Of a stretch of DNA of 64,000 bases, positions 1 to 64,000 are shown one piece after another. This stretch comes from Candidatus Latescibacterota bacterium. Its GTDB lineage: Bacteria > Latescibacterota > UBA2968 > GCA-2709665. The position numbers were made by a program, and so were the translations under genes. The notes below the pieces were generated by a model, which worked only from the letters and a program-made list of their open reading frames with translations, was not told the DNA's origin and searched no databases. The DNA lies in assembly GCA_965222075.1 (NCBI GenBank), contig OZ244937.1, positions 1,184,001 to 1,248,000 on the forward strand, given 5' to 3'. Within the stretch, counting starts at the first letter, position 1. Each line of letters starts with the position of its first letter.

Positions 1-4
1 CCTG

Positions 5-619
5 GTGAAGGTGATGCTGAGCGCGGAGCACCTGCTGAACCTGATCAACGACGTGCTGGACCTGTCCAAGATTGAGGCGGGGAGGCTGGAGGTCAAGCCG
101 GAGCCGTTCGACGTGAAGCGCACGGTTGTCAACGCCTGTGCCACGGTAGGCCCCATGGTCAAGGACGGCGTGACGATGGACTACGAGGTTGCCGACCATA
201 TCGGAGAGGCGTACACGGATGAGTCGCGCCTGCGGCAGATCCTGATCAACCTGTTGAGCAACGCCGTCAAGTTTACGGACGCGGGCCAGGTGAGGGTGCG
301 CGCTTCACAGGACGGTGCGCCTGCCTGCGCGGCGCACCGCGCTGCAGGCAGGCCGGACGGGAATGCGTCGTTGGTGATCTCGGTGTCGGACACGGGGACC
401 GGCATCCCGGCGGATCAGCTCGAGGCGATCTTCCAGGAGTTCCGACAGGTGGATGGGTCCATCACGCGGAAGCACCATGGCACCGGGTTGGGACTGACTA
501 TTACGAAGCGGCTGGCGGAGCTGCTGGGCGGGACGATCCGTGTGGAGAGTGAGGTTGGTAGAGGGTCCACGTTTACGGTAAAGGTGCCGGTGGCGTACAG
601 GGGGAAGGAGGAAGGATAA
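5..619 (+). CDS. Sensor histidine kinase, C-terminal part (HisKA end + HATPase_c); 5' truncated by window edge
   Basis: LLNLINDVLDLSKIEAG, N box (QILINLLSNAVKFT), G1 (DTGTGI), F and G2 (GTGLGL) boxes. Contains a 33-nt palindrome insertion. Confidence 0.93.
   Translation: MKVMLSAEHLLNLINDVLDLSKIEAGRLEVKPEPFDVKRTVVNACATVGPMVKDGVTMDYEVADHIGEAYTDESRLRQILINLLSNAVKFTDAGQVRVRASQDGAPACAAHRAAGRPDGNASLVISVSDTGTGIPADQLEAIFQEFRQVDGSITRKHHGTGLGLTITKRLAELLGGTIRVESEVGRGSTFTVKVPVAYRGKEEG
320..352. repeat. CCTGCCTG-family palindromic element, copy 1 (33 nt, in frame in the kinase)
   Basis: CCTGCCTGC-GCGGCGCACCGCGCT-GCAGGCAGG. Removal restores QDGA|PDGN at a codon boundary. Confidence 0.85.
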
Positions 620-620
620 G

Positions 621-1805
621 ATGAGGAAAATGCAAAATATAAGTTGGCCATATCGTTTTCTTGCGCTGCTTCTGGCAGGCGCTCTGAGCGCCGGGTGTGG
701 GAAGGTTCCCACGGATCCGGACGATGCTCAGGATGGCGCACCGGGGGGCCTTGCTTCCGATCCCCTCAAGGTCAGCACGCTTGCCTCGGGCCTGGATACC
801 CCCTGGGACCTGGTCTGGGGTCCGGACAACCAGATCTGGGTGACCGAACGCAGGGGCACCATCTCCCGCGTGGATACTTCCCTGGGTCGAATCACCCGGG
901 TCGGCCAGATTGACATTGTCGAACAAAGCGAGAGCGGGCTGATGGGCATGGCCTTCCACCCCGACTTTGACACCCTGCCTTTCGTCTATCTCGCACACTC
1001 CTACAGGAGTGGAAGCGGCATCCAAAACCGGCTGGTCCGGATGCGCTACGACGGCACCCGGCTTGGCAATCCGGAGGTCCTTTTAGACAATATCTCCGGT
1101 GCCCCCAACCACGATGGGTCCCGTTTGGCCATCGGTCCGGACCGCCTGCTTTACATGACCACGGGAGACGCGCAAAACCAGGCCTTACCGCAAGATTTGA
1201 CCTCTTTGGCAGGCAAGGTCCTGCGCTTTACCTTAGAGGGCCTGCCTGCGCCGGAAAACCCCTTTGGCACGGCCGTCTACTCCTTTGGCCACCGCAATGC
1301 GCAGGGGCTGGTGTTCCACCCTGTGACAGGGATGCTTTACAGCACCGAGCACGGTCCTCGTGACAACGATGAGGTCAACCGGATCGAGATGGGTCGGAAC
1401 TACGGCTGGCCCAACGTCCGGGGTTTTTGCGACAACGATGTGCTGCCCGGCGAGCAGGCCTTCTGCCAGACCAACAATGTGGTTGAACCGCTGAGGGTCT
1501 GGACGCCCACCATCGCTCCTGCAGGCGCGGATATCTACAACGCAAACCTCATCCCGGGCTGGAAGGGGAGCCTCCTGTTCACCACCCTGAAGGGCGCTGC
1601 GCTCATCCGTCTGACCCTTTCTGCCGACGGCGGCCGGGTCGTGGACCAGGAGACCTTCTTCCAGGACCGGTTCGGCCGTCTCCGCGACGTGCTGGTCGGC
1701 CCCCGTGGAGAGGTCTACTTGGCCACCAGCAACCGGGACGGCCGCGGTAATCCGGCACCGGGGGACGACCGGATTCTCCTGGTTCTGCCTGTCAGGCAGG
1801 GATAA
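621..1805 (+). CDS. PQQ-dependent sugar dehydrogenase (glucose/sorbosone dehydrogenase, YliI-like), predicted lipoprotein
   Basis: Lipobox LSAGC; motifs GLDTPW, GLMGMAFHPDF, HDGSRL, SFGHRNAQGL, EHGP, NYGWP, GRLRDV. Confidence 0.9.
   Translation: MRKMQNISWPYRFLALLLAGALSAGCGKVPTDPDDAQDGAPGGLASDPLKVSTLASGLDTPWDLVWGPDNQIWVTERRGTISRVDTSLGRITRVGQIDIVEQSESGLMGMAFHPDFDTLPFVYLAHSYRSGSGIQNRLVRMRYDGTRLGNPEVLLDNISGAPNHDGSRLAIGPDRLLYMTTGDAQNQALPQDLTSLAGKVLRFTLEGLPAPENPFGTAVYSFGHRNAQGLVFHPVTGMLYSTEHGPRDNDEVNRIEMGRNYGWPNVRGFCDNDVLPGEQAFCQTNNVVEPLRVWTPTIAPAGADIYNANLIPGWKGSLLFTTLKGAALIRLTLSADGGRVVDQETFFQDRFGRLRDVLVGPRGEVYLATSNRDGRGNPAPGDDRILLVLPVRQG
1785..1800. repeat. Possible minimal or degenerate CCTGCCTG-family palindrome at gene 3' end
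   Basis: CTGCCTG-T-CAGGCAG(G) encodes the terminal LPVRQG; no inner hairpin. Confidence 0.4.
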
Positions 1806-1900
1806 GGACCCTCTTGACGAGGTTGGGAGGGTTTACGGTAACAGAGGGGCTGAAATTGCAAACAAATCGCAAATTGAGGTCAACTTGAAGGGTATGTCCT

Positions 1901-3583
1901 ATGGCTGAAAAAAGGCAGAAGATCCTGATCGTGGACGACGAGCCGGACATCCTGGATTCGCTGCGGTTCGCGCTGGAACTGGACTACGACGTGCTGACGG
2001 CATCCGGGGGAGAAGAGGGGCTGGGGCTGCTGAAAGAGCACGAGGTGGCGGTGATCCTTTCGGACCAGCGGATGCCGAAGATGACCGGGGTCGAGTTTCT
2101 GGAGAGGGCGCAGGCGATTTCGCCGGACAGCGTCCGGATGATGCTGACCGGGTTTGCGGACTTCAACGCGATTGTGGAGGCGGTTAATACGGGCCAGATC
2201 TACCGGTATATCTCCAAGCCCTGGGAACCGCGAGACCTGGAGGTGGATGTGCGCCGGGCCGTGGAAGCCTATGAGATGCAGGTCGCCCTGAATCGGCGCA
2301 TGCAAGAGCTGAACACGCTGTGCGAGATAGGCGCCACGATTACGTCTGTGCTGGACTTGGAGCAGGTGATCCAGAAGATCTTAGACGGGGTGGTGGAGGC
2401 GCTCGGGTTCGACCGGTCGTTTCTGATGCTGGCCGACGAAGAGGCCGGGGTGCTGCGCTGCCGGGGGAGCGCCGGGATAAGTGGAGACGCTTTGGCATAT
2501 GTTTCGCAATTGGAGTACGGGTTGGACCGGGGGGATGTGGCGGTGGTGCTGGCGGTGCGGGAGAACCGGCCGATCCTGGTGAAGGATGTGGAGGACCCGC
2601 CCGTGGCGCTGGACCGGGAGGCGGTGCGCCGGATCGGCATCCGGTCTTTTGTGACCGCTCCGCTGCGCGCCGGGGAGCGTCGGATCGGGGCGCTGGTGGC
2701 CGATCGCAGCGGAGGTTCGGAGCGGGTGACGGAGCACGACCGGCTACTGCTTGAGGGGGTCGCCGACCAAGCGGCGATTGCGATCGAAAACGCCCGGCTC
2801 TACGGTGAGGCCTTGGAAAAGCAGCGCTTAGAGGAGGAGGAAGCCGCGGCCGCACGGATTCAGCAGGTCCTTTTGCCGGCAAAGATCCCGCAGATCGAAG
2901 GGTTCGAGGTGACCGGCACAAGCCGGCCCAGCCGGGGGGTGAGTGGAGACTATTACGACGTGCTCGAAGACGGATCGGGCAGGTTCTGGGTGGCGCTGGG
3001 GGACGTATCCGGCAAGGGAATGCAGGCCGGGCTGACGATGGCTACGCTACGCACGCTGTTTCGGACGGAACTGGAGCGGGAGCAGCCGCTGTCGGAGATG
3101 ATGCGCCGGATCGGCGAGGGGCTCTGGATCAGCACAGCGCCGGAGGTGTTCGCGACGCTCTGCTTCGGCGTTCTGGAACCGGCGGCAGTGAGGACCTTCA
3201 CCTATGTTAACGCCGGACACCCGTTCCCCGTGCTGGCGCGGGCGGGCGGGGGGATCACCGAGGTGAACAGGGCCGGACTGCCGGTGGGGATGGATCCGGC
3301 GCTGGCCGTCGGACTGGGCTATGAGGAGCAGCGGGTGGAATTGGGACCAGGCGATGTGCTTGTGATCTACAGCGATGGGGTGACCGAGGCGGGGGCGTCT
3401 GGGGAGGATATGTTCGGAGAGGCGCGCTTGGAGGCGGTGGTGGCCGAACACCGGGCGGGCGGCGTGGCGGCGGTGCAGGAGGCGATCTGCGAGGCGGTGG
3501 ACGAATTCGTAGGCGATGCGCCGGTGGATGATGATTTGACGCTGGTGGTGATTGGGGCAATTGAAGAAAGGAAAGGCCCGTGA
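1901..3583 (+). CDS. Receiver-GAF-PP2C (SpoIIE/RsbU-like) serine phosphatase
   Basis: Receiver (ILIVDDE, SDQRMP, KPW), GAF (AAIAIENARLY), PP2C motifs VSGDYYD, LGDVSGKG, YSDGVTEA, DDLT. Confidence 0.92.
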   Translation: MAEKRQKILIVDDEPDILDSLRFALELDYDVLTASGGEEGLGLLKEHEVAVILSDQRMPKMTGVEFLERAQAISPDSVRMMLTGFADFNAIVEAVNTGQIYRYISKPWEPRDLEVDVRRAVEAYEMQVALNRRMQELNTLCEIGATITSVLDLEQVIQKILDGVVEALGFDRSFLMLADEEAGVLRCRGSAGISGDALAYVSQLEYGLDRGDVAVVLAVRENRPILVKDVEDPPVALDREAVRRIGIRSFVTAPLRAGERRIGALVADRSGGSERVTEHDRLLLEGVADQAAIAIENARLYGEALEKQRLEEEEAAAARIQQVLLPAKIPQIEGFEVTGTSRPSRGVSGDYYDVLEDGSGRFWVALGDVSGKGMQAGLTMATLRTLFRTELEREQPLSEMMRRIGEGLWISTAPEVFATLCFGVLEPAAVRTFTYVNAGHPFPVLARAGGGITEVNRAGLPVGMDPALAVGLGYEEQRVELGPGDVLVIYSDGVTEAGASGEDMFGEARLEAVVAEHRAGGVAAVQEAICEAVDEFVGDAPVDDDLTLVVIGAIEERKGP

Positions 3584-5007
3584 AAAAGCGCCGAATCCTG
3601 GTCGTAGACGACGAACCCGATATCCTGGATGCCCTGCGGCTGACGCTTGAGGCCGATTATGAGGTGTTGACGGCGTCCAGTGGTCGGGAGGGTCTGGAGG
3701 TGCTCCGGGGGGAGGACGTGGCGGTGATGGTTGTGGACCAGCGGATGCCGGAGATGACCGGGACGGCGTTCCTGGAGCAGGCCGTGGCGCTGGCGCCGAA
3801 GGCGATTGGAATTATGCTTACCGGGTACACGGATATGGACGCCCTGGTTGCGGCGGTGAACGCGGGACAGATCTACCGCTATATTGCCAAGCCCTGGGAG
3901 GCGGAAGAGCTGAAGATGGACGTGCGGCGGGGCGTGGAGCGCCACGAGATGGCGGCCGAGCTGGACCGGCGCTACGAGGAGATCCTCCGGTTGAACCGGG
4001 CGTTGGAGGAAGCGAGGCAGAAGCTGGAACAGGAGAACGTGCAGCTCCGGCACGCCGTCCAGGAGCGGTATCGGTTTGAAGGACTGATCGGGCAGAGCCC
4101 GGCGATGGAGCGGGTCTACGATCTGGTGGAGAAGGTGCTTCACGCCGATACGTTTGTGATGCTTACCGGTGAGACGGGCACGGGCAAGGAGATGCTGGCG
4201 CGGTGCATCCATTTCAACGGCGCACGCAAGGAAGGCCCGTTTGTAACGCAGAACTGCGGGGCACTGCCTCCGGAACTCCTGGAGAGCGAGCTGTTCGGAC
4301 ACAAGAAGGGGGCGTTTACCGGGGCGGTGGAGGACCGGCCGGGGCTGTTTGAGACCGCGGACGGGGGCACGGTGTTCCTGGACGAGATCGGCGAGACCTC
4401 CCCGGCGATGCAGGTGCGGCTGCTGCGGGTGCTGCAGGACGGCGAGATCCGCCGGGTGGGGGAGTCCACGGACCGGAAGGTGGACGTGCGGGTGATTGCA
4501 GCGACCAACCGGGACCTGCGGGCCGAGGTGCGGGAAGGCCGGTTCCGGGAAGATCTCTACTTCCGGCTGAATGTGTTCCCGATCGAGGTTCCGCCCCTTC
4601 GCAACCGCACCGAGGACGTGCCCCCCCTGGCCGCCCATTTTTTAGGAACGTACGCGCCGGACCGTCAGGTCCGGGTCACCCCCGAGGCGATGGACCTGCT
4701 GTGCCGGTATGCCTGGCCGGGCAACGTGCGGGAGTTGGAGAACGAGGTACAGCGCTCCCTGCTGCTGGCCGGGGACACAGACCGGATCGGGCCGGAGTTG
4801 TTGTCGGAGGGGGTGCGCGGGAATGCCGCGCCGGGCGAGCTCCAGGCGGAAGGCACGCTGAAGGGGGAGGTGACGCGGATCGAGCGGGAGATGATCGCGG
4901 AGGCGCTGGCGCGGACCGGCGGCAACCGAACGCATGCGGCACGGGCGCTGGGGATCAGCCGGTGGGGACTGGTGCAGAAGATTGAGAAGTATGGGATCAA
5001 GGGGTGA
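3580..5007 (+). CDS. Sigma-54-dependent response regulator (NtrC family)
   Basis: Receiver, Walker [40 protein letters not shown]-terminal Fis-type HTH. Confidence 0.95.
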
Positions 5008-5142
5008 GGTCATTGGAAATCCCCCAGCCTTTGAGATGCCGTCTGACAGATTGTTTGTTCGCGGTGGGGAAGCCGGTAAGGAATGGAGAAATGAAGAGAA
5101 AGGGTGAGGGCGTAGAAAATTTCTAATTGAAAGGCAGAAGCG

Positions 5143-6285
5143 ATGAGCACACCATACGGTCTCTTGCTCAAAGGCGGCCATGTGATTGATCCCAAAAACA
5201 ATGTGGACGGGCCGGCGGATCTGGCGATTCGGGATGGGAAGGTCGCCGCGGTGGATCAGGACCTTGCGGGAGACGCAGACAAGATCCTGGACGTTTCCGG
5301 GCTTTATGTGACGCCGGGGCTGATCGATATCCACGTACACGTGTACGGCGGGTACCGGGGCTGGATGTTTCCGGACCAGCATGCTTTTCCAAACGGCGTC
5401 ACCACGGTGGTGGATACCGGGGGGGCCGGGTGGAAGGATTTCGAGGATTTTAAGGCGACGATTATCGATCCCTCCGCCACCCGCGTGCTGGCATTTGTCA
5501 ATATCGTCGGGGTGGGGATGATCGGGCCTCCGGAACAGGATATGCGTGAGATGGCGCCGGAGCCGTGCGCGGAGATGATCCGGCGCTACCCGGACTGCGT
5601 CGTGGGGTCCAAGTCCGCGCATTTCCAGGGGCCGGGATGGGAGGCCGCCGGGGGGGCGATCGAGGCTGCGCGGATGAGCGAGACGATCGCGATGATCGAC
5701 TTTGCGCCGAAGCCGACGCGCTCCTACGAGGAGCTCTTGGGGCGGATGAGTCCCGGGGATATTCATACACATCTGTATTCCAGTCATATTCCGCTGCTGG
5801 ATGAGGAGAAGAAGGTCAACGGTTATGTGTGGGAGGCGCGGGAGCGGGGGATTATCTTCGATACAGGGCATGGGGCCGGCAGCTTCTGGTTCCGGATTGC
5901 CGAACCGGCCATCCAGCAGGGCTTTCCGCCTGATACGATCAGCACGGATATCCACAAATCCAGCCGGCTGATCCCCAATGCGACCATGCTGACGACGATG
6001 TCGAAGTTCCTGGCCCTGGACATGTCGCTGATGGAGGTGGTTTACCGGTCCACACAGGTGCCCGCCCAGGTGATCCGCCGGCCTGAACTGGGCCACCTGA
6101 GCGTGGGCGCGGAGGCGGATGTGGCGGTGTTGGAACTGATTGAGGGCGACTTCGGGTTTGTGGACTCCGGCTGCAACAGCAAGCGGGGTACACAGAAATT
6201 AGAGTGTCAGCTGACCCTGCGGGCGGGTGAGATCGTGTGGGATTTGAACGGGCGGAGTTTTCCGGATTATTCGCTGGGATTGTAA
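5143..6285 (+). CDS. Amidohydrolase/deacetylase-family metallohydrolase (dihydroorotase-like)
   Basis: PGLIDIHVH, GVTTVVDTG, PGDIHTH, DTGHGAGSF, ISTDIH. Confidence 0.85.
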   Translation: MSTPYGLLLKGGHVIDPKNNVDGPADLAIRDGKVAAVDQDLAGDADKILDVSGLYVTPGLIDIHVHVYGGYRGWMFPDQHAFPNGVTTVVDTGGAGWKDFEDFKATIIDPSATRVLAFVNIVGVGMIGPPEQDMREMAPEPCAEMIRRYPDCVVGSKSAHFQGPGWEAAGGAIEAARMSETIAMIDFAPKPTRSYEELLGRMSPGDIHTHLYSSHIPLLDEEKKVNGYVWEARERGIIFDTGHGAGSFWFRIAEPAIQQGFPPDTISTDIHKSSRLIPNATMLTTMSKFLALDMSLMEVVYRSTQVPAQVIRRPELGHLSVGAEADVAVLELIEGDFGFVDSGCNSKRGTQKLECQLTLRAGEIVWDLNGRSFPDYSLGL

Positions 6286-6410
6286 TGTTCACCAGGGTAG
6301 GGAGACGATGCTGTGAGCCGGAGCCGTGCGCTGGCCAATCGTCCGGGGTGGGGTAGACGCAGAGGAAGACCAAAATCACGACTATCTCTCGTATTGCAGG
6401 AGGAGGGTTT

Positions 6411-7520
6411 ATGGACACGTCGTCGCTGAGTTTTCCGACTTATGAATCGATTGGGGTGCGGCCGTTGATTAATTGCAAGGGGACGTTTACGATTATCAGC
6501 GGGTCGTTGATGCTGCCGGAGGCGGTGCAGGCGATGTGCGAAGCGTCGAAGGCTTACGTGCATTTAGATGAGTTGATGGACAGGGTCGGAGAGCGCATTG
6601 CGGAGTTGATGCGGGTGGAGTGGGGGATTGTGACCAACGGCTGCGCTGCGGCGCTGTGCCAGATTACGGCCGCGTGCGTGGCGGGCACGGATCTGGAGAA
6701 GATGCGACGCCTGCCGGATACGGCGGGGATGAAATACGAGGTGATCGCGCAGCCGTCTCACCGGCACATATACGATCACGCGATCCGGATGGTGGGCGTG
6801 CGGATGGTGGAGGTGGAGACTGTGGAAGCGCTGGAGGCGGCGATCGGCGAGCAGACGGCGATGATTGCGGTGTTCGGCGATGCGGGGGACCGGGGCACGA
6901 TTTCGGTGGAGGAGATGGCCCGCATCGGGCACAAGTGGGGGGTTCCGACCTTTGTGGATGCAGCGGCGGAGCGTCCGGATGTGCCCAACCGGTACATTGC
7001 CGAAGGGGCGGATGCGGTGGCCTACAGCGGGGGGAAGTGCCTGCGCGGGCCCCAGGCATCGGGGCTGGTGCTGGGCCGGAAGGACCTGCTGCAGGCAGCG
7101 TTTATGAACGGGGCGCCACACCACGCGCTGGCCCGGCCGATGAAGGCGGGCAAGGAGGAGATTATGGGCCTCCTGGCCGCGGTGGAACAGTGGGTGGTGC
7201 GGGACCACGAAGCGGAGTGGAAGGAGTGGGAGCGGCGCTTGAGGGTGATTTCGGATGCGATATCAGGCATCCCGTCGGTCACAACGGAGGTGGAGCAGCC
7301 CGGACGGTCCAACGTGGCGCCGGTGCTGGCCTTCCGGTGGGACCCGGAGACGGTCCGGATGAGCCCGGAGGAGGTCCGGACGCAGCTTTCCGAGGGTGAT
7401 CCGCGGATCGAGATGCCCACGAACAAGGGCGGGCTTTCCGTGATGCCGTATATGATGGAGGCAGGTGAAGAGGTCGTTGTGGCGGGGCGGTTGAAGGAGG
7501 TGCTGGAAGGGGCGGTTTGA
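6411..7520 (+). CDS. SelA-like/DgaE-family PLP-dependent enzyme
   Basis: INCKGTFT, VDAAAE, YSGGKCLRGPQASG (PLP lysine), RPMKAGKEE; adjacent to the amidohydrolase, a common pairing for this family. Confidence 0.8.
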   Translation: MDTSSLSFPTYESIGVRPLINCKGTFTIISGSLMLPEAVQAMCEASKAYVHLDELMDRVGERIAELMRVEWGIVTNGCAAALCQITAACVAGTDLEKMRRLPDTAGMKYEVIAQPSHRHIYDHAIRMVGVRMVEVETVEALEAAIGEQTAMIAVFGDAGDRGTISVEEMARIGHKWGVPTFVDAAAERPDVPNRYIAEGADAVAYSGGKCLRGPQASGLVLGRKDLLQAAFMNGAPHHALARPMKAGKEEIMGLLAAVEQWVVRDHEAEWKEWERRLRVISDAISGIPSVTTEVEQPGRSNVAPVLAFRWDPETVRMSPEEVRTQLSEGDPRIEMPTNKGGLSVMPYMMEAGEEVVVAGRLKEVLEGAV

Positions 7521-7585
7521 TCACAGGGAAAGGTCTTCTACAGGGCCAAAGTTCATCACTTTCTGTTTTTCGCCGGGGGGCGGCC

Positions 7586-7948
7586 ATGAAGAAGATTTTG
7601 ATTATCGAAGACATCGAGTGGAACCGGGATCTGCTGACGCAGATCTTAGAGGAGGACTACGGGGTGGTGGAGGCAGAGGACGGGAAGCAGGGGCTGGAGG
7701 TGGCGCGGGGAGAGCAGCCGGACCTGATTCTGATGGATATTTCCCTGCCGGAGATCAACGGGTGGGAGCTGGCGCCGATGATCCGGCGGACGGAAGGGCT
7801 TCAGGAGGTGCCGATTATTGCGGTGACGGCGCACGCGATGGCCGGAGACGAGGAGCGGTCCAAAGAGGTGGGCTGCAACGACTACGTGGCCAAGCCGATC
7901 GACGAGGATGAACTCTTAGAGAAGGTCGAGAAGTTGATTGGAAAGTGA
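7586..7948 (+). CDS. Single-domain response regulator (DivK/CheY-like)
   Basis: MKKILIIED, PDLILMDISLP, AVTAHAM, KP. Start moved to ATG 7586 within ORF 7517-7948. Confidence 0.9.
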   Translation: MKKILIIEDIEWNRDLLTQILEEDYGVVEAEDGKQGLEVARGEQPDLILMDISLPEINGWELAPMIRRTEGLQEVPIIAVTAHAMAGDEERSKEVGCNDYVAKPIDEDELLEKVEKLIGK

Positions 7949-7995
7949 AAAGCGATGGACGACGGACGGTGGAGGCGAAAGAAGAGGGCGATACA

Positions 7996-9210
7996 ATGAC
8001 AGAGGATAGGCCGACCATTCTTATTGTAGACGACGAGCCGTTCAACCTGGATCTATTGGAACAGGAGCTGATTGATGACTACGCGTTGGTGAAGGCGGAG
8101 GACGGCGAAGGGGCGCTTCAGCAGGCCGAGGCGTGCGATCCGGACCTGATTCTGTTAGACGTGCGGATGCCGGGGATGAGCGGGTTGGAGGTGGTGCAGC
8201 ACCTTCGTGAGTCGGAACGGTATGTGACCACACCGGTGATTATGCTTACGGCGCAGTCCGGCCTGGACGCGCAGGTGGAGGGGCTGGATGCAGGTGCGGA
8301 CGATTATATTACCAAGCCGTTCGAGCCGGAGAACCTGCACGCGCGCATCCGCAGCGCGCTGCGCATCGGGCGGCTTCAGAAGGAACTGGCGCGGGAGCGC
8401 AACGATTTGAAGCAGGCTCTGGAAGAACTGCGGGCGGCGGAGGTGCAGCTTGTGCATTCGGAGAAGATGGCCGGGTTGGGCAAGCTTGTGGCGGGGGTGG
8501 CGCACGAGCTAAACAACCCGATCGGGTTCATCTACGCGAATATGGACCACTTCCGGCGCTACGTGGGGGAACTGCAGGCGGTCTTCGACGTGGGGTCGCT
8601 GCCTGCGGAGTCGGCCGAGCGGGCGGGCCGGGCGTTTGAGGTGCTCGGACGGCTGGTTGAGAGCTGTTCCAACGGGGCGGACCGGGTCAAGAAGATCGTG
8701 CAGGGGCTGCGGACGTTCTCCCGCCTGGACGAGGCCGAGCGCAAGGTGGTGGACGTCCACGAGGGGATCGACAGCACCTTAGCGCTATTGGAACACCACC
8801 TGAAGGATCGCATTGAGGTGCACCAGGACTACGGCGACCTGCCCCAGGTGGAGTGCTACGCGGGGCAGCTCAATCAGGTCTTCATGAATCTGTTGATAAA
8901 TGCGTCGGATGCGATTGGGGAAGAAGGAGATATCTGGATTACAACTGCGGTGGAGGGCGATGTTGTACGGGTCTCGATCCGGGACTCAGGGGCGGGGATT
9001 GATCCGGAGCATCTGAAGCAGGTTTTCGATCCGTTTTTCACGACGAAGGATGTGGGCAAAGGCACCGGTCTGGGACTGTCGATCAGCTACGGGGTCGTGG
9101 AGAAGCACGGGGGGAAGATCGAGGTGGAGGGCGGGGTGGGAGAGGGGGCGACGTTTACGGTGGTGGTGCCGGTGCGGATGGAGGACGGCGAGGAAGAGGT
9201 GGGGGGGTGA
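7996..9210 (+). CDS. Hybrid response regulator-histidine kinase
   Basis: Receiver, then SEKMAGLGKLVAGVAHELNNP H-box, NQVFMNLLINA, FDPFFTTK, GTGLGL. Likely start ATG 7996. Confidence 0.92.
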   Translation: MTEDRPTILIVDDEPFNLDLLEQELIDDYALVKAEDGEGALQQAEACDPDLILLDVRMPGMSGLEVVQHLRESERYVTTPVIMLTAQSGLDAQVEGLDAGADDYITKPFEPENLHARIRSALRIGRLQKELARERNDLKQALEELRAAEVQLVHSEKMAGLGKLVAGVAHELNNPIGFIYANMDHFRRYVGELQAVFDVGSLPAESAERAGRAFEVLGRLVESCSNGADRVKKIVQGLRTFSRLDEAERKVVDVHEGIDSTLALLEHHLKDRIEVHQDYGDLPQVECYAGQLNQVFMNLLINASDAIGEEGDIWITTAVEGDVVRVSIRDSGAGIDPEHLKQVFDPFFTTKDVGKGTGLGLSISYGVVEKHGGKIEVEGGVGEGATFTVVVPVRMEDGEEEVGG

Positions 9211-9292
9211 GAAAAAAGAGGTGGCATGTCGGTGGTTTATGAATATATTATCTTAGTGAATCCCCCTGTGTTCCCTTTTTGGAGTGCGGAAA

Positions 9293-10960
9293 ATGGCTGT
9301 TCCGACAAACGGTGAGCTTGTTGAGCGCTGGCGCGACGAACCGGCGCCCCTGCTTCCCCTGCTGCACGCTTTCCACGATCGGGACGGGTTTGTTTCCGAC
9401 GAGGCGATCCGGGAAGTATCTCAGAGCCTGAAGATTCCCCTGGCCGAGTTGTTCGGGACGGTGACCTTTTACCACCATTTCTCCCGTACGGCGCCCGGAC
9501 AGAGCGTCCCCAGGGTCTGTACGGGGCCGATCTGCTGCCTGAGGGAGGGGAGGGAGCTTCTGGAGGCGCTTGGAGATGGGGCGACGGCGATGCCCTGCGC
9601 CGGGCGCTGCGACGATCCGATTCCGGTTCTTAAGGGGCACAAGGTGCTGGTGGGCACGCAGGCGGACGCGCTGACGCCCCAACCTGCGCCTCTGCCTCCA
9701 CCGAATCCGGACGGGTGTGAAGAGTGTGTTTTTGCGGGGATTCGTGAGCCGGGAAGAGCCGGGATCGAGGGCTATCGGAAGACGGGCGGGTACGAGGGGC
9801 TGATCAAAGCGGTCCGGGAGATGAGCCCGGCCGGGGTGATCGAGCGCATTACCCGGAGCAAGTTGGCGGGGCGCGGAGGCGCGGGGTTCCCGACCGGGGT
9901 GAAATGGAAGGCGGTGGCCGACGAGTCGCGCGGGCCAAAGACGATTGTGTGCAATGCGGATGAGGGGGAGCCGGGCTGCTTCAAGGACCGGGCGGTGATG
10001 GATTACGATCCCCACGCGGTGATCGAGGGGATGGCCCTGGCCGCGTACGCAACCGGCGCGGCGCGCGGGTTTATCTACCTGAGGTACGAGTATCCGGAGA
10101 CGTTTGGGACCCTCGAACGGGCGATTGCGGAGGCGGAGGCGGCGGGGTTCCTGGGCGAGAAGATCCTGGGGGCGGATTTCGGCTTCCGGATCTATCTGCG
10201 GCGGGGGGCGGGCGCCTATGTCTGCGGCGAGGAGGGGTCGCTGCTGAACAGCCTGGAGGGCAAGCATCCCTTCCCGCGCAACCGGCCGCCGTTTCCGGTG
10301 ACGCACGGGTACGATGACCTGCCAACGGTGGTGAACAATGTGGAGACGCTGGTGGCCACGCCGCCCATTCTGTGCCACGGGGCGGAATGGTATCAGGCCC
10401 TGGGGCAAAACGGGCAGGCGGGCACGAAAGTGATCAGCCTGTCGGGTGATATCCGGAGGCCGGGGAACTACGAGGCGCCGCTGGGGCTGCCTTTGAAGAC
10501 CCTGCTTTACGACTGGGCGGGCGGTCCGCCGGAGGGGCGGTCGGTCCAGGCGGTGACGATGGCCGGGCTGTCCGGTGGTTTTCTCGCCGGGGACGCACTG
10601 GGGGTGACGCTGGACGAGCAGAGCATCCGGAGCAAGGGGTCCTTCCTGGGCGCGGGCGGGATTATGGTGTTCGACGACAGCCGGGATATGGTCCGGGTGG
10701 CGCACGGCGCGATGGCCTTTTTCGCCGAGGAGTCCTGCGGCAAGTGCTTTCCCTGCCGGATCGGCACACACCGGCTTGTCGAACGCCTCGCCGGGGAAGC
10801 AGGTCCGAAGGATGTGGCGGCCTGGCGGGGTGAGGTGCACGATATCGGCGAGACGATGAAGGCGATCAGCGCCTGCGGCCTGGGTGTGGCGGCGCCCCTG
10901 GTTACGGACAGCCTGATGGCGTATTTTCCAGAGCAGGTTGCGCGGCATGTACAGTCCTGA
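9293..10960 (+). CDS. Fused NuoE-NuoF-like diaphorase (NAD-linked formate dehydrogenase beta subunit)
   Basis: [2Fe-2S] Cys motifs CTGPIC and CAGRC, GRGGAGFPTG, CNADEGEPG, GAGAYVCGEE, NNVET, ESCGKCFPCRIG..CGLG; GGAG before ATG 9293. Confidence 0.9.
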   Translation: MAVPTNGELVERWRDEPAPLLPLLHAFHDRDGFVSDEAIREVSQSLKIPLAELFGTVTFYHHFSRTAPGQSVPRVCTGPICCLREGRELLEALGDGATAMPCAGRCDDPIPVLKGHKVLVGTQADALTPQPAPLPPPNPDGCEECVFAGIREPGRAGIEGYRKTGGYEGLIKAVREMSPAGVIERITRSKLAGRGGAGFPTGVKWKAVADESRGPKTIVCNADEGEPGCFKDRAVMDYDPHAVIEGMALAAYATGAARGFIYLRYEYPETFGTLERAIAEAEAAGFLGEKILGADFGFRIYLRRGAGAYVCGEEGSLLNSLEGKHPFPRNRPPFPVTHGYDDLPTVVNNVETLVATPPILCHGAEWYQALGQNGQAGTKVISLSGDIRRPGNYEAPLGLPLKTLLYDWAGGPPEGRSVQAVTMAGLSGGFLAGDALGVTLDEQSIRSKGSFLGAGGIMVFDDSRDMVRVAHGAMAFFAEESCGKCFPCRIGTHRLVERLAGEAGPKDVAAWRGEVHDIGETMKAISACGLGVAAPLVTDSLMAYFPEQVARHVQS

Positions 10961-11807
10961 AACCTGCACAGAGCCCCTGACCCGGCCCGTGATCATTGCA
11001 TGTGCGATTACCGGTTCGGTACCGCGCAAAGAACACAACCCGGCGGTGCCGATTTCGCCTTCGGAGCAGATCGAGTCAACCCACGAGGCCTTTGAGGCCG
11101 GCGCCACGCTGGTACACATCCACGTGCGCGAGCCGGACGAGGCGTCCTCTTCGGACCCCGGGAAGTTCGCCCGGGTGCAGGCGGGGGTGAAAAAACACTG
11201 CCCCGGGATGATCATCCAGTTTTCCACCGGCGGGCGGGGGCGCGGTCCGGCCCAGCGGGCATCGGCGCTGCACCTGAAGCCGGATATGGCCTCGCTGGCG
11301 ACCGGGTCGGTGAATTTTCCGAATATCATCTACCAGAACCCGCCGGAGCTGATCCGGGATATGGCGCAAAAGATGCTGGATTACGGCATCAAGCCGGAGG
11401 TCGAGGTCTTCGACCTGTCCATGCTCTACATTGCGGTGGAGATGGCGGAGGAAGGGCTGCTGGCGCCGCCTCTGCACGTGCAGTTTGTGATGGGAATTCG
11501 CAATGCATTGCCCGGGCGGCGGGAGGCGCTGGCGTTTATGGTGAGCGAACTCCACGCGCTGGCGCCGGACGCGACGTGGGTCGCTGCGGGGATCGGGCGC
11601 AACCAGCGGGTGTTGAACCACTGGGCGTCAGAACTGGGCGGGCATCTGCGCACCGGGCTGGAGGACAATATCCGGTACGACAAATCCCGTCTGGCCAGGA
11701 GTAATGCGGAACTCGTGGAACTCGCGGCCGAGATCGCCGCGGAGCACGGGCGGAGGCCCGCTACGGTGGCCGAAGCGCGGTCGCTGCTTCATTTGGATAA
11801 CACCTGA
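10938..11807 (+). CDS. Beta-keto acid cleavage enzyme (BKACE/Kce, DUF849)
   Basis: CAITGS, VHIHVR, QFSTGG, RTGLEDN, SNAELV. Exact start uncertain. Confidence 0.88.
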   Translation: MRGMYSPETCTEPLTRPVIIACAITGSVPRKEHNPAVPISPSEQIESTHEAFEAGATLVHIHVREPDEASSSDPGKFARVQAGVKKHCPGMIIQFSTGGRGRGPAQRASALHLKPDMASLATGSVNFPNIIYQNPPELIRDMAQKMLDYGIKPEVEVFDLSMLYIAVEMAEEGLLAPPLHVQFVMGIRNALPGRREALAFMVSELHALAPDATWVAAGIGRNQRVLNHWASELGGHLRTGLEDNIRYDKSRLARSNAELVELAAEIAAEHGRRPATVAEARSLLHLDNT

Positions 11808-11824
11808 CAAAGAGGAAGGGTGCG

Positions 11825-14566
11825 ATGAGCGCAACGGAAACAGATGCCCGGGTTGCTACGATGACGCTGGACGGCGAAGCGGTCGGTTTTACCCAGGGCG
11901 AGACGATCTACGAAGTGGCCCAACGGTGCCGGAAGGAGATCCCGACACTCTGTTACGACCCCAGACTGGAGCCGTTCGGGGGCTGTCGGCTGTGCGTGGT
12001 GGAGGTGGAGGGGGCGCGGACCCCGGTGGCGTCGTGTACAACAAAAGCTACCCCGGAGATGGTTGTGTGCACGACGACGGAGGCGATCACGAAGCACCGG
12101 AAGACGCTGCTGGAGATGGTCGTGTCTGAGAACCGTGAGGTCGACGTGGACCCGCTGCGGGGCTATGCCTCGCAGGAGCTTTCGGCGCTTGTGGACCGGT
12201 ACGGGGCGGGTACGGGCCGCTTTGCCGGGGCGGGGTCGGGGGTGAGCAAGGAGGACGACAATCCCTTCCTGTTGCGGGATTACGATCTGTGCATCTCCTG
12301 CTACCGGTGCGTGCGGGTGTGCGCGGAGCAGGAGGGAGACCACGCGATCAATGTGATGAACCGGGGGTTCCACACGCAGATTACGACCGAGTTCGACGGT
12401 GTTTTGAAAGATTCGTCATGTACCTTCTGCGGGCAGTGCGTGCAGACCTGTCCGACGGGCGCGCTGGGTGACAAGAAGGCGATGCGCGCGGCCGAGGCGC
12501 CGGGCGAGATCGAGAAGACCCGGTCGATCTGCCCTTACTGCGGGGTGGGCTGCTCGGTGGATATTATGACGAAGGGGGAGCAGGTCGTGGGCATCCAGCC
12601 GGCGATGGACGGCCCGGCGAACTTGGGCGCGCTGTGCGTGAAGGGGCAGTTCGCATTTGATTTCGTACAGCACCCGGACCGGTTGACGATGCCGCTTGTG
12701 CGGGGGGAGGACGGGGCGTTTCACGAGACGGGTTGGGACGAGGCGCTGGACCGGGCGGCTGCGGGCTTCCGGAAGGCGTTGGAGAAGCACGGGAGGTACA
12801 GCGTCTACGGGGTGGCTTCGGGCCGGGCGCCGAACGAGGCGGCCTATGCGATGCAGAAGTTTATTCGGGTGGGGTTTGGCACCAACCAGATCGACAACTG
12901 CAGCCGTGCGTGACACGCCCCAACGGTTGCCGGTCTGGCAGCCACAATCGGACGGGGCGCCATGTCGAACCCGCTGGCCGACATGGAGAGGCCGGATGTT
13001 ATTTTCTGCATCGGGACGAATATGACCGAGTGTCACCCGGTGGCGGCGACCGGCCTGAAGAAGGCGCTGGCCCGGGGGGCGAAGATGATCGTCGCCGATC
13101 CCAGACGCATCCCGCTGGCGGAGATGGCGGATCTGCACCTGCCCATCCGGGTGGGCTCGGATGTACCCCTGCTTCTGGCGATGGCGCACGTCATCGAGCG
13201 TGAAGGGCTCGTGAATGAGCAGTTCATCGGCGAGCGTACGGTGAAGGGCGAGGAATTCTTAGCGCACGTCAAGGAGTACCCGCCCGAGTGGGCGGAGCAG
13301 ATTACCGGGGTGCCCGCCAAAGATATCGAGACGGCCGCGATCTGGTACGGGAAGGCGGAGAGGGGGGCGATCTATTACACTTTGGGGATTACCGAACACA
13401 TCTGCGGCGTGGACAACGTGCAGAGCCTGTGCAACTTAGCCCTGATGACCGGCAACGTGGGACGCGAGGGCACGGGCATCAACCCGATGCGCGGTCAGAA
13501 CAACATCCAGGGCGCGGGGGATTCCGGCGCGATTCCGTCGGACTTTCCAGGTTTCCAGCCGTGTGCTGACTCTGAAAACGTAGAGAAATTCTCGGAGATC
13601 TACGGCCGGGATATCGACGCCGAGAAGGGGATTACGAAGGTTACGGCGTTGGAGATGTGCGGAGACCAGATCCGGGCGATGCTCATCGACGGGGAAAATA
13701 CCTTGCTGTCGGATCCGGACCGCCAGCACTGTGAGCACGCGCTGAAGAGCCTGGACCACCTTGTGGTGATTGACATCTTCCTGACCGAGACGGCGCAGCT
13801 GGCCGATGTTGTGTTCCCCGCAACGGCCTGGGCCGAGACCGACGGGGTGTGCGCGAATACGGAGCGGCGAGTGCAGCGTTTGCGCGCAGCCGTTCCGCCG
13901 GCGGGGCAGGCGAAGCCGGACTGGTGGATTGTCGCCCAGATTGCGAAACGCGCGGGGCTCAAAGGCTTCGATTGGGAATCTCCTAAAGAGGTGTTCAACG
14001 AGCTGTGCAGCGTATCGCCAATCTACTCCGGTCTGGACTGGGACCGGATCGATAAGGGGGAATACCAGTGGCCGGTGCCGGACAAAGACCATCCGGGGAC
14101 GCCGATTCTGCACCAGGAGGAGTTCCGAAACGGGCGGGGGATTTTCACCCGCCACCGGTACCGCAGTCCGGCCGAGACCGTCAGCGCAGAATTTCCGGTG
14201 TGGCTCACAACAGGGCGGCGGTTGCAGTCTTATCACACACGCACGCAGACGGGCCGCGCAGAGGGGATCGATTACCTGCTGTCCGAGGAGGCCTTAGAGG
14301 TGCATCCCGACGATGTGGTGGCATGGGGGCTTCAGGACGGCGGCTGGTGCCGTCTGTCGAGTTCGCGCGGTTCGGTCGTGATCAAGGTCAAGAGCACGGA
14401 GCAGTCGCCGCGGGGCACGGTGTTTGCAAGCTTCAGCTTCAGCGATGTACCCGTAAACATCCTGACGGGATCGGGCTACGACCCGATCACCGAAACCGCC
14501 GAGCTCAAGGTCTGTCCGGTGTGCGTGGAGCCGGTCGAGAATCCGGAAGCGGTGCCGGCGGATTAG
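11825..14566 (+). CDS. fdhF: Selenocysteine-containing formate dehydrogenase alpha subunit (about 913 aa) with N-terminal Fe-S domains
   Basis: ORFs 11825-12913 and 12962-14566 are in the same frame, joined by TGA 12911-12913 in the active-site motif DNCSRA-U-HAPTVAGL; CPYCGVGC, RGQNNIQG, molybdopterin domains. Confidence 0.92.
12911..12950 (+). promoter_or_regulatory. Bacterial SECIS element (fdhF type)
   Basis: TGA, 11 nt, then stem GGTTGCC (12925-12931), loop GGTCT, stem GGCAGCC (12937-12943); closely resembles the E. coli fdhF SECIS. Confidence 0.88.
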
Positions 14567-14657
14567 ACCCCTTCCCCGGCCTCTCTACAAGACTTGAAGG
14601 GGGGGTTAGGTCATTTCCGACAAAGCTCAGAAGGTTGCGCAGCGGGTCGTTTTCAGG

Positions 14658-15467
14658 GTGCGAGACGGGAAACCGGCCCACGGTGCGGAAGATGCGGTTG
14701 CTGTTGAAGAGCCGCTGGAGATTCGCGTTGCGGGGGACCCCGTGGCGGTGACCATGCGAACGCCGGGGGATGACGAGCGGCTGGCGGTCGGGTTCCTGTT
14801 TGCAGAGGGGATTGTGGCGTCGATCGAGGATGTGGGGCGGGCGTTCCACTGCGGGCGGCCCGGCACGGAAGGGTATGGGAATGCGATTGACGTGCTGCCT
14901 GCGCCCGGGGTCTCGCTGGATGTGGACCGGGTGCTTGCGACAAGACGGGGAACGCTGACCACGTCGGCCTGCGGGGTGTGCGGACGGCAGAGTATTGAGG
15001 ATTTGGTGGCCCGCTGTGTGGCCCTGCCGCCCGGGCCGCTGGTGGGGGTGGACCTGCTGTTTGAGGTTTTCAGGCGGCTCGGGGAGGTGCAGCCCACCTT
15101 CGCCGAAACGGGCGGGGTGCACGCCGCGGCGATGTTTTCCGGCTCGGGCGACCTGATGGCCTGTTACGAGGATGTGGGACGGCACAACGCGGTGGATAAG
15201 GCCGTGGGCGCGCTGCTTTACGAGCGCCTCGTCGGAGAGGGCCGGGCACCGCCGGCAGATCGGACGCCTGCGATTTTGACGGTGAGCGGGCGGGCGAGTT
15301 TCGAGATCGTGCAGAAGGCGGCAGTGGCGGGGATTCCGATTGTGACAAGCGTCTCGGCGGCCAGTTCGCTGGCGGTGGATCTGGCCCGTTCGACACAGAT
15401 CACGCTGGCCGGGTTCGTGCGGGGGAACGGATTTAACATCTACTCACATCCGGAGCGAATCGTCTGA
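14658..15467 (+). CDS. fdhD: Formate dehydrogenase accessory sulfurtransferase FdhD
   Basis: VEEPLEI, TMRTPG, SACGVCG, TGGVHAA, EDVGRHNAVDK, VSGRASFE. True start may lie upstream at about 14613. Confidence 0.93.
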   Translation: MRDGKPAHGAEDAVAVEEPLEIRVAGDPVAVTMRTPGDDERLAVGFLFAEGIVASIEDVGRAFHCGRPGTEGYGNAIDVLPAPGVSLDVDRVLATRRGTLTTSACGVCGRQSIEDLVARCVALPPGPLVGVDLLFEVFRRLGEVQPTFAETGGVHAAAMFSGSGDLMACYEDVGRHNAVDKAVGALLYERLVGEGRAPPADRTPAILTVSGRASFEIVQKAAVAGIPIVTSVSAASSLAVDLARSTQITLAGFVRGNGFNIYSHPERIV

Positions 15468-15517
15468 TCTGATGGGGTTGCAGGTGATTTTGAGACCCAT
15501 TTGGAGGGCCAAATCCG

Positions 15518-15745
15518 ATGCCGATTTATGAATATGTATGCCAGGGGTGCGAACACGCTTTCGAGGTTTTTGTCCAGGGGTCGAAAAAGACGGCCTGTCC
15601 TGCCTGCGGAAGCGATGAACTCAAAAAGCAGTTCTCGGCTTTTGCGGTAATGGGGCAGGGCGCAGGCACACCCGCCCGCCCGCCGGGAGGGGCCTGTTCC
15701 ACGTGCGGGGATCCGCGAGGAGCGGGCGCGTGTGCGCTGAATTAG
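15518..15745 (+). CDS. FmdB-family zinc-ribbon protein
   Basis: MPIYEYVCQGC...CPACG, RBS GGAGG. Confidence 0.85.
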   Translation: MPIYEYVCQGCEHAFEVFVQGSKKTACPACGSDELKKQFSAFAVMGQGAGTPARPPGGACSTCGDPRGAGACALN

Positions 15746-15888
15746 TCGGGGATCCGATTGAATACCATTGTGCAACGTAGAACGGTCTTCTTGCCCGTCT
15801 TCCGGGAGCTCGAACGTGTTCCTTGAGGCCGGGTATTTTTGTGGGTTTGCGAAATCGGGTGTGCGGCTTATCTTAATAAGGAGAGAAA

Positions 15889-16824
15889 ATGCCCGGGAGG
15901 TTTATCGAACGCCTGGCGGAAGGTCCGGTGCTCTGCGACGGGGCGTATTACCTGGAGCTTGAACGCCGGTGCTCTGCGGGGGTGGACCTGAGCGCGCCGA
16001 TGGCCGTTTTGGCCTACCCCGAAAGCGTGCTGGAGCTTCACCGGGAGTACGTGCGCGCCGGCGCCGAGGTCATCACGGCAATGGCTTTTGCCACGGGAAA
16101 CGACATTCCGACGGATCGGTCGGAGGACCTTCACCGGACCGCGATCGCGCTGGCCCGGGAAGCGGCGGGGCCGGATCGGTTTGTTGCAGGCGACCTGAAT
16201 TTTTACCGGTATGGCGGCAATACGTCTACGTGGGACCGTCCGATGACAGAGGCCGAGCGGCTGGAGGCGCAGCGGTTTTTTGAGCGGCGCGTTGGAGAGC
16301 AGCTTGATCAGGGAGTGGATCTCTTTATTGCGGAGACGTTTTATTCGGTAGACGAGGTGGGCCTGGCCCTGCCCTGCATCAAGCAGGCAGGGGTGCCGGC
16401 TGTGGTGACCCTGACCTTTCGGGCAAATGAGAAGACGCAGGACGGCCTGACGCCCGCCGAAGCGGCAAAACGGCTGGTCGATCTGGGCGCGGATGTTGTG
16501 GGCACCAACTGCGCCCGGCCCTGGGAGAGCATGAAGCCGATGGTACAGGGGATGCGAAACGCCGTATCGGCATTCGTCTGTTCCCAGCCCAATGGGTACC
16601 AGCTGGAGCGGGGGCAGTACTGGAATGAGAAATTCGGGGGAGACGCCATCCGCAGCGGGATTTCACTGCGTGAGGAGACGCGGTTTGCGATGGCGGATTA
16701 CGCTCGTGAGGCAAAGGGAATGGGGATCAATCTCATCGGCGCGTGCTGCGGGTGCCTGCCGTACCACATCCGGGCGATGGCGGAGGCGCTGGACAAACCC
16801 ACGGCTGTGGCCGACGCCTATTAA
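15889..16824 (+). CDS. Homocysteine S-methyltransferase family protein (BHMT-like)
   Basis: LCDGAY.LELERR, LHREYVRAGAEV, AETF, GTNC, IGACCG Zn ligands. Confidence 0.85.
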   Translation: MPGRFIERLAEGPVLCDGAYYLELERRCSAGVDLSAPMAVLAYPESVLELHREYVRAGAEVITAMAFATGNDIPTDRSEDLHRTAIALAREAAGPDRFVAGDLNFYRYGGNTSTWDRPMTEAERLEAQRFFERRVGEQLDQGVDLFIAETFYSVDEVGLALPCIKQAGVPAVVTLTFRANEKTQDGLTPAEAAKRLVDLGADVVGTNCARPWESMKPMVQGMRNAVSAFVCSQPNGYQLERGQYWNEKFGGDAIRSGISLREETRFAMADYAREAKGMGINLIGACCGCLPYHIRAMAEALDKPTAVADAY

Positions 16825-16839
16825 GGAGTACGACACCCG

Positions 16840-17988
16840 ATGAAGATCACACGTATTGAGGGCTACCCGCTCGATTTCCCACAGCAGCCCGCCTGGGGGT
16901 ATGCAAAAGGCTGGGTGGAATCCGCCCCGGCGCTGCTGGTGGAGGTCCACACCGACGAGGGGATCAGCGGATTGGGCGAGGGCTACGGGCCGCCGCTTCC
17001 CATCCGGGAGATGGTCCGCAGCCTGTGCGAGCCGGTCGTGGTTGGAGCGGATCCGTTCCGCACGGAGGACTTCTGGAGCCGTCTGTATCACGATGCGCGT
17101 GATTTTTCGTATTCGGGCACGGCCCTGGCGGCGATCTCTGCGGTCGACATCGCCTGCTGGGATATTAAGGGCAAGGCGCTGGGGGTTCCGGTGTGTACCC
17201 TGCTGGGCGGCGCCGTGCGCACGGAGTTGCCCTGTTATGCTTCGGGGGTGCGCTATCTACGGCATCCGGACGACCCGAATCGGCTGGCCGATCCGGCCGA
17301 GTTGGCCCTGGACTTCGTGTCCCAGGGCTTCAAGGCGGTGAAGATGACGGTGGGGCTGATTGACCCGGCCGAGGACCTGAAACGGGTGCGGCGGGTGCGC
17401 GAGGCGCTCCCGGAGGGGGTTGACCTGATGGTGGACGCCAACCAGGCCTATACCGCACGGCAGGCGACCGGGGTGGGGCTGGCGCTTCAGGACCTGAATG
17501 TGACCTGGTTCGAGGACCCGTTGCCTCCGGATGATCTGCCCGGCTGGGAGGCGCTCCGGTCGCGCGTGAGCCTGGCTCTGGCAGGGGGGGAGACGTTCTC
17601 CACCCGGTTCGGGTACCGGGAGGCGCTGGTGCGGCATCTGTTCGATATCGTGCTGCCGGAGACCGGGCTGGCGGGCGGTCTGACGGAGTGCAAGAAGATC
17701 GTTGATATGGCATACGCTTTTGGCGTGGAGTGTACGCCGCATGGGTATGCCTCGGCGGTGGGGACGGCCGCTGCGATGCACCTGGCCGCTGCGCTACCGT
17801 TTCAGCCTTCGGCGGCCCACCCGTCCCTGTTGCCATTTGAGTACGCGCCCGGGTCGTTCAACCGCGTCGGCGACCTGCCGGTCCGTCCGTTTGCGTTCGA
17901 GAACGGCGTTTTAGAGGTGCCGATGGACCGGCCCGGACTGGGGATTGAGCTGGACCGCGATGCTGTGGTACGGCGGTTGATTTCGTGA
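16840..17988 (+). CDS. Mandelate racemase/muconate lactonizing enzyme family (enolase superfamily)
   Basis: AISAVDIACWDIKGK, KxK-like KAVK, MVDANQ, WFEDP, AGGE, PGLGIE. Confidence 0.9.
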   Translation: MKITRIEGYPLDFPQQPAWGYAKGWVESAPALLVEVHTDEGISGLGEGYGPPLPIREMVRSLCEPVVVGADPFRTEDFWSRLYHDARDFSYSGTALAAISAVDIACWDIKGKALGVPVCTLLGGAVRTELPCYASGVRYLRHPDDPNRLADPAELALDFVSQGFKAVKMTVGLIDPAEDLKRVRRVREALPEGVDLMVDANQAYTARQATGVGLALQDLNVTWFEDPLPPDDLPGWEALRSRVSLALAGGETFSTRFGYREALVRHLFDIVLPETGLAGGLTECKKIVDMAYAFGVECTPHGYASAVGTAAAMHLAAALPFQPSAAHPSLLPFEYAPGSFNRVGDLPVRPFAFENGVLEVPMDRPGLGIELDRDAVVRRLIS

Positions 17989-18001
17989 GGGATTCCGCCC
18001 G

Positions 18002-18832
18002 ATGAGTGATGCCGGTTTAAAAGGACGCGCAGCCATTGTAACTGGCGGCGCCAGCGGTCTGGGCCGCGCGGTCGCCCTGCGCCTGGCCCGGGAGGGGGCC
18101 GATGTGTGTATCATGTCGTTGAGCCGCCAGAAGGTGGAGATGGTGGACGGCGAGGTGAAGTATTTCGCGTCGGTTAGCGAGATCGAAGAGACGCAGAATG
18201 CCATCGGCGCGCTGGGGGTGCGCTGCATCGGCATTGACGGGGATATCAGCGTTGCAGCGGATGTGGAGCGCATGGTTTTCTCCACAGTGGAGGCGTTCGG
18301 ACGCCTGGATATTCTGGTGAACAACGCTGCGACCAATGTTGTGCATCCTATTCTGAATCACGATGACGACGCCTGGAAGCGGGTGATCGACGTCAACCTT
18401 TTCGGTCCGTATCTCTGCGTGCGGGTTGCGCTGCCCCATCTGATCAAAAACGGCTGGGGGCGCATCGTCTCCATCGGCTCGACCAACGCCCACGTGGGAG
18501 CCGCGGAATACAGCGCGTACGCGGCCTCCAAACACGGCCTGCTGGGCTTCAACAAGTCGTTGGCACTTGAAGCGGCCGCGCACAATATCACGGCCAATAC
18601 GATCAGCCCCGGCATGATCGAGACGCCGTCGGCAAAACTGCACATTGCGAAATGGGCCGAGGCTAAGGGCATATCGTATGAGGCCATGCGCGAGGAATTC
18701 GTGGCGGATTATCCGCAGAAACGGTTTGTCCAGCCCGAAGAGATCGCCGATCTGGTGGTTTACCTGTGCCGGGAGAAGGCAAAAGCGGTCAACGGAGAAG
18801 ATATTAAAATCACCACAGGCGCGATGTATTAA
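18002..18832 (+). CDS. SDR family oxidoreductase
   Basis: TGGASGLG, LVNNA, YAASK, ISPG. Confidence 0.92.
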   Translation: MSDAGLKGRAAIVTGGASGLGRAVALRLAREGADVCIMSLSRQKVEMVDGEVKYFASVSEIEETQNAIGALGVRCIGIDGDISVAADVERMVFSTVEAFGRLDILVNNAATNVVHPILNHDDDAWKRVIDVNLFGPYLCVRVALPHLIKNGWGRIVSIGSTNAHVGAAEYSAYAASKHGLLGFNKSLALEAAAHNITANTISPGMIETPSAKLHIAKWAEAKGISYEAMREEFVADYPQKRFVQPEEIADLVVYLCREKAKAVNGEDIKITTGAMY

Positions 18833-18853
18833 TCATTCCGCAATCCGCAATTC
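18833..18853. repeat. Short heptamer tandem repeat (ATTCCGCA/ATCCGCA)
   Basis: tcattccgcaatccgcaattc between the SDR genes; related motif at 19652-19696 and about 57580. Confidence 0.45.
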
Positions 18854-18865
18854 AAGGAGGTCTGT

Positions 18866-19648
18866 ATGGATCTGGGCCTGAAGGGACGCCGGGCGTTGAT
18901 CACTGGTGGGAGCAAAGGGATCGGCAAGGCGATTGCGTTTGAACTGGCGGGAGAAGGCGCGGACCTTGCCCTGTGCGCACGCGGCAATGAGGCCCTGCAG
19001 GCGACCGCAGCGGAACTGAGGGAAAAGACCGGGGTTGCCGTGTTCGCGGAGACGGCCGATGTGACGGACAAGAAGAGGGTGCAGGCATTCGTCGAACAGG
19101 CGGCGTCCGAGCTGGGCGGGCTGGATATTCTGGTGAACTGCGCGGGAAGCGCGCTGCCGGGCACGTTTGAAGAGGTGGACGAGGAACGCTGGCGAGCGGA
19201 CCTGGATGTGAAGCTATTTGCGGCCATGCGCTGCGTGAGGGCCGCACTGCCCTACCTGAAACAGAGCGACCAGGCCAGGATCATCAATATCAACTCGATT
19301 GTGGGCCGGCAGTCCGCGCCCGAATATATTGCCAACAGCACGGACCGCGCGGCGTGTCTCGGCTTCAACAAGGTGCTGTCCGACAACCTGGCCCAATACG
19401 GCATTCTGGTCAACAGCATCAACCCCGGCAACGTCAAGAGCGAGGCCTGGGGAAGCACGCTGGATTATTTCGCCCCGGATGAGGAACTCGATACATATTA
19501 TCAACAGGTGTCCGGAGAGACCCCCCTTGGCCGGGTTGCAGAGGCCGACGAGATCGCCGCAGTGGCCGCATTTCTGGCCAGCAAGCGAGCAAGCTATGTC
19601 ACCGGCGCGTCGATCGATGTGGACGGTGGGCTGGTGAGATATATTTAA
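18866..19648 (+). CDS. SDR family oxidoreductase (atypical catalytic motif)
   Basis: TGGSKGIG, LVNCAG; YxxxK replaced by NSTDR; PLGR, YVTG..IDVDGG. Confidence 0.88.
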   Translation: MDLGLKGRRALITGGSKGIGKAIAFELAGEGADLALCARGNEALQATAAELREKTGVAVFAETADVTDKKRVQAFVEQAASELGGLDILVNCAGSALPGTFEEVDEERWRADLDVKLFAAMRCVRAALPYLKQSDQARIININSIVGRQSAPEYIANSTDRAACLGFNKVLSDNLAQYGILVNSINPGNVKSEAWGSTLDYFAPDEELDTYYQQVSGETPLGRVAEADEIAAVAAFLASKRASYVTGASIDVDGGLVRYI

Positions 19649-19651
19649 ATT

Positions 19652-19696
19652 TTGGAATGCGGAATGCGGTTTCCGTATCCGAAATCCGCATTTGAA
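19652..19696. repeat. Imperfect palindrome built from GGAATGC/ATCCGCA heptamers
   Basis: ttggaatgcggaatgcgg-ttt-ccgtatccgaaatccgcatttgaa directly before larA. Confidence 0.5.
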
Positions 19697-20968
19697 ATGG
19701 CTCTGATCAATCTACCGGTAGACCATAATGCCGATACCCTGAGTGTAAGGATTCCGGATGCACTCCTGGGCGAAGTGGTCCGGCCCATGCCCGTGCAGCC
19801 TGCGGCCGATCCGGACGCAGAAATCCGGGACGCGCTGGAAAAGCCCATCGGCGCGCCGCCCGTGGAACAGATTGTGCGGCCCGGCCAGCGCGTTGCCGTG
19901 ATCGTTGACGATATCACCCGGGAGACGCCCACGCGTCTTATGCTGCCGCCGGTTCTGGCAAGGCTGGAGGCGGCCGGTATCCCGCGCGGAGACATCCGGG
20001 TCGTGATCGCCCTGGGTACGCACCGGCCGATGACCGAAGCGGAAATTCCGGTCAAGGTGGGGCCTGCTGTCGTCCAGGCGTATGAGATCGTGAACGTCCC
20101 GAGCTGGGAGGAGGACCGGTTTGTCTGCCTGGGCATGTCCTCCAGCGGGATTCCTGCCCGGGTGCTCCGGGAGGTGGCCGGGGCGGATGTGCGCATCGGT
20201 CTGGGGGGGATTATCCCCCATGTGGATGCCGGCTTCAGCGGGGGCGCGAAGATTGTTCTGCCGGGGGTGTGCAGCGACCGGACGGTGGACGCGTTTCACG
20301 CCCGGGGGGCAGCGGTGGAAACGAACCTGCTGGGGGTGTTCGATGGGCCGATGCGGAAGGACCTGGAGCAGTTTGTGGGCCAACAGGTGGAGCTGCACTT
20401 TATTCTCAACGCGGTCCTGACCCGGGAGGGGGAACTCTACCGGTGCGTAGCCGGGCATTTTATCGAGGCACACCGCGCCGGGGTGCGGATGGCGCAGGAG
20501 GTCTACTGCGTACCCGTGGCGCGCCGGTATCCGCTGGTCATCGCCAATTCCTTTCCGGCCAACATCGACCTGTGGCAGAGCTCCAAGTGCCTGTGGGTCG
20601 GTGAGAAGATGGTCAGCGACGGGGGCATGCTGGTTCTGGTCACACCCTGCAAAGAGGGGATTAACGTTCACCCACTGTATCCCGATTATATCGGCCGCGA
20701 CCCGGACGACCTGCAAAAGGAGCTGGAGGAGGGCCGGGTAGAGGACCCAAATGCCTGCGGCGGAGCGATTCCGGTTGGTCGTATGAAGCGCCGGATCAGG
20801 TTCGGCCTGGTCTCCCCCGGGCTGAGCCGAGTGGATGCGGACCGGATGGGCTTTGCCTATTATGCGTCGGTTGAGGAGGCCGTTGACGCAGAGCTGGGAG
20901 AGTCGCCGGAACCCGCGTGTGTGGGCGTGCTGACCCACAGCGACTTTACAATACCGCTTGTGCAGTAG
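19697..20968 (+). CDS. larA: Nickel-pincer-dependent lactate racemase family protein (LarA superfamily)
   Basis: IVDDITR.TP, ALGTHRPMT, PHVDAGFSGGAK.VLPGV. Likely start ATG 19697. Substrate unknown. Confidence 0.85.
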   Translation: MALINLPVDHNADTLSVRIPDALLGEVVRPMPVQPAADPDAEIRDALEKPIGAPPVEQIVRPGQRVAVIVDDITRETPTRLMLPPVLARLEAAGIPRGDIRVVIALGTHRPMTEAEIPVKVGPAVVQAYEIVNVPSWEEDRFVCLGMSSSGIPARVLREVAGADVRIGLGGIIPHVDAGFSGGAKIVLPGVCSDRTVDAFHARGAAVETNLLGVFDGPMRKDLEQFVGQQVELHFILNAVLTREGELYRCVAGHFIEAHRAGVRMAQEVYCVPVARRYPLVIANSFPANIDLWQSSKCLWVGEKMVSDGGMLVLVTPCKEGINVHPLYPDYIGRDPDDLQKELEEGRVEDPNACGGAIPVGRMKRRIRFGLVSPGLSRVDADRMGFAYYASVEEAVDAELGESPEPACVGVLTHSDFTIPLVQ

Positions 20969-20983
20969 CCGAAGGAGGCGAAA

Positions 20984-21648
20984 ATGTCAACAACGAGGTC
21001 AACGATACTGTTGTAGCATCTTGCTGCTGGGATGGTCGGGGACTATTTCTGCCGGTGAACTGGGAAAGCGATCGCGGGTTGAACTCAGGATGGGACAGTG
21101 GAATCAGGGGGGAAAGAGCGAAGCAATAACACAGGCTGGTCCATTTGGGGTTGAAACGACTGCTGAGACGGATGGTATACTCGTTTCGTTGGGCTATGCG
21201 TACTGGATGCGAGAGAACTTAGCCGCCCATTTTACGCTTGGGGTGCTGGCTGTCGAGGCAAATTCACGTGTTGGGCTTCAGGGAATCTCCCAGCAGGCGG
21301 TTGTCATTTATCCTGTTGATCCTGGGCATAAGATACTATCTACCCGGGTCAACGCTCCAAACCCCATTCAGGCCCTTTCTGACAATGGGTATAGGGTCCA
21401 ACATCGGGGTTGAAGCCAAAAACGAAGTCGGCTTCCAGGTGGTGCAGAAGTCCAGAATAATGACGTCATTTGGAAGCCATGTGGGAGGGGGGCTGGACGT
21501 TCGGTTGGGCCGATCCTTAGTGGCAGGTGCAAACGTGGGATATAACCTGATGACGGATTTTTCTGAGGCGTTGGGTGGCAGGAGTAATTACAGTGGACTC
21601 GAATTTGGCGTTGGAATCAGCTGGCTATTTGGCAAGAGGTTTGAATAA
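20984..21648 (+). pseudogene. Outer-membrane beta-barrel protein (OmpW/OmpA-like) broken by two +1 frameshifts
   Basis: AGGAGG + ATG 20984 gives MSTTRSTILL then stop; the signal peptide continues in the +1 frame (CSILLLGWSGTISA); second +1 shift near 21315 leads to LGIRYY..RPFLTMGIG..GISWLF. Confidence 0.65.
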
Positions 21649-21695
21649 TCAGCACGAGTCAAAAAGCCCTGGGATGGTATGAAAGAGGACTGGGT

Positions 21696-23920
21696 ATGTC
21701 GAATACGAGCCGTCGCTATCTCTCCCCCGTGCCCGGCCTGGGCCTGGAGGGATATGCCGATGAGATGACGGTTTCCGGCGGCGGGAAGATCCGGTTCATG
21801 GTGGGCGGGCCGAAGGGGACGGCGGACGTGAAAATGGTGAGGCTCATCCACGGCGATCCGAACGCCGACGGGCCCGGATACAGGGAAGAGGAGGTGTTTT
21901 GGGGGCAACCGGAAACCGTTGAGGTGAGGAAGCAGGACATCGATTTCGGGTCCTATGTGGAGGTCCCCCATTCAGACGTCCTGAATCCGAAAGGGGGGTT
22001 CACCCTGGCCCTCTGGTTTTATCCCACGCTGCTGGGTGGCGGATGGCATACCCTGGCGGCGAAGTGGGCGCCCGGGGATCTGGGTTACGCGCTTTACTTT
22101 GCAGGGGATCGGTTTTTGACAGCCGCCGTCTCGCACGATGGTACGGCAGCAGAATGGGCGACGGCGCAGGAGTTTGCGCATCTGAAATGCTGGCAATTTA
22201 TCGCGTTTACATACGATCCGGATTCCGGGGATCTCTGTCTCTACCAGTGCCTGACCGATACCTCGGGAGTCGTGGAGACAAGGAGCTCTCACGATCCACT
22301 CGTCATCTCGCCGAAACGCGTGAAGGCCGGGCCTGTTCACCCCTCCGGGGCGCCCCTGCTTTTGGGGGCGACTCAGGATCCGACCGATCCTGGACGGCAC
22401 TGGGCGCATTTTACGGGAAAGGTCGGCATCCCGTACTCCTGGACGGGGCGCTGGACCGCAGCGGGATCTGGGCCCTGGCGCAGGGGGAGACCCCAGAGGG
22501 GGTCGCACCCGTGCTGGGGTGCTGGGACCTGGGCCGGGAGGTGACGGGGACGCGGGTGGTCGATGTGTCACCGCACGCGACCCACGGCAGAGCGGTCAAC
22601 GCGCCCGGCCGGGCGGTTACCGGACCCTTCTGGACGGGCATGCCGGCCCGGTTGTATACGGAGAACCCCGGCGACTACAATGCAATCCGTTTTCACGAGG
22701 ATGACCTGGAGGACGCCGGGTGGGAACCCGCTTTCGAGGTCCGGGCCGATCCCGATGCGAAATCCGGGATTTACGCCGCCCGCATCGAGCGGAACGCCGA
22801 CCGGCTGTTCCTGCCATTTGTCGTCCGCGCGAGGTCTCCCCGGTGTGAATTGGGATATCTTATTCCAACATTGACATGGCAGGCTTACGGGAGCAACCGG
22901 TCGGCTTACAGTTTTACGGAGGACGGCGTGCTGGACCGGGTGCTGAGCATGTACAATGTGCACAGCGACGGCTCGATGGTGTATTACCGCACGCGGCACC
23001 AGCCGACCCGCTCGTGGAATCCGAGCGCCGGCTTCCAGCACTGGGGGGCGCATACGGTTACCGCAAACCTCTATCTGATTGACTGGCTGGAAGAGAAAGG
23101 GTTGGATTATGAGGTGTTTGCCGACGAGGACCTGCACCGGGAGGGAACGGACCTTCTGGCGCAGTACCGCTGTGTGATTATGGCGAGCCACCCGGAGTAC
23201 TGCACGCAGACGATGGTGGACGGCATCGCCCGCTACATCCGGCAGGGAGGGCGGGTGGTGTACCTGGCGGGAAACGGGCTGTACTGGGTGATGTCGATCG
23301 ACCCGGAGCGGCCGCACCTTGTGGAACTCAGAAGAAGCGGAGAGGGGGACTACGGACCGACGTATCAGCCTCAGCCGGGGGAGGCCCAGCACAGCACGAC
23401 GCTGGAGCTGGGTGGGCTGTGGGCGCGGCGGGGAAGGCCGCCCCGGAGCATTGTGGGCGTGGAGCACGCCGCCGATATCTGGATGTCTGCAGAGGGCAGG
23501 TGGGGGTTCAAGCGCCTGCCGGAGAGCCACGACGAGCGCTACGCATTCGTGTTCGAGGGGGTCGGAAAAGAAGAGACGATCGGCGACTTTGGGCTGAACC
23601 TGGGCAGCGCGGCAGGGTTCGAGATGGACGCGGTGCAGGAGTGGCAGTGGGATGATCAGACCCCGGAGCCGGTCGTACTGGCCCGGGCCGCCCACGAGGC
23701 ATTCACGCCGCCCCGGCGGACCCCGGTGCCTGCGGTGTCGGAGATCGCGCTGACAACACACGCGGGCGGTGGCGCCGTGTTTTCGGCGGGGTCGGTGACG
23801 TGGACGGGGAGCCTGTCGCACAACCGATATGACAACAATGTTTCGAAGATCACAGAGAATGTCATCCGCCGCTTTGTGGATACGCGTCCGGGCGCGTCCG
23901 TACTGAATCCGCAGCAATGA
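21696..23920 (+). pseudogene. N,N-dimethylformamidase large-subunit-like protein, -1 frameshift near 22425 (real or assembly error)
   Basis: N-terminal VRLIHGDPN..GPG and LamG-like domain in ORF 21696; HFTGKVG shifts into HPVLLD..AIRFHEDDL, PTLTWQAYG, SHPEY, YLAGNGLYW in ORF 22043. Confidence 0.75.
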
Positions 23921-23952
23921 TGCGAAAGCCATTCGTATGGGGAGGAAGCCGG

Positions 23953-25011
23953 ATGGGCAATCCGACAGCGGGGACCAGGGGCCTGCTGAAGCGGCTGGAC
24001 GATGGGGCGGTTATCTGCGCCGAGGGCTATCTGTTCGAACTGGAGCGGCGAGGCTACCTGCAGGCCGGCGCTTTTGTGCCGGAGGCGGTGCTGGAGCACC
24101 CGGAGGTGGTAGGGGCGCTGCACCGTGAATTTTTACGGGCAGGTACGGATGTGATTGAGGCGTTGACCTACTATGCACACCGGGAGAAACTGCGGCTTAT
24201 CGGCAAAGAGGACAGGCTGGTCCCCCTGCAGAGGAACGCCCTGGAGATCGCGAGGTCGGTGGCCGCCGAGGCAGAGGGCGAACGCCCGCTGGTGGCGGGA
24301 AATATCTGCAATACCAATGTGTGGGACCCGTCGGACAGCGCCACGGACGCCGTGGTGAGAGCGATGTTCGACGAACAGGTCGCCTGGGCGGTTGAAGCCG
24401 GCGTGGATTTCATGATCGGCGAGACCTTTGCATTTTACGGAGAGGCGAAGTGCGCGCTGGAAGCGATCAAGCAGGTCGGACTGCCTGCGGTGATCACCTT
24501 TGCGCTGCATCAGGAAGAGACCTTTCGGGATGGGGTAGGGGTTGAGGAGAGCGCAAAAAGGCTGGAACAGGCCGGGGCGGATGTGGTGGGGCTGAACTGT
24601 ACGCGGGGTCCTGCGACGATGATGCCCTTTGTGAGACGTATCCGGGATGCCGTCTCCTGCCATGTTGCGGCCCTGCCGGTGCCTTATCGGACCACGGAGG
24701 ATCAGCCGACGTTCCAGTCGCTGCAAGATCCGGACTGCGCCTGCCCGGACCGGCCGTTTCCAACGGCGCTGGACCCATTTGCCTGCAATCGGTACGAGAT
24801 GGGGGCGTTCGCCCGCGAGGCGTACGGGTTGAACATCCGCTACCTGGGCGTCTGCTGCGGCGCCGGTCCGCACCACATCCGATCCGTGGCCGAGGCCCTG
24901 GGCCGCCGGCCGCCGGCGAGCGCGTACTCCCCCGATATGTCCAAACATTATGCGCTGGGCAGCGATTCGAGTCTGAAGCGGTACAACAAGGAGTTTGTCG
25001 AGAAACTCTGA
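23953..25011 (+). CDS. Betaine-homocysteine S-methyltransferase-like protein
   Basis: ICAEGYLFELERRGYLQAGAF, GLNCTRGP, FPTALDP, YLGVCCG..PHHIR. Confidence 0.88.
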   Translation: MGNPTAGTRGLLKRLDDGAVICAEGYLFELERRGYLQAGAFVPEAVLEHPEVVGALHREFLRAGTDVIEALTYYAHREKLRLIGKEDRLVPLQRNALEIARSVAAEAEGERPLVAGNICNTNVWDPSDSATDAVVRAMFDEQVAWAVEAGVDFMIGETFAFYGEAKCALEAIKQVGLPAVITFALHQEETFRDGVGVEESAKRLEQAGADVVGLNCTRGPATMMPFVRRIRDAVSCHVAALPVPYRTTEDQPTFQSLQDPDCACPDRPFPTALDPFACNRYEMGAFAREAYGLNIRYLGVCCGAGPHHIRSVAEALGRRPPASAYSPDMSKHYALGSDSSLKRYNKEFVEKL

Positions 25012-25023
25012 TCGGGAGGGTTT

Positions 25024-25887
25024 ATGGCCGGCCTGAGCACCGAGCAGCTTTCCGCCTATATGGAAGACGGATACCTGCTGCTGGAGGATGTGCTATCGCA
25101 TGCGGATCGGCAGCCGCTGATCGAGGATATCAACGCGGGGATCGACCGGAAGACGCGGGAGGCGTTTTCGGAAGGACGGTTGTGCGATCTGTTCGAGCAC
25201 GAGCCTTTTGAGCGCCGCCTGGCCAGGGTCCGTGAGGCGATGGACGACCCTTTGGAGGTTGAGAAGGCCGTTACCGGAAAACGGCTCAAGACGGCCGGTA
25301 TGTTTGCACTGGTCACGCATCCGGCGATTCTGGATATCGTGGCGTCGGTGATCGGCCCGGAGATCCTGGTCCACCCCCAGTTCAACTGCCAGGCCAAGAT
25401 GCCGAACGAGGCGCAATCGGAGATTCCCTGGCACCAGGACCTGGGGTTTCTGCATCCGGATGCGGGAGAGACCTTCATGGTGAACTTCTGGATTCCGCTG
25501 GTGGATGCCACGGTCGAAAATGGGTGCCTGGAGGTGGTCCCCGGCAGCCACAGGGCCGGTTTGAAGCCGCACGGAGAGGTCCCGGGTTATCTCAATGCGG
25601 GGATCGTGGAGGGGTATGTTCCGGAGGATGAACCTCTGGCTTGTCCGGTGCGGAAGGGCGGCGTGGTGGTGTTTCAGCACAAGACGGTACACCGTTCTTT
25701 TCCGAACCGAACGGACCGTATCCGTTGGAGCGTGGATATTCGGTACTCCGATCCGGCGAAGCCCACAGGGCGGGACGAGGTGCCGGGGTTTGTTGCACGC
25801 AGCCGGGCGCATCCGGAGTGGGTGACAAAGAGTCACCTGGACTGGGTGAGGCTGCTGGAAGGGGTGGATGAGATGCTGTATGAGTAG
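25024..25887 (+). CDS. Phytanoyl-CoA dioxygenase family Fe(II)/2OG oxygenase
   Basis: PWHQD, WIPLVD..ENGCL..VPGSH, VHRS..N..R.S.D.RY. Confidence 0.9.
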   Translation: MAGLSTEQLSAYMEDGYLLLEDVLSHADRQPLIEDINAGIDRKTREAFSEGRLCDLFEHEPFERRLARVREAMDDPLEVEKAVTGKRLKTAGMFALVTHPAILDIVASVIGPEILVHPQFNCQAKMPNEAQSEIPWHQDLGFLHPDAGETFMVNFWIPLVDATVENGCLEVVPGSHRAGLKPHGEVPGYLNAGIVEGYVPEDEPLACPVRKGGVVVFQHKTVHRSFPNRTDRIRWSVDIRYSDPAKPTGRDEVPGFVARSRAHPEWVTKSHLDWVRLLEGVDEMLYE

Positions 25888-25941
25888 GCCCCCATCCCCC
25901 AGGACAGTAGAAGCGGTTGAAGCCGGGCAAACGAGGCGCTG

Positions 25942-26982
25942 ATGCCGACATACGACTATATTCATCTGGAACAGATTGCGGCTGAGCTGCTCGAAGCCGC
26001 AGGGACGCCGCCGGACACAGCCGGGGGCGTGGCCAGATCGCTGGTGCTGAGCAATCGGGTCGGACACGATTCGCACGGGATTATCCTGGTTTGGCATTAC
26101 CTGCCGATGCTCCGGGACGGCCGGATCGCCCCCTCGGCGTCGGGCCGGATTGTGCAGGAGACACCATCGATGGCGCTGATTGACGGGCAGTGGGGGTTCG
26201 GGCAGGTGGTGGCCGCTGAGGCGATAAAATGTGCGATGGAGAAGGCCCGGGGATGCGCGATCGCAGCCGTGGGGGTTTACCGCATCAGCCACGTTGGGCG
26301 GCTGGGGGAGTACACCGAGATGGCGGCGGCGGAGGGGCTGGCGGCTTTTGCGTTTGTGAATACGCCGGGCAAGCGTCCGGTGGTCGCGCCGTTTGGGGGG
26401 GCGAAGGCGGTCTGGGGGACCAACCCGGTCGCGGTGGCCCTTCCAACGGGGGAGCCGGTATTTTCGATCGATTTCGCCACGTCCAAAATTGCGTTCGCCA
26501 GGGCCACTCTGGCCCGAAACGAAGGCACCGGGCTTCCCGATGGCTGCGCGATCAACAGCGAGGGCCGCCCCACGCAGGACCCCTGGGACCTGGTGCATGG
26601 GGGTGCGCTCCTGCCCTTTGGGGAGCACAAGGGATACGCCCTGGCCTTCCTGGTAGAGTTGCTGAGCGGCGCGTTGATCGGATCGGTAAATCCCGAACCG
26701 GCGGGGGACCGGAAGGCCGCCGGGCTTTTTTTTGTGGTTTTCGATCCCGAGCGGTTCTGCCCCCGCGATTCGTTTGACGCGTCTGTGCGTGGGCTTTTCC
26801 AGACGGTAAAAGCGTGTCCGCCCGCCGAGGGATTTGAAGAGGTCATGATTCCGGGCGAGCCGGAGCACCGGCAGCGGCTGATTTCCGACACGGCGGGCGT
26901 TTTTGTCGCCGACAGCGTGTGCGAAAAACTCAACGAAGTGGCACGGGAACTGGGGGTTGTGCTGGCGTGGCGGGAGAAATGA
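25942..26982 (+). CDS. Ldh_2 family oxidoreductase (malate/L-lactate/sulfolactate dehydrogenase type)
   Basis: GHDSHG, SHVGRLG, GTNP, DFATS, GEHKGYAL, IPGE. Confidence 0.9.
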   Translation: MPTYDYIHLEQIAAELLEAAGTPPDTAGGVARSLVLSNRVGHDSHGIILVWHYLPMLRDGRIAPSASGRIVQETPSMALIDGQWGFGQVVAAEAIKCAMEKARGCAIAAVGVYRISHVGRLGEYTEMAAAEGLAAFAFVNTPGKRPVVAPFGGAKAVWGTNPVAVALPTGEPVFSIDFATSKIAFARATLARNEGTGLPDGCAINSEGRPTQDPWDLVHGGALLPFGEHKGYALAFLVELLSGALIGSVNPEPAGDRKAAGLFFVVFDPERFCPRDSFDASVRGLFQTVKACPPAEGFEEVMIPGEPEHRQRLISDTAGVFVADSVCEKLNEVARELGVVLAWREK

Positions 26983-27146
26983 GCGATGACAGAGATTTCA
27001 CTTTCTGAGCTGGTCCCGGTCAGTCTATGCAGGGCCGAATCCGACGGTGAGCACCTGAGGCTTTCAGGATACGGAGCAGGAGCTGAAATAAATCGGACGG
27101 GAGATCCCCGGGCAAGGGGCGCCTTTATGACGAGGGAGGGAGCAAG

Positions 27147-28346
27147 ATGGATGAGGTACGCATCGGGATTGCCGGGCTGGGTCATCGTGCCCTGAACTGG
27201 ATCCGATTGTTGCAACAGGTTCCAGGCTATCGTATCACAGCGATCTACGACTGGATTGAGCCACTGCAGGAGCGGGCGCTGGGGGAGATCGGCTACCGCG
27301 ACGATGTGAAGGTGTTTGGCAATTACGAGGATTTCCTGGCGTTGGATGGGATGGATGCGGTTGGCCTGTGCGTGCGGCAAAAGGAGGTGGGGGCGATGGC
27401 GGCGCAGGCGCTGGAGGCGGGAAAACACGTGAACTCTGAGGTGCCGGCGGCGTTCACGATGGCGGACTGCTGGCGGATTGTGACCGATGTGGAGCGGACC
27501 GGGCTGGTGTACAGCCTGGCGGAGCAGACGCGGTTCTGGGGGTTTGTGGACGGCTGGCGGAAGCTGGTGGAGGAAGGACGGCTGGGCAAGATTACCTACG
27601 CCGAGGGCCAGTATGTGGGTTGGTACGGCACCCGCCAGTATTTCCAGGATTTCAAGACAGGCAGGCAGTATCCGGTCGAGGCGCTGCCCGACCATCCCGA
27701 AGCCGAACCGACGGTGCTCCACGCTCTGCCCACGATCATTGGGGGGATCGGTTCACACGATATGTCTCTGGTGCTGAAGGTCCTGGACGATCGGGTGGCG
27801 GAGGTGGTGGGGATGAGCACGAAGCAGCCCAGTTACGCCTGGCCCCAGATCCCCCGCCCCGATATTCAGGTCGCATTGATGAAGACGGAGAAGGACACGG
27901 TGATCCGGATGCTGTGCGGGTTTACCCAGCCCAGGCCGCACGGCGACCACCACTGGTGGCAGTTCATCGGCACGAAGGGGAGTATGGAGTGGCGGCGGTC
28001 GCTCCACGAGAAGCCCAAGCTGTGGTTTGCCGACACTCAGATGAACGACTGGGCGGAGGTGGACTGGCAGTATCAGCGCACGGATGCGCCTTCAGAGGCC
28101 CGGGGCAGCGGCCACGGGGATGCGGACTATTATGTTCACGCGCATTTCCGGGATGCCGTGCGTGAGGGCAAGCCGCTGGAGCTGGACGTTTACAGGGCGA
28201 TGGAGACGATCGCGCCGGCCATCCGGGCGTTCGATTCGATTGTGGAGAGGAGCAAGCTTATGAAGGTTCCTGACTTTCGCCCGGGTGCGGACCGTCCCGC
28301 CGGTCAGATGCCGGCGGATGTGTGGGAGCACGGTGAAAAAAAATAG
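27147..28346 (+). CDS. Gfo/Idh/MocA family oxidoreductase
   Basis: IGIAGLG Rossmann fold, AGKHVNSEVP, GSGHGDAD. Confidence 0.85.
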   Translation: MDEVRIGIAGLGHRALNWIRLLQQVPGYRITAIYDWIEPLQERALGEIGYRDDVKVFGNYEDFLALDGMDAVGLCVRQKEVGAMAAQALEAGKHVNSEVPAAFTMADCWRIVTDVERTGLVYSLAEQTRFWGFVDGWRKLVEEGRLGKITYAEGQYVGWYGTRQYFQDFKTGRQYPVEALPDHPEAEPTVLHALPTIIGGIGSHDMSLVLKVLDDRVAEVVGMSTKQPSYAWPQIPRPDIQVALMKTEKDTVIRMLCGFTQPRPHGDHHWWQFIGTKGSMEWRRSLHEKPKLWFADTQMNDWAEVDWQYQRTDAPSEARGSGHGDADYYVHAHFRDAVREGKPLELDVYRAMETIAPAIRAFDSIVERSKLMKVPDFRPGADRPAGQMPADVWEHGEKK

Positions 28347-28406
28347 GATTCGAGCGCGACGCAGACCCCCAACCTCCCAGGACTTCGTGTGAAAAAGGAG
28401 CAGGAA

Positions 28407-29789
28407 ATGTTAGACAAAACATCTCTCTTAACCGACGAGCAGATGAGATTTTTTATTGTCAATGGATACGTCACGGTCAAAACCGACCTGCCTCCCGGCT
28501 TTCATGGAGCCGTCTTCGAACAGACCGCAGCTGTGTTTGAAAAAGAAGGCAATCCGGGGAACAATTTACTGCCCAGAATCCCTGCTGTTCGAAAGGTCTT
28601 CGATTCTGAGGCCGTGCAGGGCGCCCTGAGAAGTATTTTGGGAGAAGATTATTACATGCAGCCCCATCGCCACTGCCACTACAATCGGCCGGCAAGTCAG
28701 GGGCAAAACATGCATCAGGACGGAGGGAAGCGATGGTCACATCTCACGCGTTGGATACTGGCTTTTTATTATCCTCAAGATACGTTCCAGGCGCTGGGTC
28801 CCACGGGAATCATTCCGGGAAGTCACTATTATAACACACCGGACAGCGCCAAGATCAGCGAGGAACTCCCACTGTGTGGAGAAGCAGGTACGGTAACGAT
28901 TGCCCACTATGATCTCTGGCACAGGGCGATGCCGAATCGCAGCGATCAGAGACGTTATATGATGAAGTTCCTCTTTGCCCGAATGTCGGAGCCCCAATCT
29001 CCTTCCTGGAACAGTGAGCAGACTGATCCGTGGCAAAATGATCCGATTGATGATAAGCGCCAAAGGATGTTTAAACACGTTTGGAACTGGCACTGTGGGC
29101 AGACAAACGGCGGTATGCCACAAGCTCCCCGGTCCGGTGCAGGGTCTATATCGAAGCTTATGGAAGCGCTGGGAAGCGATTGGGAGCCGGCAGGTCTCCA
29201 TGCCGCTTATGCATTAAGTGCGTTCGGAGCGCCGGCCGTGCCTGCGTTGATAGAAGGATTGGGTCATGAATCTGAGACGATATGCCGAAACACCTGCTAT
29301 GCGCTGAGTGCAATGGGGACGCCTGCTGTTGGTGCGTTAATCGGCGCATTGCGCGATGGAGACTGGCGGATTCGTGATCGTGCAGCAGAAACGCTGGGAG
29401 ATATGGGTCTCCCTGCGCGAGCCGCTTTACCTGCGTTAATGCAGGCAATACAGGATGAATCGGAGGAGGTTCGGTCTCATGCGGCTGAAGCGTTAGGGAC
29501 GGTCGGTCAATTGGAGCCAACGACGGCCCCTGCGCTGATTTCAGGACTGCGGGATGAAAATGAGCGCGTCCGCTGCAACGCAACATTGGCATTGGCACGC
29601 CTGGGTGCGCATGCTAAGGATGCTGTTGATGCATTGCAAGCCGTACTTTCTGATGAAGATCGGTATGTTCGTGGTGATGCGGCTCATGCGCTTCACCGAA
29701 TAGGAACCCCGGAAGCCAAAGGCGTGCTGCTGCGATTCCTCACGATGTCCCGGTGGTGCCCGTCAACCACGTCAGACAGCACTTTTTGA
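28407..29789 (+). CDS. PhyH-like dioxygenase fused to HEAT repeats
   Basis: HQD..PGSH..LWHR, followed by repeated AVPALI..L..VR..AA.ALG HEAT motifs; AAGGAG before ATG 28407. Confidence 0.85.
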   Translation: MLDKTSLLTDEQMRFFIVNGYVTVKTDLPPGFHGAVFEQTAAVFEKEGNPGNNLLPRIPAVRKVFDSEAVQGALRSILGEDYYMQPHRHCHYNRPASQGQNMHQDGGKRWSHLTRWILAFYYPQDTFQALGPTGIIPGSHYYNTPDSAKISEELPLCGEAGTVTIAHYDLWHRAMPNRSDQRRYMMKFLFARMSEPQSPSWNSEQTDPWQNDPIDDKRQRMFKHVWNWHCGQTNGGMPQAPRSGAGSISKLMEALGSDWEPAGLHAAYALSAFGAPAVPALIEGLGHESETICRNTCYALSAMGTPAVGALIGALRDGDWRIRDRAAETLGDMGLPARAALPALMQAIQDESEEVRSHAAEALGTVGQLEPTTAPALISGLRDENERVRCNATLALARLGAHAKDAVDALQAVLSDEDRYVRGDAAHALHRIGTPEAKGVLLRFLTMSRWCPSTTSDSTF

Positions 29790-29797
29790 GGGTTTGC

Positions 29798-30604
29798 TCA
29801 GCCTTGCAGTCCTGCCTGCGTGCGTGCGGCAGCACGCGCAGGCAGGTCGGCGGTGACCGGTTCGTAGTCACGGGAGACAACCCAGTCCGGCCGGGGGTTC
29901 TGGACGCTTTTGGGGATGTTATCGATGGCGCTGTAGGCGAAGATCACCGTCTGGCGAGGCGCGGGTGAGAAGTTGTGATTGGAGCCGTGCACGATGTTGC
30001 AGTCGAAGAAGCAGACGTCACCGGCCTGGCCGACGACCGGATAGATCATGCCCTCGTCCGTAATGTGCTTCCGCAGCGCTTCGGGCTGGATGCACCACTG
30101 TTTGTAGCTTGTCGTCACGTCGTCGTCGTAGTGGTCGAGCACGCCCCACTTGTGGGACCCCGCGACGAGGAGTACGCAGCCGTTGTGAATCGTGTTTGGG
30201 CCGAACATGATCAGGACCGACACCAGGCGGTCATCAACGCCGTCGTATTGCCAGTAGCCGTAATCCTGGTGCCACAGCCAGACTGTGCCCTCAAAGGATT
30301 CCTTCAGGTTCAGCTTGCTGTGAAATATGTAGGCGTCGTCGCCCAGGATCTGTTTGACCGGTCCCCCGATTGCCTCCGATCTGCACATACTGCGCCAGGG
30401 CTCGACACGGCGATGCATGCAGAACACGGTGCGCACGGGTCCGCTCTTTTCTCTGACGATGTGCACCTCCTCGGGATTGTTCTTCTCATTCACCAGATCG
30501 GCGGTGGAGGCCCGCAGTTCGTCGATCTGCTGCGGAGACAGGAGCCCCGGTTGAAAGAGAAATCCCTGTTCACGGTATGTCTGAAGCTGTGTGTCGGTCC
30601 ACAT
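29798..30604 (-). CDS. PhyH-family dioxygenase (ectoine/proline hydroxylase-like)
   Basis: HSKLNLK..WLWHQDYGYW, GSHK, FFDCNIVHGS. Start at ATG 30604. Carries a palindrome insertion near the C-terminus. Confidence 0.87.
   Translation of the reverse strand: MWTDTQLQTYREQGFLFQPGLLSPQQIDELRASTADLVNEKNNPEEVHIVREKSGPVRTVFCMHRRVEPWRSMCRSEAIGGPVKQILGDDAYIFHSKLNLKESFEGTVWLWHQDYGYWQYDGVDDRLVSVLIMFGPNTIHNGCVLLVAGSHKWGVLDHYDDDVTTSYKQWCIQPEALRKHITDEGMIYPVVGQAGDVCFFDCNIVHGSNHNFSPAPRQTVIFAYSAIDNIPKSVQNPRPDWVVSRDYEPVTADLPARAAARTQAGLQG
29811..29846. repeat. CCTGCCTG-family palindromic element, copy 2 (36 nt, in frame)
   Basis: CCTGCCTGC-GT-GCGTGC-GGCA-GCACGC-GCAGGCAGG; removal gives the C-terminus TAELQG. 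Confidence 0.85.
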
Positions 30605-30675
30605 AGATCGCCCTCCTCTCAGCGCACGGCCTGCGCTCATCCGGTTTTTTGTTGATCTTCAAAGGCGCGGGATCT

Positions 30676-31995
30676 TCATCTGATCAGCATCTGCGACGGC
30701 AGCCACAGCGACAGCTGCGGAAACGCCATTGTCAGCGCAAGCGCGGCCACGATGAGCAGCAGGAAAGGCCAGACGGACATGTAGATGTCACCCAGCGTGA
30801 TGTTGGGTGGGCTGACACTTTTCATGTAGAAACAGGCCGGACCGAATGGCGGCGACAGGTAGGAGATCTGCATGTTCATGCAGAACACGACGCCGAACCA
30901 CACAATGTCAAACCCCTGTGCCTGAATGATGGGTACGAACAGGGGCATGGTCAGCAGCACGATGCCGATCCAGTCTAAGAACATGCCCAGAAAGATGAGG
31001 ATCAGCTGCATCACCACGATGATGCCCCAGCGTCCGAAGGGGAGGCCGGTCACGGTATTCCGGACGAACTGCGAGCCTCCGGCGAGCGTGTAGACGCCGA
31101 TGAGCGTCTGGGCCCCGAAGAACAGCCACGCCAGCATGCACGTCACTTTGAGCGTGTCGTAGAGAGACCGTTTCACGCTGGCCACCGAAAGCGTGCGGTG
31201 GAATGCAGATACAACCAGGGCCCCCACACACCCGATCCCGGCGGCTTCCGTGGGTGTGGCCACGCCGGCGTAGATGCACCCCAGGACCGCTGCGGCCAGG
31301 GAGAACGGCAGGACCAGCCCGCGCAGCAGCAGCAGTTTCTGCTTCAGCGGGACGCCTCTTTCCTCCGGCGGGGCAGCCGGCGCTACGTGCGGACTCAGGG
31401 ACGACCTGACCAGGATGTAGGCGACAAAGAGGGTGGCCAGGAGCAGACCGGGCACGATGCCGGCGATGAACAGTTCGCCGACCGATGCGCCCGATACCAT
31501 GGCGTAGACGATAAACACGATGCTGGGCGGGATGAGTGTGGCCATGCCGCCTCCGGCGCAGATGCTGCCCAGGGCGATGCGCTTGTCGTAGTTTCTTTCC
31601 AGCATGGCCGGCAGTGCGACCAGGCCGAAGGTCACGATCTCGGCGCCTATGATCCCCACCATCGCGGCCATGATCGTGCAGGAGATCACCGTGCCGACGG
31701 CGAGGCCTCCCCTCAGACCTCCGGACCAGACGTGGACGGCGCGAAAGAGCCGTTCCGTGGCCCCGGACCGCTGGAGGATGGAGGCCATGAGCACGAACAG
31801 AGGAACCGCCACCAGCGTGTAGTTCAGCATCATGGCGTAGACGCGAGCGACCATCATCAGCATCACGAACGGGCCGAACAGGATCAGGGCGAAAATCACC
31901 GAGGTGGCGCCCATCACCCACGCCAGCGGCAGCCCCGACAACAACAAGATGATGAACGTGGCGATGATCAGCAGGGTGATCAGTTCGATGCTCAA
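30676..31995 (-). CDS. dctM: TRAP transporter large permease
   Basis: LVAVPLFVLM, GGLAVG, LIPPS, ATPTEAA, SPPFG. Confidence 0.93.
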   Translation of the reverse strand: MSIELITLLIIATFIILLLSGLPLAWVMGATSVIFALILFGPFVMLMMVARVYAMMLNYTLVAVPLFVLMASILQRSGATERLFRAVHVWSGGLRGGLAVGTVISCTIMAAMVGIIGAEIVTFGLVALPAMLERNYDKRIALGSICAGGGMATLIPPSIVFIVYAMVSGASVGELFIAGIVPGLLLATLFVAYILVRSSLSPHVAPAAPPEERGVPLKQKLLLLRGLVLPFSLAAAVLGCIYAGVATPTEAAGIGCVGALVVSAFHRTLSVASVKRSLYDTLKVTCMLAWLFFGAQTLIGVYTLAGGSQFVRNTVTGLPFGRWGIIVVMQLILIFLGMFLDWIGIVLLTMPLFVPIIQAQGFDIVWFGVVFCMNMQISYLSPPFGPACFYMKSVSPPNITLGDIYMSVWPFLLLIVAALALTMAFPQLSLWLPSQMLIR

Positions 31996-32474
31996 GGATG
32001 TTCGCCCCGGATCGCGACATGCAGATCTCTGATGAGCTTCCCGACGCCCTGGAGGAGCAGAAGAAAGATGCCGGCGGCCAGCGCAATTTTAAAGGGATAG
32101 ATCGGCGGGTTCCACGGCGAGCCGGAGGTTTCCCTCACCTCAAGCGAATCCCGTGCGTACTGCAGGGACGCCCACAACATCATGCCCAGGTAGAGCGCAA
32201 AGAACAGGAAGGAGACGGCGTCGGCAATCGCCCGGCCCCTGGCCGAGAGGCGGCCGTAGACCAGCTCGATCTTCACGTGTTTTCCCTCGTGGGCGGTCCA
32301 CGCTGCTCCCATCACATAGACCAGGGCGCAGCCAAACACCATCGATTCGCTGGCCCACAGGGTCGGCGCGTGGAAGATATACCGCATCAAGATTTCGTAG
32401 ACCACCACGAAGACCACGAGTAGCGTCAGGAGGCTGAACAGCTTTCCGGTGCGGATGATGAAACGATCGATCAA
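31992..32474 (-). CDS. dctQ: TRAP transporter small permease
   Basis: 4 TM segments, MRYIF.APT.W, HVKIE; lies between dctP and dctM. Confidence 0.9.
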   Translation of the reverse strand: MIDRFIIRTGKLFSLLTLLVVFVVVYEILMRYIFHAPTLWASESMVFGCALVYVMGAAWTAHEGKHVKIELVYGRLSARGRAIADAVSFLFFALYLGMMLWASLQYARDSLEVRETSGSPWNPPIYPFKIALAAGIFLLLLQGVGKLIRDLHVAIRGEHP

Positions 32475-33520
32475 TCGACGCTCCCTCCACCATCGTCGCT
32501 CAGCAGCCCCAGCTCTTTAAGCCAGGCCTTCTGGGCATCGATGACTGTCTTGCACATGGGGCTCTTTTTGGCCCATTCATCCCACACTTCACGGGCTGCG
32601 GCTCGAGCACGGGCCAGTTCCTGTTCGTTCCAGATAATCGGCGTTACGCCCTTGCTTTTCATCTCGCCGATTGCTCGCAGGTCGTCGATTGCCACACGTT
32701 CAATCATGTCCCATGCCCACTGCCGGACGGCCGTCCGGAGGATCTGCTTGATATCGTCGGGCAGCTTGTCCCATTCCTCCTGGTTCACCGTGAAGTCGCC
32801 CACGGGCATCGCGTGGAAGCCCGGAAAGTTGAAGTACCTGGCAACCTGATAGAAACCCATCCGCTGGTTCATGGAGGGGGTTCCCCAGTCCGTGCCGTCA
32901 ATCATGCCCTTGTCCAGCGCGGAGTAGACTTCGCTTCCGGGGAGGGTCACGACAGAGGCGCCCAACCTGGCCAGCAGCTGCGCGGCCATGCCCTGGGGCG
33001 CCCGAAACTTCAAGCCCTTGAAGTCCTCGATCCTCCTGATGGGCGCCTTGGACGGCATGGACTCCATGCCCCATAAGGTCACGCCGACACAGTAGACGCC
33101 GAAAGGCCTGTAGATCTCGTTGAGCAAGTCGAGACCGCCGCGGTAGTGGTAGAAGGCGTCCACTTCCCAGGGATGACGCCAGGCCCCGATCAGGTCACTG
33201 ATTGGGGCAAAGGCCGGGTTCTTGCCGGTCCAGTATCCGGGCCACTGGTGCATGGCCTGCAGGATGTTGTGCCTCACCGCATCGAGGCACTCGAACGTCG
33301 GCACGATCGTCCCGGCCGGGTAGGGCGTGATTTTGAGCCGACCGTTCGTGAGTTTCTCAACGCGCTGGCAGAAATCGACGAATGTCCGGTAGGGCAGTTC
33401 CGATGCGCTCCAGAGCGCCTGGGCCTTCCACGTGATGGTCTCCGCCCCCTGCGCGGGAACCGTGAGCAGACCGACAGCGACCAGTACAAGAACTCCCGCT
33501 GAAATGCGTTTTTGTTTCAT
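32471..33520 (-). CDS. dctP: TRAP transporter substrate-binding protein
   Basis: Signal peptide, TNGRLKI, DFKGLKFR, EVYSALDKG.IDG. Confidence 0.92.
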   Translation of the reverse strand: MKQKRISAGVLVLVAVGLLTVPAQGAETITWKAQALWSASELPYRTFVDFCQRVEKLTNGRLKITPYPAGTIVPTFECLDAVRHNILQAMHQWPGYWTGKNPAFAPISDLIGAWRHPWEVDAFYHYRGGLDLLNEIYRPFGVYCVGVTLWGMESMPSKAPIRRIEDFKGLKFRAPQGMAAQLLARLGASVVTLPGSEVYSALDKGMIDGTDWGTPSMNQRMGFYQVARYFNFPGFHAMPVGDFTVNQEEWDKLPDDIKQILRTAVRQWAWDMIERVAIDDLRAIGEMKSKGVTPIIWNEQELARARAAAREVWDEWAKKSPMCKTVIDAQKAWLKELGLLSDDGGGSVD

Positions 33521-33868
33521 CCGCTCGGCTCCTCATGGGAATGACAACGCCGGTCAAGTCTTTGGCCAATGTATGATACCGACGCAATTTTGTCAAGAAA
33601 AGATCGGATTTGCGGTGGAAGCGGGAATACTCGATGAGGATTTCTGTGAATTATCTTGATTTTAGCAAGAGGGTCGGACAAAATTTAGGGACTTATATAC
33701 TTGGTTGCGCACAGTGTTTTTATTGATTTAACCTTTTAATTTTGTTATAACTATGATAAGGACAGTAACAAAGACGGGGTATGTGAGCAAGGGGTGTCAC
33801 AGGAACCTAAGCGCTGTCCCTCGGGGTACCGTTCCGATTCACCACAGGTATCTGGAATTGGATAATCT

Positions 33869-36340
33869 ATGATTTCAAATTACTTCCGAACGTGGCTACG
33901 AAATGCACTCAGGTATAGGATCTACGCAATAATTAACCTGTTAGGCTTAGGGATAGGGATTGCCTGCGGCTATCTCTGTGTTCTTTACATCCTTCATGAT
34001 TGGAGCTTCGATAGGTTCCACCGAGACTATCATCGTATATACCGCGTTGTTCTGAAGGCGAGGTACAAACAATCCCAAAGTCTGGGTCCTCTTACGGGCG
34101 AATGGCTCGAGTCCACAAACCTTCCGGTTGCACTGACATCGGAGGCGACTGCCGAGATTCCAGAGATCGAGATCACGACTCGTGTACTTGGTGCCCCCCA
34201 TCCTCGTATGGCGACTTGGCATGTGGGTACTCACAGAGGCTTTCTGCGAGCTACAGACGAGGTCTTACTCGTGGACGAGAGTTTCTTGAAAATTTTCTCC
34301 TTTCCTGTCATTAGTGGCACTGTCCATTCAAGTCCGAATAAAGTCGTGCTAACGCGAGAATTCGCTCGTAGTCTATCCAACGATATCAACGGTCTGGTTG
34401 GCAAAGTACTATGGATTCGATCTCCAAGACAGCCGGATAACACGGCGGTAGCTGTTGAAATAGGGGGTATCGTGGAATCGCCCCCAAGCAACTCGAGCCT
34501 GAAGTTTGCGGTTCTTTTGCCATTTACTTTGTGTTCAACCTTTCTTGGCAAGAAAGATGGAGAGTGGAATTGGTTCTTTAACGCCACTCATTACGTCCGC
34601 CTTCCAGAAGAATTGGATGAAGAAGCTATAGAAAGAAAGCTCACGCAGATCGTCCAGAAGCATCCCGCGCCGATCTGGGATTTGGATTCATTTAAGGTTA
34701 GACTTCAACCGATCACGGACCTACACCATCATGGTCATCGTATGTCGGGTGTCTGGAAGGGATTGCGTCCCACCACGAATCCCTTGTATGGGTATGTCCT
34801 CGGAGGCCTGAGTGTCTTAGTTCTGTCTGCTTCCTGTTTGAATTATGTTCTTCTCTACGTCGCCCGGTTCAATTTGCGAGCCAAAGAATTCGGCTTACGG
34901 CAAGTTCTCGGAGCGAACCGTAATCACCTCACTCATCAGCTACTGGTTGAATGCCTTGGGTACAGCATCCTGGCTTGCGGCATCGGCTTGGTTGCTGCGG
35001 AATTGGCGTCAAAACCCCTCGAAGGAATTTTACAAATACGGTTCACTTCCACGGCAGACCCGATTCGAACGATCCTCATCCTGGGGGCAATGGCCTGCAT
35101 TACGGGTCTGGCAACGGCCATCTACCCGGTAGCCCTTATCCCGTCCGTTTCTGCAGTGAGCGTTCTACGCAAAACATCACAGGGCAGCAGGTCCGGGCCT
35201 TTCTTGAAGGTGTTGATGGCCGCCCAGTCCGGTGTGACGTTGATTCTCGTGTTTTGTGCGATCGTTATGTTTGAACAGATCTACTTCATGACCACGACTG
35301 ATCTGGGTTTTGAACCGACCAACCTGGTCAGGTTGGATATTAAAGGGTTGGACGGCAATGAGGCTGACCGCCTTCAACGGTCCCTGTCCGCGTATCTTCC
35401 AGTCACTTCCTGCGCCCGGACCCGCCAGCCGATCGGGTGGTCGAACGCAACCACGGTGAAGGGCGATAATGGCCTCCTGATTGATGGGGTGAACTACATT
35501 CAGGTGGATGGGCCATTTCTGAAGACGGTCGGCTTGAAGCTCTTGCGTGGAAGATCGTTGCATCAGAACCACATCCGGGGCGAGGTGATCGTGAACGAAT
35601 CTTTCCAAAGGCATCTGATGCCCTCGGATCCCATTGGACAGGCGCTTTATCCGGCGAATAAAGGGTCGCAGGTGTTTGGACATGATTCAAGTGGTCGCAT
35701 CGTGGGTGTGGTCAAAGACTTTCACTTCCGGAGTCTGCGCCACATTGTCCCCCCTACCATTATCACCGTTGCCGACATCTCGGGTAAGCGAGCAGACACC
35801 TTTCGGGAAATGCTGATTCGAATCCGAGAGGACAGCACCGATGAATTTCTGGCTCACCTCCGTGGGATCTGGAAAGAGCTGAACCTCGAACAGAAGCCGC
35901 TGTCGTTTTCCTTTGTAGAAGACGAGGTGCGAAAGTCTTACGCCAAAGATGTGAGATGGAGCAAGATTGTCTCCGGCGCGTCACTGTGCGCAATCCTTAT
36001 CGCGTCAATGGGCACACTGGGCATGACATCCCTGGCAGTCACGCGTAGAAGGAAGGAGATTGCCATCAGAAAGGCCATGGGCGCCTTGCCATCAAGAATC
36101 GCGAGTGGAATTGTGCTCAACTATGCGGTGCCTGGTTTCGCTGCAGCCGCCATCACGCTTCCCCTCTCGTATTTCTTTATGGATCAGTGGCTCTCGAGTT
36201 TTCCCTACCGTATCCAACCCGGAGCCGGAACTGCTTTGGCGGTGATTCTCTTAGGCGTTCTTCTTCCGCTTTTAGGCAGCTTCGTGCATTCAATGAGAGT
36301 AGCTTCTGAGAGCCCGAGCGTTGCTCTCCGGGAGGACTGA
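33869..36340 (+). CDS. MacB/FtsX-like ABC permease with duplicated periplasmic-TM architecture; no adjacent ATPase
   Basis: INLLGLGIGIA, LQPITDLH, RAKEFGLRQVLGA, IVGVVKDFHF.SL, RRKEIAIRKAMGA; visibly lower GC than flanks. Confidence 0.85.
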   Translation: MISNYFRTWLRNALRYRIYAIINLLGLGIGIACGYLCVLYILHDWSFDRFHRDYHRIYRVVLKARYKQSQSLGPLTGEWLESTNLPVALTSEATAEIPEIEITTRVLGAPHPRMATWHVGTHRGFLRATDEVLLVDESFLKIFSFPVISGTVHSSPNKVVLTREFARSLSNDINGLVGKVLWIRSPRQPDNTAVAVEIGGIVESPPSNSSLKFAVLLPFTLCSTFLGKKDGEWNWFFNATHYVRLPEELDEEAIERKLTQIVQKHPAPIWDLDSFKVRLQPITDLHHHGHRMSGVWKGLRPTTNPLYGYVLGGLSVLVLSASCLNYVLLYVARFNLRAKEFGLRQVLGANRNHLTHQLLVECLGYSILACGIGLVAAELASKPLEGILQIRFTSTADPIRTILILGAMACITGLATAIYPVALIPSVSAVSVLRKTSQGSRSGPFLKVLMAAQSGVTLILVFCAIVMFEQIYFMTTTDLGFEPTNLVRLDIKGLDGNEADRLQRSLSAYLPVTSCARTRQPIGWSNATTVKGDNGLLIDGVNYIQVDGPFLKTVGLKLLRGRSLHQNHIRGEVIVNESFQRHLMPSDPIGQALYPANKGSQVFGHDSSGRIVGVVKDFHFRSLRHIVPPTIITVADISGKRADTFREMLIRIREDSTDEFLAHLRGIWKELNLEQKPLSFSFVEDEVRKSYAKDVRWSKIVSGASLCAILIASMGTLGMTSLAVTRRRKEIAIRKAMGALPSRIASGIVLNYAVPGFAAAAITLPLSYFFMDQWLSSFPYRIQPGAGTALAVILLGVLLPLLGSFVHSMRVASESPSVALRED

Positions 36341-36361
36341 TACATTTTAAAGCCCCAATTC

Positions 36362-36650
36362 GTGCGCTTGTTTGAAATACTTGGCCAAGCTTATAAGCAG
36401 CACAATACAGATGCCAAGTATCTCATCGACACCTTTCCAATCCCTGTTTGTGATAACATTCGTATTCGTCGTTGCAGGCTCTATCAAGGCGAAGCCTTTC
36501 GAGGCTACATCCCCAGTAAAAGACGCTACTTCTATGGCTTGAAAATTCACCTGCCTGCCGAGCAAGCCCGGCGCAGGCAGGCCTGATGGTGACCCAGTCT
36601 GGAGAGCCTGTCGAACTCTTTTTCACTCCAGGCAGTGTGGGAGATGTGGA
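36362..36650 (+). mobile_element. IS982-family transposase internal remnant, interrupted by a palindromic element
   Basis: IDTFPIPVCDNIRIRRC..GYIPSKRRYFYGLKIH; after removing 36550-36581 it continues LMVTQSGEPVELFFTPGS. No termini recognised. Confidence 0.8.
36550..36581. repeat. CCTGCCTG-family palindromic element, copy 3 (32 nt, frameshifting)
   Basis: CCTGCCT-GCCGAGC-AA-GCCCGGC-GC-AGGCAGG; exact excision restores KIHLMVTQ. Confidence 0.88.
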
Positions 36651-36724
36651 ATTGAAAGATAAGCAGAACGCGATTACCAACTCCGAATACAGCGACAATC
36701 GCTGGTAGAAAGAAAGACTGCCTG

Positions 36725-39700
36725 ATGCCACGCATTTTTGACAACATCGAACAATATCTCCTCCCGGCACTGGCGGAAACCATGGCGGTTTCCGACCATG
36801 CGGACTTTTGCGTGGGCTACTTCAACCTGCGCGGCTGGCGGTTAATCGATGAACATGTCGAAAGATGGAAGGGTGGGGAAGGACATTGCTGCCGTCTTCT
36901 CGTCGGTATGCAGCGGCTTCCCTACGAAGAGCTGCGTATCGCCAGAAGTCTATCGGCGAGTGAAAAAGGACTGGATAGCCAGACGGCGTCGCAGCTGAGG
37001 GTCAGGTTGGCGAAGGAATTTCGTGAGCAGTTGACAATCGGCGCGCCCACCAACGCGGATGAGGCCGGTCTGCGCAGGTTGTCCAGGCAGATCAAGGCAA
37101 AAAAGGTAGTCGTCAAGCTTTTCCTCCGGCATTCGCTTCACGCCAAGCTCTACCTGCTGTTCCGGCCGGACCCCATCAACCCGGCGGTCGGGTACCTGGG
37201 TAGCAGCAACCTCACGCAATCCGGTCTTTCCAAACAGGGCGAACTGAATATAGATGTGCTGGACCACGACACCTGCCAGAAACTCGCGCGATGGTTCGAA
37301 GATCGCTGGGCTGATCGCTGGTGCGTCGATATCTCGGACGAACTTGCGCAGATCATCGATGAAAGTTGGGCAGGGGAGCGGTTGATCCCGCCATATCACA
37401 TCTATGTGAAGATCGCTTACCACCTGTCGCAGGAAGCCCGGGCGGGTTTGACCGAATTTCGCATCCCGCAAGTGTTCGGCAACAAACTGCTCGATTTCCA
37501 GACGGCCGCCGTGAAGATTGCCGCGCATCATCTGAACAAGCGTGGCGGCGTTATTATCGGCGATGTCGTGGGACTCGGTAAGACGCTGATGGCCACGGCC
37601 ATCGCGCGCGTGTTCGAAGACGATCACGGGTTGGAAACGCTGATTATCTGTCCGAAAAATCTCGTTTCCATGTGGGAGGACTACCGCGAGCAGTATCAGT
37701 TGCGCGCGCGTGTGCTATCGATCAGCCGGGTGACCAGGGAACTCCCCGATATGCGCCGTTACCGCCTGATTGTGATTGACGAGAGTCACAATCTGAGAAA
37801 CCGTGAAGGAAAGCGTTACCGCGCGATCCAGGAATATATCAGGGAAAACGAGAGCAAGTGCATCCTGCTGTCGGCAACGCCGTACAACAAGACGTATCAG
37901 GACCTCTCCAGCCAGATCCGTTTGTTCGTGTACGAGGATGAAGACCTGGGCATTCGTCCCGAACGTCTGTTGCAGGAGATCGGCGAAACCGGGTTCATTC
38001 GCCGCCACCAGGCCTCTGTCCGGTCCCTGGCGGCATTCGAGCAGTCGGAATATGCCGACGACTGGCGTGAATTGATGCGTCTGTACCTCGTGCGCCGGAC
38101 CCGTAGCTTTATCCAGGAAAACTACGCCGCGACGGATCCGACGAACGGGCGGAAGTACCTGACGTTCGACGACGGCACCCGATCCTATTTTCCCGTTCGC
38201 GTTCCCAGGACGGTGCGATTCGATATTGACGAGCAATACGCGCGCCTGTTTGCCGACGATGTGGTGTCCGCCATCAACGGGCTGGAGCTCCCGCGCTACG
38301 GCCTCGGAAATTACGTCACGTCCTCGGGCGATGCGACGACAACGTCGACCGAAGACAAAAAAATCCTGGATGACCTGTCACGCGCCGGTAAGCGCCTCAT
38401 GGGCTTCTGTCGAACGAATCTGCTCAAGCGCCTTGAAAGCAGCGGGCATGTGTTCCTGCTATCGTTGGAGAGACATATTCTCCGGAACTTCATCTTTCTC
38501 CACGCCATCGAAAACGAACTGGCCCTGCCAATCGGCACGACGGACGCGGGGCTTCTGGACCCGCAATCCTTCGACGAAGATCCAGACGGCGCGGCCGGCG
38601 ACATTTTTGACGATGGAGACGAGGAAGGGACCACAGAAACCGAGGCGCCGGTGCGGCTGAGAACGGAAGAAGACTTCCGCAAGCGCGCCGCGGAAATCTA
38701 TGGGTCGTACGCCGTGCGATACAAGAGGCGATTCCGCTGGTTGGCCCCGCGTCATTTCGACAGGGCACTGCGGGATAACCTGTTGTCGGATGCGAGAACG
38801 CTGCGCAACATGCTGGACGGATTCGGCGAATGGGACCCGTCACACGACGCCAAGCTTGACGCGTTGCGCCAAATCCTCGTGGAGAAACATCCTGCTGAGA
38901 AGGTTCTGGTCTTCACGCAATTTGCGGACACAGTGACATACCTGGAACATCAGCTGAAGGCCGGCGGGATTGAACGGCTGGCTGCTGTTACCGGGGACTC
39001 CGCCGATCCAACGCGGCTGGCCTGGCAATTCAGTCCGAAAAGCAACGAGAAGGGTAGCCGTATCCGGCCTGAGGAGGAACTGCGGGTGCTGGTTGCTACG
39101 GATGTGTTGAGCGAGGGGCAAAACCTGCAGGATTGCGCCATCGTCGTGAACTATGACCTGCCGTGGGCCATTATTCGCCTGATTCAAAGAGCCGGACGCG
39201 TGGACCGCATCGGGCAGCACGCGCAAGACATCCTCTGTTATTCCTTTCTTCCTGCCGAAGGAATTGAACGGCTGATCCGGCTACGGGCGCGGGTACGGAC
39301 ACGTCTCAACGAAAACGCCGAGGTGGTCGGTACGGATGAGGCATTCTTTGAGGATGAAGATACCCGTGCCGTTGTTGATCTCTTTAACGAGAGCGCCGGA
39401 ATCCTCGACGGCGATGACGAGTCTGAGGTGGACCTTTCCTCCTACGCCTATCAGATCTGGAAAAATGCGACGACAGCCGATCCATCGCTTAAGAAGAAAG
39501 TCGAGGAGATGTCGGCCGTCGTCCATTCCTCCAAAGCCTACGAACAACAACAGGAGCGGCCCGAGGGCGTCCTGGTCTACATGCGCACAACGCAGGACAA
39601 TGACGCTCTGGTCTGGATGGACCGCGACGGTGGCAGCGTAACGGAAAGCCAGTTCGAGATTCTTCGCGTTGCCGAGTGCTCACCGGATACGCCGGCGCTA

Positions 39701-40081
39701 CCGCGGCACGAAAACCACCATGATCTTGTCCGAAAGGCCGCGGAACAGATCGCCCGGGAGGAAAAACATGTCGGCGGCCAACTGGGACGCCCATCCGGCG
39801 CGCGCTTCCGCACCTATGAACGGCTCAAGAACCACGCCGAGAGGGTCAAGGGCACTTTGTTCGATTCCGAACCTCTGCGGAAAACCATTGACGACATTTA
39901 CCGTTATCCACTTCGTCAGACGGCTGTGGATACGCTGAACCGTCAGTTGCGCAGCGGAATCTCCGACGACGATCTCGCCGGACGGGTCATCGAACTGCGG
40001 GAGGATGGCCGGCTTTGTATCGTCCACGAGGAGGATGAACCTCAGGAACCGCGAATCATCTGCTCAATGGGCTTGATTTGA
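36725..40081 (+). CDS. PLD-family nuclease fused to SNF2-like helicase (restriction-like subunit)
   Basis: [50 protein letters not shown]. Confidence 0.9.
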
Positions 40082-40089
40082 CGTCAGAC

Positions 40090-40127
40090 TTGACACTTTG
40101 CCTTACTTTATTATATTTTTAGTAAGG
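40090..40127 (+). promoter_or_regulatory. Sigma70-type promoter with overlapping inverted-repeat operator for the TA operon
   Basis: TTGACA (40090-40095), 16 nt, TATATT; inverted repeat CCTTACT (40101-40107) / AGTAAGG (40121-40127) brackets the -10. Confidence 0.7.
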
Positions 40128-40136
40128 AGATATGCC

Positions 40137-40379
40137 ATGATCGTCAAAATAACTTCAAAACGCCAGGTCACTTTTCCTGCACGGGTGCTGGACGCTCTGG
40201 GGGTTGGCCCGGGCGACCAACTCGAAATCGTAGAAGGGCCCGACGGGTTCGCCCTGCGGCCCAGACGCATTGATCATTCCCGTCTTGGGACGTTGCGCGA
40301 TAAGATCCGGCGCGGACGTGGGACGTTTGATCTCCAGGACTTCAGGGAGCAATCGTATGACCCGTCGCTTCGGGATTGA
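40137..40379 (+). CDS. AbrB/MazE/SpoVT-family antitoxin
   Basis: MIVKITSKRQVTFP..LGVGPGDQL; AAGGAG RBS; overlaps the PIN gene. Confidence 0.87.
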   Translation: MIVKITSKRQVTFPARVLDALGVGPGDQLEIVEGPDGFALRPRRIDHSRLGTLRDKIRRGRGTFDLQDFREQSYDPSLRD

Positions 40380-40755
40380 CACGTCAGTCCTCGTGCGGTT
40401 ACTCACCAGAGACCCGGAAAAAGATTTCGTGTATTGCGTAAGCAAACTTGGCGCGCTGGTCAACGAGCATGGCCACGAGATCTTCGTTTCAAACCAGGTC
40501 GTTGGAGAGACCTACGTTGCGGTACAGCACCACTATGGCGTATCAAAGGCCGATGCCCGCGCCTCTTTGCTCGACGCGCTGCGGAGCGGTCTGGTCTCCC
40601 CCCTGAACGGGCGCTCAGTTATCGAAGCCCTTAAGGCTTCCGGCGGCGCCGGCCTGTTTGACCGGCTCATCGCCGACGACTATTCACGCGCTGGCATGGA
40701 AGTCCTGACGCTGGATCAAAAGATGGCCGCCCTGCCCGACGTTCGTTACCTGTAG
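40357..40755 (+). CDS. vapC: PIN-domain toxin (VapC-like)
   Basis: IDTSVLVR, VVGE, FDRLI, TLD acidic PIN residues; start ATG 40357. Confidence 0.85.
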   Translation: MTRRFGIDTSVLVRLLTRDPEKDFVYCVSKLGALVNEHGHEIFVSNQVVGETYVAVQHHYGVSKADARASLLDALRSGLVSPLNGRSVIEALKASGGAGLFDRLIADDYSRAGMEVLTLDQKMAALPDVRYL

Positions 40756-40820
40756 AAAGAAACCCTTGCGGGCCAATCCCGCTCTGACGATATCATTGCC
40801 TGATTCAAGCCAGGACCAAC

Positions 40821-43800
40821 ATGATAATCCGGATGTTCCGAATGCCGACAATCCTCAACAGAAACAAAGTCAAAAAACATCTGGAGGAATTCAACCTCCG
40901 ACCTCTCTTTATCGAGGAATTTGGTTGGGACCATGGGGGCGTTGACACAGAGGTTAGCGTAGCCGAGCGTTCGTACGCCCTCGAAGTCATCGCCCAAAAG
41001 CGCGGCATGGTCGCCTACCAGTATGTCGCCGGCGCGGAGGCGACGTTTCCCGATCACCCCACCCGCCGGAAGATCGAGAGAGCCGTCGCGAAGGAGGTGC
41101 GTGAACACATCATCGTTTACGCCACCCACGACAGGACTGAGCAATCCTGGCAATGGGTAAAACGCGAACCCGGCCAGCCGGATCGGCAACGTTCGGAGTC
41201 CTACCGCCACGGGGATACCGGAGAACGGCTTATCCAGAAGCTGGAGTATCTCATCTTCACGCTGGACGAAGAAGAAGACCTGACCATCGTCGATGTATCG
41301 CGCTGGGTGCGGGCTGCCTTTGACGTAGAGAGGGTCACCAGGCGGTTCTACGACCGCTTCAAAAAGGGGCATCAGACCTTTCTGGGGTTCATCGAGGGGA
41401 TCGGGAACCTGGCCGACCGCGAATGGTACGCCTCGCTGATGTTGAACCGGATGATGTTCATCTATTTCATCCAGAAGCGTGGATTCCTCGACAACAATGT
41501 GGACTACCTGCGTGATCGTCTCGAAACGGTGCGGCAGCGGCAGGGAGAGGGCAGATTCATCAGTTTCTACCGCCTGTTCCTCCTGAAGCTGTTCCATGAG
41601 GGGTTGGGCCAGCCGGAGGCCGACCGCGCCCCTGAACTGGCGGAGTTGCTTGGCCAGGTGCCGTATCTCAACGGCGGCCTGTTCGACGTGCACGATCTGG
41701 AGCGGGACAATCCGGAGATCCACATTCCCGATGAAGCGTTCGAGCAGATCTTCGCCTTCTTCGATGCCTACCAGTGGCACCTCGACGACCGGCCGCTCCG
41801 CAACGACAACGAGATCAATCCCGACGTGCTCGGCTACATCTTCGAGAAGTACATCAACCAGAAGCAGATGGGGGCCTATTACACGAAGGAGGACATCACC
41901 GGGTACATCAGCCGCAACACCGTCATCCCCTTCCTGTTCGACTGGGCGAAGAAGGCCTGTCCCATCGCCTTCAGGCCCGGCGGCGGCGTGTGGCGGCTGT
42001 TACAGGACGATCCGGACCGCTATTTCTACGAGGCGGTCCGCCACGGCGTTACTGAGGACTTGGGCGACAAGCGCGAACTGCCGCCAGAGATAGCCGCAGG
42101 GCTGGATGACGTGTCCAAACGCGACGGCTGGAACAAACCGGCCCCGAGCGACTATGCCCTGCCGACGGAGACGTGGCGCGAGCACGTGGCCCGGCGCCAG
42201 CGCTACGAGGAAGTCCACGCCAAACTCGCCGCGGGGGAGGTCACGTCGATCAACGACCTCATCACGTACAACCTGGACATCGAGAAGTTCGCCCAGGACG
42301 TCATCGCCGGCAGCGAGGGGCCTGAACTCATCCGCGCCTTCTGGAAGGCGCTTACCGGGGTCTCGATTCTCGATCCCACCTGCGGCTCCGGCGCGTTCCT
42401 GTTCGCGGCGCTCAACATCCTGGAACCGATATACACCGCCTGCCTGGAGTCCATGCAGGGATTCCTCGACGATCTGGAGCGCTCGAAGTGTAAGCACCAC
42501 CCGGAGAAAATGCGTGACTTTCGCCAGGTGCTGAAGCGGGTCGAAGAGCACGCCAGCGAACGCTACTTCATTCTCAAGTCCATCATTATTGACAACCTAT
42601 ACGGTGTTGATATTATGGAAGAGGCCGTGGAGATCTGCAAACTCCGCCTGTTCCTGAAACTGGTCGCCCAGCTGGAGAGTTACGAGCAGATTGAGCCATT
42701 GCCCGACATTGATTTCAACGTCCGCGCCGGCAACACGCTCGTCGGCTTTACGACTCTTGAGGAAATACAGGATGCATTCGTCGTCACCCCGGATGACCAG
42801 CGCAGAATGCTCTATGCCGAAGACACGGCCAAGTTGAAACGTATCGAGGAGGATGCCAAGATCGCCGACCAAGCCTTCCGTATGTTCCGCAAGATGCAAA
42901 CCAAGCACGGCATGGACGCCGGCGCGTTTGCCGACACCAAGTTGGAATTGCGAAGACGGCTGGATGACCTGCGCGACGAATTGGACCGGTATCTGGCCGT
43001 GGAATACGGCGTCAAAGACAGCGACACAGCGGCCTATGAGCAATGGCGCGCCAGCCACCAGCCCTTCCACTGGTTCGTGGAGTTCTACGGAATCATGCAC
43101 AATGGCGGGTTTGACGTGATTATTGGTAATCCGCCGTATGTAGAGTACAAGAAGATAAAGAAAAACTACGAGGTCCACGGTTTCAAAACTCTGGCCTGCG
43201 GTGATTTATATGCATTTTGTACAGAGCGCGCTTTGGAGCTTCTTCTCTTGAAAGGTCACTTGGGATTGATTGTCCCAATATCGATATTCGGAACTGATGG
43301 CTTCAGCCCCTTGCAAGAGCTGTCGCTGAATATGCTCGATCCAGTGTGGATTTCATGCTTCGCAAATCGTCCATCCCAGCTGTTCGATGGAGCACAGAAA
43401 AGACTTACGATCTTATTGGGCCGACGGTGCGGTGGGCGTTCGCCCACGGTCTTCACTTCTACGTACCTGCGCTGGCGTCGAGAAGAGTTCACTGACCTCT
43501 TTAGTTCTCGGATTCGATACGCGTCTCCGCATCAAAACTTCTGTATATTTCCAGCGTCGCTTGAGAAACTCGGATCGCAACTTGAGGTCCGAGCCTTTAG
43601 TCGGTTGGCACAAAGGCGGAGGAAACTCGCCGAATCAGTCACACAATACAGTCGGTTTCGAGTCTTCTACACACGTAAATTTGGGTACTTCTTAGCGTTT
43701 CTTGATTTTGTTCCGGAGATAGTTGATGGCGAGACCGACTGCCGAGTGTCCCCGTCAGAACTGAAAGATCTCGGACTATCGTCGTCGGAATCAGTACAGG

Positions 43801-44150
43801 TGGTTGTCGCGGTTTTGAGCTCGTCAACTTTCTTCTGGTTTTGGAATGTTCTTTCTGATTGCCGCAACCTAAACAAACGGGATCTACTAGCTTTCCCATT
43901 TCACCCCGAAGGCCTTGCCTCGACGCTCAGGAGAAAAATGGCTGGTTTGGGGAAGCGCTACCTGCGTGAGCTTCGCACGACCTCGCGGACGATGCTGAAA
44001 AGCAGTCTGCGAATAGAGACCTTCGACTACGCGGCGTGCAAACCGATCGTTGACGAAATCGATCGGTTGCTAGCTGGTCACTACGGATTCACGGAGGAGG
44101 AGCTCGACTTCATCATCAATTACGACATCAAATATCGTATGGGGCTGTAG
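40821..44150 (+). CDS. Eco57I-like gamma-class N6-adenine DNA methyltransferase with C-terminal target-recognition domain
   Basis: PYLNGGLF, GAYYT, ILDPTCGSGAF (motif I), GVDI, FDVIIGNPPY (motif IV); no clear nuclease motif seen. Confidence 0.9.
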   Translation: MIIRMFRMPTILNRNKVKKHLEEFNLRPLFIEEFGWDHGGVDTEVSVAERSYALEVIAQKRGMVAYQYVAGAEATFPDHPTRRKIERAVAKEVREHIIVYATHDRTEQSWQWVKREPGQPDRQRSESYRHGDTGERLIQKLEYLIFTLDEEEDLTIVDVSRWVRAAFDVERVTRRFYDRFKKGHQTFLGFIEGIGNLADREWYASLMLNRMMFIYFIQKRGFLDNNVDYLRDRLETVRQRQGEGRFISFYRLFLLKLFHEGLGQPEADRAPELAELLGQVPYLNGGLFDVHDLERDNPEIHIPDEAFEQIFAFFDAYQWHLDDRPLRNDNEINPDVLGYIFEKYINQKQMGAYYTKEDITGYISRNTVIPFLFDWAKKACPIAFRPGGGVWRLLQDDPDRYFYEAVRHGVTEDLGDKRELPPEIAAGLDDVSKRDGWNKPAPSDYALPTETWREHVARRQRYEEVHAKLAAGEVTSINDLITYNLDIEKFAQDVIAGSEGPELIRAFWKALTGVSILDPTCGSGAFLFAALNILEPIYTACLESMQGFLDDLERSKCKHHPEKMRDFRQVLKRVEEHASERYFILKSIIIDNLYGVDIMEEAVEICKLRLFLKLVAQLESYEQIEPLPDIDFNVRAGNTLVGFTTLEEIQDAFVVTPDDQRRMLYAEDTAKLKRIEEDAKIADQAFRMFRKMQTKHGMDAGAFADTKLELRRRLDDLRDELDRYLAVEYGVKDSDTAAYEQWRASHQPFHWFVEFYGIMHNGGFDVIIGNPPYVEYKKIKKNYEVHGFKTLACGDLYAFCTERALELLLLKGHLGLIVPISIFGTDGFSPLQELSLNMLDPVWISCFANRPSQLFDGAQKRLTILLGRRCGGRSPTVFTSTYLRWRREEFTDLFSSRIRYASPHQNFCIFPASLEKLGSQLEVRAFSRLAQRRRKLAESVTQYSRFRVFYTRKFGYFLAFLDFVPEIVDGETDCRVSPSELKDLGLSSSESVQVVVAVLSSSTFFWFWNVLSDCRNLNKRDLLAFPFHPEGLASTLRRKMAGLGKRYLRELRTTSRTMLKSSLRIETFDYAACKPIVDEIDRLLAGHYGFTEEELDFIINYDIKYRMGL

Positions 44151-44155
44151 CCGGT

Positions 44156-44788
44156 ATGTTAATGCTTACAGCGGAACAACATCAGATCTTCAAATGGATC
44201 TACTGTAAACTCCAGTTGCCGGTTTATGCGGAAGCATACAAGGGTGCCGCGCATTCACTGCAAAATAGGTCTCCCGGATATATTACTTTCGTATCGCACG
44301 TGGCTAGAGATCTTATGAACGGCCTACCTCGAGCGGTCGCGGGTATTCGGTCATCTCAAGTTCAGTATCGTCAACATCTGGATAAACTTCAAAAGAAATG
44401 GAAAGATGAATGGCGCGGACAAGGGCTAGTCTCTCCCCAACAGGATGAGGGCCACATGATTCCTTACACCGTATGCGAGATGATTGCGGAACTGATAAGC
44501 GAACACAAGGAGGGACATCGTAGAAGTGAAGAGGCTGGTGATATTTTTTTTGATACCTTTCTTGGATATTCGGATAGAGATAGGATTACCAATTTGAGTA
44601 GATGGAGAGAAGCAAGAAGGTTTTTTTTGGCCAATACTCACCTTCGGGAGAAAGCCTTCTCAGCGGAAGTGTACACCAGAGTGGAAGAGAATTTCAGGAT
44701 ACTCGAGAAATTTCTACACATCGCGGCAACAAGTGAATATAGTCGAATAGGGAGTTTAGATGCAATCTTGGAAGAAGCCAACAAGTGA
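44156..44788 (+). CDS. Hypothetical helical protein with possible HEPN-like R-x6-H motif
   Basis: 210 aa ORF, lower GC; SHVARDLMNGLP and RFFLANTH; overlaps the next gene by 29 nt. Confidence 0.65.
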   Translation: MLMLTAEQHQIFKWIYCKLQLPVYAEAYKGAAHSLQNRSPGYITFVSHVARDLMNGLPRAVAGIRSSQVQYRQHLDKLQKKWKDEWRGQGLVSPQQDEGHMIPYTVCEMIAELISEHKEGHRRSEEAGDIFFDTFLGYSDRDRITNLSRWREARRFFLANTHLREKAFSAEVYTRVEENFRILEKFLHIAATSEYSRIGSLDAILEEANK

Positions 44789-47700
44789 AACGGTAGAGCG
44801 ATCTCTGGCGTTGATTGAGAAAGAAACTGACCGCCAATATTTCTTTTCTCGTCTGAGAAACCCTTGGTGGATTCAGCCGCTTGCCGAGCGTGGGTGTTTT
44901 AAGTCTCCTCCTGATATTAGGTATTTGCCAGATGGTTATGTCCAGCTTCCTTTCTGGCCGGAGCTTCAATATCTCAAGAATATATGCAAAAAAGATGCCC
45001 CAAAGGAAATCATCCAGGAGATTATTCAGATCGTGCTGCAACTTCCGGCAGTCGATAATCCAAGGGTCTATAATGATATTTTGGACATAGCATTGGAACT
45101 CGACGGTGAGCAATCCGCACGACTCAACCCCAAAATGCTTGAATACGCCAGGCTCGAACACCAATTCTTGCCTTTTCAGTATCCCGAACTGCTGGCTCAT
45201 TGGACGGCCCAGGACCAAACGGAAGCCGTATTGGAACTCGCGAATATACTTGTCCAATTCGACCCCGACCCCCAAGCAGAAGAAAAGCAGAAGCAACGAA
45301 AAGAGATCAATGATGACCAGACGGCCTCTGTCAAGGATCAGGTGGCCTCAATGAGGACCATACTCAGACCTGTCCCTCGATTCAACGAAAACTATCAGGA
45401 GATCTTGAATGAAGGCGTTCGCCCGCTGGCCGAGAAAGTGCCTTACAAGGTCGCCCGTATGTTGATGGATGCTACGGCGAGCATGATTCGTCTCGGAAAG
45501 CACGAAGACGACCTTGAAAGCGGTAAGAGCTCTGATTATTCCGAAATCTGGTGTCCGCGGCTCAATCAACAAAGCCGGGACTATCCAGACCCCCAGGAAA
45601 CCCTCGTCAATACGCTTACCTATGCCTGCGAGAAGGTTTATGAGAAATTGCCCGCGTCAATTGAAGCCCTGGACAGCGCTTTAAGGAACCAGCAGTGGGA
45701 TGTTTTCAGGCGTCTCCGGCAACACCTGTACGCTTTATACCCGGGCGAGCAAACTCGGCCGTGGATTCGGGAGTTGGTCCTGGTGTATGGTGACTATGCG
45801 AAATGGGAACACTACTATGAGTTTCAGCGGATGATACGAGTGGCTTGCGAGCATTTTGGCGCGGAGTTGCTCACGGAAGACGAGCGGGCCCAAATTTTCG
45901 ATGCGATCCTCAGCGGTCCTTCGAAGGAAGATTTTCGCGAAAAGATGGGTGAGCAATTCACGGAAGATGGTTTCGAGCAGAGGAGACGGGAGTTCCATCG
46001 CCAGCAACTCAGGCCGTTCACAACGGTGCTCTTTGGGGAGCATGCGGGCTACTTCCAGGAACTCGAAAACGATGAAACCGCAGACGAGGTCACGGATGAG
46101 AACTACTGGCCCGTCAAAGAATCTAAAGGGGGAAGGGTTACTTCTCGTAGCCCAAGATCACCCGAAGAACTCGCGAATCTCCCGGATGAGGAGCTACTTG
46201 CCTACATTAATGATTGGCAGGACGAACACTGGGACAGAGATGATGGGCACACACAGATCACCATTGAAGCGCTGTCCGGAGCGTTTCAGACGGTATTCAA
46301 GGATCCGATCATCACGGACGCCAGCAGACTCAGCTTTTGGATGAAGAATCGTGACAAAATCCTCCGGCCCACTTACGTACGGGCGATGATTGATGCAATG
46401 CAGGAGCACATAAAGGCAAAGAACTTCGATAAGCTCGACGAGTGGTTCCCATTTTGCGAATGGGTGCTTTCACATCCCGATTCGGAAAACGAGGAAGGCG
46501 TCGGAAGTGGGCTATTCGGAGATGAATCCCGCGAGTCTCCCAATTGGCATACCTCGCGGCGAGCGGTCTGTGACTTTATCGAAGCCTGCCTGCCTGCAGC
46601 GCAGTACGCTGCGCAGGCAGGTCTTAAACCGGATGTAGATGTGCCGCTTTTATTTCGTGGACAACTGGGCAGGCTTCTGGAGATGCTCTGCACACAATAT
46701 GATTGGCATCTGGATCAAGACAATTCGACCCTGTTGAACCGCGACGATCAACTGGCCGAGGCCATTAACACGACGCGGGGCCGCGCGCTGGAGAATCTGG
46801 TCAATTTCGGACTATGGGTACGCAGGCATGATGACAGAGCGGAAGTTCACGAAATGAAGGCGATCCTCGAAAAAAGGTTCAGTTCGGAAGCGGAGTATCC
46901 GCTGACGCTTCCGGAGCACGCTATCCTGGGCATGTGGTACAGGCAGATTTTCGATCTTGATGAGAAGTGGGCTATTGCCCGAAAATCGGTTTTCTTTCCC
47001 CAAAACAATATGCGTGCATGGCGGGAGGCGTTTGGAAACTTTCTTCGCCGGAGCCGCCCCGACAAACCGATTTTTAATGAATTTCGCGATGACTTCGAGT
47101 TTGCTCTGGAACATCTGGATTGTTTGAGACAACAAAAGCAGTCTGGGCCAAAGTCGACCGATATCCTCGGTCAGCACCTGTTCAAATACTATGTGTGGGA
47201 AGTATATCCATTGAAAGGCGCCGGTAGCTTGCTGGAGGACTTTTACAAGGCAACCGGCGGCGAACGGGCGCATTGGGCGACGTTATTTGCCTATGTCGGA
47301 CGTTCATTGGAAAATACCGGCAAACGGCTTGACGAAGGCTTGAAGGACAGGATCGTTGCCTTCTTCGAGTGGCGGTTAGAAGTCGGGGAACCGGCGGAAC
47401 TTCGAGAGTTCGCCTCATGGCTGAAAGCTGAGTGCATGGATGCCGAATGGCGGTTGAAAGCCTTGTTGGAGGTTTTGGAAATAGGTGAAACTCTGGATGA
47501 AACCGGGACTCTTGAGGTGGGTTGGTGGGACCACCCGAGGACATGGCTCCCTCACGAGGTTACGCGGTCAATGCCAGCACTGCTCCCGATGCATACTCCT
47601 CGGGCGGTCGAATGCTTTGCCAAGCTGATCGATTCCATGCCCAAAAGTGGCGAGGTCCACATCCCAACCGACGATGCAAAAGCCATCTTGAAAGCCGGTT

Positions 47701-47789
47701 TCGAGCACGACGACGAAAGCGTCCGCAAGAACGCCAAGCACGCCCAGGACAACCTGCTCAAAAGGGGTTACTTTAGCGTCATGGACTGA
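44760..47789 (+). CDS. Large alpha-helical hypothetical protein (1009 aa), candidate defence scaffold/sensor
   Basis: Long ORF with GGAG RBS; YFFSRLRNPWWIQPL, AINTTRGRALE; no catalytic motif recognised. Confidence 0.75.
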   Translation: MQSWKKPTSETVERSLALIEKETDRQYFFSRLRNPWWIQPLAERGCFKSPPDIRYLPDGYVQLPFWPELQYLKNICKKDAPKEIIQEIIQIVLQLPAVDNPRVYNDILDIALELDGEQSARLNPKMLEYARLEHQFLPFQYPELLAHWTAQDQTEAVLELANILVQFDPDPQAEEKQKQRKEINDDQTASVKDQVASMRTILRPVPRFNENYQEILNEGVRPLAEKVPYKVARMLMDATASMIRLGKHEDDLESGKSSDYSEIWCPRLNQQSRDYPDPQETLVNTLTYACEKVYEKLPASIEALDSALRNQQWDVFRRLRQHLYALYPGEQTRPWIRELVLVYGDYAKWEHYYEFQRMIRVACEHFGAELLTEDERAQIFDAILSGPSKEDFREKMGEQFTEDGFEQRRREFHRQQLRPFTTVLFGEHAGYFQELENDETADEVTDENYWPVKESKGGRVTSRSPRSPEELANLPDEELLAYINDWQDEHWDRDDGHTQITIEALSGAFQTVFKDPIITDASRLSFWMKNRDKILRPTYVRAMIDAMQEHIKAKNFDKLDEWFPFCEWVLSHPDSENEEGVGSGLFGDESRESPNWHTSRRAVCDFIEACLPAAQYAAQAGLKPDVDVPLLFRGQLGRLLEMLCTQYDWHLDQDNSTLLNRDDQLAEAINTTRGRALENLVNFGLWVRRHDDRAEVHEMKAILEKRFSSEAEYPLTLPEHAILGMWYRQIFDLDEKWAIARKSVFFPQNNMRAWREAFGNFLRRSRPDKPIFNEFRDDFEFALEHLDCLRQQKQSGPKSTDILGQHLFKYYVWEVYPLKGAGSLLEDFYKATGGERAHWATLFAYVGRSLENTGKRLDEGLKDRIVAFFEWRLEVGEPAELREFASWLKAECMDAEWRLKALLEVLEIGETLDETGTLEVGWWDHPRTWLPHEVTRSMPALLPMHTPRAVECFAKLIDSMPKSGEVHIPTDDAKAILKAGFEHDDESVRKNAKHAQDNLLKRGYFSVMD
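46589..46621. repeat. CCTGCCTG-family palindromic element, copy 4 (33 nt, in frame)
   Basis: CCTGCCT-GCA-GCGCAG-TACG-CTGCGC-AGGCAGG; removal gives EACLKPD. 30/33 identical to the reverse complement of copy 1. Confidence 0.88.
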
Positions 47790-47842
47790 GCAATCTGAGC
47801 CGGGATGTGGGGTGACGGTACGCTAACGAAGAAGAGATAAAT

Positions 47843-48187
47843 ATGGAAATGACCGACGCCAACCTTGACGACATTGTTTCGTGTCTTCTGACTGTTGATC
47901 CCTACAGGATTGTACTTTTTGGATCGCTTGCAGCGGAGACGGGGAGCTCGGAAAGTGATATCGATTTGCTGGTCATCCTGGACTCTGAGGCTATCTCGCA
48001 GACCTATGAGGAAAGGATGAAAAGAAGGCTAACAGTGAGGAACAGTATCCGAGAGATCAACAGGCAGATCCCCATCGACCTTGTTGTCTACACCAAAGCC
48101 GAGTACGAGCTTCTTCAGAAGCAGGGCGCTTCGTTTCTTAACGGCATAGAAAGTTCAGGGAAGACGTTGTATGAGAAGGCAAGCTAA
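47843..48187 (+). CDS. Minimal nucleotidyltransferase (MNT antitoxin-like)
   Basis: VLFGSLA..SDIDLLVI..IDLVVY. Confidence 0.85.
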   Translation: MEMTDANLDDIVSCLLTVDPYRIVLFGSLAAETGSSESDIDLLVILDSEAISQTYEERMKRRLTVRNSIREINRQIPIDLVVYTKAEYELLQKQGASFLNGIESSGKTLYEKAS

Positions 48188-48305
48188 GCTGGAATCGGCT
48201 CGCGATGACCTGGGCGTTGTAGAGGAACTTATCCACCGCGACGAACTGACGCATATGGTTGCCTTTCACTTGAATGGATTCCATGGTGAAGATCAGACGT
48301 TATGA
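48171..48305 (+). pseudogene. Truncated HEPN-domain gene (MNT partner)
   Basis: MRRQAKLESARDDLGVVEELIHRDELTHMVAFH matches the N-terminal helices of HEPN proteins; similarity ends at 48269, stop at 48305. Confidence 0.65.
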
Positions 48306-48936
48306 ACCGGGGGCGCCTGACTACCCGCCAGCGTTACGACGTTGTTCTGACGGCGGGGGGCCGCCTGCCGTCACGGCACGGGGCAACCTCAGCACACTCG
48401 ACGGAACACTGACCGGCTTCTTCTGCTCGGTGCGTTGTCCGGGCGACGTGATCCTCAAGACCTACGATCTTGCGCGGAGGCTGCGCGAAACCGACCTGAC
48501 GATTGCCGGCGGTTTCCAGTCGCCCATGGAGAAGGAGTGCCTGGACCTGCTGCTGCGAGGTTCGGCGTCCGTCGTGGTCTGTCCGGCTCGGGGGCTTGGC
48601 CGGATGCGGATTCCGAAAGGCTGGCAGAACCCGCTCGCCGAAGGACGTCTCCTGATTCTTTCCTTTTTCAACGACAGCGTTCGACGCGCCACGGTAAGCA
48701 CCGCCGCCAGGCGCAATGCCTGTGTCGCCGCGCTTGCCGACCGTATCCTGATCGCCCACGCCGAAAAGGGCGGAAAAATCGAGGCTTTGTGCAAAAATGC
48801 GCTGGCCAGCGGAAAACCGGTGTTCACCCTGGAGTCCGCGGACAATGCCCACCTCATGGAACTCGGCGCCCGGTCGGTGCCTGCTGACAACCCCGCGTGC
48901 CTCATAGCAGACCGAATCGATCCTTCAACCGACTGA
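48274..48936 (+). CDS. Short DprA/SMF-like (SLOG fold) protein
   Basis: RGNL..L..GFFCSVRCPG, GGFQSPMEKECL, RRNACVAALAD.ILIAHA..GGK. Confidence 0.75.
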   Translation: MDSMVKIRRYEPGAPDYPPALRRCSDGGGPPAVTARGNLSTLDGTLTGFFCSVRCPGDVILKTYDLARRLRETDLTIAGGFQSPMEKECLDLLLRGSASVVVCPARGLGRMRIPKGWQNPLAEGRLLILSFFNDSVRRATVSTAARRNACVAALADRILIAHAEKGGKIEALCKNALASGKPVFTLESADNAHLMELGARSVPADNPACLIADRIDPSTD

Positions 48937-48988
48937 GAGGACCTGCCGGAGACGGCCGATAGGCTGTCACTTTGCGAGGGAGGTAGAT

Positions 48989-49939
48989 ATGGCACGACCG
49001 GTCACGGTCTCGCTTGTGAGTTTCCCTACGTTTCCGCCCGAAGCACCCGACCGGCTTGCAAGGACGATAGGGCGCATGGAGGCATTCGTGGACGAGGCCG
49101 CACGCCGCAACAGTGCCCTGGTCGCGTTTCCGGAAACGTGCAATTATCTTGCTTCGGGACCCACCTGGCTTAAGGCCGAACCGATAGACGGCCCCACGCT
49201 TTCGGCCATGCGCAAGAAGGCCTCAGAGCACGGCGTGTATGTCGTGTGTCCCCTGGTCCTTGATGAAGACGGAACACGTCGGAACAGTTCCGTGCTGATC
49301 GGCCGTGACGGCCGGGTCGCCGGCATATATCGCAAGAATTTCCCCACCCACGAGGAATTGGACGCGGGCGTCATCCCCGGCACGGAGGCACCCGTATTTG
49401 AGACTGACTTCGGTCGCCTGGGTCTGTCCATCTGTTTCGACCTGTTTTTCTGGGAGGTCGGCTCCCGGCTTGCAGCGGGTGGGGCGGAATTGGTCATCTG
49501 GTCCAGCATGCCCCCGGGCGGGCGGATGTTGGCCAGATGGCCGACCGAGTTCGGCTTTCAGATGGGCGCCGTCACGTCCAACCGCTCCACATTCGTGGAC
49601 GTGGCCGGGCGCGAGATCGCGATGATGCGCGGCGGCATCTACAACGCCACCGGGGGGGCGGTTGCGCCCCTGACGACGGCCACATTGGACCTCGACCGCC
49701 GGCTGCTGTGTCACGACTACAACCTCCGGCGGATTGAAGCGGTCTGCGAAAAATACGGAAGCAGCAATATTTACGCCGAGTGGATCAGAAGCGAGTGTCT
49801 GGTGGTCTTCGGTTCCCAGATGCCGGACATCACCACCGACGAATTGATCGAGGAGTTCAAAATGGAGACGATGCGCGACTATCTGGGACGCGCCCGACGC
49901 AGCCGCAAGCGGGCGCTGAAAGGCACCTACTTGCGGTGA
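48989..49939 (+). CDS. Carbon-nitrogen hydrolase (nitrilase superfamily)
   Basis: Catalytic triad motifs FPE, YRK, ICFD. Confidence 0.88.
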   Translation: MARPVTVSLVSFPTFPPEAPDRLARTIGRMEAFVDEAARRNSALVAFPETCNYLASGPTWLKAEPIDGPTLSAMRKKASEHGVYVVCPLVLDEDGTRRNSSVLIGRDGRVAGIYRKNFPTHEELDAGVIPGTEAPVFETDFGRLGLSICFDLFFWEVGSRLAAGGAELVIWSSMPPGGRMLARWPTEFGFQMGAVTSNRSTFVDVAGREIAMMRGGIYNATGGAVAPLTTATLDLDRRLLCHDYNLRRIEAVCEKYGSSNIYAEWIRSECLVVFGSQMPDITTDELIEEFKMETMRDYLGRARRSRKRALKGTYLR

Positions 49940-49952
49940 GCTTGTCGAACCG
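49934..49952. repeat. REP-like short palindrome GGTGAGCTTGTCGAACC overlapping the nitrilase stop codon
   Basis: CGGTGAGCTTGTCGAACCG; a short repeat motif I recall from diverse bacteria; single clear copy here. Confidence 0.5.
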
Positions 49953-50046
49953 TTTGTCCGGATGATGTTGAGAAGCTGCTGCTTGGAAAATAAGATGGCT
50001 TTGTCGCTCAGTCCCGGGCGGTTTCCGTCATCCGCAATCCCACCCC

Positions 50047-50330
50047 GCCCTTCCCATGCCTTCGGCGAGGCCTTTTTCTTGATCGCCCAAGAAAAAGGCC
50101 GAAAAAGAAGGGCGCCGCTCAGACGCCGCGGGGGCTGCTTTTCCGCGAATTGTCCCTGTGGTGGAAACGGAAGCTTCTGCCCTGCGGACCTTTCGGGCAT
50201 GCCTGGACGATGGTGATGGACGGAACCGCGCGGAAAAGCCCCATCACCCCGCACCGTGGTGCCCCAAAGGGAGCATGACAACTGTCTTAAGCCCCCGGCG
50301 GTCTTCGCGCGGTTGCTGGCAGGGGTTTTT
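50047..50330. other. Structured intergenic element (MITE-like or ncRNA candidate)
   Basis: 13-bp IR 50069-50081/50088-50100 within outer stem 50047-50053/50107-50113; C-TTCG-G hairpin; 11-bp IR 50137-50147/50229-50239; GC hairpin with T tract at about 50290-50330. Confidence 0.5.
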
Positions 50331-50353
50331 GTATCCGATCAGAGGACGATACC

Positions 50354-52003
50354 TTGGACAGGCCGCTGACCTGCGCAACCGTGATTGCGCAGACCCTGAA
50401 ATCATCCGGAGTTCGTTATGTTTTCGGCCACCCGGGCGGCGAGGTGGTGGACCTGATCGAGGCGCTGGAGACGCACGGCATCCGGTTCGTGCTGACCGGA
50501 CACGAGTCGGCGGCCGCGTTTATGGCGAGCACGGCCGGGCGGATGACGGGGATACCGGGCGTGTGTCTGGCGACGCTTGGACCGGGGGCGTGTAACCTGG
50601 TACTGGGTGTGGGTTGCGCGTACCTTGACAGGGACCCCATGCTGGCCATTTCCGCCCGGACGGTTGATTCGCGCATTCGGATGAGCGACAAGCAGAACCT
50701 GCGGCTCAACGAGATTTTTGCGCCCATCAGCAAGTGGTCGGCCGCCTTAGACGGCGCAGACACGGGAGGGACGGTCCGGTCCGCATTGTCGGTTGCCGCG
50801 ACTCCGCCGTGCGGGCCGGTCTACCTGACGCTGCCGAACGACGTTGCCGTGGCGCTTGATCGGCCTGCGGCGGCCGGACCCTCGCCGCCTGGCGGACCGG
50901 CTTGGGACGACCTGCCTGCGCCGAGGGTCTCTGCTCGGCAGGCAGGTGGGGTGTTTGAGGAGATCGTACAGGCGTTGAACAACGCGAAGCGGCCCATCGG
51001 TGTGGTTGGCATTGCGCTGGATGCGGAGAAAGACGTCCGGGCCGTCCGCGGTTTCTTCGAGCAGACCGGGATTCCTTACGTGTCGCTGCCACAGGCCAAG
51101 GGGATTGCCAACGAAGCGGGCGGGGGGTATCTGGGCACGGTCGCGTCGGCGGCCGGGGATGCGGTTCTTGTCGAAGCGCTGGAGCAGAGCGATTGTCTGC
51201 TGGGCGTCGGGTTCGATCCCGTGGAATCGGCTCAGGACTGGCATTTCCACCGTCCGGTCTACTCGCTGGCCAATACGTCCATCCGATTTGGGGACTACCG
51301 GCCCGCTGCGGAGTGCGTGGGCGACGTGAGCGCGTTGTTGCAGCGATTGGGGAAGGCATACCGGGGAGGTTCGGAGTGGACACAGGCAGAAGCGGGGGAG
51401 GTGCGAGAGCGGGTTGAGGCTGAGATGCGGCCACCCGATGCGTCGGGACCTGCGGGGGTATCGCCCTACCACCTGATGCAGGCGCTTGCGGCGGCGCTGC
51501 CGGAGGAGACCATTGTTTCAACCGACGTGGGGGCGCACAAGATGCTGCTCTCGCAGGTCTGGAAGGCACGGTATGCCCGCTCCTTTCTGGTTTCCAACGG
51601 TCTCTCGGCGATGGGCTACGGCGTGCCTGCGGCGCTTGCGGCGGCGCTGCTGCGGCCGGAGCGACCTGTGGTGGGGGTGCTCGGCGATGCCGGGTTTGCG
51701 ATGATGGCGCAGGAGCTGGAGACCGCCCGACGGATGGAGGTTTCACCGTTGCTGGTTGTGCTGTGCGATCGATCTCTGGCGATCATCAAGGTCGCTCAGG
51801 ATATGCGTGAGATTCCCTATCGGGGCGTGGATTTCGGGCCGGTGGACTGGGGAAGGGTGGCCGAGGGGTTCGGTGCAAAAGGGGTGGGGGCGACGACACC
51901 GGGTGAGGTGAACAAAGCCGTGCAGGACTGGCTGGGACATCCCAGGCTCACGGTGCTGGCCGTAGAGGTGGATGAGGCGCTCTATGCAGGTCTGACGTAC
52001 TGA
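50354..52003 (+). CDS. Thiamine pyrophosphate-binding enzyme (acetolactate synthase-like)
   Basis: VFGHPG, HESAAAFMA, TLGPGACN, TDVGAH, SAMGYGVP, GDAGF. Confidence 0.9.
   Translation: MDRPLTCATVIAQTLKSSGVRYVFGHPGGEVVDLIEALETHGIRFVLTGHESAAAFMASTAGRMTGIPGVCLATLGPGACNLVLGVGCAYLDRDPMLAISARTVDSRIRMSDKQNLRLNEIFAPISKWSAALDGADTGGTVRSALSVAATPPCGPVYLTLPNDVAVALDRPAAAGPSPPGGPAWDDLPAPRVSARQAGGVFEEIVQALNNAKRPIGVVGIALDAEKDVRAVRGFFEQTGIPYVSLPQAKGIANEAGGGYLGTVASAAGDAVLVEALEQSDCLLGVGFDPVESAQDWHFHRPVYSLANTSIRFGDYRPAAECVGDVSALLQRLGKAYRGGSEWTQAEAGEVRERVEAEMRPPDASGPAGVSPYHLMQALAAALPEETIVSTDVGAHKMLLSQVWKARYARSFLVSNGLSAMGYGVPAALAAALLRPERPVVGVLGDAGFAMMAQELETARRMEVSPLLVVLCDRSLAIIKVAQDMREIPYRGVDFGPVDWGRVAEGFGAKGVGATTPGEVNKAVQDWLGHPRLTVLAVEVDEALYAGLTY
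50911..50946. repeat. CCTGCCTG-family palindromic element, copy 5 (36 nt, in frame)
   Basis: CCTGCCT-GC-GCCGAG-GGTCTCTG-CTCGGC-AGGCAGG in the interdomain linker; removal gives WDDGVFEE. Confidence 0.85.
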
Positions 52004-52142
52004 CTCTGATGTTGACCGATGTCTATTTAATATTTGAACAATTATTCATATAACCTGCGCGAACTTATCGGGAACATCCGAAGCGAAAAAGGGGTCTAAC
52101 CAACGCATTCTCATCTTTCCACCTGTATTTCTCACGATTTCA

Positions 52143-53051
52143 ATGCAAATCCAAATCTCAGGCCTCACCAAGGTTTATCACAAAGGCGCTCCGCCCGCGC
52201 TGGATTGTGTGGACCTGGAGATCCGGCACGGCACCTTCGGGCTGCTGGGCCCCAACGGCGCTGGAAAGACGACGCTGATCAAGGTCCTGTCGACCCAGAT
52301 GGTTCCCACCGAAGGTTGGGTGAGGATCGACGGCCGGGACCTTCAAAGCGACCGCGTAGAGGTCCGCAGCCGTCTGGGGTATCTGCCTCAGCATTTTGGG
52401 GCGTATCCCAAGCTTACAGGCTGGGAGTTTCTGGACTACATGGGGCGGCTTGCCGGGCTGCACGAAGGCCGGAAGCGCAGGGAACGGGTTGCCGAAGCGC
52501 TGCGCGACGTGGGGCTTTATGAGGATCGCAACCGCCGGGCCGGCACCTATTCGGGGGGGATGATGCGCCGGCTGGGCATTGCGCAGGCCATCCTTGCCGA
52601 ACCGGAATTTCTGATTGTGGACGAACCCACGGTGGGTCTCGACCCGGAGGAGCGGATCCGCTTCCGGTCTATTCTGGGCCGTCTCAGCCGGGACCGGGCC
52701 ATCCTGATCTCCACGCATATTGTCAGCGATATTTCCAGCACCTGTGAAGACCTGGCGGTGCTGAATGCGGGCCGGATCGTTTACCACGGCCCCCCTGAAG
52801 ACCTCGCACAGCAGGCAGAGGGGAAGACCTGGCACGTCCGGGTGGACGATGCCGGGTTTGAAGCCCTGACCAAACGGTTCTACGTGGTGACGATTGCCGT
52901 GGATGGAGACCGGATGGATCTCAGGATGGTGGGAGACGGCGATCCGCCTCCGGAGGCCGAACCGGTGGCGCCCAACCTGGAAGACGCGTATGTTTACTTT
53001 ATGCGGATGGAGACCGAAGGCGCAGAAGTAGGTAATACGAAACTGAGATGA
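52143..53051 (+). CDS. ABC transporter ATP-binding protein
   Basis: GPNGAGKT, YSGGM, IVDEP, STH. Confidence 0.95.
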   Translation: MQIQISGLTKVYHKGAPPALDCVDLEIRHGTFGLLGPNGAGKTTLIKVLSTQMVPTEGWVRIDGRDLQSDRVEVRSRLGYLPQHFGAYPKLTGWEFLDYMGRLAGLHEGRKRRERVAEALRDVGLYEDRNRRAGTYSGGMMRRLGIAQAILAEPEFLIVDEPTVGLDPEERIRFRSILGRLSRDRAILISTHIVSDISSTCEDLAVLNAGRIVYHGPPEDLAQQAEGKTWHVRVDDAGFEALTKRFYVVTIAVDGDRMDLRMVGDGDPPPEAEPVAPNLEDAYVYFMRMETEGAEVGNTKLR

Positions 53052-56000
53052 ATGCCATCAAGAACATTCTGGGCGTGGCCCGATATGAACGGAAGATGCT
53101 CCTGCGGACCACCAAGTTCCGCATCCTGGGGGGCATCGGGGTCGCCATTCCGCTCCTTCAGGGCATCGGTATGGCGGTTGCGGAGGCCAATGGGGTCGAC
53201 CTGGGGTCGGGGCTGGACGCCTACATACCGTTCTACACCTACAGCTACCTCCAGGCGGTGGTGATTGCCTTTATTGTGGGAGATTTCCGGGCCGCAGACG
53301 AGCGAGCCTCGGTCTACGAGGTGGTGGCTGCCCGCCCGATTTCCACGGCCGAGTTGGTGATGGGGAAGTATCTGGGGGTGGTGGGGGCGCTCTTTACGCT
53401 GAGTCTGGGCGTGCTGCTGCTGGCGCTGGCGGTTCAGGCCGCCAAGATCAGCATTACCAAAACGCCCTTTACCCTCAAGCCCTACCTGATCTACCTGCTG
53501 CTGATGAACCTGCCCGCGCTGATCTATATGTCGGCGGTGACCTTCTTCCTGGGGGCTCTGCTGCGGCGGCAGACGGCGGTCACCCTCATCACCATTGCCT
53601 ATGGGCTGGCCGTACTCTTCTTCCTGGGGCGGCGCTACGGGGGCATCTACGATTTTGGGGCATTTTTCGCACCGCTCTTCTACTCGGACCTGCTGGGCCT
53701 GGGAGATGTCGAGCGCGTGATCGACCAGCGCTTTTTTTACCTGGCGCTGGCCCTCTGTTTCTTCGGGCTGTCCATCGAGCGTTACCCCCGGCTGCCGCAG
53801 TCGGCCGCCTGGACCTGGTTTGGTCGGGGGGTTGCGGTATTCGGGCTGGCTGCCGCCGCGGGGCTTTACGTTTATATGGACCGGCAGGACGTTGAGAGAG
53901 AGGCCTATCGGGCGGCCCTGTTTGAGGAGCAGACGCAGTATGCGCAGGCGTCCGCGCCGGAGGTGGTACACTACGACCTCCAGGTGGATCTGATGGCTGA
54001 TGGGACTCCGCTGCAGGCCCGGGCCCGGATGCAGTTGAAAAATGCTGGGGATGCGGCCCTGGATACGCTGGTTTTCAGTTTGAATCCGGGGTTGACGCTG
54101 CGTTCGGTTTACGGGCCGTCCGGAGCGGAGGTGGCCTGGAGACGGAAGGCCGCAGTCATCCGGGTCTCCCCGGGCGACCCGCTGGCCCCGGGGGGGGAAT
54201 ACCGGTTGACCTTTGTCTACGAAGGGGAGATCGACCGCGATGGGTTTGACCTGTTCCGGCAGCGCTCCCAAAGGCGGCTTCACAAGCGGCGGGCGGCGGG
54301 GCCGTTCGATACCAAAGGGGATCTGACGGCGTGGATCCGGAAGGACTCGGCCTTCCTGCCGCCCCGTAGCCGGTGGTATCCCGTGCCCGGCGTGGATTAT
54401 GGTCACACGGGAGACCGGCCCGTCTCTTTTGCCACGGCGGATATTGTTGTCTGGGCGCCCGCGGGGCTGGAGGTCGTGACGCAGGGAAGGCCCGCCGGGC
54501 GAAAGCGGGAGGGGGACCGGGAGCGGACGGCCTGGAAGGTGGAGCGGCCGGTGCCGTTTTTTTCGCTGAATGCCGGGACCTATGAGGTCTTCAAGGCCCA
54601 GGTCCATGGCCTGGAGATCGCGTTCTACCTGCACCCGGCGCACCGGAAGCAGGTCGTCTTTTTTGAAGATGCAAAAGAGGAGGTGCTGGAGGTCTTAGAC
54701 CAGATGCTGGATTCGATGGAGCAGGAGACCGGGCTGGCCTATCCCTATCCCAGGCTCTCCGTAGTGGAGGTGCCCTTTCAGGTGCAGTGGTATTACGAGG
54801 GCTGGCAGGAAAATGGAGGGCTGACGCAGCCGGGCGTGCTGATGGTGGAGGAAGACGTGCTGATGGGCCTGCGCCTGAGGCAGAGGCTGAAGCGGATGAG
54901 CAAGAGACAGCGCCGAAACGACGATCCGGCGCGGCTCAAGCGGGATCTGCTGGTGAGCGCGATTTTTCGGACCTTTTTCAGTCGAGAAAGCTCCCGAGAC
55001 GGGGTTTTCCGGAGCCCGGTCGCCCAGCTCTGGTCTTTTGACAAGGCCTTCCGGGGTGAGAATTTCTCCCTGCTGAAGCGGGGGCTGCCCCTTTATATGC
55101 AGGAGGACCTCAATACGGAGCTCCAGCAGGCCTTTTATACCAGCCGGCGCCGGCGGGGATTCTCAAGGTTTCGGCGCCCGCCGCGGACGGCGGGGACGTC
55201 GTGGGATACGCTGGTGGTGCGGATGCAGCAGCGGTCTTTTTCGGATGTCGATCCGGCCGAGGAGGCCGATCTGTATCGGGCGGTCCTGGACGCCAAGGGG
55301 CCGCCGCTGTTCCGGATGATCGAGGCGGTGGTGGGTGACGAGGATTTTCGAGAGGTCCTGAAGGGGTTCGAAGCGGACCATCGCTACGGCGAGGCCACCT
55401 TTGCCTCCTTCGAGAAGGCGGCCCTTTCCGATACGGCCAAAACCGGCGGCCGGACCAACCTGTCCCGGCTCCTCCACGACTGGCTCTATGACACCCACGT
55501 GCCGGGCTACACCCTGACCCGCGTGAAGGCCTACAAGGTGGACGACGATTTGGGTATGATGGTCTACCAGGTGGTCGTGCGCATCCGAAACGGGGAACCG
55601 GGGCGCGGATTCGTACAGATCCGGGTGATGGGCAGGGAGGATGAGGCGGTCAAGGGGGTGGAGATCGAAGGCGGCCAGGAGGTGGAGGTGGGCATGATCC
55701 TCTGGGACCGCCCGTTTCGGGTGATGGTCGAACCGTTTTTCGCCCGCAACCGGCGGCCCCTGGTTGCCCCGCTACGCATTCCGGAGCAGCCGATGGAGGG
55801 GGGCGCCAGGTCCTACGTCCGGGAGGTGACCGAAGAGGAGAGGACCATTTCGGAGATTATTGTGGACAACGACGACGAGGGGTTCTCCATGCCGATCCGC
55901 CGGGTGCAGCGCTACCTGCGGCCCGAACTGAAGGGCGACAACTGGAAAGAGGGCCAGTTCCCGTTCGCGTTTGGCCGTTACGAGACGACCTACCGCTGGA

Positions 56001-56413
56001 AGCGCCCCGGAGACGGGGCGCAGCCGGCCGTCTGGACGGCCCGGCTGCCCCATGGCGGCGACTACGATGTGGCTTTCTACACGATTCCCCGCTGGAAACG
56101 CCGGAAAGGGGCCACGTCCTTTACGCTGAGGGTGTCCCACAGCGGCAAGACGGATACACTGAAGCTCGAAACCGGCGCGACCAAAGGTGGGTGGCATACC
56201 CTGGGTCGGTTCCGGTTTGAGGCGGGAGAGGAGGCCCGCGTGGAGCTGTCGGACCTGGCCAACGGCAGGGTCTATGCCGACGCCGTGCGGTGGCGTTATG
56301 TGGACCCGGAGCATCCCGATGAGGTGTATGAGGAGGACGTTCCAACCTGGACGTTTGGCGGGCGTGGGCGGGGTGGGAGAGGGAGAGGTGGGAGAGGGTT
56401 CCGGAGGTTTTGA
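53048..56413 (+). CDS. ABC-2 permease fused to degenerate M1-aminopeptidase-like and golvesin/xanthan-lyase-CBM-like domains
   Basis: N-terminal TM helices; VVHYDLQVDL, YPYPRLSVVEVP; no HExxH; C-terminal IVDNDD..GWHTLGRF..ADAVRW; RGG-rich tail. Confidence 0.75.
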   Translation: MNAIKNILGVARYERKMLLRTTKFRILGGIGVAIPLLQGIGMAVAEANGVDLGSGLDAYIPFYTYSYLQAVVIAFIVGDFRAADERASVYEVVAARPISTAELVMGKYLGVVGALFTLSLGVLLLALAVQAAKISITKTPFTLKPYLIYLLLMNLPALIYMSAVTFFLGALLRRQTAVTLITIAYGLAVLFFLGRRYGGIYDFGAFFAPLFYSDLLGLGDVERVIDQRFFYLALALCFFGLSIERYPRLPQSAAWTWFGRGVAVFGLAAAAGLYVYMDRQDVEREAYRAALFEEQTQYAQASAPEVVHYDLQVDLMADGTPLQARARMQLKNAGDAALDTLVFSLNPGLTLRSVYGPSGAEVAWRRKAAVIRVSPGDPLAPGGEYRLTFVYEGEIDRDGFDLFRQRSQRRLHKRRAAGPFDTKGDLTAWIRKDSAFLPPRSRWYPVPGVDYGHTGDRPVSFATADIVVWAPAGLEVVTQGRPAGRKREGDRERTAWKVERPVPFFSLNAGTYEVFKAQVHGLEIAFYLHPAHRKQVVFFEDAKEEVLEVLDQMLDSMEQETGLAYPYPRLSVVEVPFQVQWYYEGWQENGGLTQPGVLMVEEDVLMGLRLRQRLKRMSKRQRRNDDPARLKRDLLVSAIFRTFFSRESSRDGVFRSPVAQLWSFDKAFRGENFSLLKRGLPLYMQEDLNTELQQAFYTSRRRRGFSRFRRPPRTAGTSWDTLVVRMQQRSFSDVDPAEEADLYRAVLDAKGPPLFRMIEAVVGDEDFREVLKGFEADHRYGEATFASFEKAALSDTAKTGGRTNLSRLLHDWLYDTHVPGYTLTRVKAYKVDDDLGMMVYQVVVRIRNGEPGRGFVQIRVMGREDEAVKGVEIEGGQEVEVGMILWDRPFRVMVEPFFARNRRPLVAPLRIPEQPMEGGARSYVREVTEEERTISEIIVDNDDEGFSMPIRRVQRYLRPELKGDNWKEGQFPFAFGRYETTYRWKRPGDGAQPAVWTARLPHGGDYDVAFYTIPRWKRRKGATSFTLRVSHSGKTDTLKLETGATKGGWHTLGRFRFEAGEEARVELSDLANGRVYADAVRWRYVDPEHPDEVYEEDVPTWTFGGRGRGGRGRGGRGFRRF

Positions 56414-56497
56414 TGGGCTTTGCCCGACAAGCTGAGGACATTAACTTTCAGTAATCGTTGCAACATATTCTACAACAATAAATTAAAGGGGTCAAGA

Positions 56498-57571
56498 TTG
56501 GGCATTCGATGGGTCGGATATCCGGGCGTCTTTCTCGTGCTGCTGGCCGGTTGCAGCCGCCAGACGGAACAGCGGTCTGTGGACCTCACGGTTCCGGTGA
56601 CGGTGCAAACGGTTGAACTGGGGGCTATGGAATCTACGGTTACGGCCACCGGCACGCTGCGGTCTGTGCGGGAGGCGCAGCTGATCACGGAGGTAGAGGG
56701 CATTTTTCACCTGGTGACGACCGATGGGGGGAGGAAGCCTGCCGAAGGGATGCGGGTTTCTCAAGGGCAGATGATTGCCAGGCTGAAAAACGAGGAACAC
56801 GTGGTGGGGGCCCGGCTGGAATCGCGGAAGCTGGCGCGGGAGACTGCGGGCAAGACGTTGAAGGAGCAGGAGATCCTCTTCAAGCGGGGACTGGTCACGG
56901 AAAAAGAGGTCGAAGATGCCCGTCGGGAATCCGCTGATGCCGAGTCAAACCATCAGGATGCCCTTATCCAGATCGAAAAGACCCGGATCCGGGCACCGAT
57001 TTCCGGGTTTTTGACCGGGGTAACCGACGCCACAGAGGGCACCCTGATTGGTCAGGCAACGCTGATCGGCAAGGTGATGGACTACGGCGAGGTGGTGGTG
57101 GATCTGAAGATCCCGAATGCCTATATTGCCGCCATCGCTCTGGGGCAGGTGGTTCGGGTGGAGAACTATGCTTTTGCGGGTCGGGTATTTGCCGGCCGAA
57201 TCACGGCCGTGGATCCGGCGCTGGATCCCACCACCCGCACCTTCCGGGCCAAGGCAACAGTCCGGAATCCCGGTCTCCTCCTCCGGCCCGGGATGTTTGT
57301 CAAGGCCCGGATTGTGACGGATTCCCACGAGGACGTGGTGGTGATTCCCCGCCGGTTCGTGCTCAACCGCCAGAATCAAAAGGTCGTGTTTATCGAAGAA
57401 AGCGGCCGCGCCCAGATGCGACAGGTCAAGACCGGGTTGGAAGACAAAGAGAATATCGAGGTCCTGGACGGACTCGAAGCGGGCGAACGCCTGATTACAA
57501 GCAACTATGAGACCCTCCGCCGCCGCACGCGGGTGCGTGTAACAGGAGAAGGCGTGCCTGGAGGGAATTGA
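56498..57571 (+). CDS. RND efflux membrane-fusion (periplasmic adaptor) lipoprotein
   Basis: TTG start after AAGGGG, lipobox LLAGC, IRAPISG, DPTTRTF, LRPGMF. Confidence 0.9.
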   Translation: MGIRWVGYPGVFLVLLAGCSRQTEQRSVDLTVPVTVQTVELGAMESTVTATGTLRSVREAQLITEVEGIFHLVTTDGGRKPAEGMRVSQGQMIARLKNEEHVVGARLESRKLARETAGKTLKEQEILFKRGLVTEKEVEDARRESADAESNHQDALIQIEKTRIRAPISGFLTGVTDATEGTLIGQATLIGKVMDYGEVVVDLKIPNAYIAAIALGQVVRVENYAFAGRVFAGRITAVDPALDPTTRTFRAKATVRNPGLLLRPGMFVKARIVTDSHEDVVVIPRRFVLNRQNQKVVFIEESGRAQMRQVKTGLEDKENIEVLDGLEAGERLITSNYETLRRRTRVRVTGEGVPGGN

Positions 57572-57621
57572 AAGCCTTTAAATCCGCATTCCCAAGCTCC
57601 TTAAAAAAATCCTTACCTTAT

Positions 57622-60600
57622 ATGTCCCTTCCTGAATTCTCTACTCGATATCCGGTTACCATTGCGATGGCCACCCTGGCGGTTGTGCTGCTGGGGTGGA
57701 TTTCGCTGGAGCGGCTGGGGGTGGACCTGCTGCCGGATCTGCAGACGCCGGTGGTGACGGTAGACCTGCGGGCGCCGGGGAAGTCGCCGCGCGAGATGGA
57801 GGAGCGGTATGCCCGCCGCCTGGAGGGGGATATCAGCACGGTGCGCAAAGTCAAGCGGGTGCATTCTGTCTCGAGGGCCGGGCAGGCGGTGGTGGTGGCG
57901 GAGTTTTCCTGGGATGCGGATATGGACTTCGCCCTGTTGGACGTGCAGAAGAAGGTGGGGCGCTATGCTGCGGACACGGAGGTGACCACGCTGGACGTCA
58001 CGCGGGAAGACCCCCAGGCCCTCCCGGTGATGCGGGTGGCGGTCACCTCGGGGGAAAGGGTGGATCTGGATGCGCTGGTGGGGACGGTGGAGACGGTGGT
58101 CAAGCCCAGGCTGGAGGGGCTGGATGGGGTGGCTTCAGCAGAGATCGAGGGCGGGGCGGAGAAGGAGGTCCGGATTATCCTGGATGCTTATTTGCTGGAG
58201 GCCTACGGACTGACGCCGCAGACGATTGTGAACCGCGTGCAGTCGGCCAATGCGGATGTCTCGGGCGGCACCCTCAAAGACGGCCAGCGCGCCTACCTGG
58301 TCAAAGGGATGGGGCGGCTGGTGGATATAGAGAGCATCCGAAACCTGGTGGTGGGTGAGCGGCGGGGGATGGATGCCAGCGGCCAGCCGGACCCCGGTGC
58401 GCCAAGGGTGCCGGTGAGCGTGGGCGATGTGGGGCGGGTGGACCTCCGGTTTGAGGAGCGGGAGACGATGGTGCGGCTAAACGGCCCCGAGTGCGTGGGG
58501 CTGGCCGTTTACCGGGAGGCCGGTGCGAATACGGTATCCGTGGTGAGGTCCGTGTTCGAGATGCTGAGGGAACTGGAGCGTGACCTGCCTGATACCCGAT
58601 TTATTGTGGTGGAAAACCAGGCCCGGTTCGTGGAGCAGGCCGTGGGAGAGGTAGAAGCGTCGGCAATCTACGGCGCCCTGCTGGCCGTGGGGGTGCTCCT
58701 GCTGGCCCTGCGCAACTGGACGGCGACGCTGGTGATCGGCCTGGCCATTCCGATTTCCGTGCTGGCCACGTTCACGCTGATGTATTTTCAGGGGCTGACC
58801 TTAAACGTGATGACGCTTGGGGGGCTGGCCCTGGGCGCTGGCATGCTGGTGGACAACGCGATTGTGGTGATCGAAAATATCTACCGCCACCTGGAACTGG
58901 GCGAGGATGCGCGCACCGCGTCCGCCCGGGGCGCCGGGGAGGTGGGGGTGGCTATTCTGGCGTCCACGATGACCACGGTGTCTGTGTTTTTGCCCATTGT
59001 CTACCTGCACGGGCTGGCCGGCGAGCTCTTCAAGGAACAGGCCTGGACCGTGGCGTTCTCGCTCATCTCCTCGCTGGGCGTGGCCATGGCCACAGTGCCC
59101 ATGCTCACCTCCCGCGTGCTGCGCCGGGCGCCGGTGGGTGGGGCGGGCATCCGGTCTGAACGGTTCCAGGGTTTCCTGGAACGCGCCTTGAACCGGAAGG
59201 TCATCGTTGTGCTGGTGACCCTGGGGGCGCTGGGGACCGCGGCCTACCTGAGCCGGTCGATTCACACCGAGTTTATCCCCCGGGAAGACCAGGGGATTTT
59301 TCAGGTGGACCTGGCGCTGCCGGAGGGCACCCGGCTGGAGGCGACAGACCGGGTTGCGCTGCGGGCTGCGGCGATTGTCGAGGAGGTCTGCGATCCCGAT
59401 GCGGAGCATATCTACCTGAGGGTCGGCGTCGATCCGGCCAGGCTCACCAGCGCCGGGCAACCGACCGGCCCCAACAGGGCCACGATCTCGGTTGTCCTGG
59501 CCCAGGGTGCACAGCGGCGCACGGCTGCAGAGCTGGTGGCCATACTGGATACGCCCCTGCGCGAGATTCCTGAGCTTAAGGTGAACTACCAGCTTCATGA
59601 TACTGCACTGGAAGGGGTTATGGGAGGCAGCGAAGCGCCTGTCCAGGTGGAGGTCACCGGGGAGAATCTGGACCTGCTCCGGGATCTGACGGCGGATTTG
59701 AAGGCCCGGATCGAAGCCCTGCCGGCGGTTTACAACGTGAGGACGAGCTTTCAGGACGGACAGCCGGAGATTGACCTGGTCCTGCGCGACGATGTTGCAG
59801 CGGCGTTCGGGCTTACGGCCCAGTCAATTGTCCAGGATCTGGAGCGGAGGCTTTCTGGTGAAGTGGCCGGCGAACTGTCCAAGGACCAGCGGGAGCGGAC
59901 CATCCGGGTGGGGTTTGAGGATGTGGACCTGCGTGAATTGGAGGGCATCCGGGTTGACGGCGTAGACGGGGCCCTGCTCACGCTGGGGGATATTGCAAAG
60001 CTGCAGATCGTGGAGGGCCCCAGGGAGATTCTCAGAAATGGACAGCGCCGGGTGGGGCATATTACCGGCTACCTGGCCGAAGGCGCGGTTTTAAGCGAGG
60101 CCATCGATCAGATCGGCCTGGTGATCCGGAATACGGCGCTTCCCTACGGGTATCGGGTGGCCATTGGGGGGGAAGAGCGGGAGCGGGCCGAGTCGTTCGG
60201 CAGCCTGAAGTTTGCTCTGCTGCTGTCCGTGGTGCTGGTTTACATGGTGATGGCCTCGCTCTTTGAGTCCCTGCTGCACCCCTTTACGGTGATGTTCACA
60301 GTGCCCTTAGCGGGCATCGGGGTGGTCCTGGCGTTCTGGGGGCTGGAAGAGCCCTTCAGCGTGATGGCCTATATCGGCATGATTATGCTGGGCGGCATTG
60401 CGGTGAACGATGCCATTATCCTGGTGGACCGGATCAACCAGCTGCGGCAGGGGGGCGGAGCGCTCCGGGTGGCGGTTCTGCAGGCCACACAGGACCGGCT
60501 GCGTCCCATCCTGATGACCAGCATGACCACCATTCTGGCCCTGATGCCGATGGCTTTCGGGGTGGGAGAAGGGGCCCGGCTGCGGGCGCCGATGGCGATT

Positions 60601-60729
60601 GCAGTGATCGGAGGGCTGGTGACTTCCACCCTGATGACCCTGATCGTGATCCCGGTGGTCTATGAGACGATCGACCGCCTGCGCCTGCCTGTGCGTCGCA
60701 CGCAGACAGGCAGGAGGCCATCCGGATGA
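57622..60729 (+). CDS. RND permease subunit 1 (AcrB/MdtB-like)
   Basis: GMLVDNAIVVIENI, AILASTMTT..VFLP, RLRPILMT, PMAIAVIGGL. Confidence 0.95.
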   Translation: MSLPEFSTRYPVTIAMATLAVVLLGWISLERLGVDLLPDLQTPVVTVDLRAPGKSPREMEERYARRLEGDISTVRKVKRVHSVSRAGQAVVVAEFSWDADMDFALLDVQKKVGRYAADTEVTTLDVTREDPQALPVMRVAVTSGERVDLDALVGTVETVVKPRLEGLDGVASAEIEGGAEKEVRIILDAYLLEAYGLTPQTIVNRVQSANADVSGGTLKDGQRAYLVKGMGRLVDIESIRNLVVGERRGMDASGQPDPGAPRVPVSVGDVGRVDLRFEERETMVRLNGPECVGLAVYREAGANTVSVVRSVFEMLRELERDLPDTRFIVVENQARFVEQAVGEVEASAIYGALLAVGVLLLALRNWTATLVIGLAIPISVLATFTLMYFQGLTLNVMTLGGLALGAGMLVDNAIVVIENIYRHLELGEDARTASARGAGEVGVAILASTMTTVSVFLPIVYLHGLAGELFKEQAWTVAFSLISSLGVAMATVPMLTSRVLRRAPVGGAGIRSERFQGFLERALNRKVIVVLVTLGALGTAAYLSRSIHTEFIPREDQGIFQVDLALPEGTRLEATDRVALRAAAIVEEVCDPDAEHIYLRVGVDPARLTSAGQPTGPNRATISVVLAQGAQRRTAAELVAILDTPLREIPELKVNYQLHDTALEGVMGGSEAPVQVEVTGENLDLLRDLTADLKARIEALPAVYNVRTSFQDGQPEIDLVLRDDVAAAFGLTAQSIVQDLERRLSGEVAGELSKDQRERTIRVGFEDVDLRELEGIRVDGVDGALLTLGDIAKLQIVEGPREILRNGQRRVGHITGYLAEGAVLSEAIDQIGLVIRNTALPYGYRVAIGGEERERAESFGSLKFALLLSVVLVYMVMASLFESLLHPFTVMFTVPLAGIGVVLAFWGLEEPFSVMAYIGMIMLGGIAVNDAIILVDRINQLRQGGGALRVAVLQATQDRLRPILMTSMTTILALMPMAFGVGEGARLRAPMAIAVIGGLVTSTLMTLIVIPVVYETIDRLRLPVRRTQTGRRPSG
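60684..60714. repeat. CCTGCCTG-family palindromic element, copy 6 (31 nt, last codons of RND permease 1)
   Basis: CCTGCCTG-TGCGT-CGC-ACGCA-GA-CAGGCAGG; encodes LPVRRTQTGR just before the stop. Confidence 0.8.
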
Positions 60730-63700
60730 CCCTTTCCCATGTGGCCGTGCGCAGGCCGGTGACCACGGCCATGTTCTTTACCGCCCTGGCCCTTCTGGGG
60801 ATGATTTCCTGGACCAGGCTGCCCGTGCAGCTCTTTCCGGAGGTCATCTACCCGATGGTCCACGTGAGCCTGACCCTGCCGGGGGCCTCGCCCGAGCAGA
60901 TCGAACGGGATCTGCTGGTGCCCACCGAGGGGGAGATCGGGAAATTAGAGGGTATCCAGGATATCGATTCTTTCGCCCTGACCAATTCCGGGGGCATCCA
61001 GGTGTCGTACGATCCGGATGTGGATATGAAGTTTGCGATCCTGCAGCTGGAAAGCCGGATCAGCCAGCTCCAGCCCCTCTACCCGGAACGCGCCCGGGCG
61101 AGGGTGCAGCGGTTCGATTCCTCCGATCTGAGTTCGTCCGTTATGCAGCTTCACGTGCTGGGGGAAGGGGACCTGAACTGGCTGCGGGACTTTACGGAGG
61201 AGAAGGTCCGGCCCGAACTGGAGGCCGTGGACGGGGTGGTCAACGCCGCGGTGATGGGAGGGCGCCGCCGTGCTGTGGAGGTGATTGTGGACCCCACCCT
61301 CTGCCAGGCCTATCAGGTGACAATGGGCCAGATCCGGTCTCGAATCAATGGGTTTAACCGGCGGCGGGAGTACGTGGGCCGGGTTTACGACGGAGCGCAG
61401 GCCTACGCGGTGAGTCTGCAGGGGCAGTTTACCGACCTGCAGCAGATCCGGAACCTGGTGCTCAAGCCGGAGATCCCGTTGCGGCTGGGGGATGTGGCGG
61501 TGGTGCGCTATGGCCTCCAGGAGCAGACCGACCGGCACCGGGTCAACGGGAAGTCTTCGGTAGGTATCCGCATCCAGAAGGACGATGAGGCCAACCTGAT
61601 CGCCGTTTCCCGGGATGTGGAGGCTGTGGTGGCGCGCCTCAACCTGGAGTTTGCCGATGAGGGGGTCGAGCTGGGGGTCAGTTCCAGCCAGGCGGAATTG
61701 ATGGAGGAGGCCCTGTCCACGCTGAAGCAGGCGGCCGTGGTGGGGGGAGGGCTGGGGCTGTTTGTGCTTTTCCTTTTCCTGCGCAATTTCCGGTTCGTAT
61801 CGGTCCTGCTGCTGGCCATTCCGGTCTCCCTGCTGGTGACCTTTAATCTGATGTACGCCTGGGGCCTCTCCATCAACGTGCTGTCTCTCTGCGGCCTGGC
61901 ATTGGCCGTGGGGATGCTGACGGACAACGGGATTGTGGTGATGGAGAGCATCTTCAAGCACTACGAGCGGGGAAAGTCCCCCATGGACGCCGCCCGGGAC
62001 GGCACCACAGAGGTGGGGCGGGCCGTGGTGGCCGCCACGGCGACCACGGTGACGGTCTTCCTGCCGGTCGTGTTTATCCAAAGCGATGCCCAGGATATCC
62101 TCCGTGAACTGGCCCTCTCGATGACCTTTCCCCTGCTGGTCTCGCTGCTGGTCGCCCTTACCCTGGTGCCTACCCTGGCCGCCCGGACGCTTTCCAGACA
62201 GACCCGCCGCCCGGCCGGAACCGGGCGTTTGATGGAGCGATACACCCTTCTGCTGAAAGCTTGCCTCAGACACCGGGTGGCGGTGGTGGTGGGCGTGTGC
62301 GCTGCCATGGGGGGTACGCTGATCGTTTCCTTCTTTTTTATGCTCCAGCAGGAGGTCCGGGAAGAAGAGACCCGGTTTACGGTCTATATCGACCTCCCCG
62401 AAGGGACCACGCTGGATGCAACCGACGAGGTGGTCAAACAGGTGGAGACGGCCGTTGGGGAGATCGAAGGGCTGGACCGGTTCACAACCAGCGTGCAGGA
62501 GTCGGAGGCCAGCATTACGGTGATGCTTCACCATCGCCTGGAGCGTCCCGGGGAGATTTCACTTGAGGAGATCAAGCAGCAGTTAGAGGAAAAGACGCAG
62601 AATATCCAGGGGGGCGTAATCGGCTACGAACCCAAACCCAGGGCCAGGCGGGGAGGCGGGAGGGGAGGCATCGGCAGGCGCCGCCGGTCGGGCGGTTTTA
62701 ACCTGACGGGGAGCGCGCCGTCGGAACAGGCCGTGGTGCGGGGGTACGATTTTATCACCCTGCAGATGGTTGCCGACGATCTGGTCTTCCGCCTGCAGGA
62801 GCTTGAGGAGATTGACGAAAACAGCGTGCGTGCGGACGCCGAGCGGGGCGCGCCCGAGATCCAGGTGATCCCCGACGATGCGCGGATGTTCGACCGCCGA
62901 CTGGAGATCGAAGCTGTTCTGGCGGGCGTGGGGGATGCCCGGCCGGACGGGTTTCAGACTACGGTGCCTTTTTTGTGGCCCGATGCAACGGAGGTGCCGA
63001 TCGAGGTCCGGAATACGGAAGACCCGCAGAACGCGTCGATCACCTTAGCCGAATTCAGACAAATGCCGCTTCCCACCCAGACGGGGGACTTTGTTCCCTT
63101 AGAAGAGGTGGCCCGGGTGCGCACGGATGAAGGCAGGGGCAGTGTGCTGCGCACCGACCAGTCCCGGCGCGTGATGGTTTCCTACCGGTTTACCGGAGAA
63201 ATCCTGGACTCACAGCCCCGCTTGGATCAGGCCAGGCGGTTGGTCCGGACGCTGGTGTCGGACATGGTGCTGCCCCAAAGCTATACGGTCGAGATTGAAG
63301 AGGCGGAGGCGGATACGATCTACTACTGGATGATGGGCGTGGCGGGGGTGCTGATCTATATGATCCTGGCTTCCCTGTTTGAGTCTTTCTCTTCCCCGCT
63401 GATCATCCTCTGTACGCTGCCTTCTGCGGTGATCGGATCCTGCTGGGCGCTGATCCTCTCCCAGACCGGTCTGAGCCAGCAGGAGGGGCCGATGGCCCTG
63501 CTGGGATTCATCGTGCTGATCGGTATTGCCGTCAACAACGGGATTCTTCTGATCGATGCGGTCGGCACCCTTCGGAGCCGGGACGGGTACCGCCGGGAGC
63601 GGGCCGTGCTTGAGGCCGGGCGATCCCGCGTGCGGCCGATTCTGATGACCTCGGCCACCACGCTTTTGGGCGTTATGCCCCTGGCGTTGAAGTTCGGGGG

Positions 63701-64000
63701 GGATTTTGAGATCTGGCCGCCGTTCGCCATCACCGTGCTTGGAGGGCTTTCGGTCTCGATGCTCTCAACGCTGATCTTTATCCCGGTGGTCTATATGGGG
63801 CTGGATCAGGTCGTGCGGTGGCTTGTGGAGACCGGGGTGCCCGGCGTGGTGCTGGGCACGCTGGTTGGAGGGGCGGCAACATATGGCGTTTACACCCGGT
63901 ACGACAGCCTGTTCTGGACGTGCCTGGTGGCGCTTCCTTTCTGGTTCGCCGCCCTGGGGCTGGTCTGGGCAGGGCTCAGGGTGCACCGCGCACGGGTGGA
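60726..64000 (+). CDS. RND permease subunit 2 with extra C-terminal TM extension; runs off the window (absent from the ORF track)
   Basis: ATGA overlap with the previous stop; MTLSHVAVRRPVTT, GMLTDNGIVVMESI, RVRPILMTS, TLIFIPVVY, then further hydrophobic helices; no stop seen in the segments I translated. Confidence 0.88.
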   Translation, partial: MTLSHVAVRRPVTTAMFFTALALLGMISWTRLPVQLFPEVIYPMVHVSLTLPGASPEQIERDLLVPTEGEIGKLEGIQDIDSFALTNSGGIQVSYDPDVDMKFAILQLESRISQLQPLYPERARARVQRFDSSDLSSSVMQLHVLGEGDLNWLRDFTEEKVRPELEAVDGVVNAAVMGGRRRAVEVIVDPTLCQAYQVTMGQIRSRINGFNRRREYVGRVYDGAQAYAVSLQGQFTDLQQIRNLVLKPEIPLRLGDVAVVRYGLQEQTDRHRVNGKSSVGIRIQKDDEANLIAVSRDVEAVVARLNLEFADEGVELGVSSSQAELMEEALSTLKQAAVVGGGLGLFVLFLFLRNFRFVSVLLLAIPVSLLVTFNLMYAWGLSINVLSLCGLALAVGMLTDNGIVVMESIFKHYERGKSPMDAARDGTTEVGRAVVAATATTVTVFLPVVFIQSDAQDILRELALSMTFPLLVSLLVALTLVPTLAARTLSRQTRRPAGTGRLMERYTLLLKACLRHRVAVVVGVCAAMGGTLIVSFFFMLQQEVREEETRFTVYIDLPEGTTLDATDEVVKQVETAVGEIEGLDRFTTSVQESEASITVMLHHRLERPGEISLEEIKQQLEEKTQNIQGGVIGYEPKPRARRGGGRGGIGRRRRSGGFNLTGSAPSEQAVVRGYDFITLQMVADDLVFRLQELEEIDENSVRADAERGAPEIQVIPDDARMFDRRLEIEAVLAGVGDARPDGFQTTVPFLWPDATEVPIEVRNTEDPQNASITLAEFRQMPLPTQTGDFVPLEEVARVRTDEGRGSVLRTDQSRRVMVSYRFTGEILDSQPRLDQARRLVRTLVSDMVLPQSYTVEIEEAEADTIYYWMMGVAGVLIYMILASLFESFSSPLIILCTLPSAVIGSCWALILSQTGLSQQEGPMALLGFIVLIGIAVNNGILLIDAVGTLRSRDGYRRERAVLEAGRSRVRPILMTSATTLLGVMPLALKFGGDFEIWPPFAITVLGGLSVSMLSTLIFIPVVYMGLDQVVRWLVETGVPGVVLGTLVGGAATYGVYTRYDSLFWTCLVALPFWFAALGLVWAGLRVHRARV

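Follow-up and report, generated by a model that had tools for sequence, protein, structure and literature searches.

The 64,000-nucleotide stretch of a Candidatus Latescibacterota genome analyzed here (the window; positions 1,184,001 to 1,248,000 of contig OZ244937.1) contains six tiny hairpins, most of them within unrelated genes, and raises the question of what these hairpins are, how they came to be there, and how proteins accommodate them. All six were recovered as exact matches, and the motif CCTGCCTG...CAGGCAGG gave no match across 100 shuffles; the 8-mer arm occurred 20 times compared to 2.96 expected. Units are 27 to 36 nt long, with an outer stem of 8 to 9 bp and the ends CCTG...CAGG. 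Folded as single-stranded DNA, each window copy forms the outer stem, a one-sided bulge of 2 to 3 nt, and an inner hairpin (minimum free energy, −10.3 to −18.4 kcal/mol; z, −1.9 to −4.8). The inner hairpin is variable in sequence among units, and the pairs of its stem swap jointly between C-G, A-T, and T-A, compensatory changes that preserve pairing and by which sub-families can be told apart. The hairpins very probably constitute a family of selfish mobile palindromes that are REP-like in size and shape, very small, and non-autonomous, an assessment that covers the mobile-element reading as a whole and not the enzyme.

Throughout the genome under study (G000; 5.4 Mb, 86% coding), 139 exact CCTGCCTG...CAGGCAGG copies were found, compared to none in reversed-arm controls. 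Allowing one mismatch per arm gave 403 matches versus 47 in the control, and with variant arms counted the genome total is roughly 260 to 350 copies. In a set of 260 copies, 189 were singlets, with no second copy within 400 nt; 151 had unique flanks, and the other 109 were in larger repeats, with flanks like those of other copies, so that part of the copy number reflects hitch-hiking. Nested copies, in which units were inserted in each other and in other repeats, also occurred, and family copies broke short-read assemblies at their positions. The family is patchily distributed: copy number ranged from 0 to 164 across 22 genomes of one family, and counts of at least 7 were confined to 13 of the 168 genomes compared from the phylum. 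A scan of JGI metagenomes with the commonest 33-mer as the query returned no match, and among the matches listed for literature on Latescibacter* repeats or palindromes, no repeat family was evident by title and abstract.

The first copy in the window (positions 320 to 352; 33 nt) lies in a + strand gene, inside the HATPase_c domain (Pfam) of a 1096-amino-acid histidine kinase, and is read in the frame P-A-C...A-G-R. It is missing, with exact ends, from the ortholog in the sister species (G001; target, GCG|CCG), and homologues in the outgroup (G004) lack the 11 residues, which fall in a loop preceding the DTGxG box. The 36-nt copy at positions 29811 to 29846 is within the last 16 codons of a − strand gene (29798 to 30640) for a PhyH-family dioxygenase. 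Orthologs in the sister species and the outgroup lack it, and its site, just before the ancestral stop, means that the insertion lengthened the tail of the protein. Another 36-nt copy (50911 to 50946), which encodes LPAPRVSARQAG, is located in the linker that connects the N-terminal domain of a thiamine-pyrophosphate enzyme to its central domain; exactly 36 nt are missing in the sister species, at the target CGA|TGG and with no duplication. High depth and deletions of 2 and 1 bases at positions 50926 to 50929 were attributable to other family copies collapsing onto this locus rather than to a local variant. The copy at positions 60684 to 60714 coincides with the final codons of a gene for an AcrB-type RND transporter, the stop of which overlaps the start of the next gene. 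It had been described as 31 nt, but it consists of a 27-nt family member (60684 to 60710) followed by CAGG, and the net insertion is 27 nt, the length missing in L033 (95% identical) and L055 (87%). X3 and X9 contigs starting at position 60655 were 27 letters shorter than the reference, which fits absence of this copy and was not counted. For these four comparable copies (320, 29811, 50911, and 60684), excision restored the frame and no target was duplicated, as the original prediction had stated.

The remaining two copies are in an island of lower GC content (33530 to 48000, + strand; 51 to 57% GC) that encodes large proteins of unknown family as well as a MacB/FtsX permease and an SNF2+PLD helicase. 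Nothing corresponding to this island is present at the syntenic position in the sister species or the outgroup, and the genes flanking it are 4.6 kb apart in the sister species versus 17 kb here. The 32-nt copy at positions 36550 to 36581 is intergenic, between the stop of the FtsX/MacB-type gene (36340) and the start of the SNF2/PLD helicase gene (36725). The 33-nt copy at positions 46589 to 46621, preceded by an extra CCTG (nested start, 46585), encodes LPAAQYAAQAG in a 1009-amino-acid protein with no Pfam match. Among the 20 closest database homologues of this protein, 5 had the same 11 residues and 15 did not; a search of 41 relatives for close homologues bearing the insertion returned only matches of ≤66% identity, without it. 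A seventh, minimal copy had been suggested at positions 1785 to 1800, but this is not a member of the family: the stretch from 1784 to 1800 is ordinary sequence, which the sister species matches in length, without an indel and with only a few substitutions. Contigs from an RNA run (X19) covered parts of the window and bridged no window copy.

Among the 151 copies with unique flanks, 17 could be aligned to 0.98 Mb of the sister species, and 2 of these were chance palindromes. Twelve of the 15 family copies were absent there, exactly to their ends and without any duplication (9 simple and 3 nested composites), 1 was shared, and 2 were complex. With the kinase copy added, 13 of 16 were missing in the sister species, base-exactly and without target duplication. 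No target-site duplication was detected at any of the 10 simple empty sites of copies in the genome under study (the 9 plus the kinase site) or at the site of one copy found in the sister species and missing here. The empty sites correspond to single units. A repeat of ∼300 nt was found with and without a 33-mer at one site, and in a ∼99%-identical population an X9 contig was without the 36-nt copy of the thiamine-pyrophosphate enzyme gene (position 50908 joined to 50945), while X3 and X4 contigs had it. These comparisons show that the insertion process is recent and ongoing at the scale of both species and strains. The pattern of presence and absence could in principle include precise deletions. 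The outgroup has no copies in 8.1 Mb, which argues for gain rather than loss. Neither a transposition event nor an intermediate was seen. The copy-dense regions at 490 to 510 kb and 2815 to 2835 kb did not serve as a source of empty sites, being accessory DNA with little counterpart in the sister species or the outgroup. Thus, the alignment of orthologs that the original prediction had called for revealed empty sites with exact ends, and its interpretation as a non-autonomous mobile hairpin was supported by these sites, by the lack of target duplication, by the patchy distribution among species, and by the presence of copies in a recently acquired island.

The target of insertion is simple. 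A purine|pyrimidine step was present at 94 of 133 junctions, compared to 23.6% in the genome, and the preferred steps were mostly A|T or G|C, which accounts for flanks that often extend the stem. Flank profiles contained only the purine at −1 and the pyrimidine at +1, and neither a GTAG nor a CGTC tag was found in them. There was no bias of orientation relative to the GC-skew strands (56 versus 63 copies), and hence none for a replication strand, or relative to the sense strand of genes (24 versus 26).

The original prediction placed every copy in coding sequence. However, the copy at 36550 is intergenic, and genome-wide only about half of independent copies were in genes: 73 of the 151 copies with unique flanks were in called genes, compared to 86% coding sequence, so that genes are under-hit, although this fraction is approximate because calls were made with our own crude caller and further genes may be hidden in the long "intergenic" gaps (median, 636 nt). 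Copies in spacers matched the shares of spacer types (53 unidirectional, 19 divergent, and 5 convergent) and were a median of 148 nt from a 3′ end. Genuine gene-internal copies were always a multiple of three in length (27, 30, 33, or 36 nt) and stop-free, and they were situated in loops, linkers, or tails, avoiding conserved cores. Among exact in-gene copies, 44 of 52 were multiples of three and the other 8 were at gene ends or were composites; in-gene copies of other lengths in the fuzzy set were chance palindromes, truncated 36-mers, or copies at gene ends. The proposed tabulation of length modulo three inside and outside coding sequence thus confirmed the rule for internal copies, but the share of such lengths, 60 of 73 copies in genes versus 55 of 77 in spacers, did not differ significantly (Fisher P = 0.13). 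Because 33 nt is the norm of the family outside genes as well, no filter is acting only inside genes, and adaptation to coding sequence is suggested by the lengths of the whole family. Copies used each of the three frames and either strand, and spacers contained them as well. The three frames were represented by 34, 13, and 13 of the 60 in-frame copies, the commonest being L-P-A...Q-A-G, as had been predicted; the added peptides span 9 to 12 residues rather than the predicted 11 to 12. Inside genes, the element adds 9 to 12 harmless residues.

Several explanations that do not involve mobility, or do not involve added peptides, were considered. Passive duplication of larger repeats or segments carrying immobile copies could be invoked for the 109 copies with shared flanks, and about 45 copies of the ∼300-nt repeat and a duplicated response-regulator segment do act as carriers; however, it is contradicted by the 13 empty sites exact to the unit ends, 151 copies have unique flanks, and the ∼300-nt repeat itself exists with and without the unit, making this account most improbable. 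Hardly better is the prospect that the hairpins are host-useful signals under selection (terminators, mRNA stabilizers, or protein-binding sites), as proposed for many REPs. The hairpin is stable, its changes are compensatory, and family copies from other loci were present in RNA-library contigs, but spacer copies follow the shares of spacer types and are not near 3′ ends, a T run is lacking, genes contain many of the copies, and close relatives have none; we therefore consider this very unlikely. Short GC-rich inserts are bypassed during translation in a yeast mitochondrion, and gene-internal copies could likewise be removed from RNA or skipped by the ribosome without adding peptide. Nothing direct favors this beyond that precedent, and every genuine internal copy keeps the frame and contains no stop, a property that neither removal nor bypass requires, while the avoidance of conserved cores and the preference for one frame are as expected if the copies are translated; we give it very little weight. 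The idea that the motif arose by chance or from codon composition, or is a conserved peptide, which the original prediction had named as what would speak against it, can practically be dismissed, as the motif was missing from shuffles and reversed-arm controls, units occur in every frame, on both strands, and in spacers, and orthologs are without them.

With mobile palindromes as the preferred reading, there is the question of the enzyme, for which a RAYT-like HUH tyrosine transposase is our best guess, tentatively held. RAYT-like genes were present in all 12 genomes of the family with at least 7 copies versus 3 of 10 with fewer, and followed the element better than both control families (IS110, 5 of 12 versus 3 of 10; PF01797, 9 of 12 versus 6 of 10), an association that the Fisher test overstates because the compared genomes are kin. 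In G021, a RAYT-like gene is followed after 9 nt by a family copy; in G003, a copy precedes the open frame of such a gene by about 150 nt; and in G001, a broken RAYT-like gene has two copies beside it. One-sided neighbors of this kind occurred at 3 of 12 G001-type RAYT-like loci. The sole RAYT of the genome under study is flanked by its own, different GTAG-tagged palindromes (7 in the genome), no CCTGCCTG copy was found within 1.5 kb of it or its four orthologs, and the G001-type gene was not found in this genome. No RAYT gene flanked on both sides by CCTGCCTG...CAGGCAGG copies was found, and clustered copies, which had been expected to point to a transposase, neighbored a duplicated response regulator and dockerin-like genes and no transposase. 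IS200-type TnpA was rejected as the mobilizer: the genome under study has one intact and one broken gene, neither beside copies, and across genomes these genes did not correlate with copy number (32 genes and no copies in the outgroup). IS110 was rejected as well, not being found in this genome with PF01548. It may equally be that the mover is not of the HUH/RAYT type but an unrecognized recombinase or nuclease that makes blunt cuts where short steps are self-complementary, or host repair capturing free hairpin oligonucleotides. The symmetric A|T or G|C target without duplication, the equal frequency of both orientations, the lack of a GTAG or CGTC tag and of a REPtron made of these copies, and a genome (G024) with 13 copies and no RAYT-like match are consistent with this, and a dedicated transposase is also said to be missing for CGTC-tagged REPs (PMC3733652). 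However, no candidate gene was found for such a mover, and it would leave aside the association with RAYT-like genes.

Intragenic REPs and Rickettsia palindromic elements (RPEs) are already known, and the family described here is a further variant. IS200/IS605-derived palindrome-associated elements likewise insert hairpin-bearing DNA base-exactly and without duplication, but 3′ of a fixed word of 4 to 5 nt, with two different ends and a replication-strand bias, whereas here the target is only a purine|pyrimidine step and there is no strand bias. Unlike classical MITEs, the units leave no target-site duplication. Elhai et al. reportedly described, in 2008, mobile imperfect palindromes of 21 to 27 nt in heterocyst-forming cyanobacteria that nest and also occur in genes. 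By this description, these small dispersed repeats are alike in size, nesting, and genic copies but differ in phylum and sequence, and we know of no enzyme assigned to them. According to Di Nocera et al. (2013, PMC3733652), REPs are imperfect palindromes of 20 to 40 nt and high copy number, in GTAG- and CGTC-tagged super-families, the CGTC group being without a known transposase; some lie inside genes and code for extra residues in loops or termini. By that account, the family resembles REPs in size, hairpin, copy number, compensatory sub-families, patchy species distribution, and intragenic members, but it has no tag, shows, unlike the mostly extragenic REPs, no concentration downstream of genes in spacers between unidirectional or convergent ORFs, has about half of its independent copies in genes and lengths that step by three, and has no RAYT flanked by copies in the genome under study. 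REPINs, as presented by Bertels and Rainey (2011, PMC3116915), take the form of inverted doublets of about 70 to 110 nt, with singlets as decayed remnants, and are thought to move as folded single strands via a domesticated IS200-like tyrosine transposase in trans; short palindromic units and co-occurring RAYT-like genes are shared, but here singlets predominate and single units come and go at empty sites. RPEs, as outlined in a MITE review (PMC10969869), are palindromic selfish DNA of about 100 to 150 bp that has entered the frames of unrelated protein-coding genes of an obligate intracellular alphaproteobacterium, contributing fold-compatible peptides of 30 to 50 residues; on that description, the family has in-frame insertion into unrelated genes in common with RPEs but is set apart by units of 27 to 36 nt, peptides of 9 to 12 residues, and a 5.4-Mb Latescibacterota genome. 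It is doubtful, although worth considering, that the hairpins are a lineage shaped by life in genes (lengths of 27, 30, 33, or 36 nt, stop-free in six frames, with blunt insertion at A|T or G|C without duplication, tag, or strand bias) with a chemistry unlike that of REP/RAYT, IS200/IS605, IS110, or classical MITEs.

Units insert base-exactly and in both orientations, whether the site is a gene, a spacer, another repeat, or another unit. As a mechanism, we propose that this movement needs an enzyme supplied in trans, which would recognize the folded single strand. Survival in a genome that is 86% coding would depend on units whose length is divisible by three and which have no stop in any frame. 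A copy landing in a loop, linker, or tail would only add 9 to 12 small residues, and out-of-frame or disruptive insertions would presumably be purged.

To our knowledge, the Latescibacterota have no cultured members, and the family offers a data-rich case of selfish DNA small enough for tolerance inside proteins, with gains dated at the level of species and strains, exact empty sites, and a defined target. It makes testable how untagged palindromes move and whether single units, rather than doublets, are able to transpose. Indels of 9 to 12 residues that originate from copies mimic divergence between orthologs, and the copies are usable as strain markers for these symbionts. If they are indeed a lineage shaped by life in genes, the palindromes would be a standing source of loop insertions of 9 to 12 residues across the proteome of one Latescibacterota family.

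All six hairpin loci named in the original prediction were matched by the pattern CCTGCCTG-N(8-30)-CAGGCAGG, together with one nested start at position 46585 of the window, and the pattern matched in none of 100 dinucleotide-preserving shuffles of the window. The 8-mer arm was found 20 times in the window, compared to 2.96 occurrences expected. Folded as single-stranded DNA, each window copy formed an outer stem, a one-sided bulge of 2 to 3 nt, and an inner hairpin, with minimum free energies of -10.3 to -18.4 kcal/mol. The copy at 320 falls within the HATPase_c domain of a histidine kinase, in a loop; that at 29811 lies within the final 16 codons of a minus-strand PhyH-family gene; that at 46589 is inside a 1009-aa protein with no Pfam match; that at 50911 separates the N-terminal domain of a thiamine-pyrophosphate (TPP) enzyme from its central domain; and that at 60684 is among the final codons of an AcrB-type transporter gene. 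Positions 1785-1800, proposed as a "possible minimal copy," hold no insertion: the sister species (G001) matches this interval in length, and the two sequences differ by substitutions only.

The source genome (a single contig, C1, of 5.36 Mb and 59.3% GC, with the window at C1:1184001-1248000) contains 139 exact, non-nested copies, 79 of which are 33 nt long and 108 of which have a length that is a multiple of three; the same search with reversed arms returned none. When one mismatch per arm was allowed, there were 403 matches versus 47 with reversed arms, with length peaks at 27 nt (91 matches), 33 nt (94), 30 nt (29), and 36 nt (18). A large sub-family of 27-nt units has CCTGTCTG as one arm. 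Requiring at least 7 of the 8 arm positions to be paired left 260 relaxed copies, a set in which some chance palindromes remain. Several sub-families can be distinguished by the inner hairpin, and stem positions covary among C-G, A-T, and T-A pairs. The flanks of 109 of the 260 copies resemble those of other copies; the remaining 151 have unique flanks.

Comparison with relatives revealed the predicted empty sites. The sister-species ortholog of the TPP enzyme (94% identical) lacks exactly the 36 nt of the copy, with no duplication, and the inserted peptide was found in none of the 10 informative rows among 13 aligned orthologs; the other three rows were in a wrong frame. A contig from sequencing run X9 (∼99% identical) joins position 50908 to 50945, and the 36 nt are thus missing in that strain; contigs from runs X3 and X4 read through the copy. 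The kinase copy is missing, base-exact, in the sister species, and the 11 residues are missing in homologues of a more distant relative used as the outgroup (G004). The PhyH tail copy is missing in both relatives, and the tail of the AcrB-type (RND) transporter shows a net 27-nt difference from two relatives. In the 1009-aa protein, the 11 residues are present in 5 of the 20 closest database homologues and missing in 15.

A bulk comparison covered ∼0.98 Mb (about a quarter) of the sister species, in which both flanks were present for 17 of the 151 unique-flank copies. Two of the 17 proved to be palindromes that arose by chance and that the two genomes share. Among the 15 family copies, 12 were missing in the sister species with exact ends, 1 was shared, and 2 were at complex loci. 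Nine of the 12 were simple and three were composites measuring 52, 58, and 63 nt, of which the longest is a 30-mer nested in a 33-mer. In the reverse direction, one sister-species copy was missing in the source genome and two were shared. At C1:554273-554382, adjoining a copy, three tandem repeats of CAGGCAGGTCGG fall in the N-terminal region of a dockerin-like protein; at this locus, the sister species has a composite copy that differs from the one in the source genome.

Purine|pyrimidine junctions were found at 94 of 133 copies (A|T at 35 and G|C at 36), compared to 23.6% of genome steps. Because empty sites already have both flanking bases, this step is a target preference rather than part of the unit. 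With the side of the bulge taken to define orientation, no bias was found with respect to the replication strand (56 versus 63) or the sense strand (24 versus 26). The first 28,000 nt of the window have a very strong GC skew (0.13 to 0.25 per 4 kb), and all genes called there are on the plus strand; the extremes of cumulative skew in the genome are near 4.21 Mb and 1.34 Mb.

Genes were called only with our own crude codon-usage caller, on which every in-gene figure rests; it yielded 4038 genes covering 85.7% of the source genome. Exact copies were distributed as 52 in genes, 1 at a gene edge, and 86 in spacers, and the 151 unique-flank copies as 73, 1, and 77, respectively. The statement that all copies are in coding sequence therefore did not survive, with 77 of the 151 in spacers genome-wide and the window copy at 36550 itself intergenic. 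Genes are under-hit (48% of copies versus 86% coding); nevertheless, roughly half of the independent copies are inside genes. Spacer copies mirrored the shares of spacer types (53 unidirectional, 19 divergent, and 5 convergent), and the 77 unique-flank spacer copies showed no closeness to gene 3′ ends.

Tabulation of length modulo three gave multiples of three for 60 of 73 copies in genes versus 55 of 77 in spacers (Fisher P = 0.13); such lengths prevail in both, with no significant difference between them. The three-base length step is a property of the whole family, not of the gene copies alone. The 13 relaxed in-gene copies of other lengths proved to be chance palindromes whose arms are degenerate, 36-mers read in truncated form, or copies within the final tenth of a gene, and the 8 such exact copies were at gene ends or composites; thus, genuine internal copies are all in frame. 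The frame is used unevenly: 34 copies are read as L-P-A...Q-A-G, and 13 in each of the other two frames. In a duplicated segment (C1:498904-500409 and 2829124-2830653) with genes for a response regulator and a dockerin-like protein, a 30-nt hairpin lies in the first codons (or 5′ leader) of one copy only, and a 33-mer near the 3′ end is common to both.

Two window copies lie in a stretch of lower GC content (51 to 57%) at ∼33.5 to 48 kb, for which neither the sister species nor the outgroup has a counterpart between the corresponding flanking genes. This island (33530-48000) encodes a MacB/FtsX permease, a fusion of an SNF2 helicase with a PLD nuclease domain, and proteins of ∼1000 to 1100 aa. 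The fusion is restriction- or defence-like, and the island is probably a defence island. One of the large proteins comes from a very large family (with 964 database matches at E values of 0.001 or below), members of which have varying added domains (PF10049, PF18165, and PF16289). Elsewhere, a ∼300-nt repeat with ∼45 copies in the genome occurs with and without a 33-mer at one fixed site, and one copy has a 27-mer nested within its 33-mer. Within this repeat (e.g., C1:4342450-4342760) are a perfect 13-bp hairpin, GGCCTTTTTCTTG...CAAGAAAAAGGCC, and other paired segments. In three runs, short-read contigs have an end or a start at 60655-60711 and close to other copies, indicating that the hairpins interrupt de Bruijn assembly. 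Among the run labels is "sponge metagenome," which hints that the host is sponge associated; run X19 had 25 contigs matching window positions 44001-64000, 5 of them at 99% identity or more.

Copy number ranged from 0 to 164 among the 22 genomes of the host family, source genome included, and the complete 8.1-Mb outgroup genome had none. Among 168 genomes of the phylum, at least seven copies were found in 12 of these 22, in 1 of 31 genomes of the next family, and in no others. Some 33-mers are identical between different genera. The outgroup has 32 matches to IS200-type TnpA, 51 to the C-terminal domain of the kinase, and over 40 copies of a different, ∼380-nt repeat, for which there are also matches in the source genome at 497.9 kb and 2830.8 kb.

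The source genome has one intact and one broken gene for an IS200-type TnpA, with no hairpin copies near either, and PFAM Y1_Tnp counts do not follow the element across genomes; this enzyme was rejected as the mobilizer. There is also one RAYT-like gene (C1:3242104-3242871; 255 aa; 55.6 bits against the NCBIfam "REP-associated tyrosine transposase," for which the cut-off is 80). It lies between two 155-nt direct repeats, 97% identical, in a classic-looking REPtron at C1:3241490-3242990. Those repeats carry GTAG-tagged palindromes of another sequence, of which the genome has only seven, and no CCTGCCTG copies were found within 1.5 kb of this gene or its four orthologs. A second RAYT-like type (217 aa) is missing in the source genome and present in the sister species (contigs C240, C286, and C47) and many relatives (including G018, G003, G014, G015, and G013). 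It is often broken and is 75 to 91% identical across genera whose TPP-enzyme orthologs are only ∼65% identical, and this identity, with the many broken fragments, suggests that the gene has spread horizontally and decayed. A copy was close on one side at 3 of 12 second-type loci examined. RAYT-like matches were present in 12 of 12 family genomes with at least seven copies versus 3 of 10 with fewer (Fisher P = 0.0007, which overstates the co-occurrence because the genomes are kin); for control families, the corresponding counts were 5 of 12 versus 3 of 10 (IS110) and 9 of 12 versus 6 of 10 (PF01797). Genome G024, with 13 copies and no RAYT-like match, is an exception. A RAYT-like enzyme is the leading but unproven candidate for moving the hairpins.

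REPs of 20 to 40 bp inside genes are listed for Opitutus terrae, Rickettsia conorii (RPE-4/6), Thauera, and others, and CGTC-tagged REPs without a transposase are also described (PMC3733652). The hairpins are similar to REPs in size, shape, sub-family covariation, patchiness, and tolerance within genes, but differ in tag, location, and REPtron association. REPINs are doublets moved by RAYTs (PMC3116915), whereas 189 of the 260 relaxed copies are singlets. Rickettsia palindromic elements are ∼150 bp and insert in frame (PMC10969869). Titles and abstracts in the literature searched contained nothing on repeat families of Latescibacterota. The three-base length step and the symmetric purine|pyrimidine target go beyond the REP features compared here. 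The core idea of a mobile hairpin family holds without an exclusively coding location, and the hairpins are a real, recently active, REP-like mobile family.
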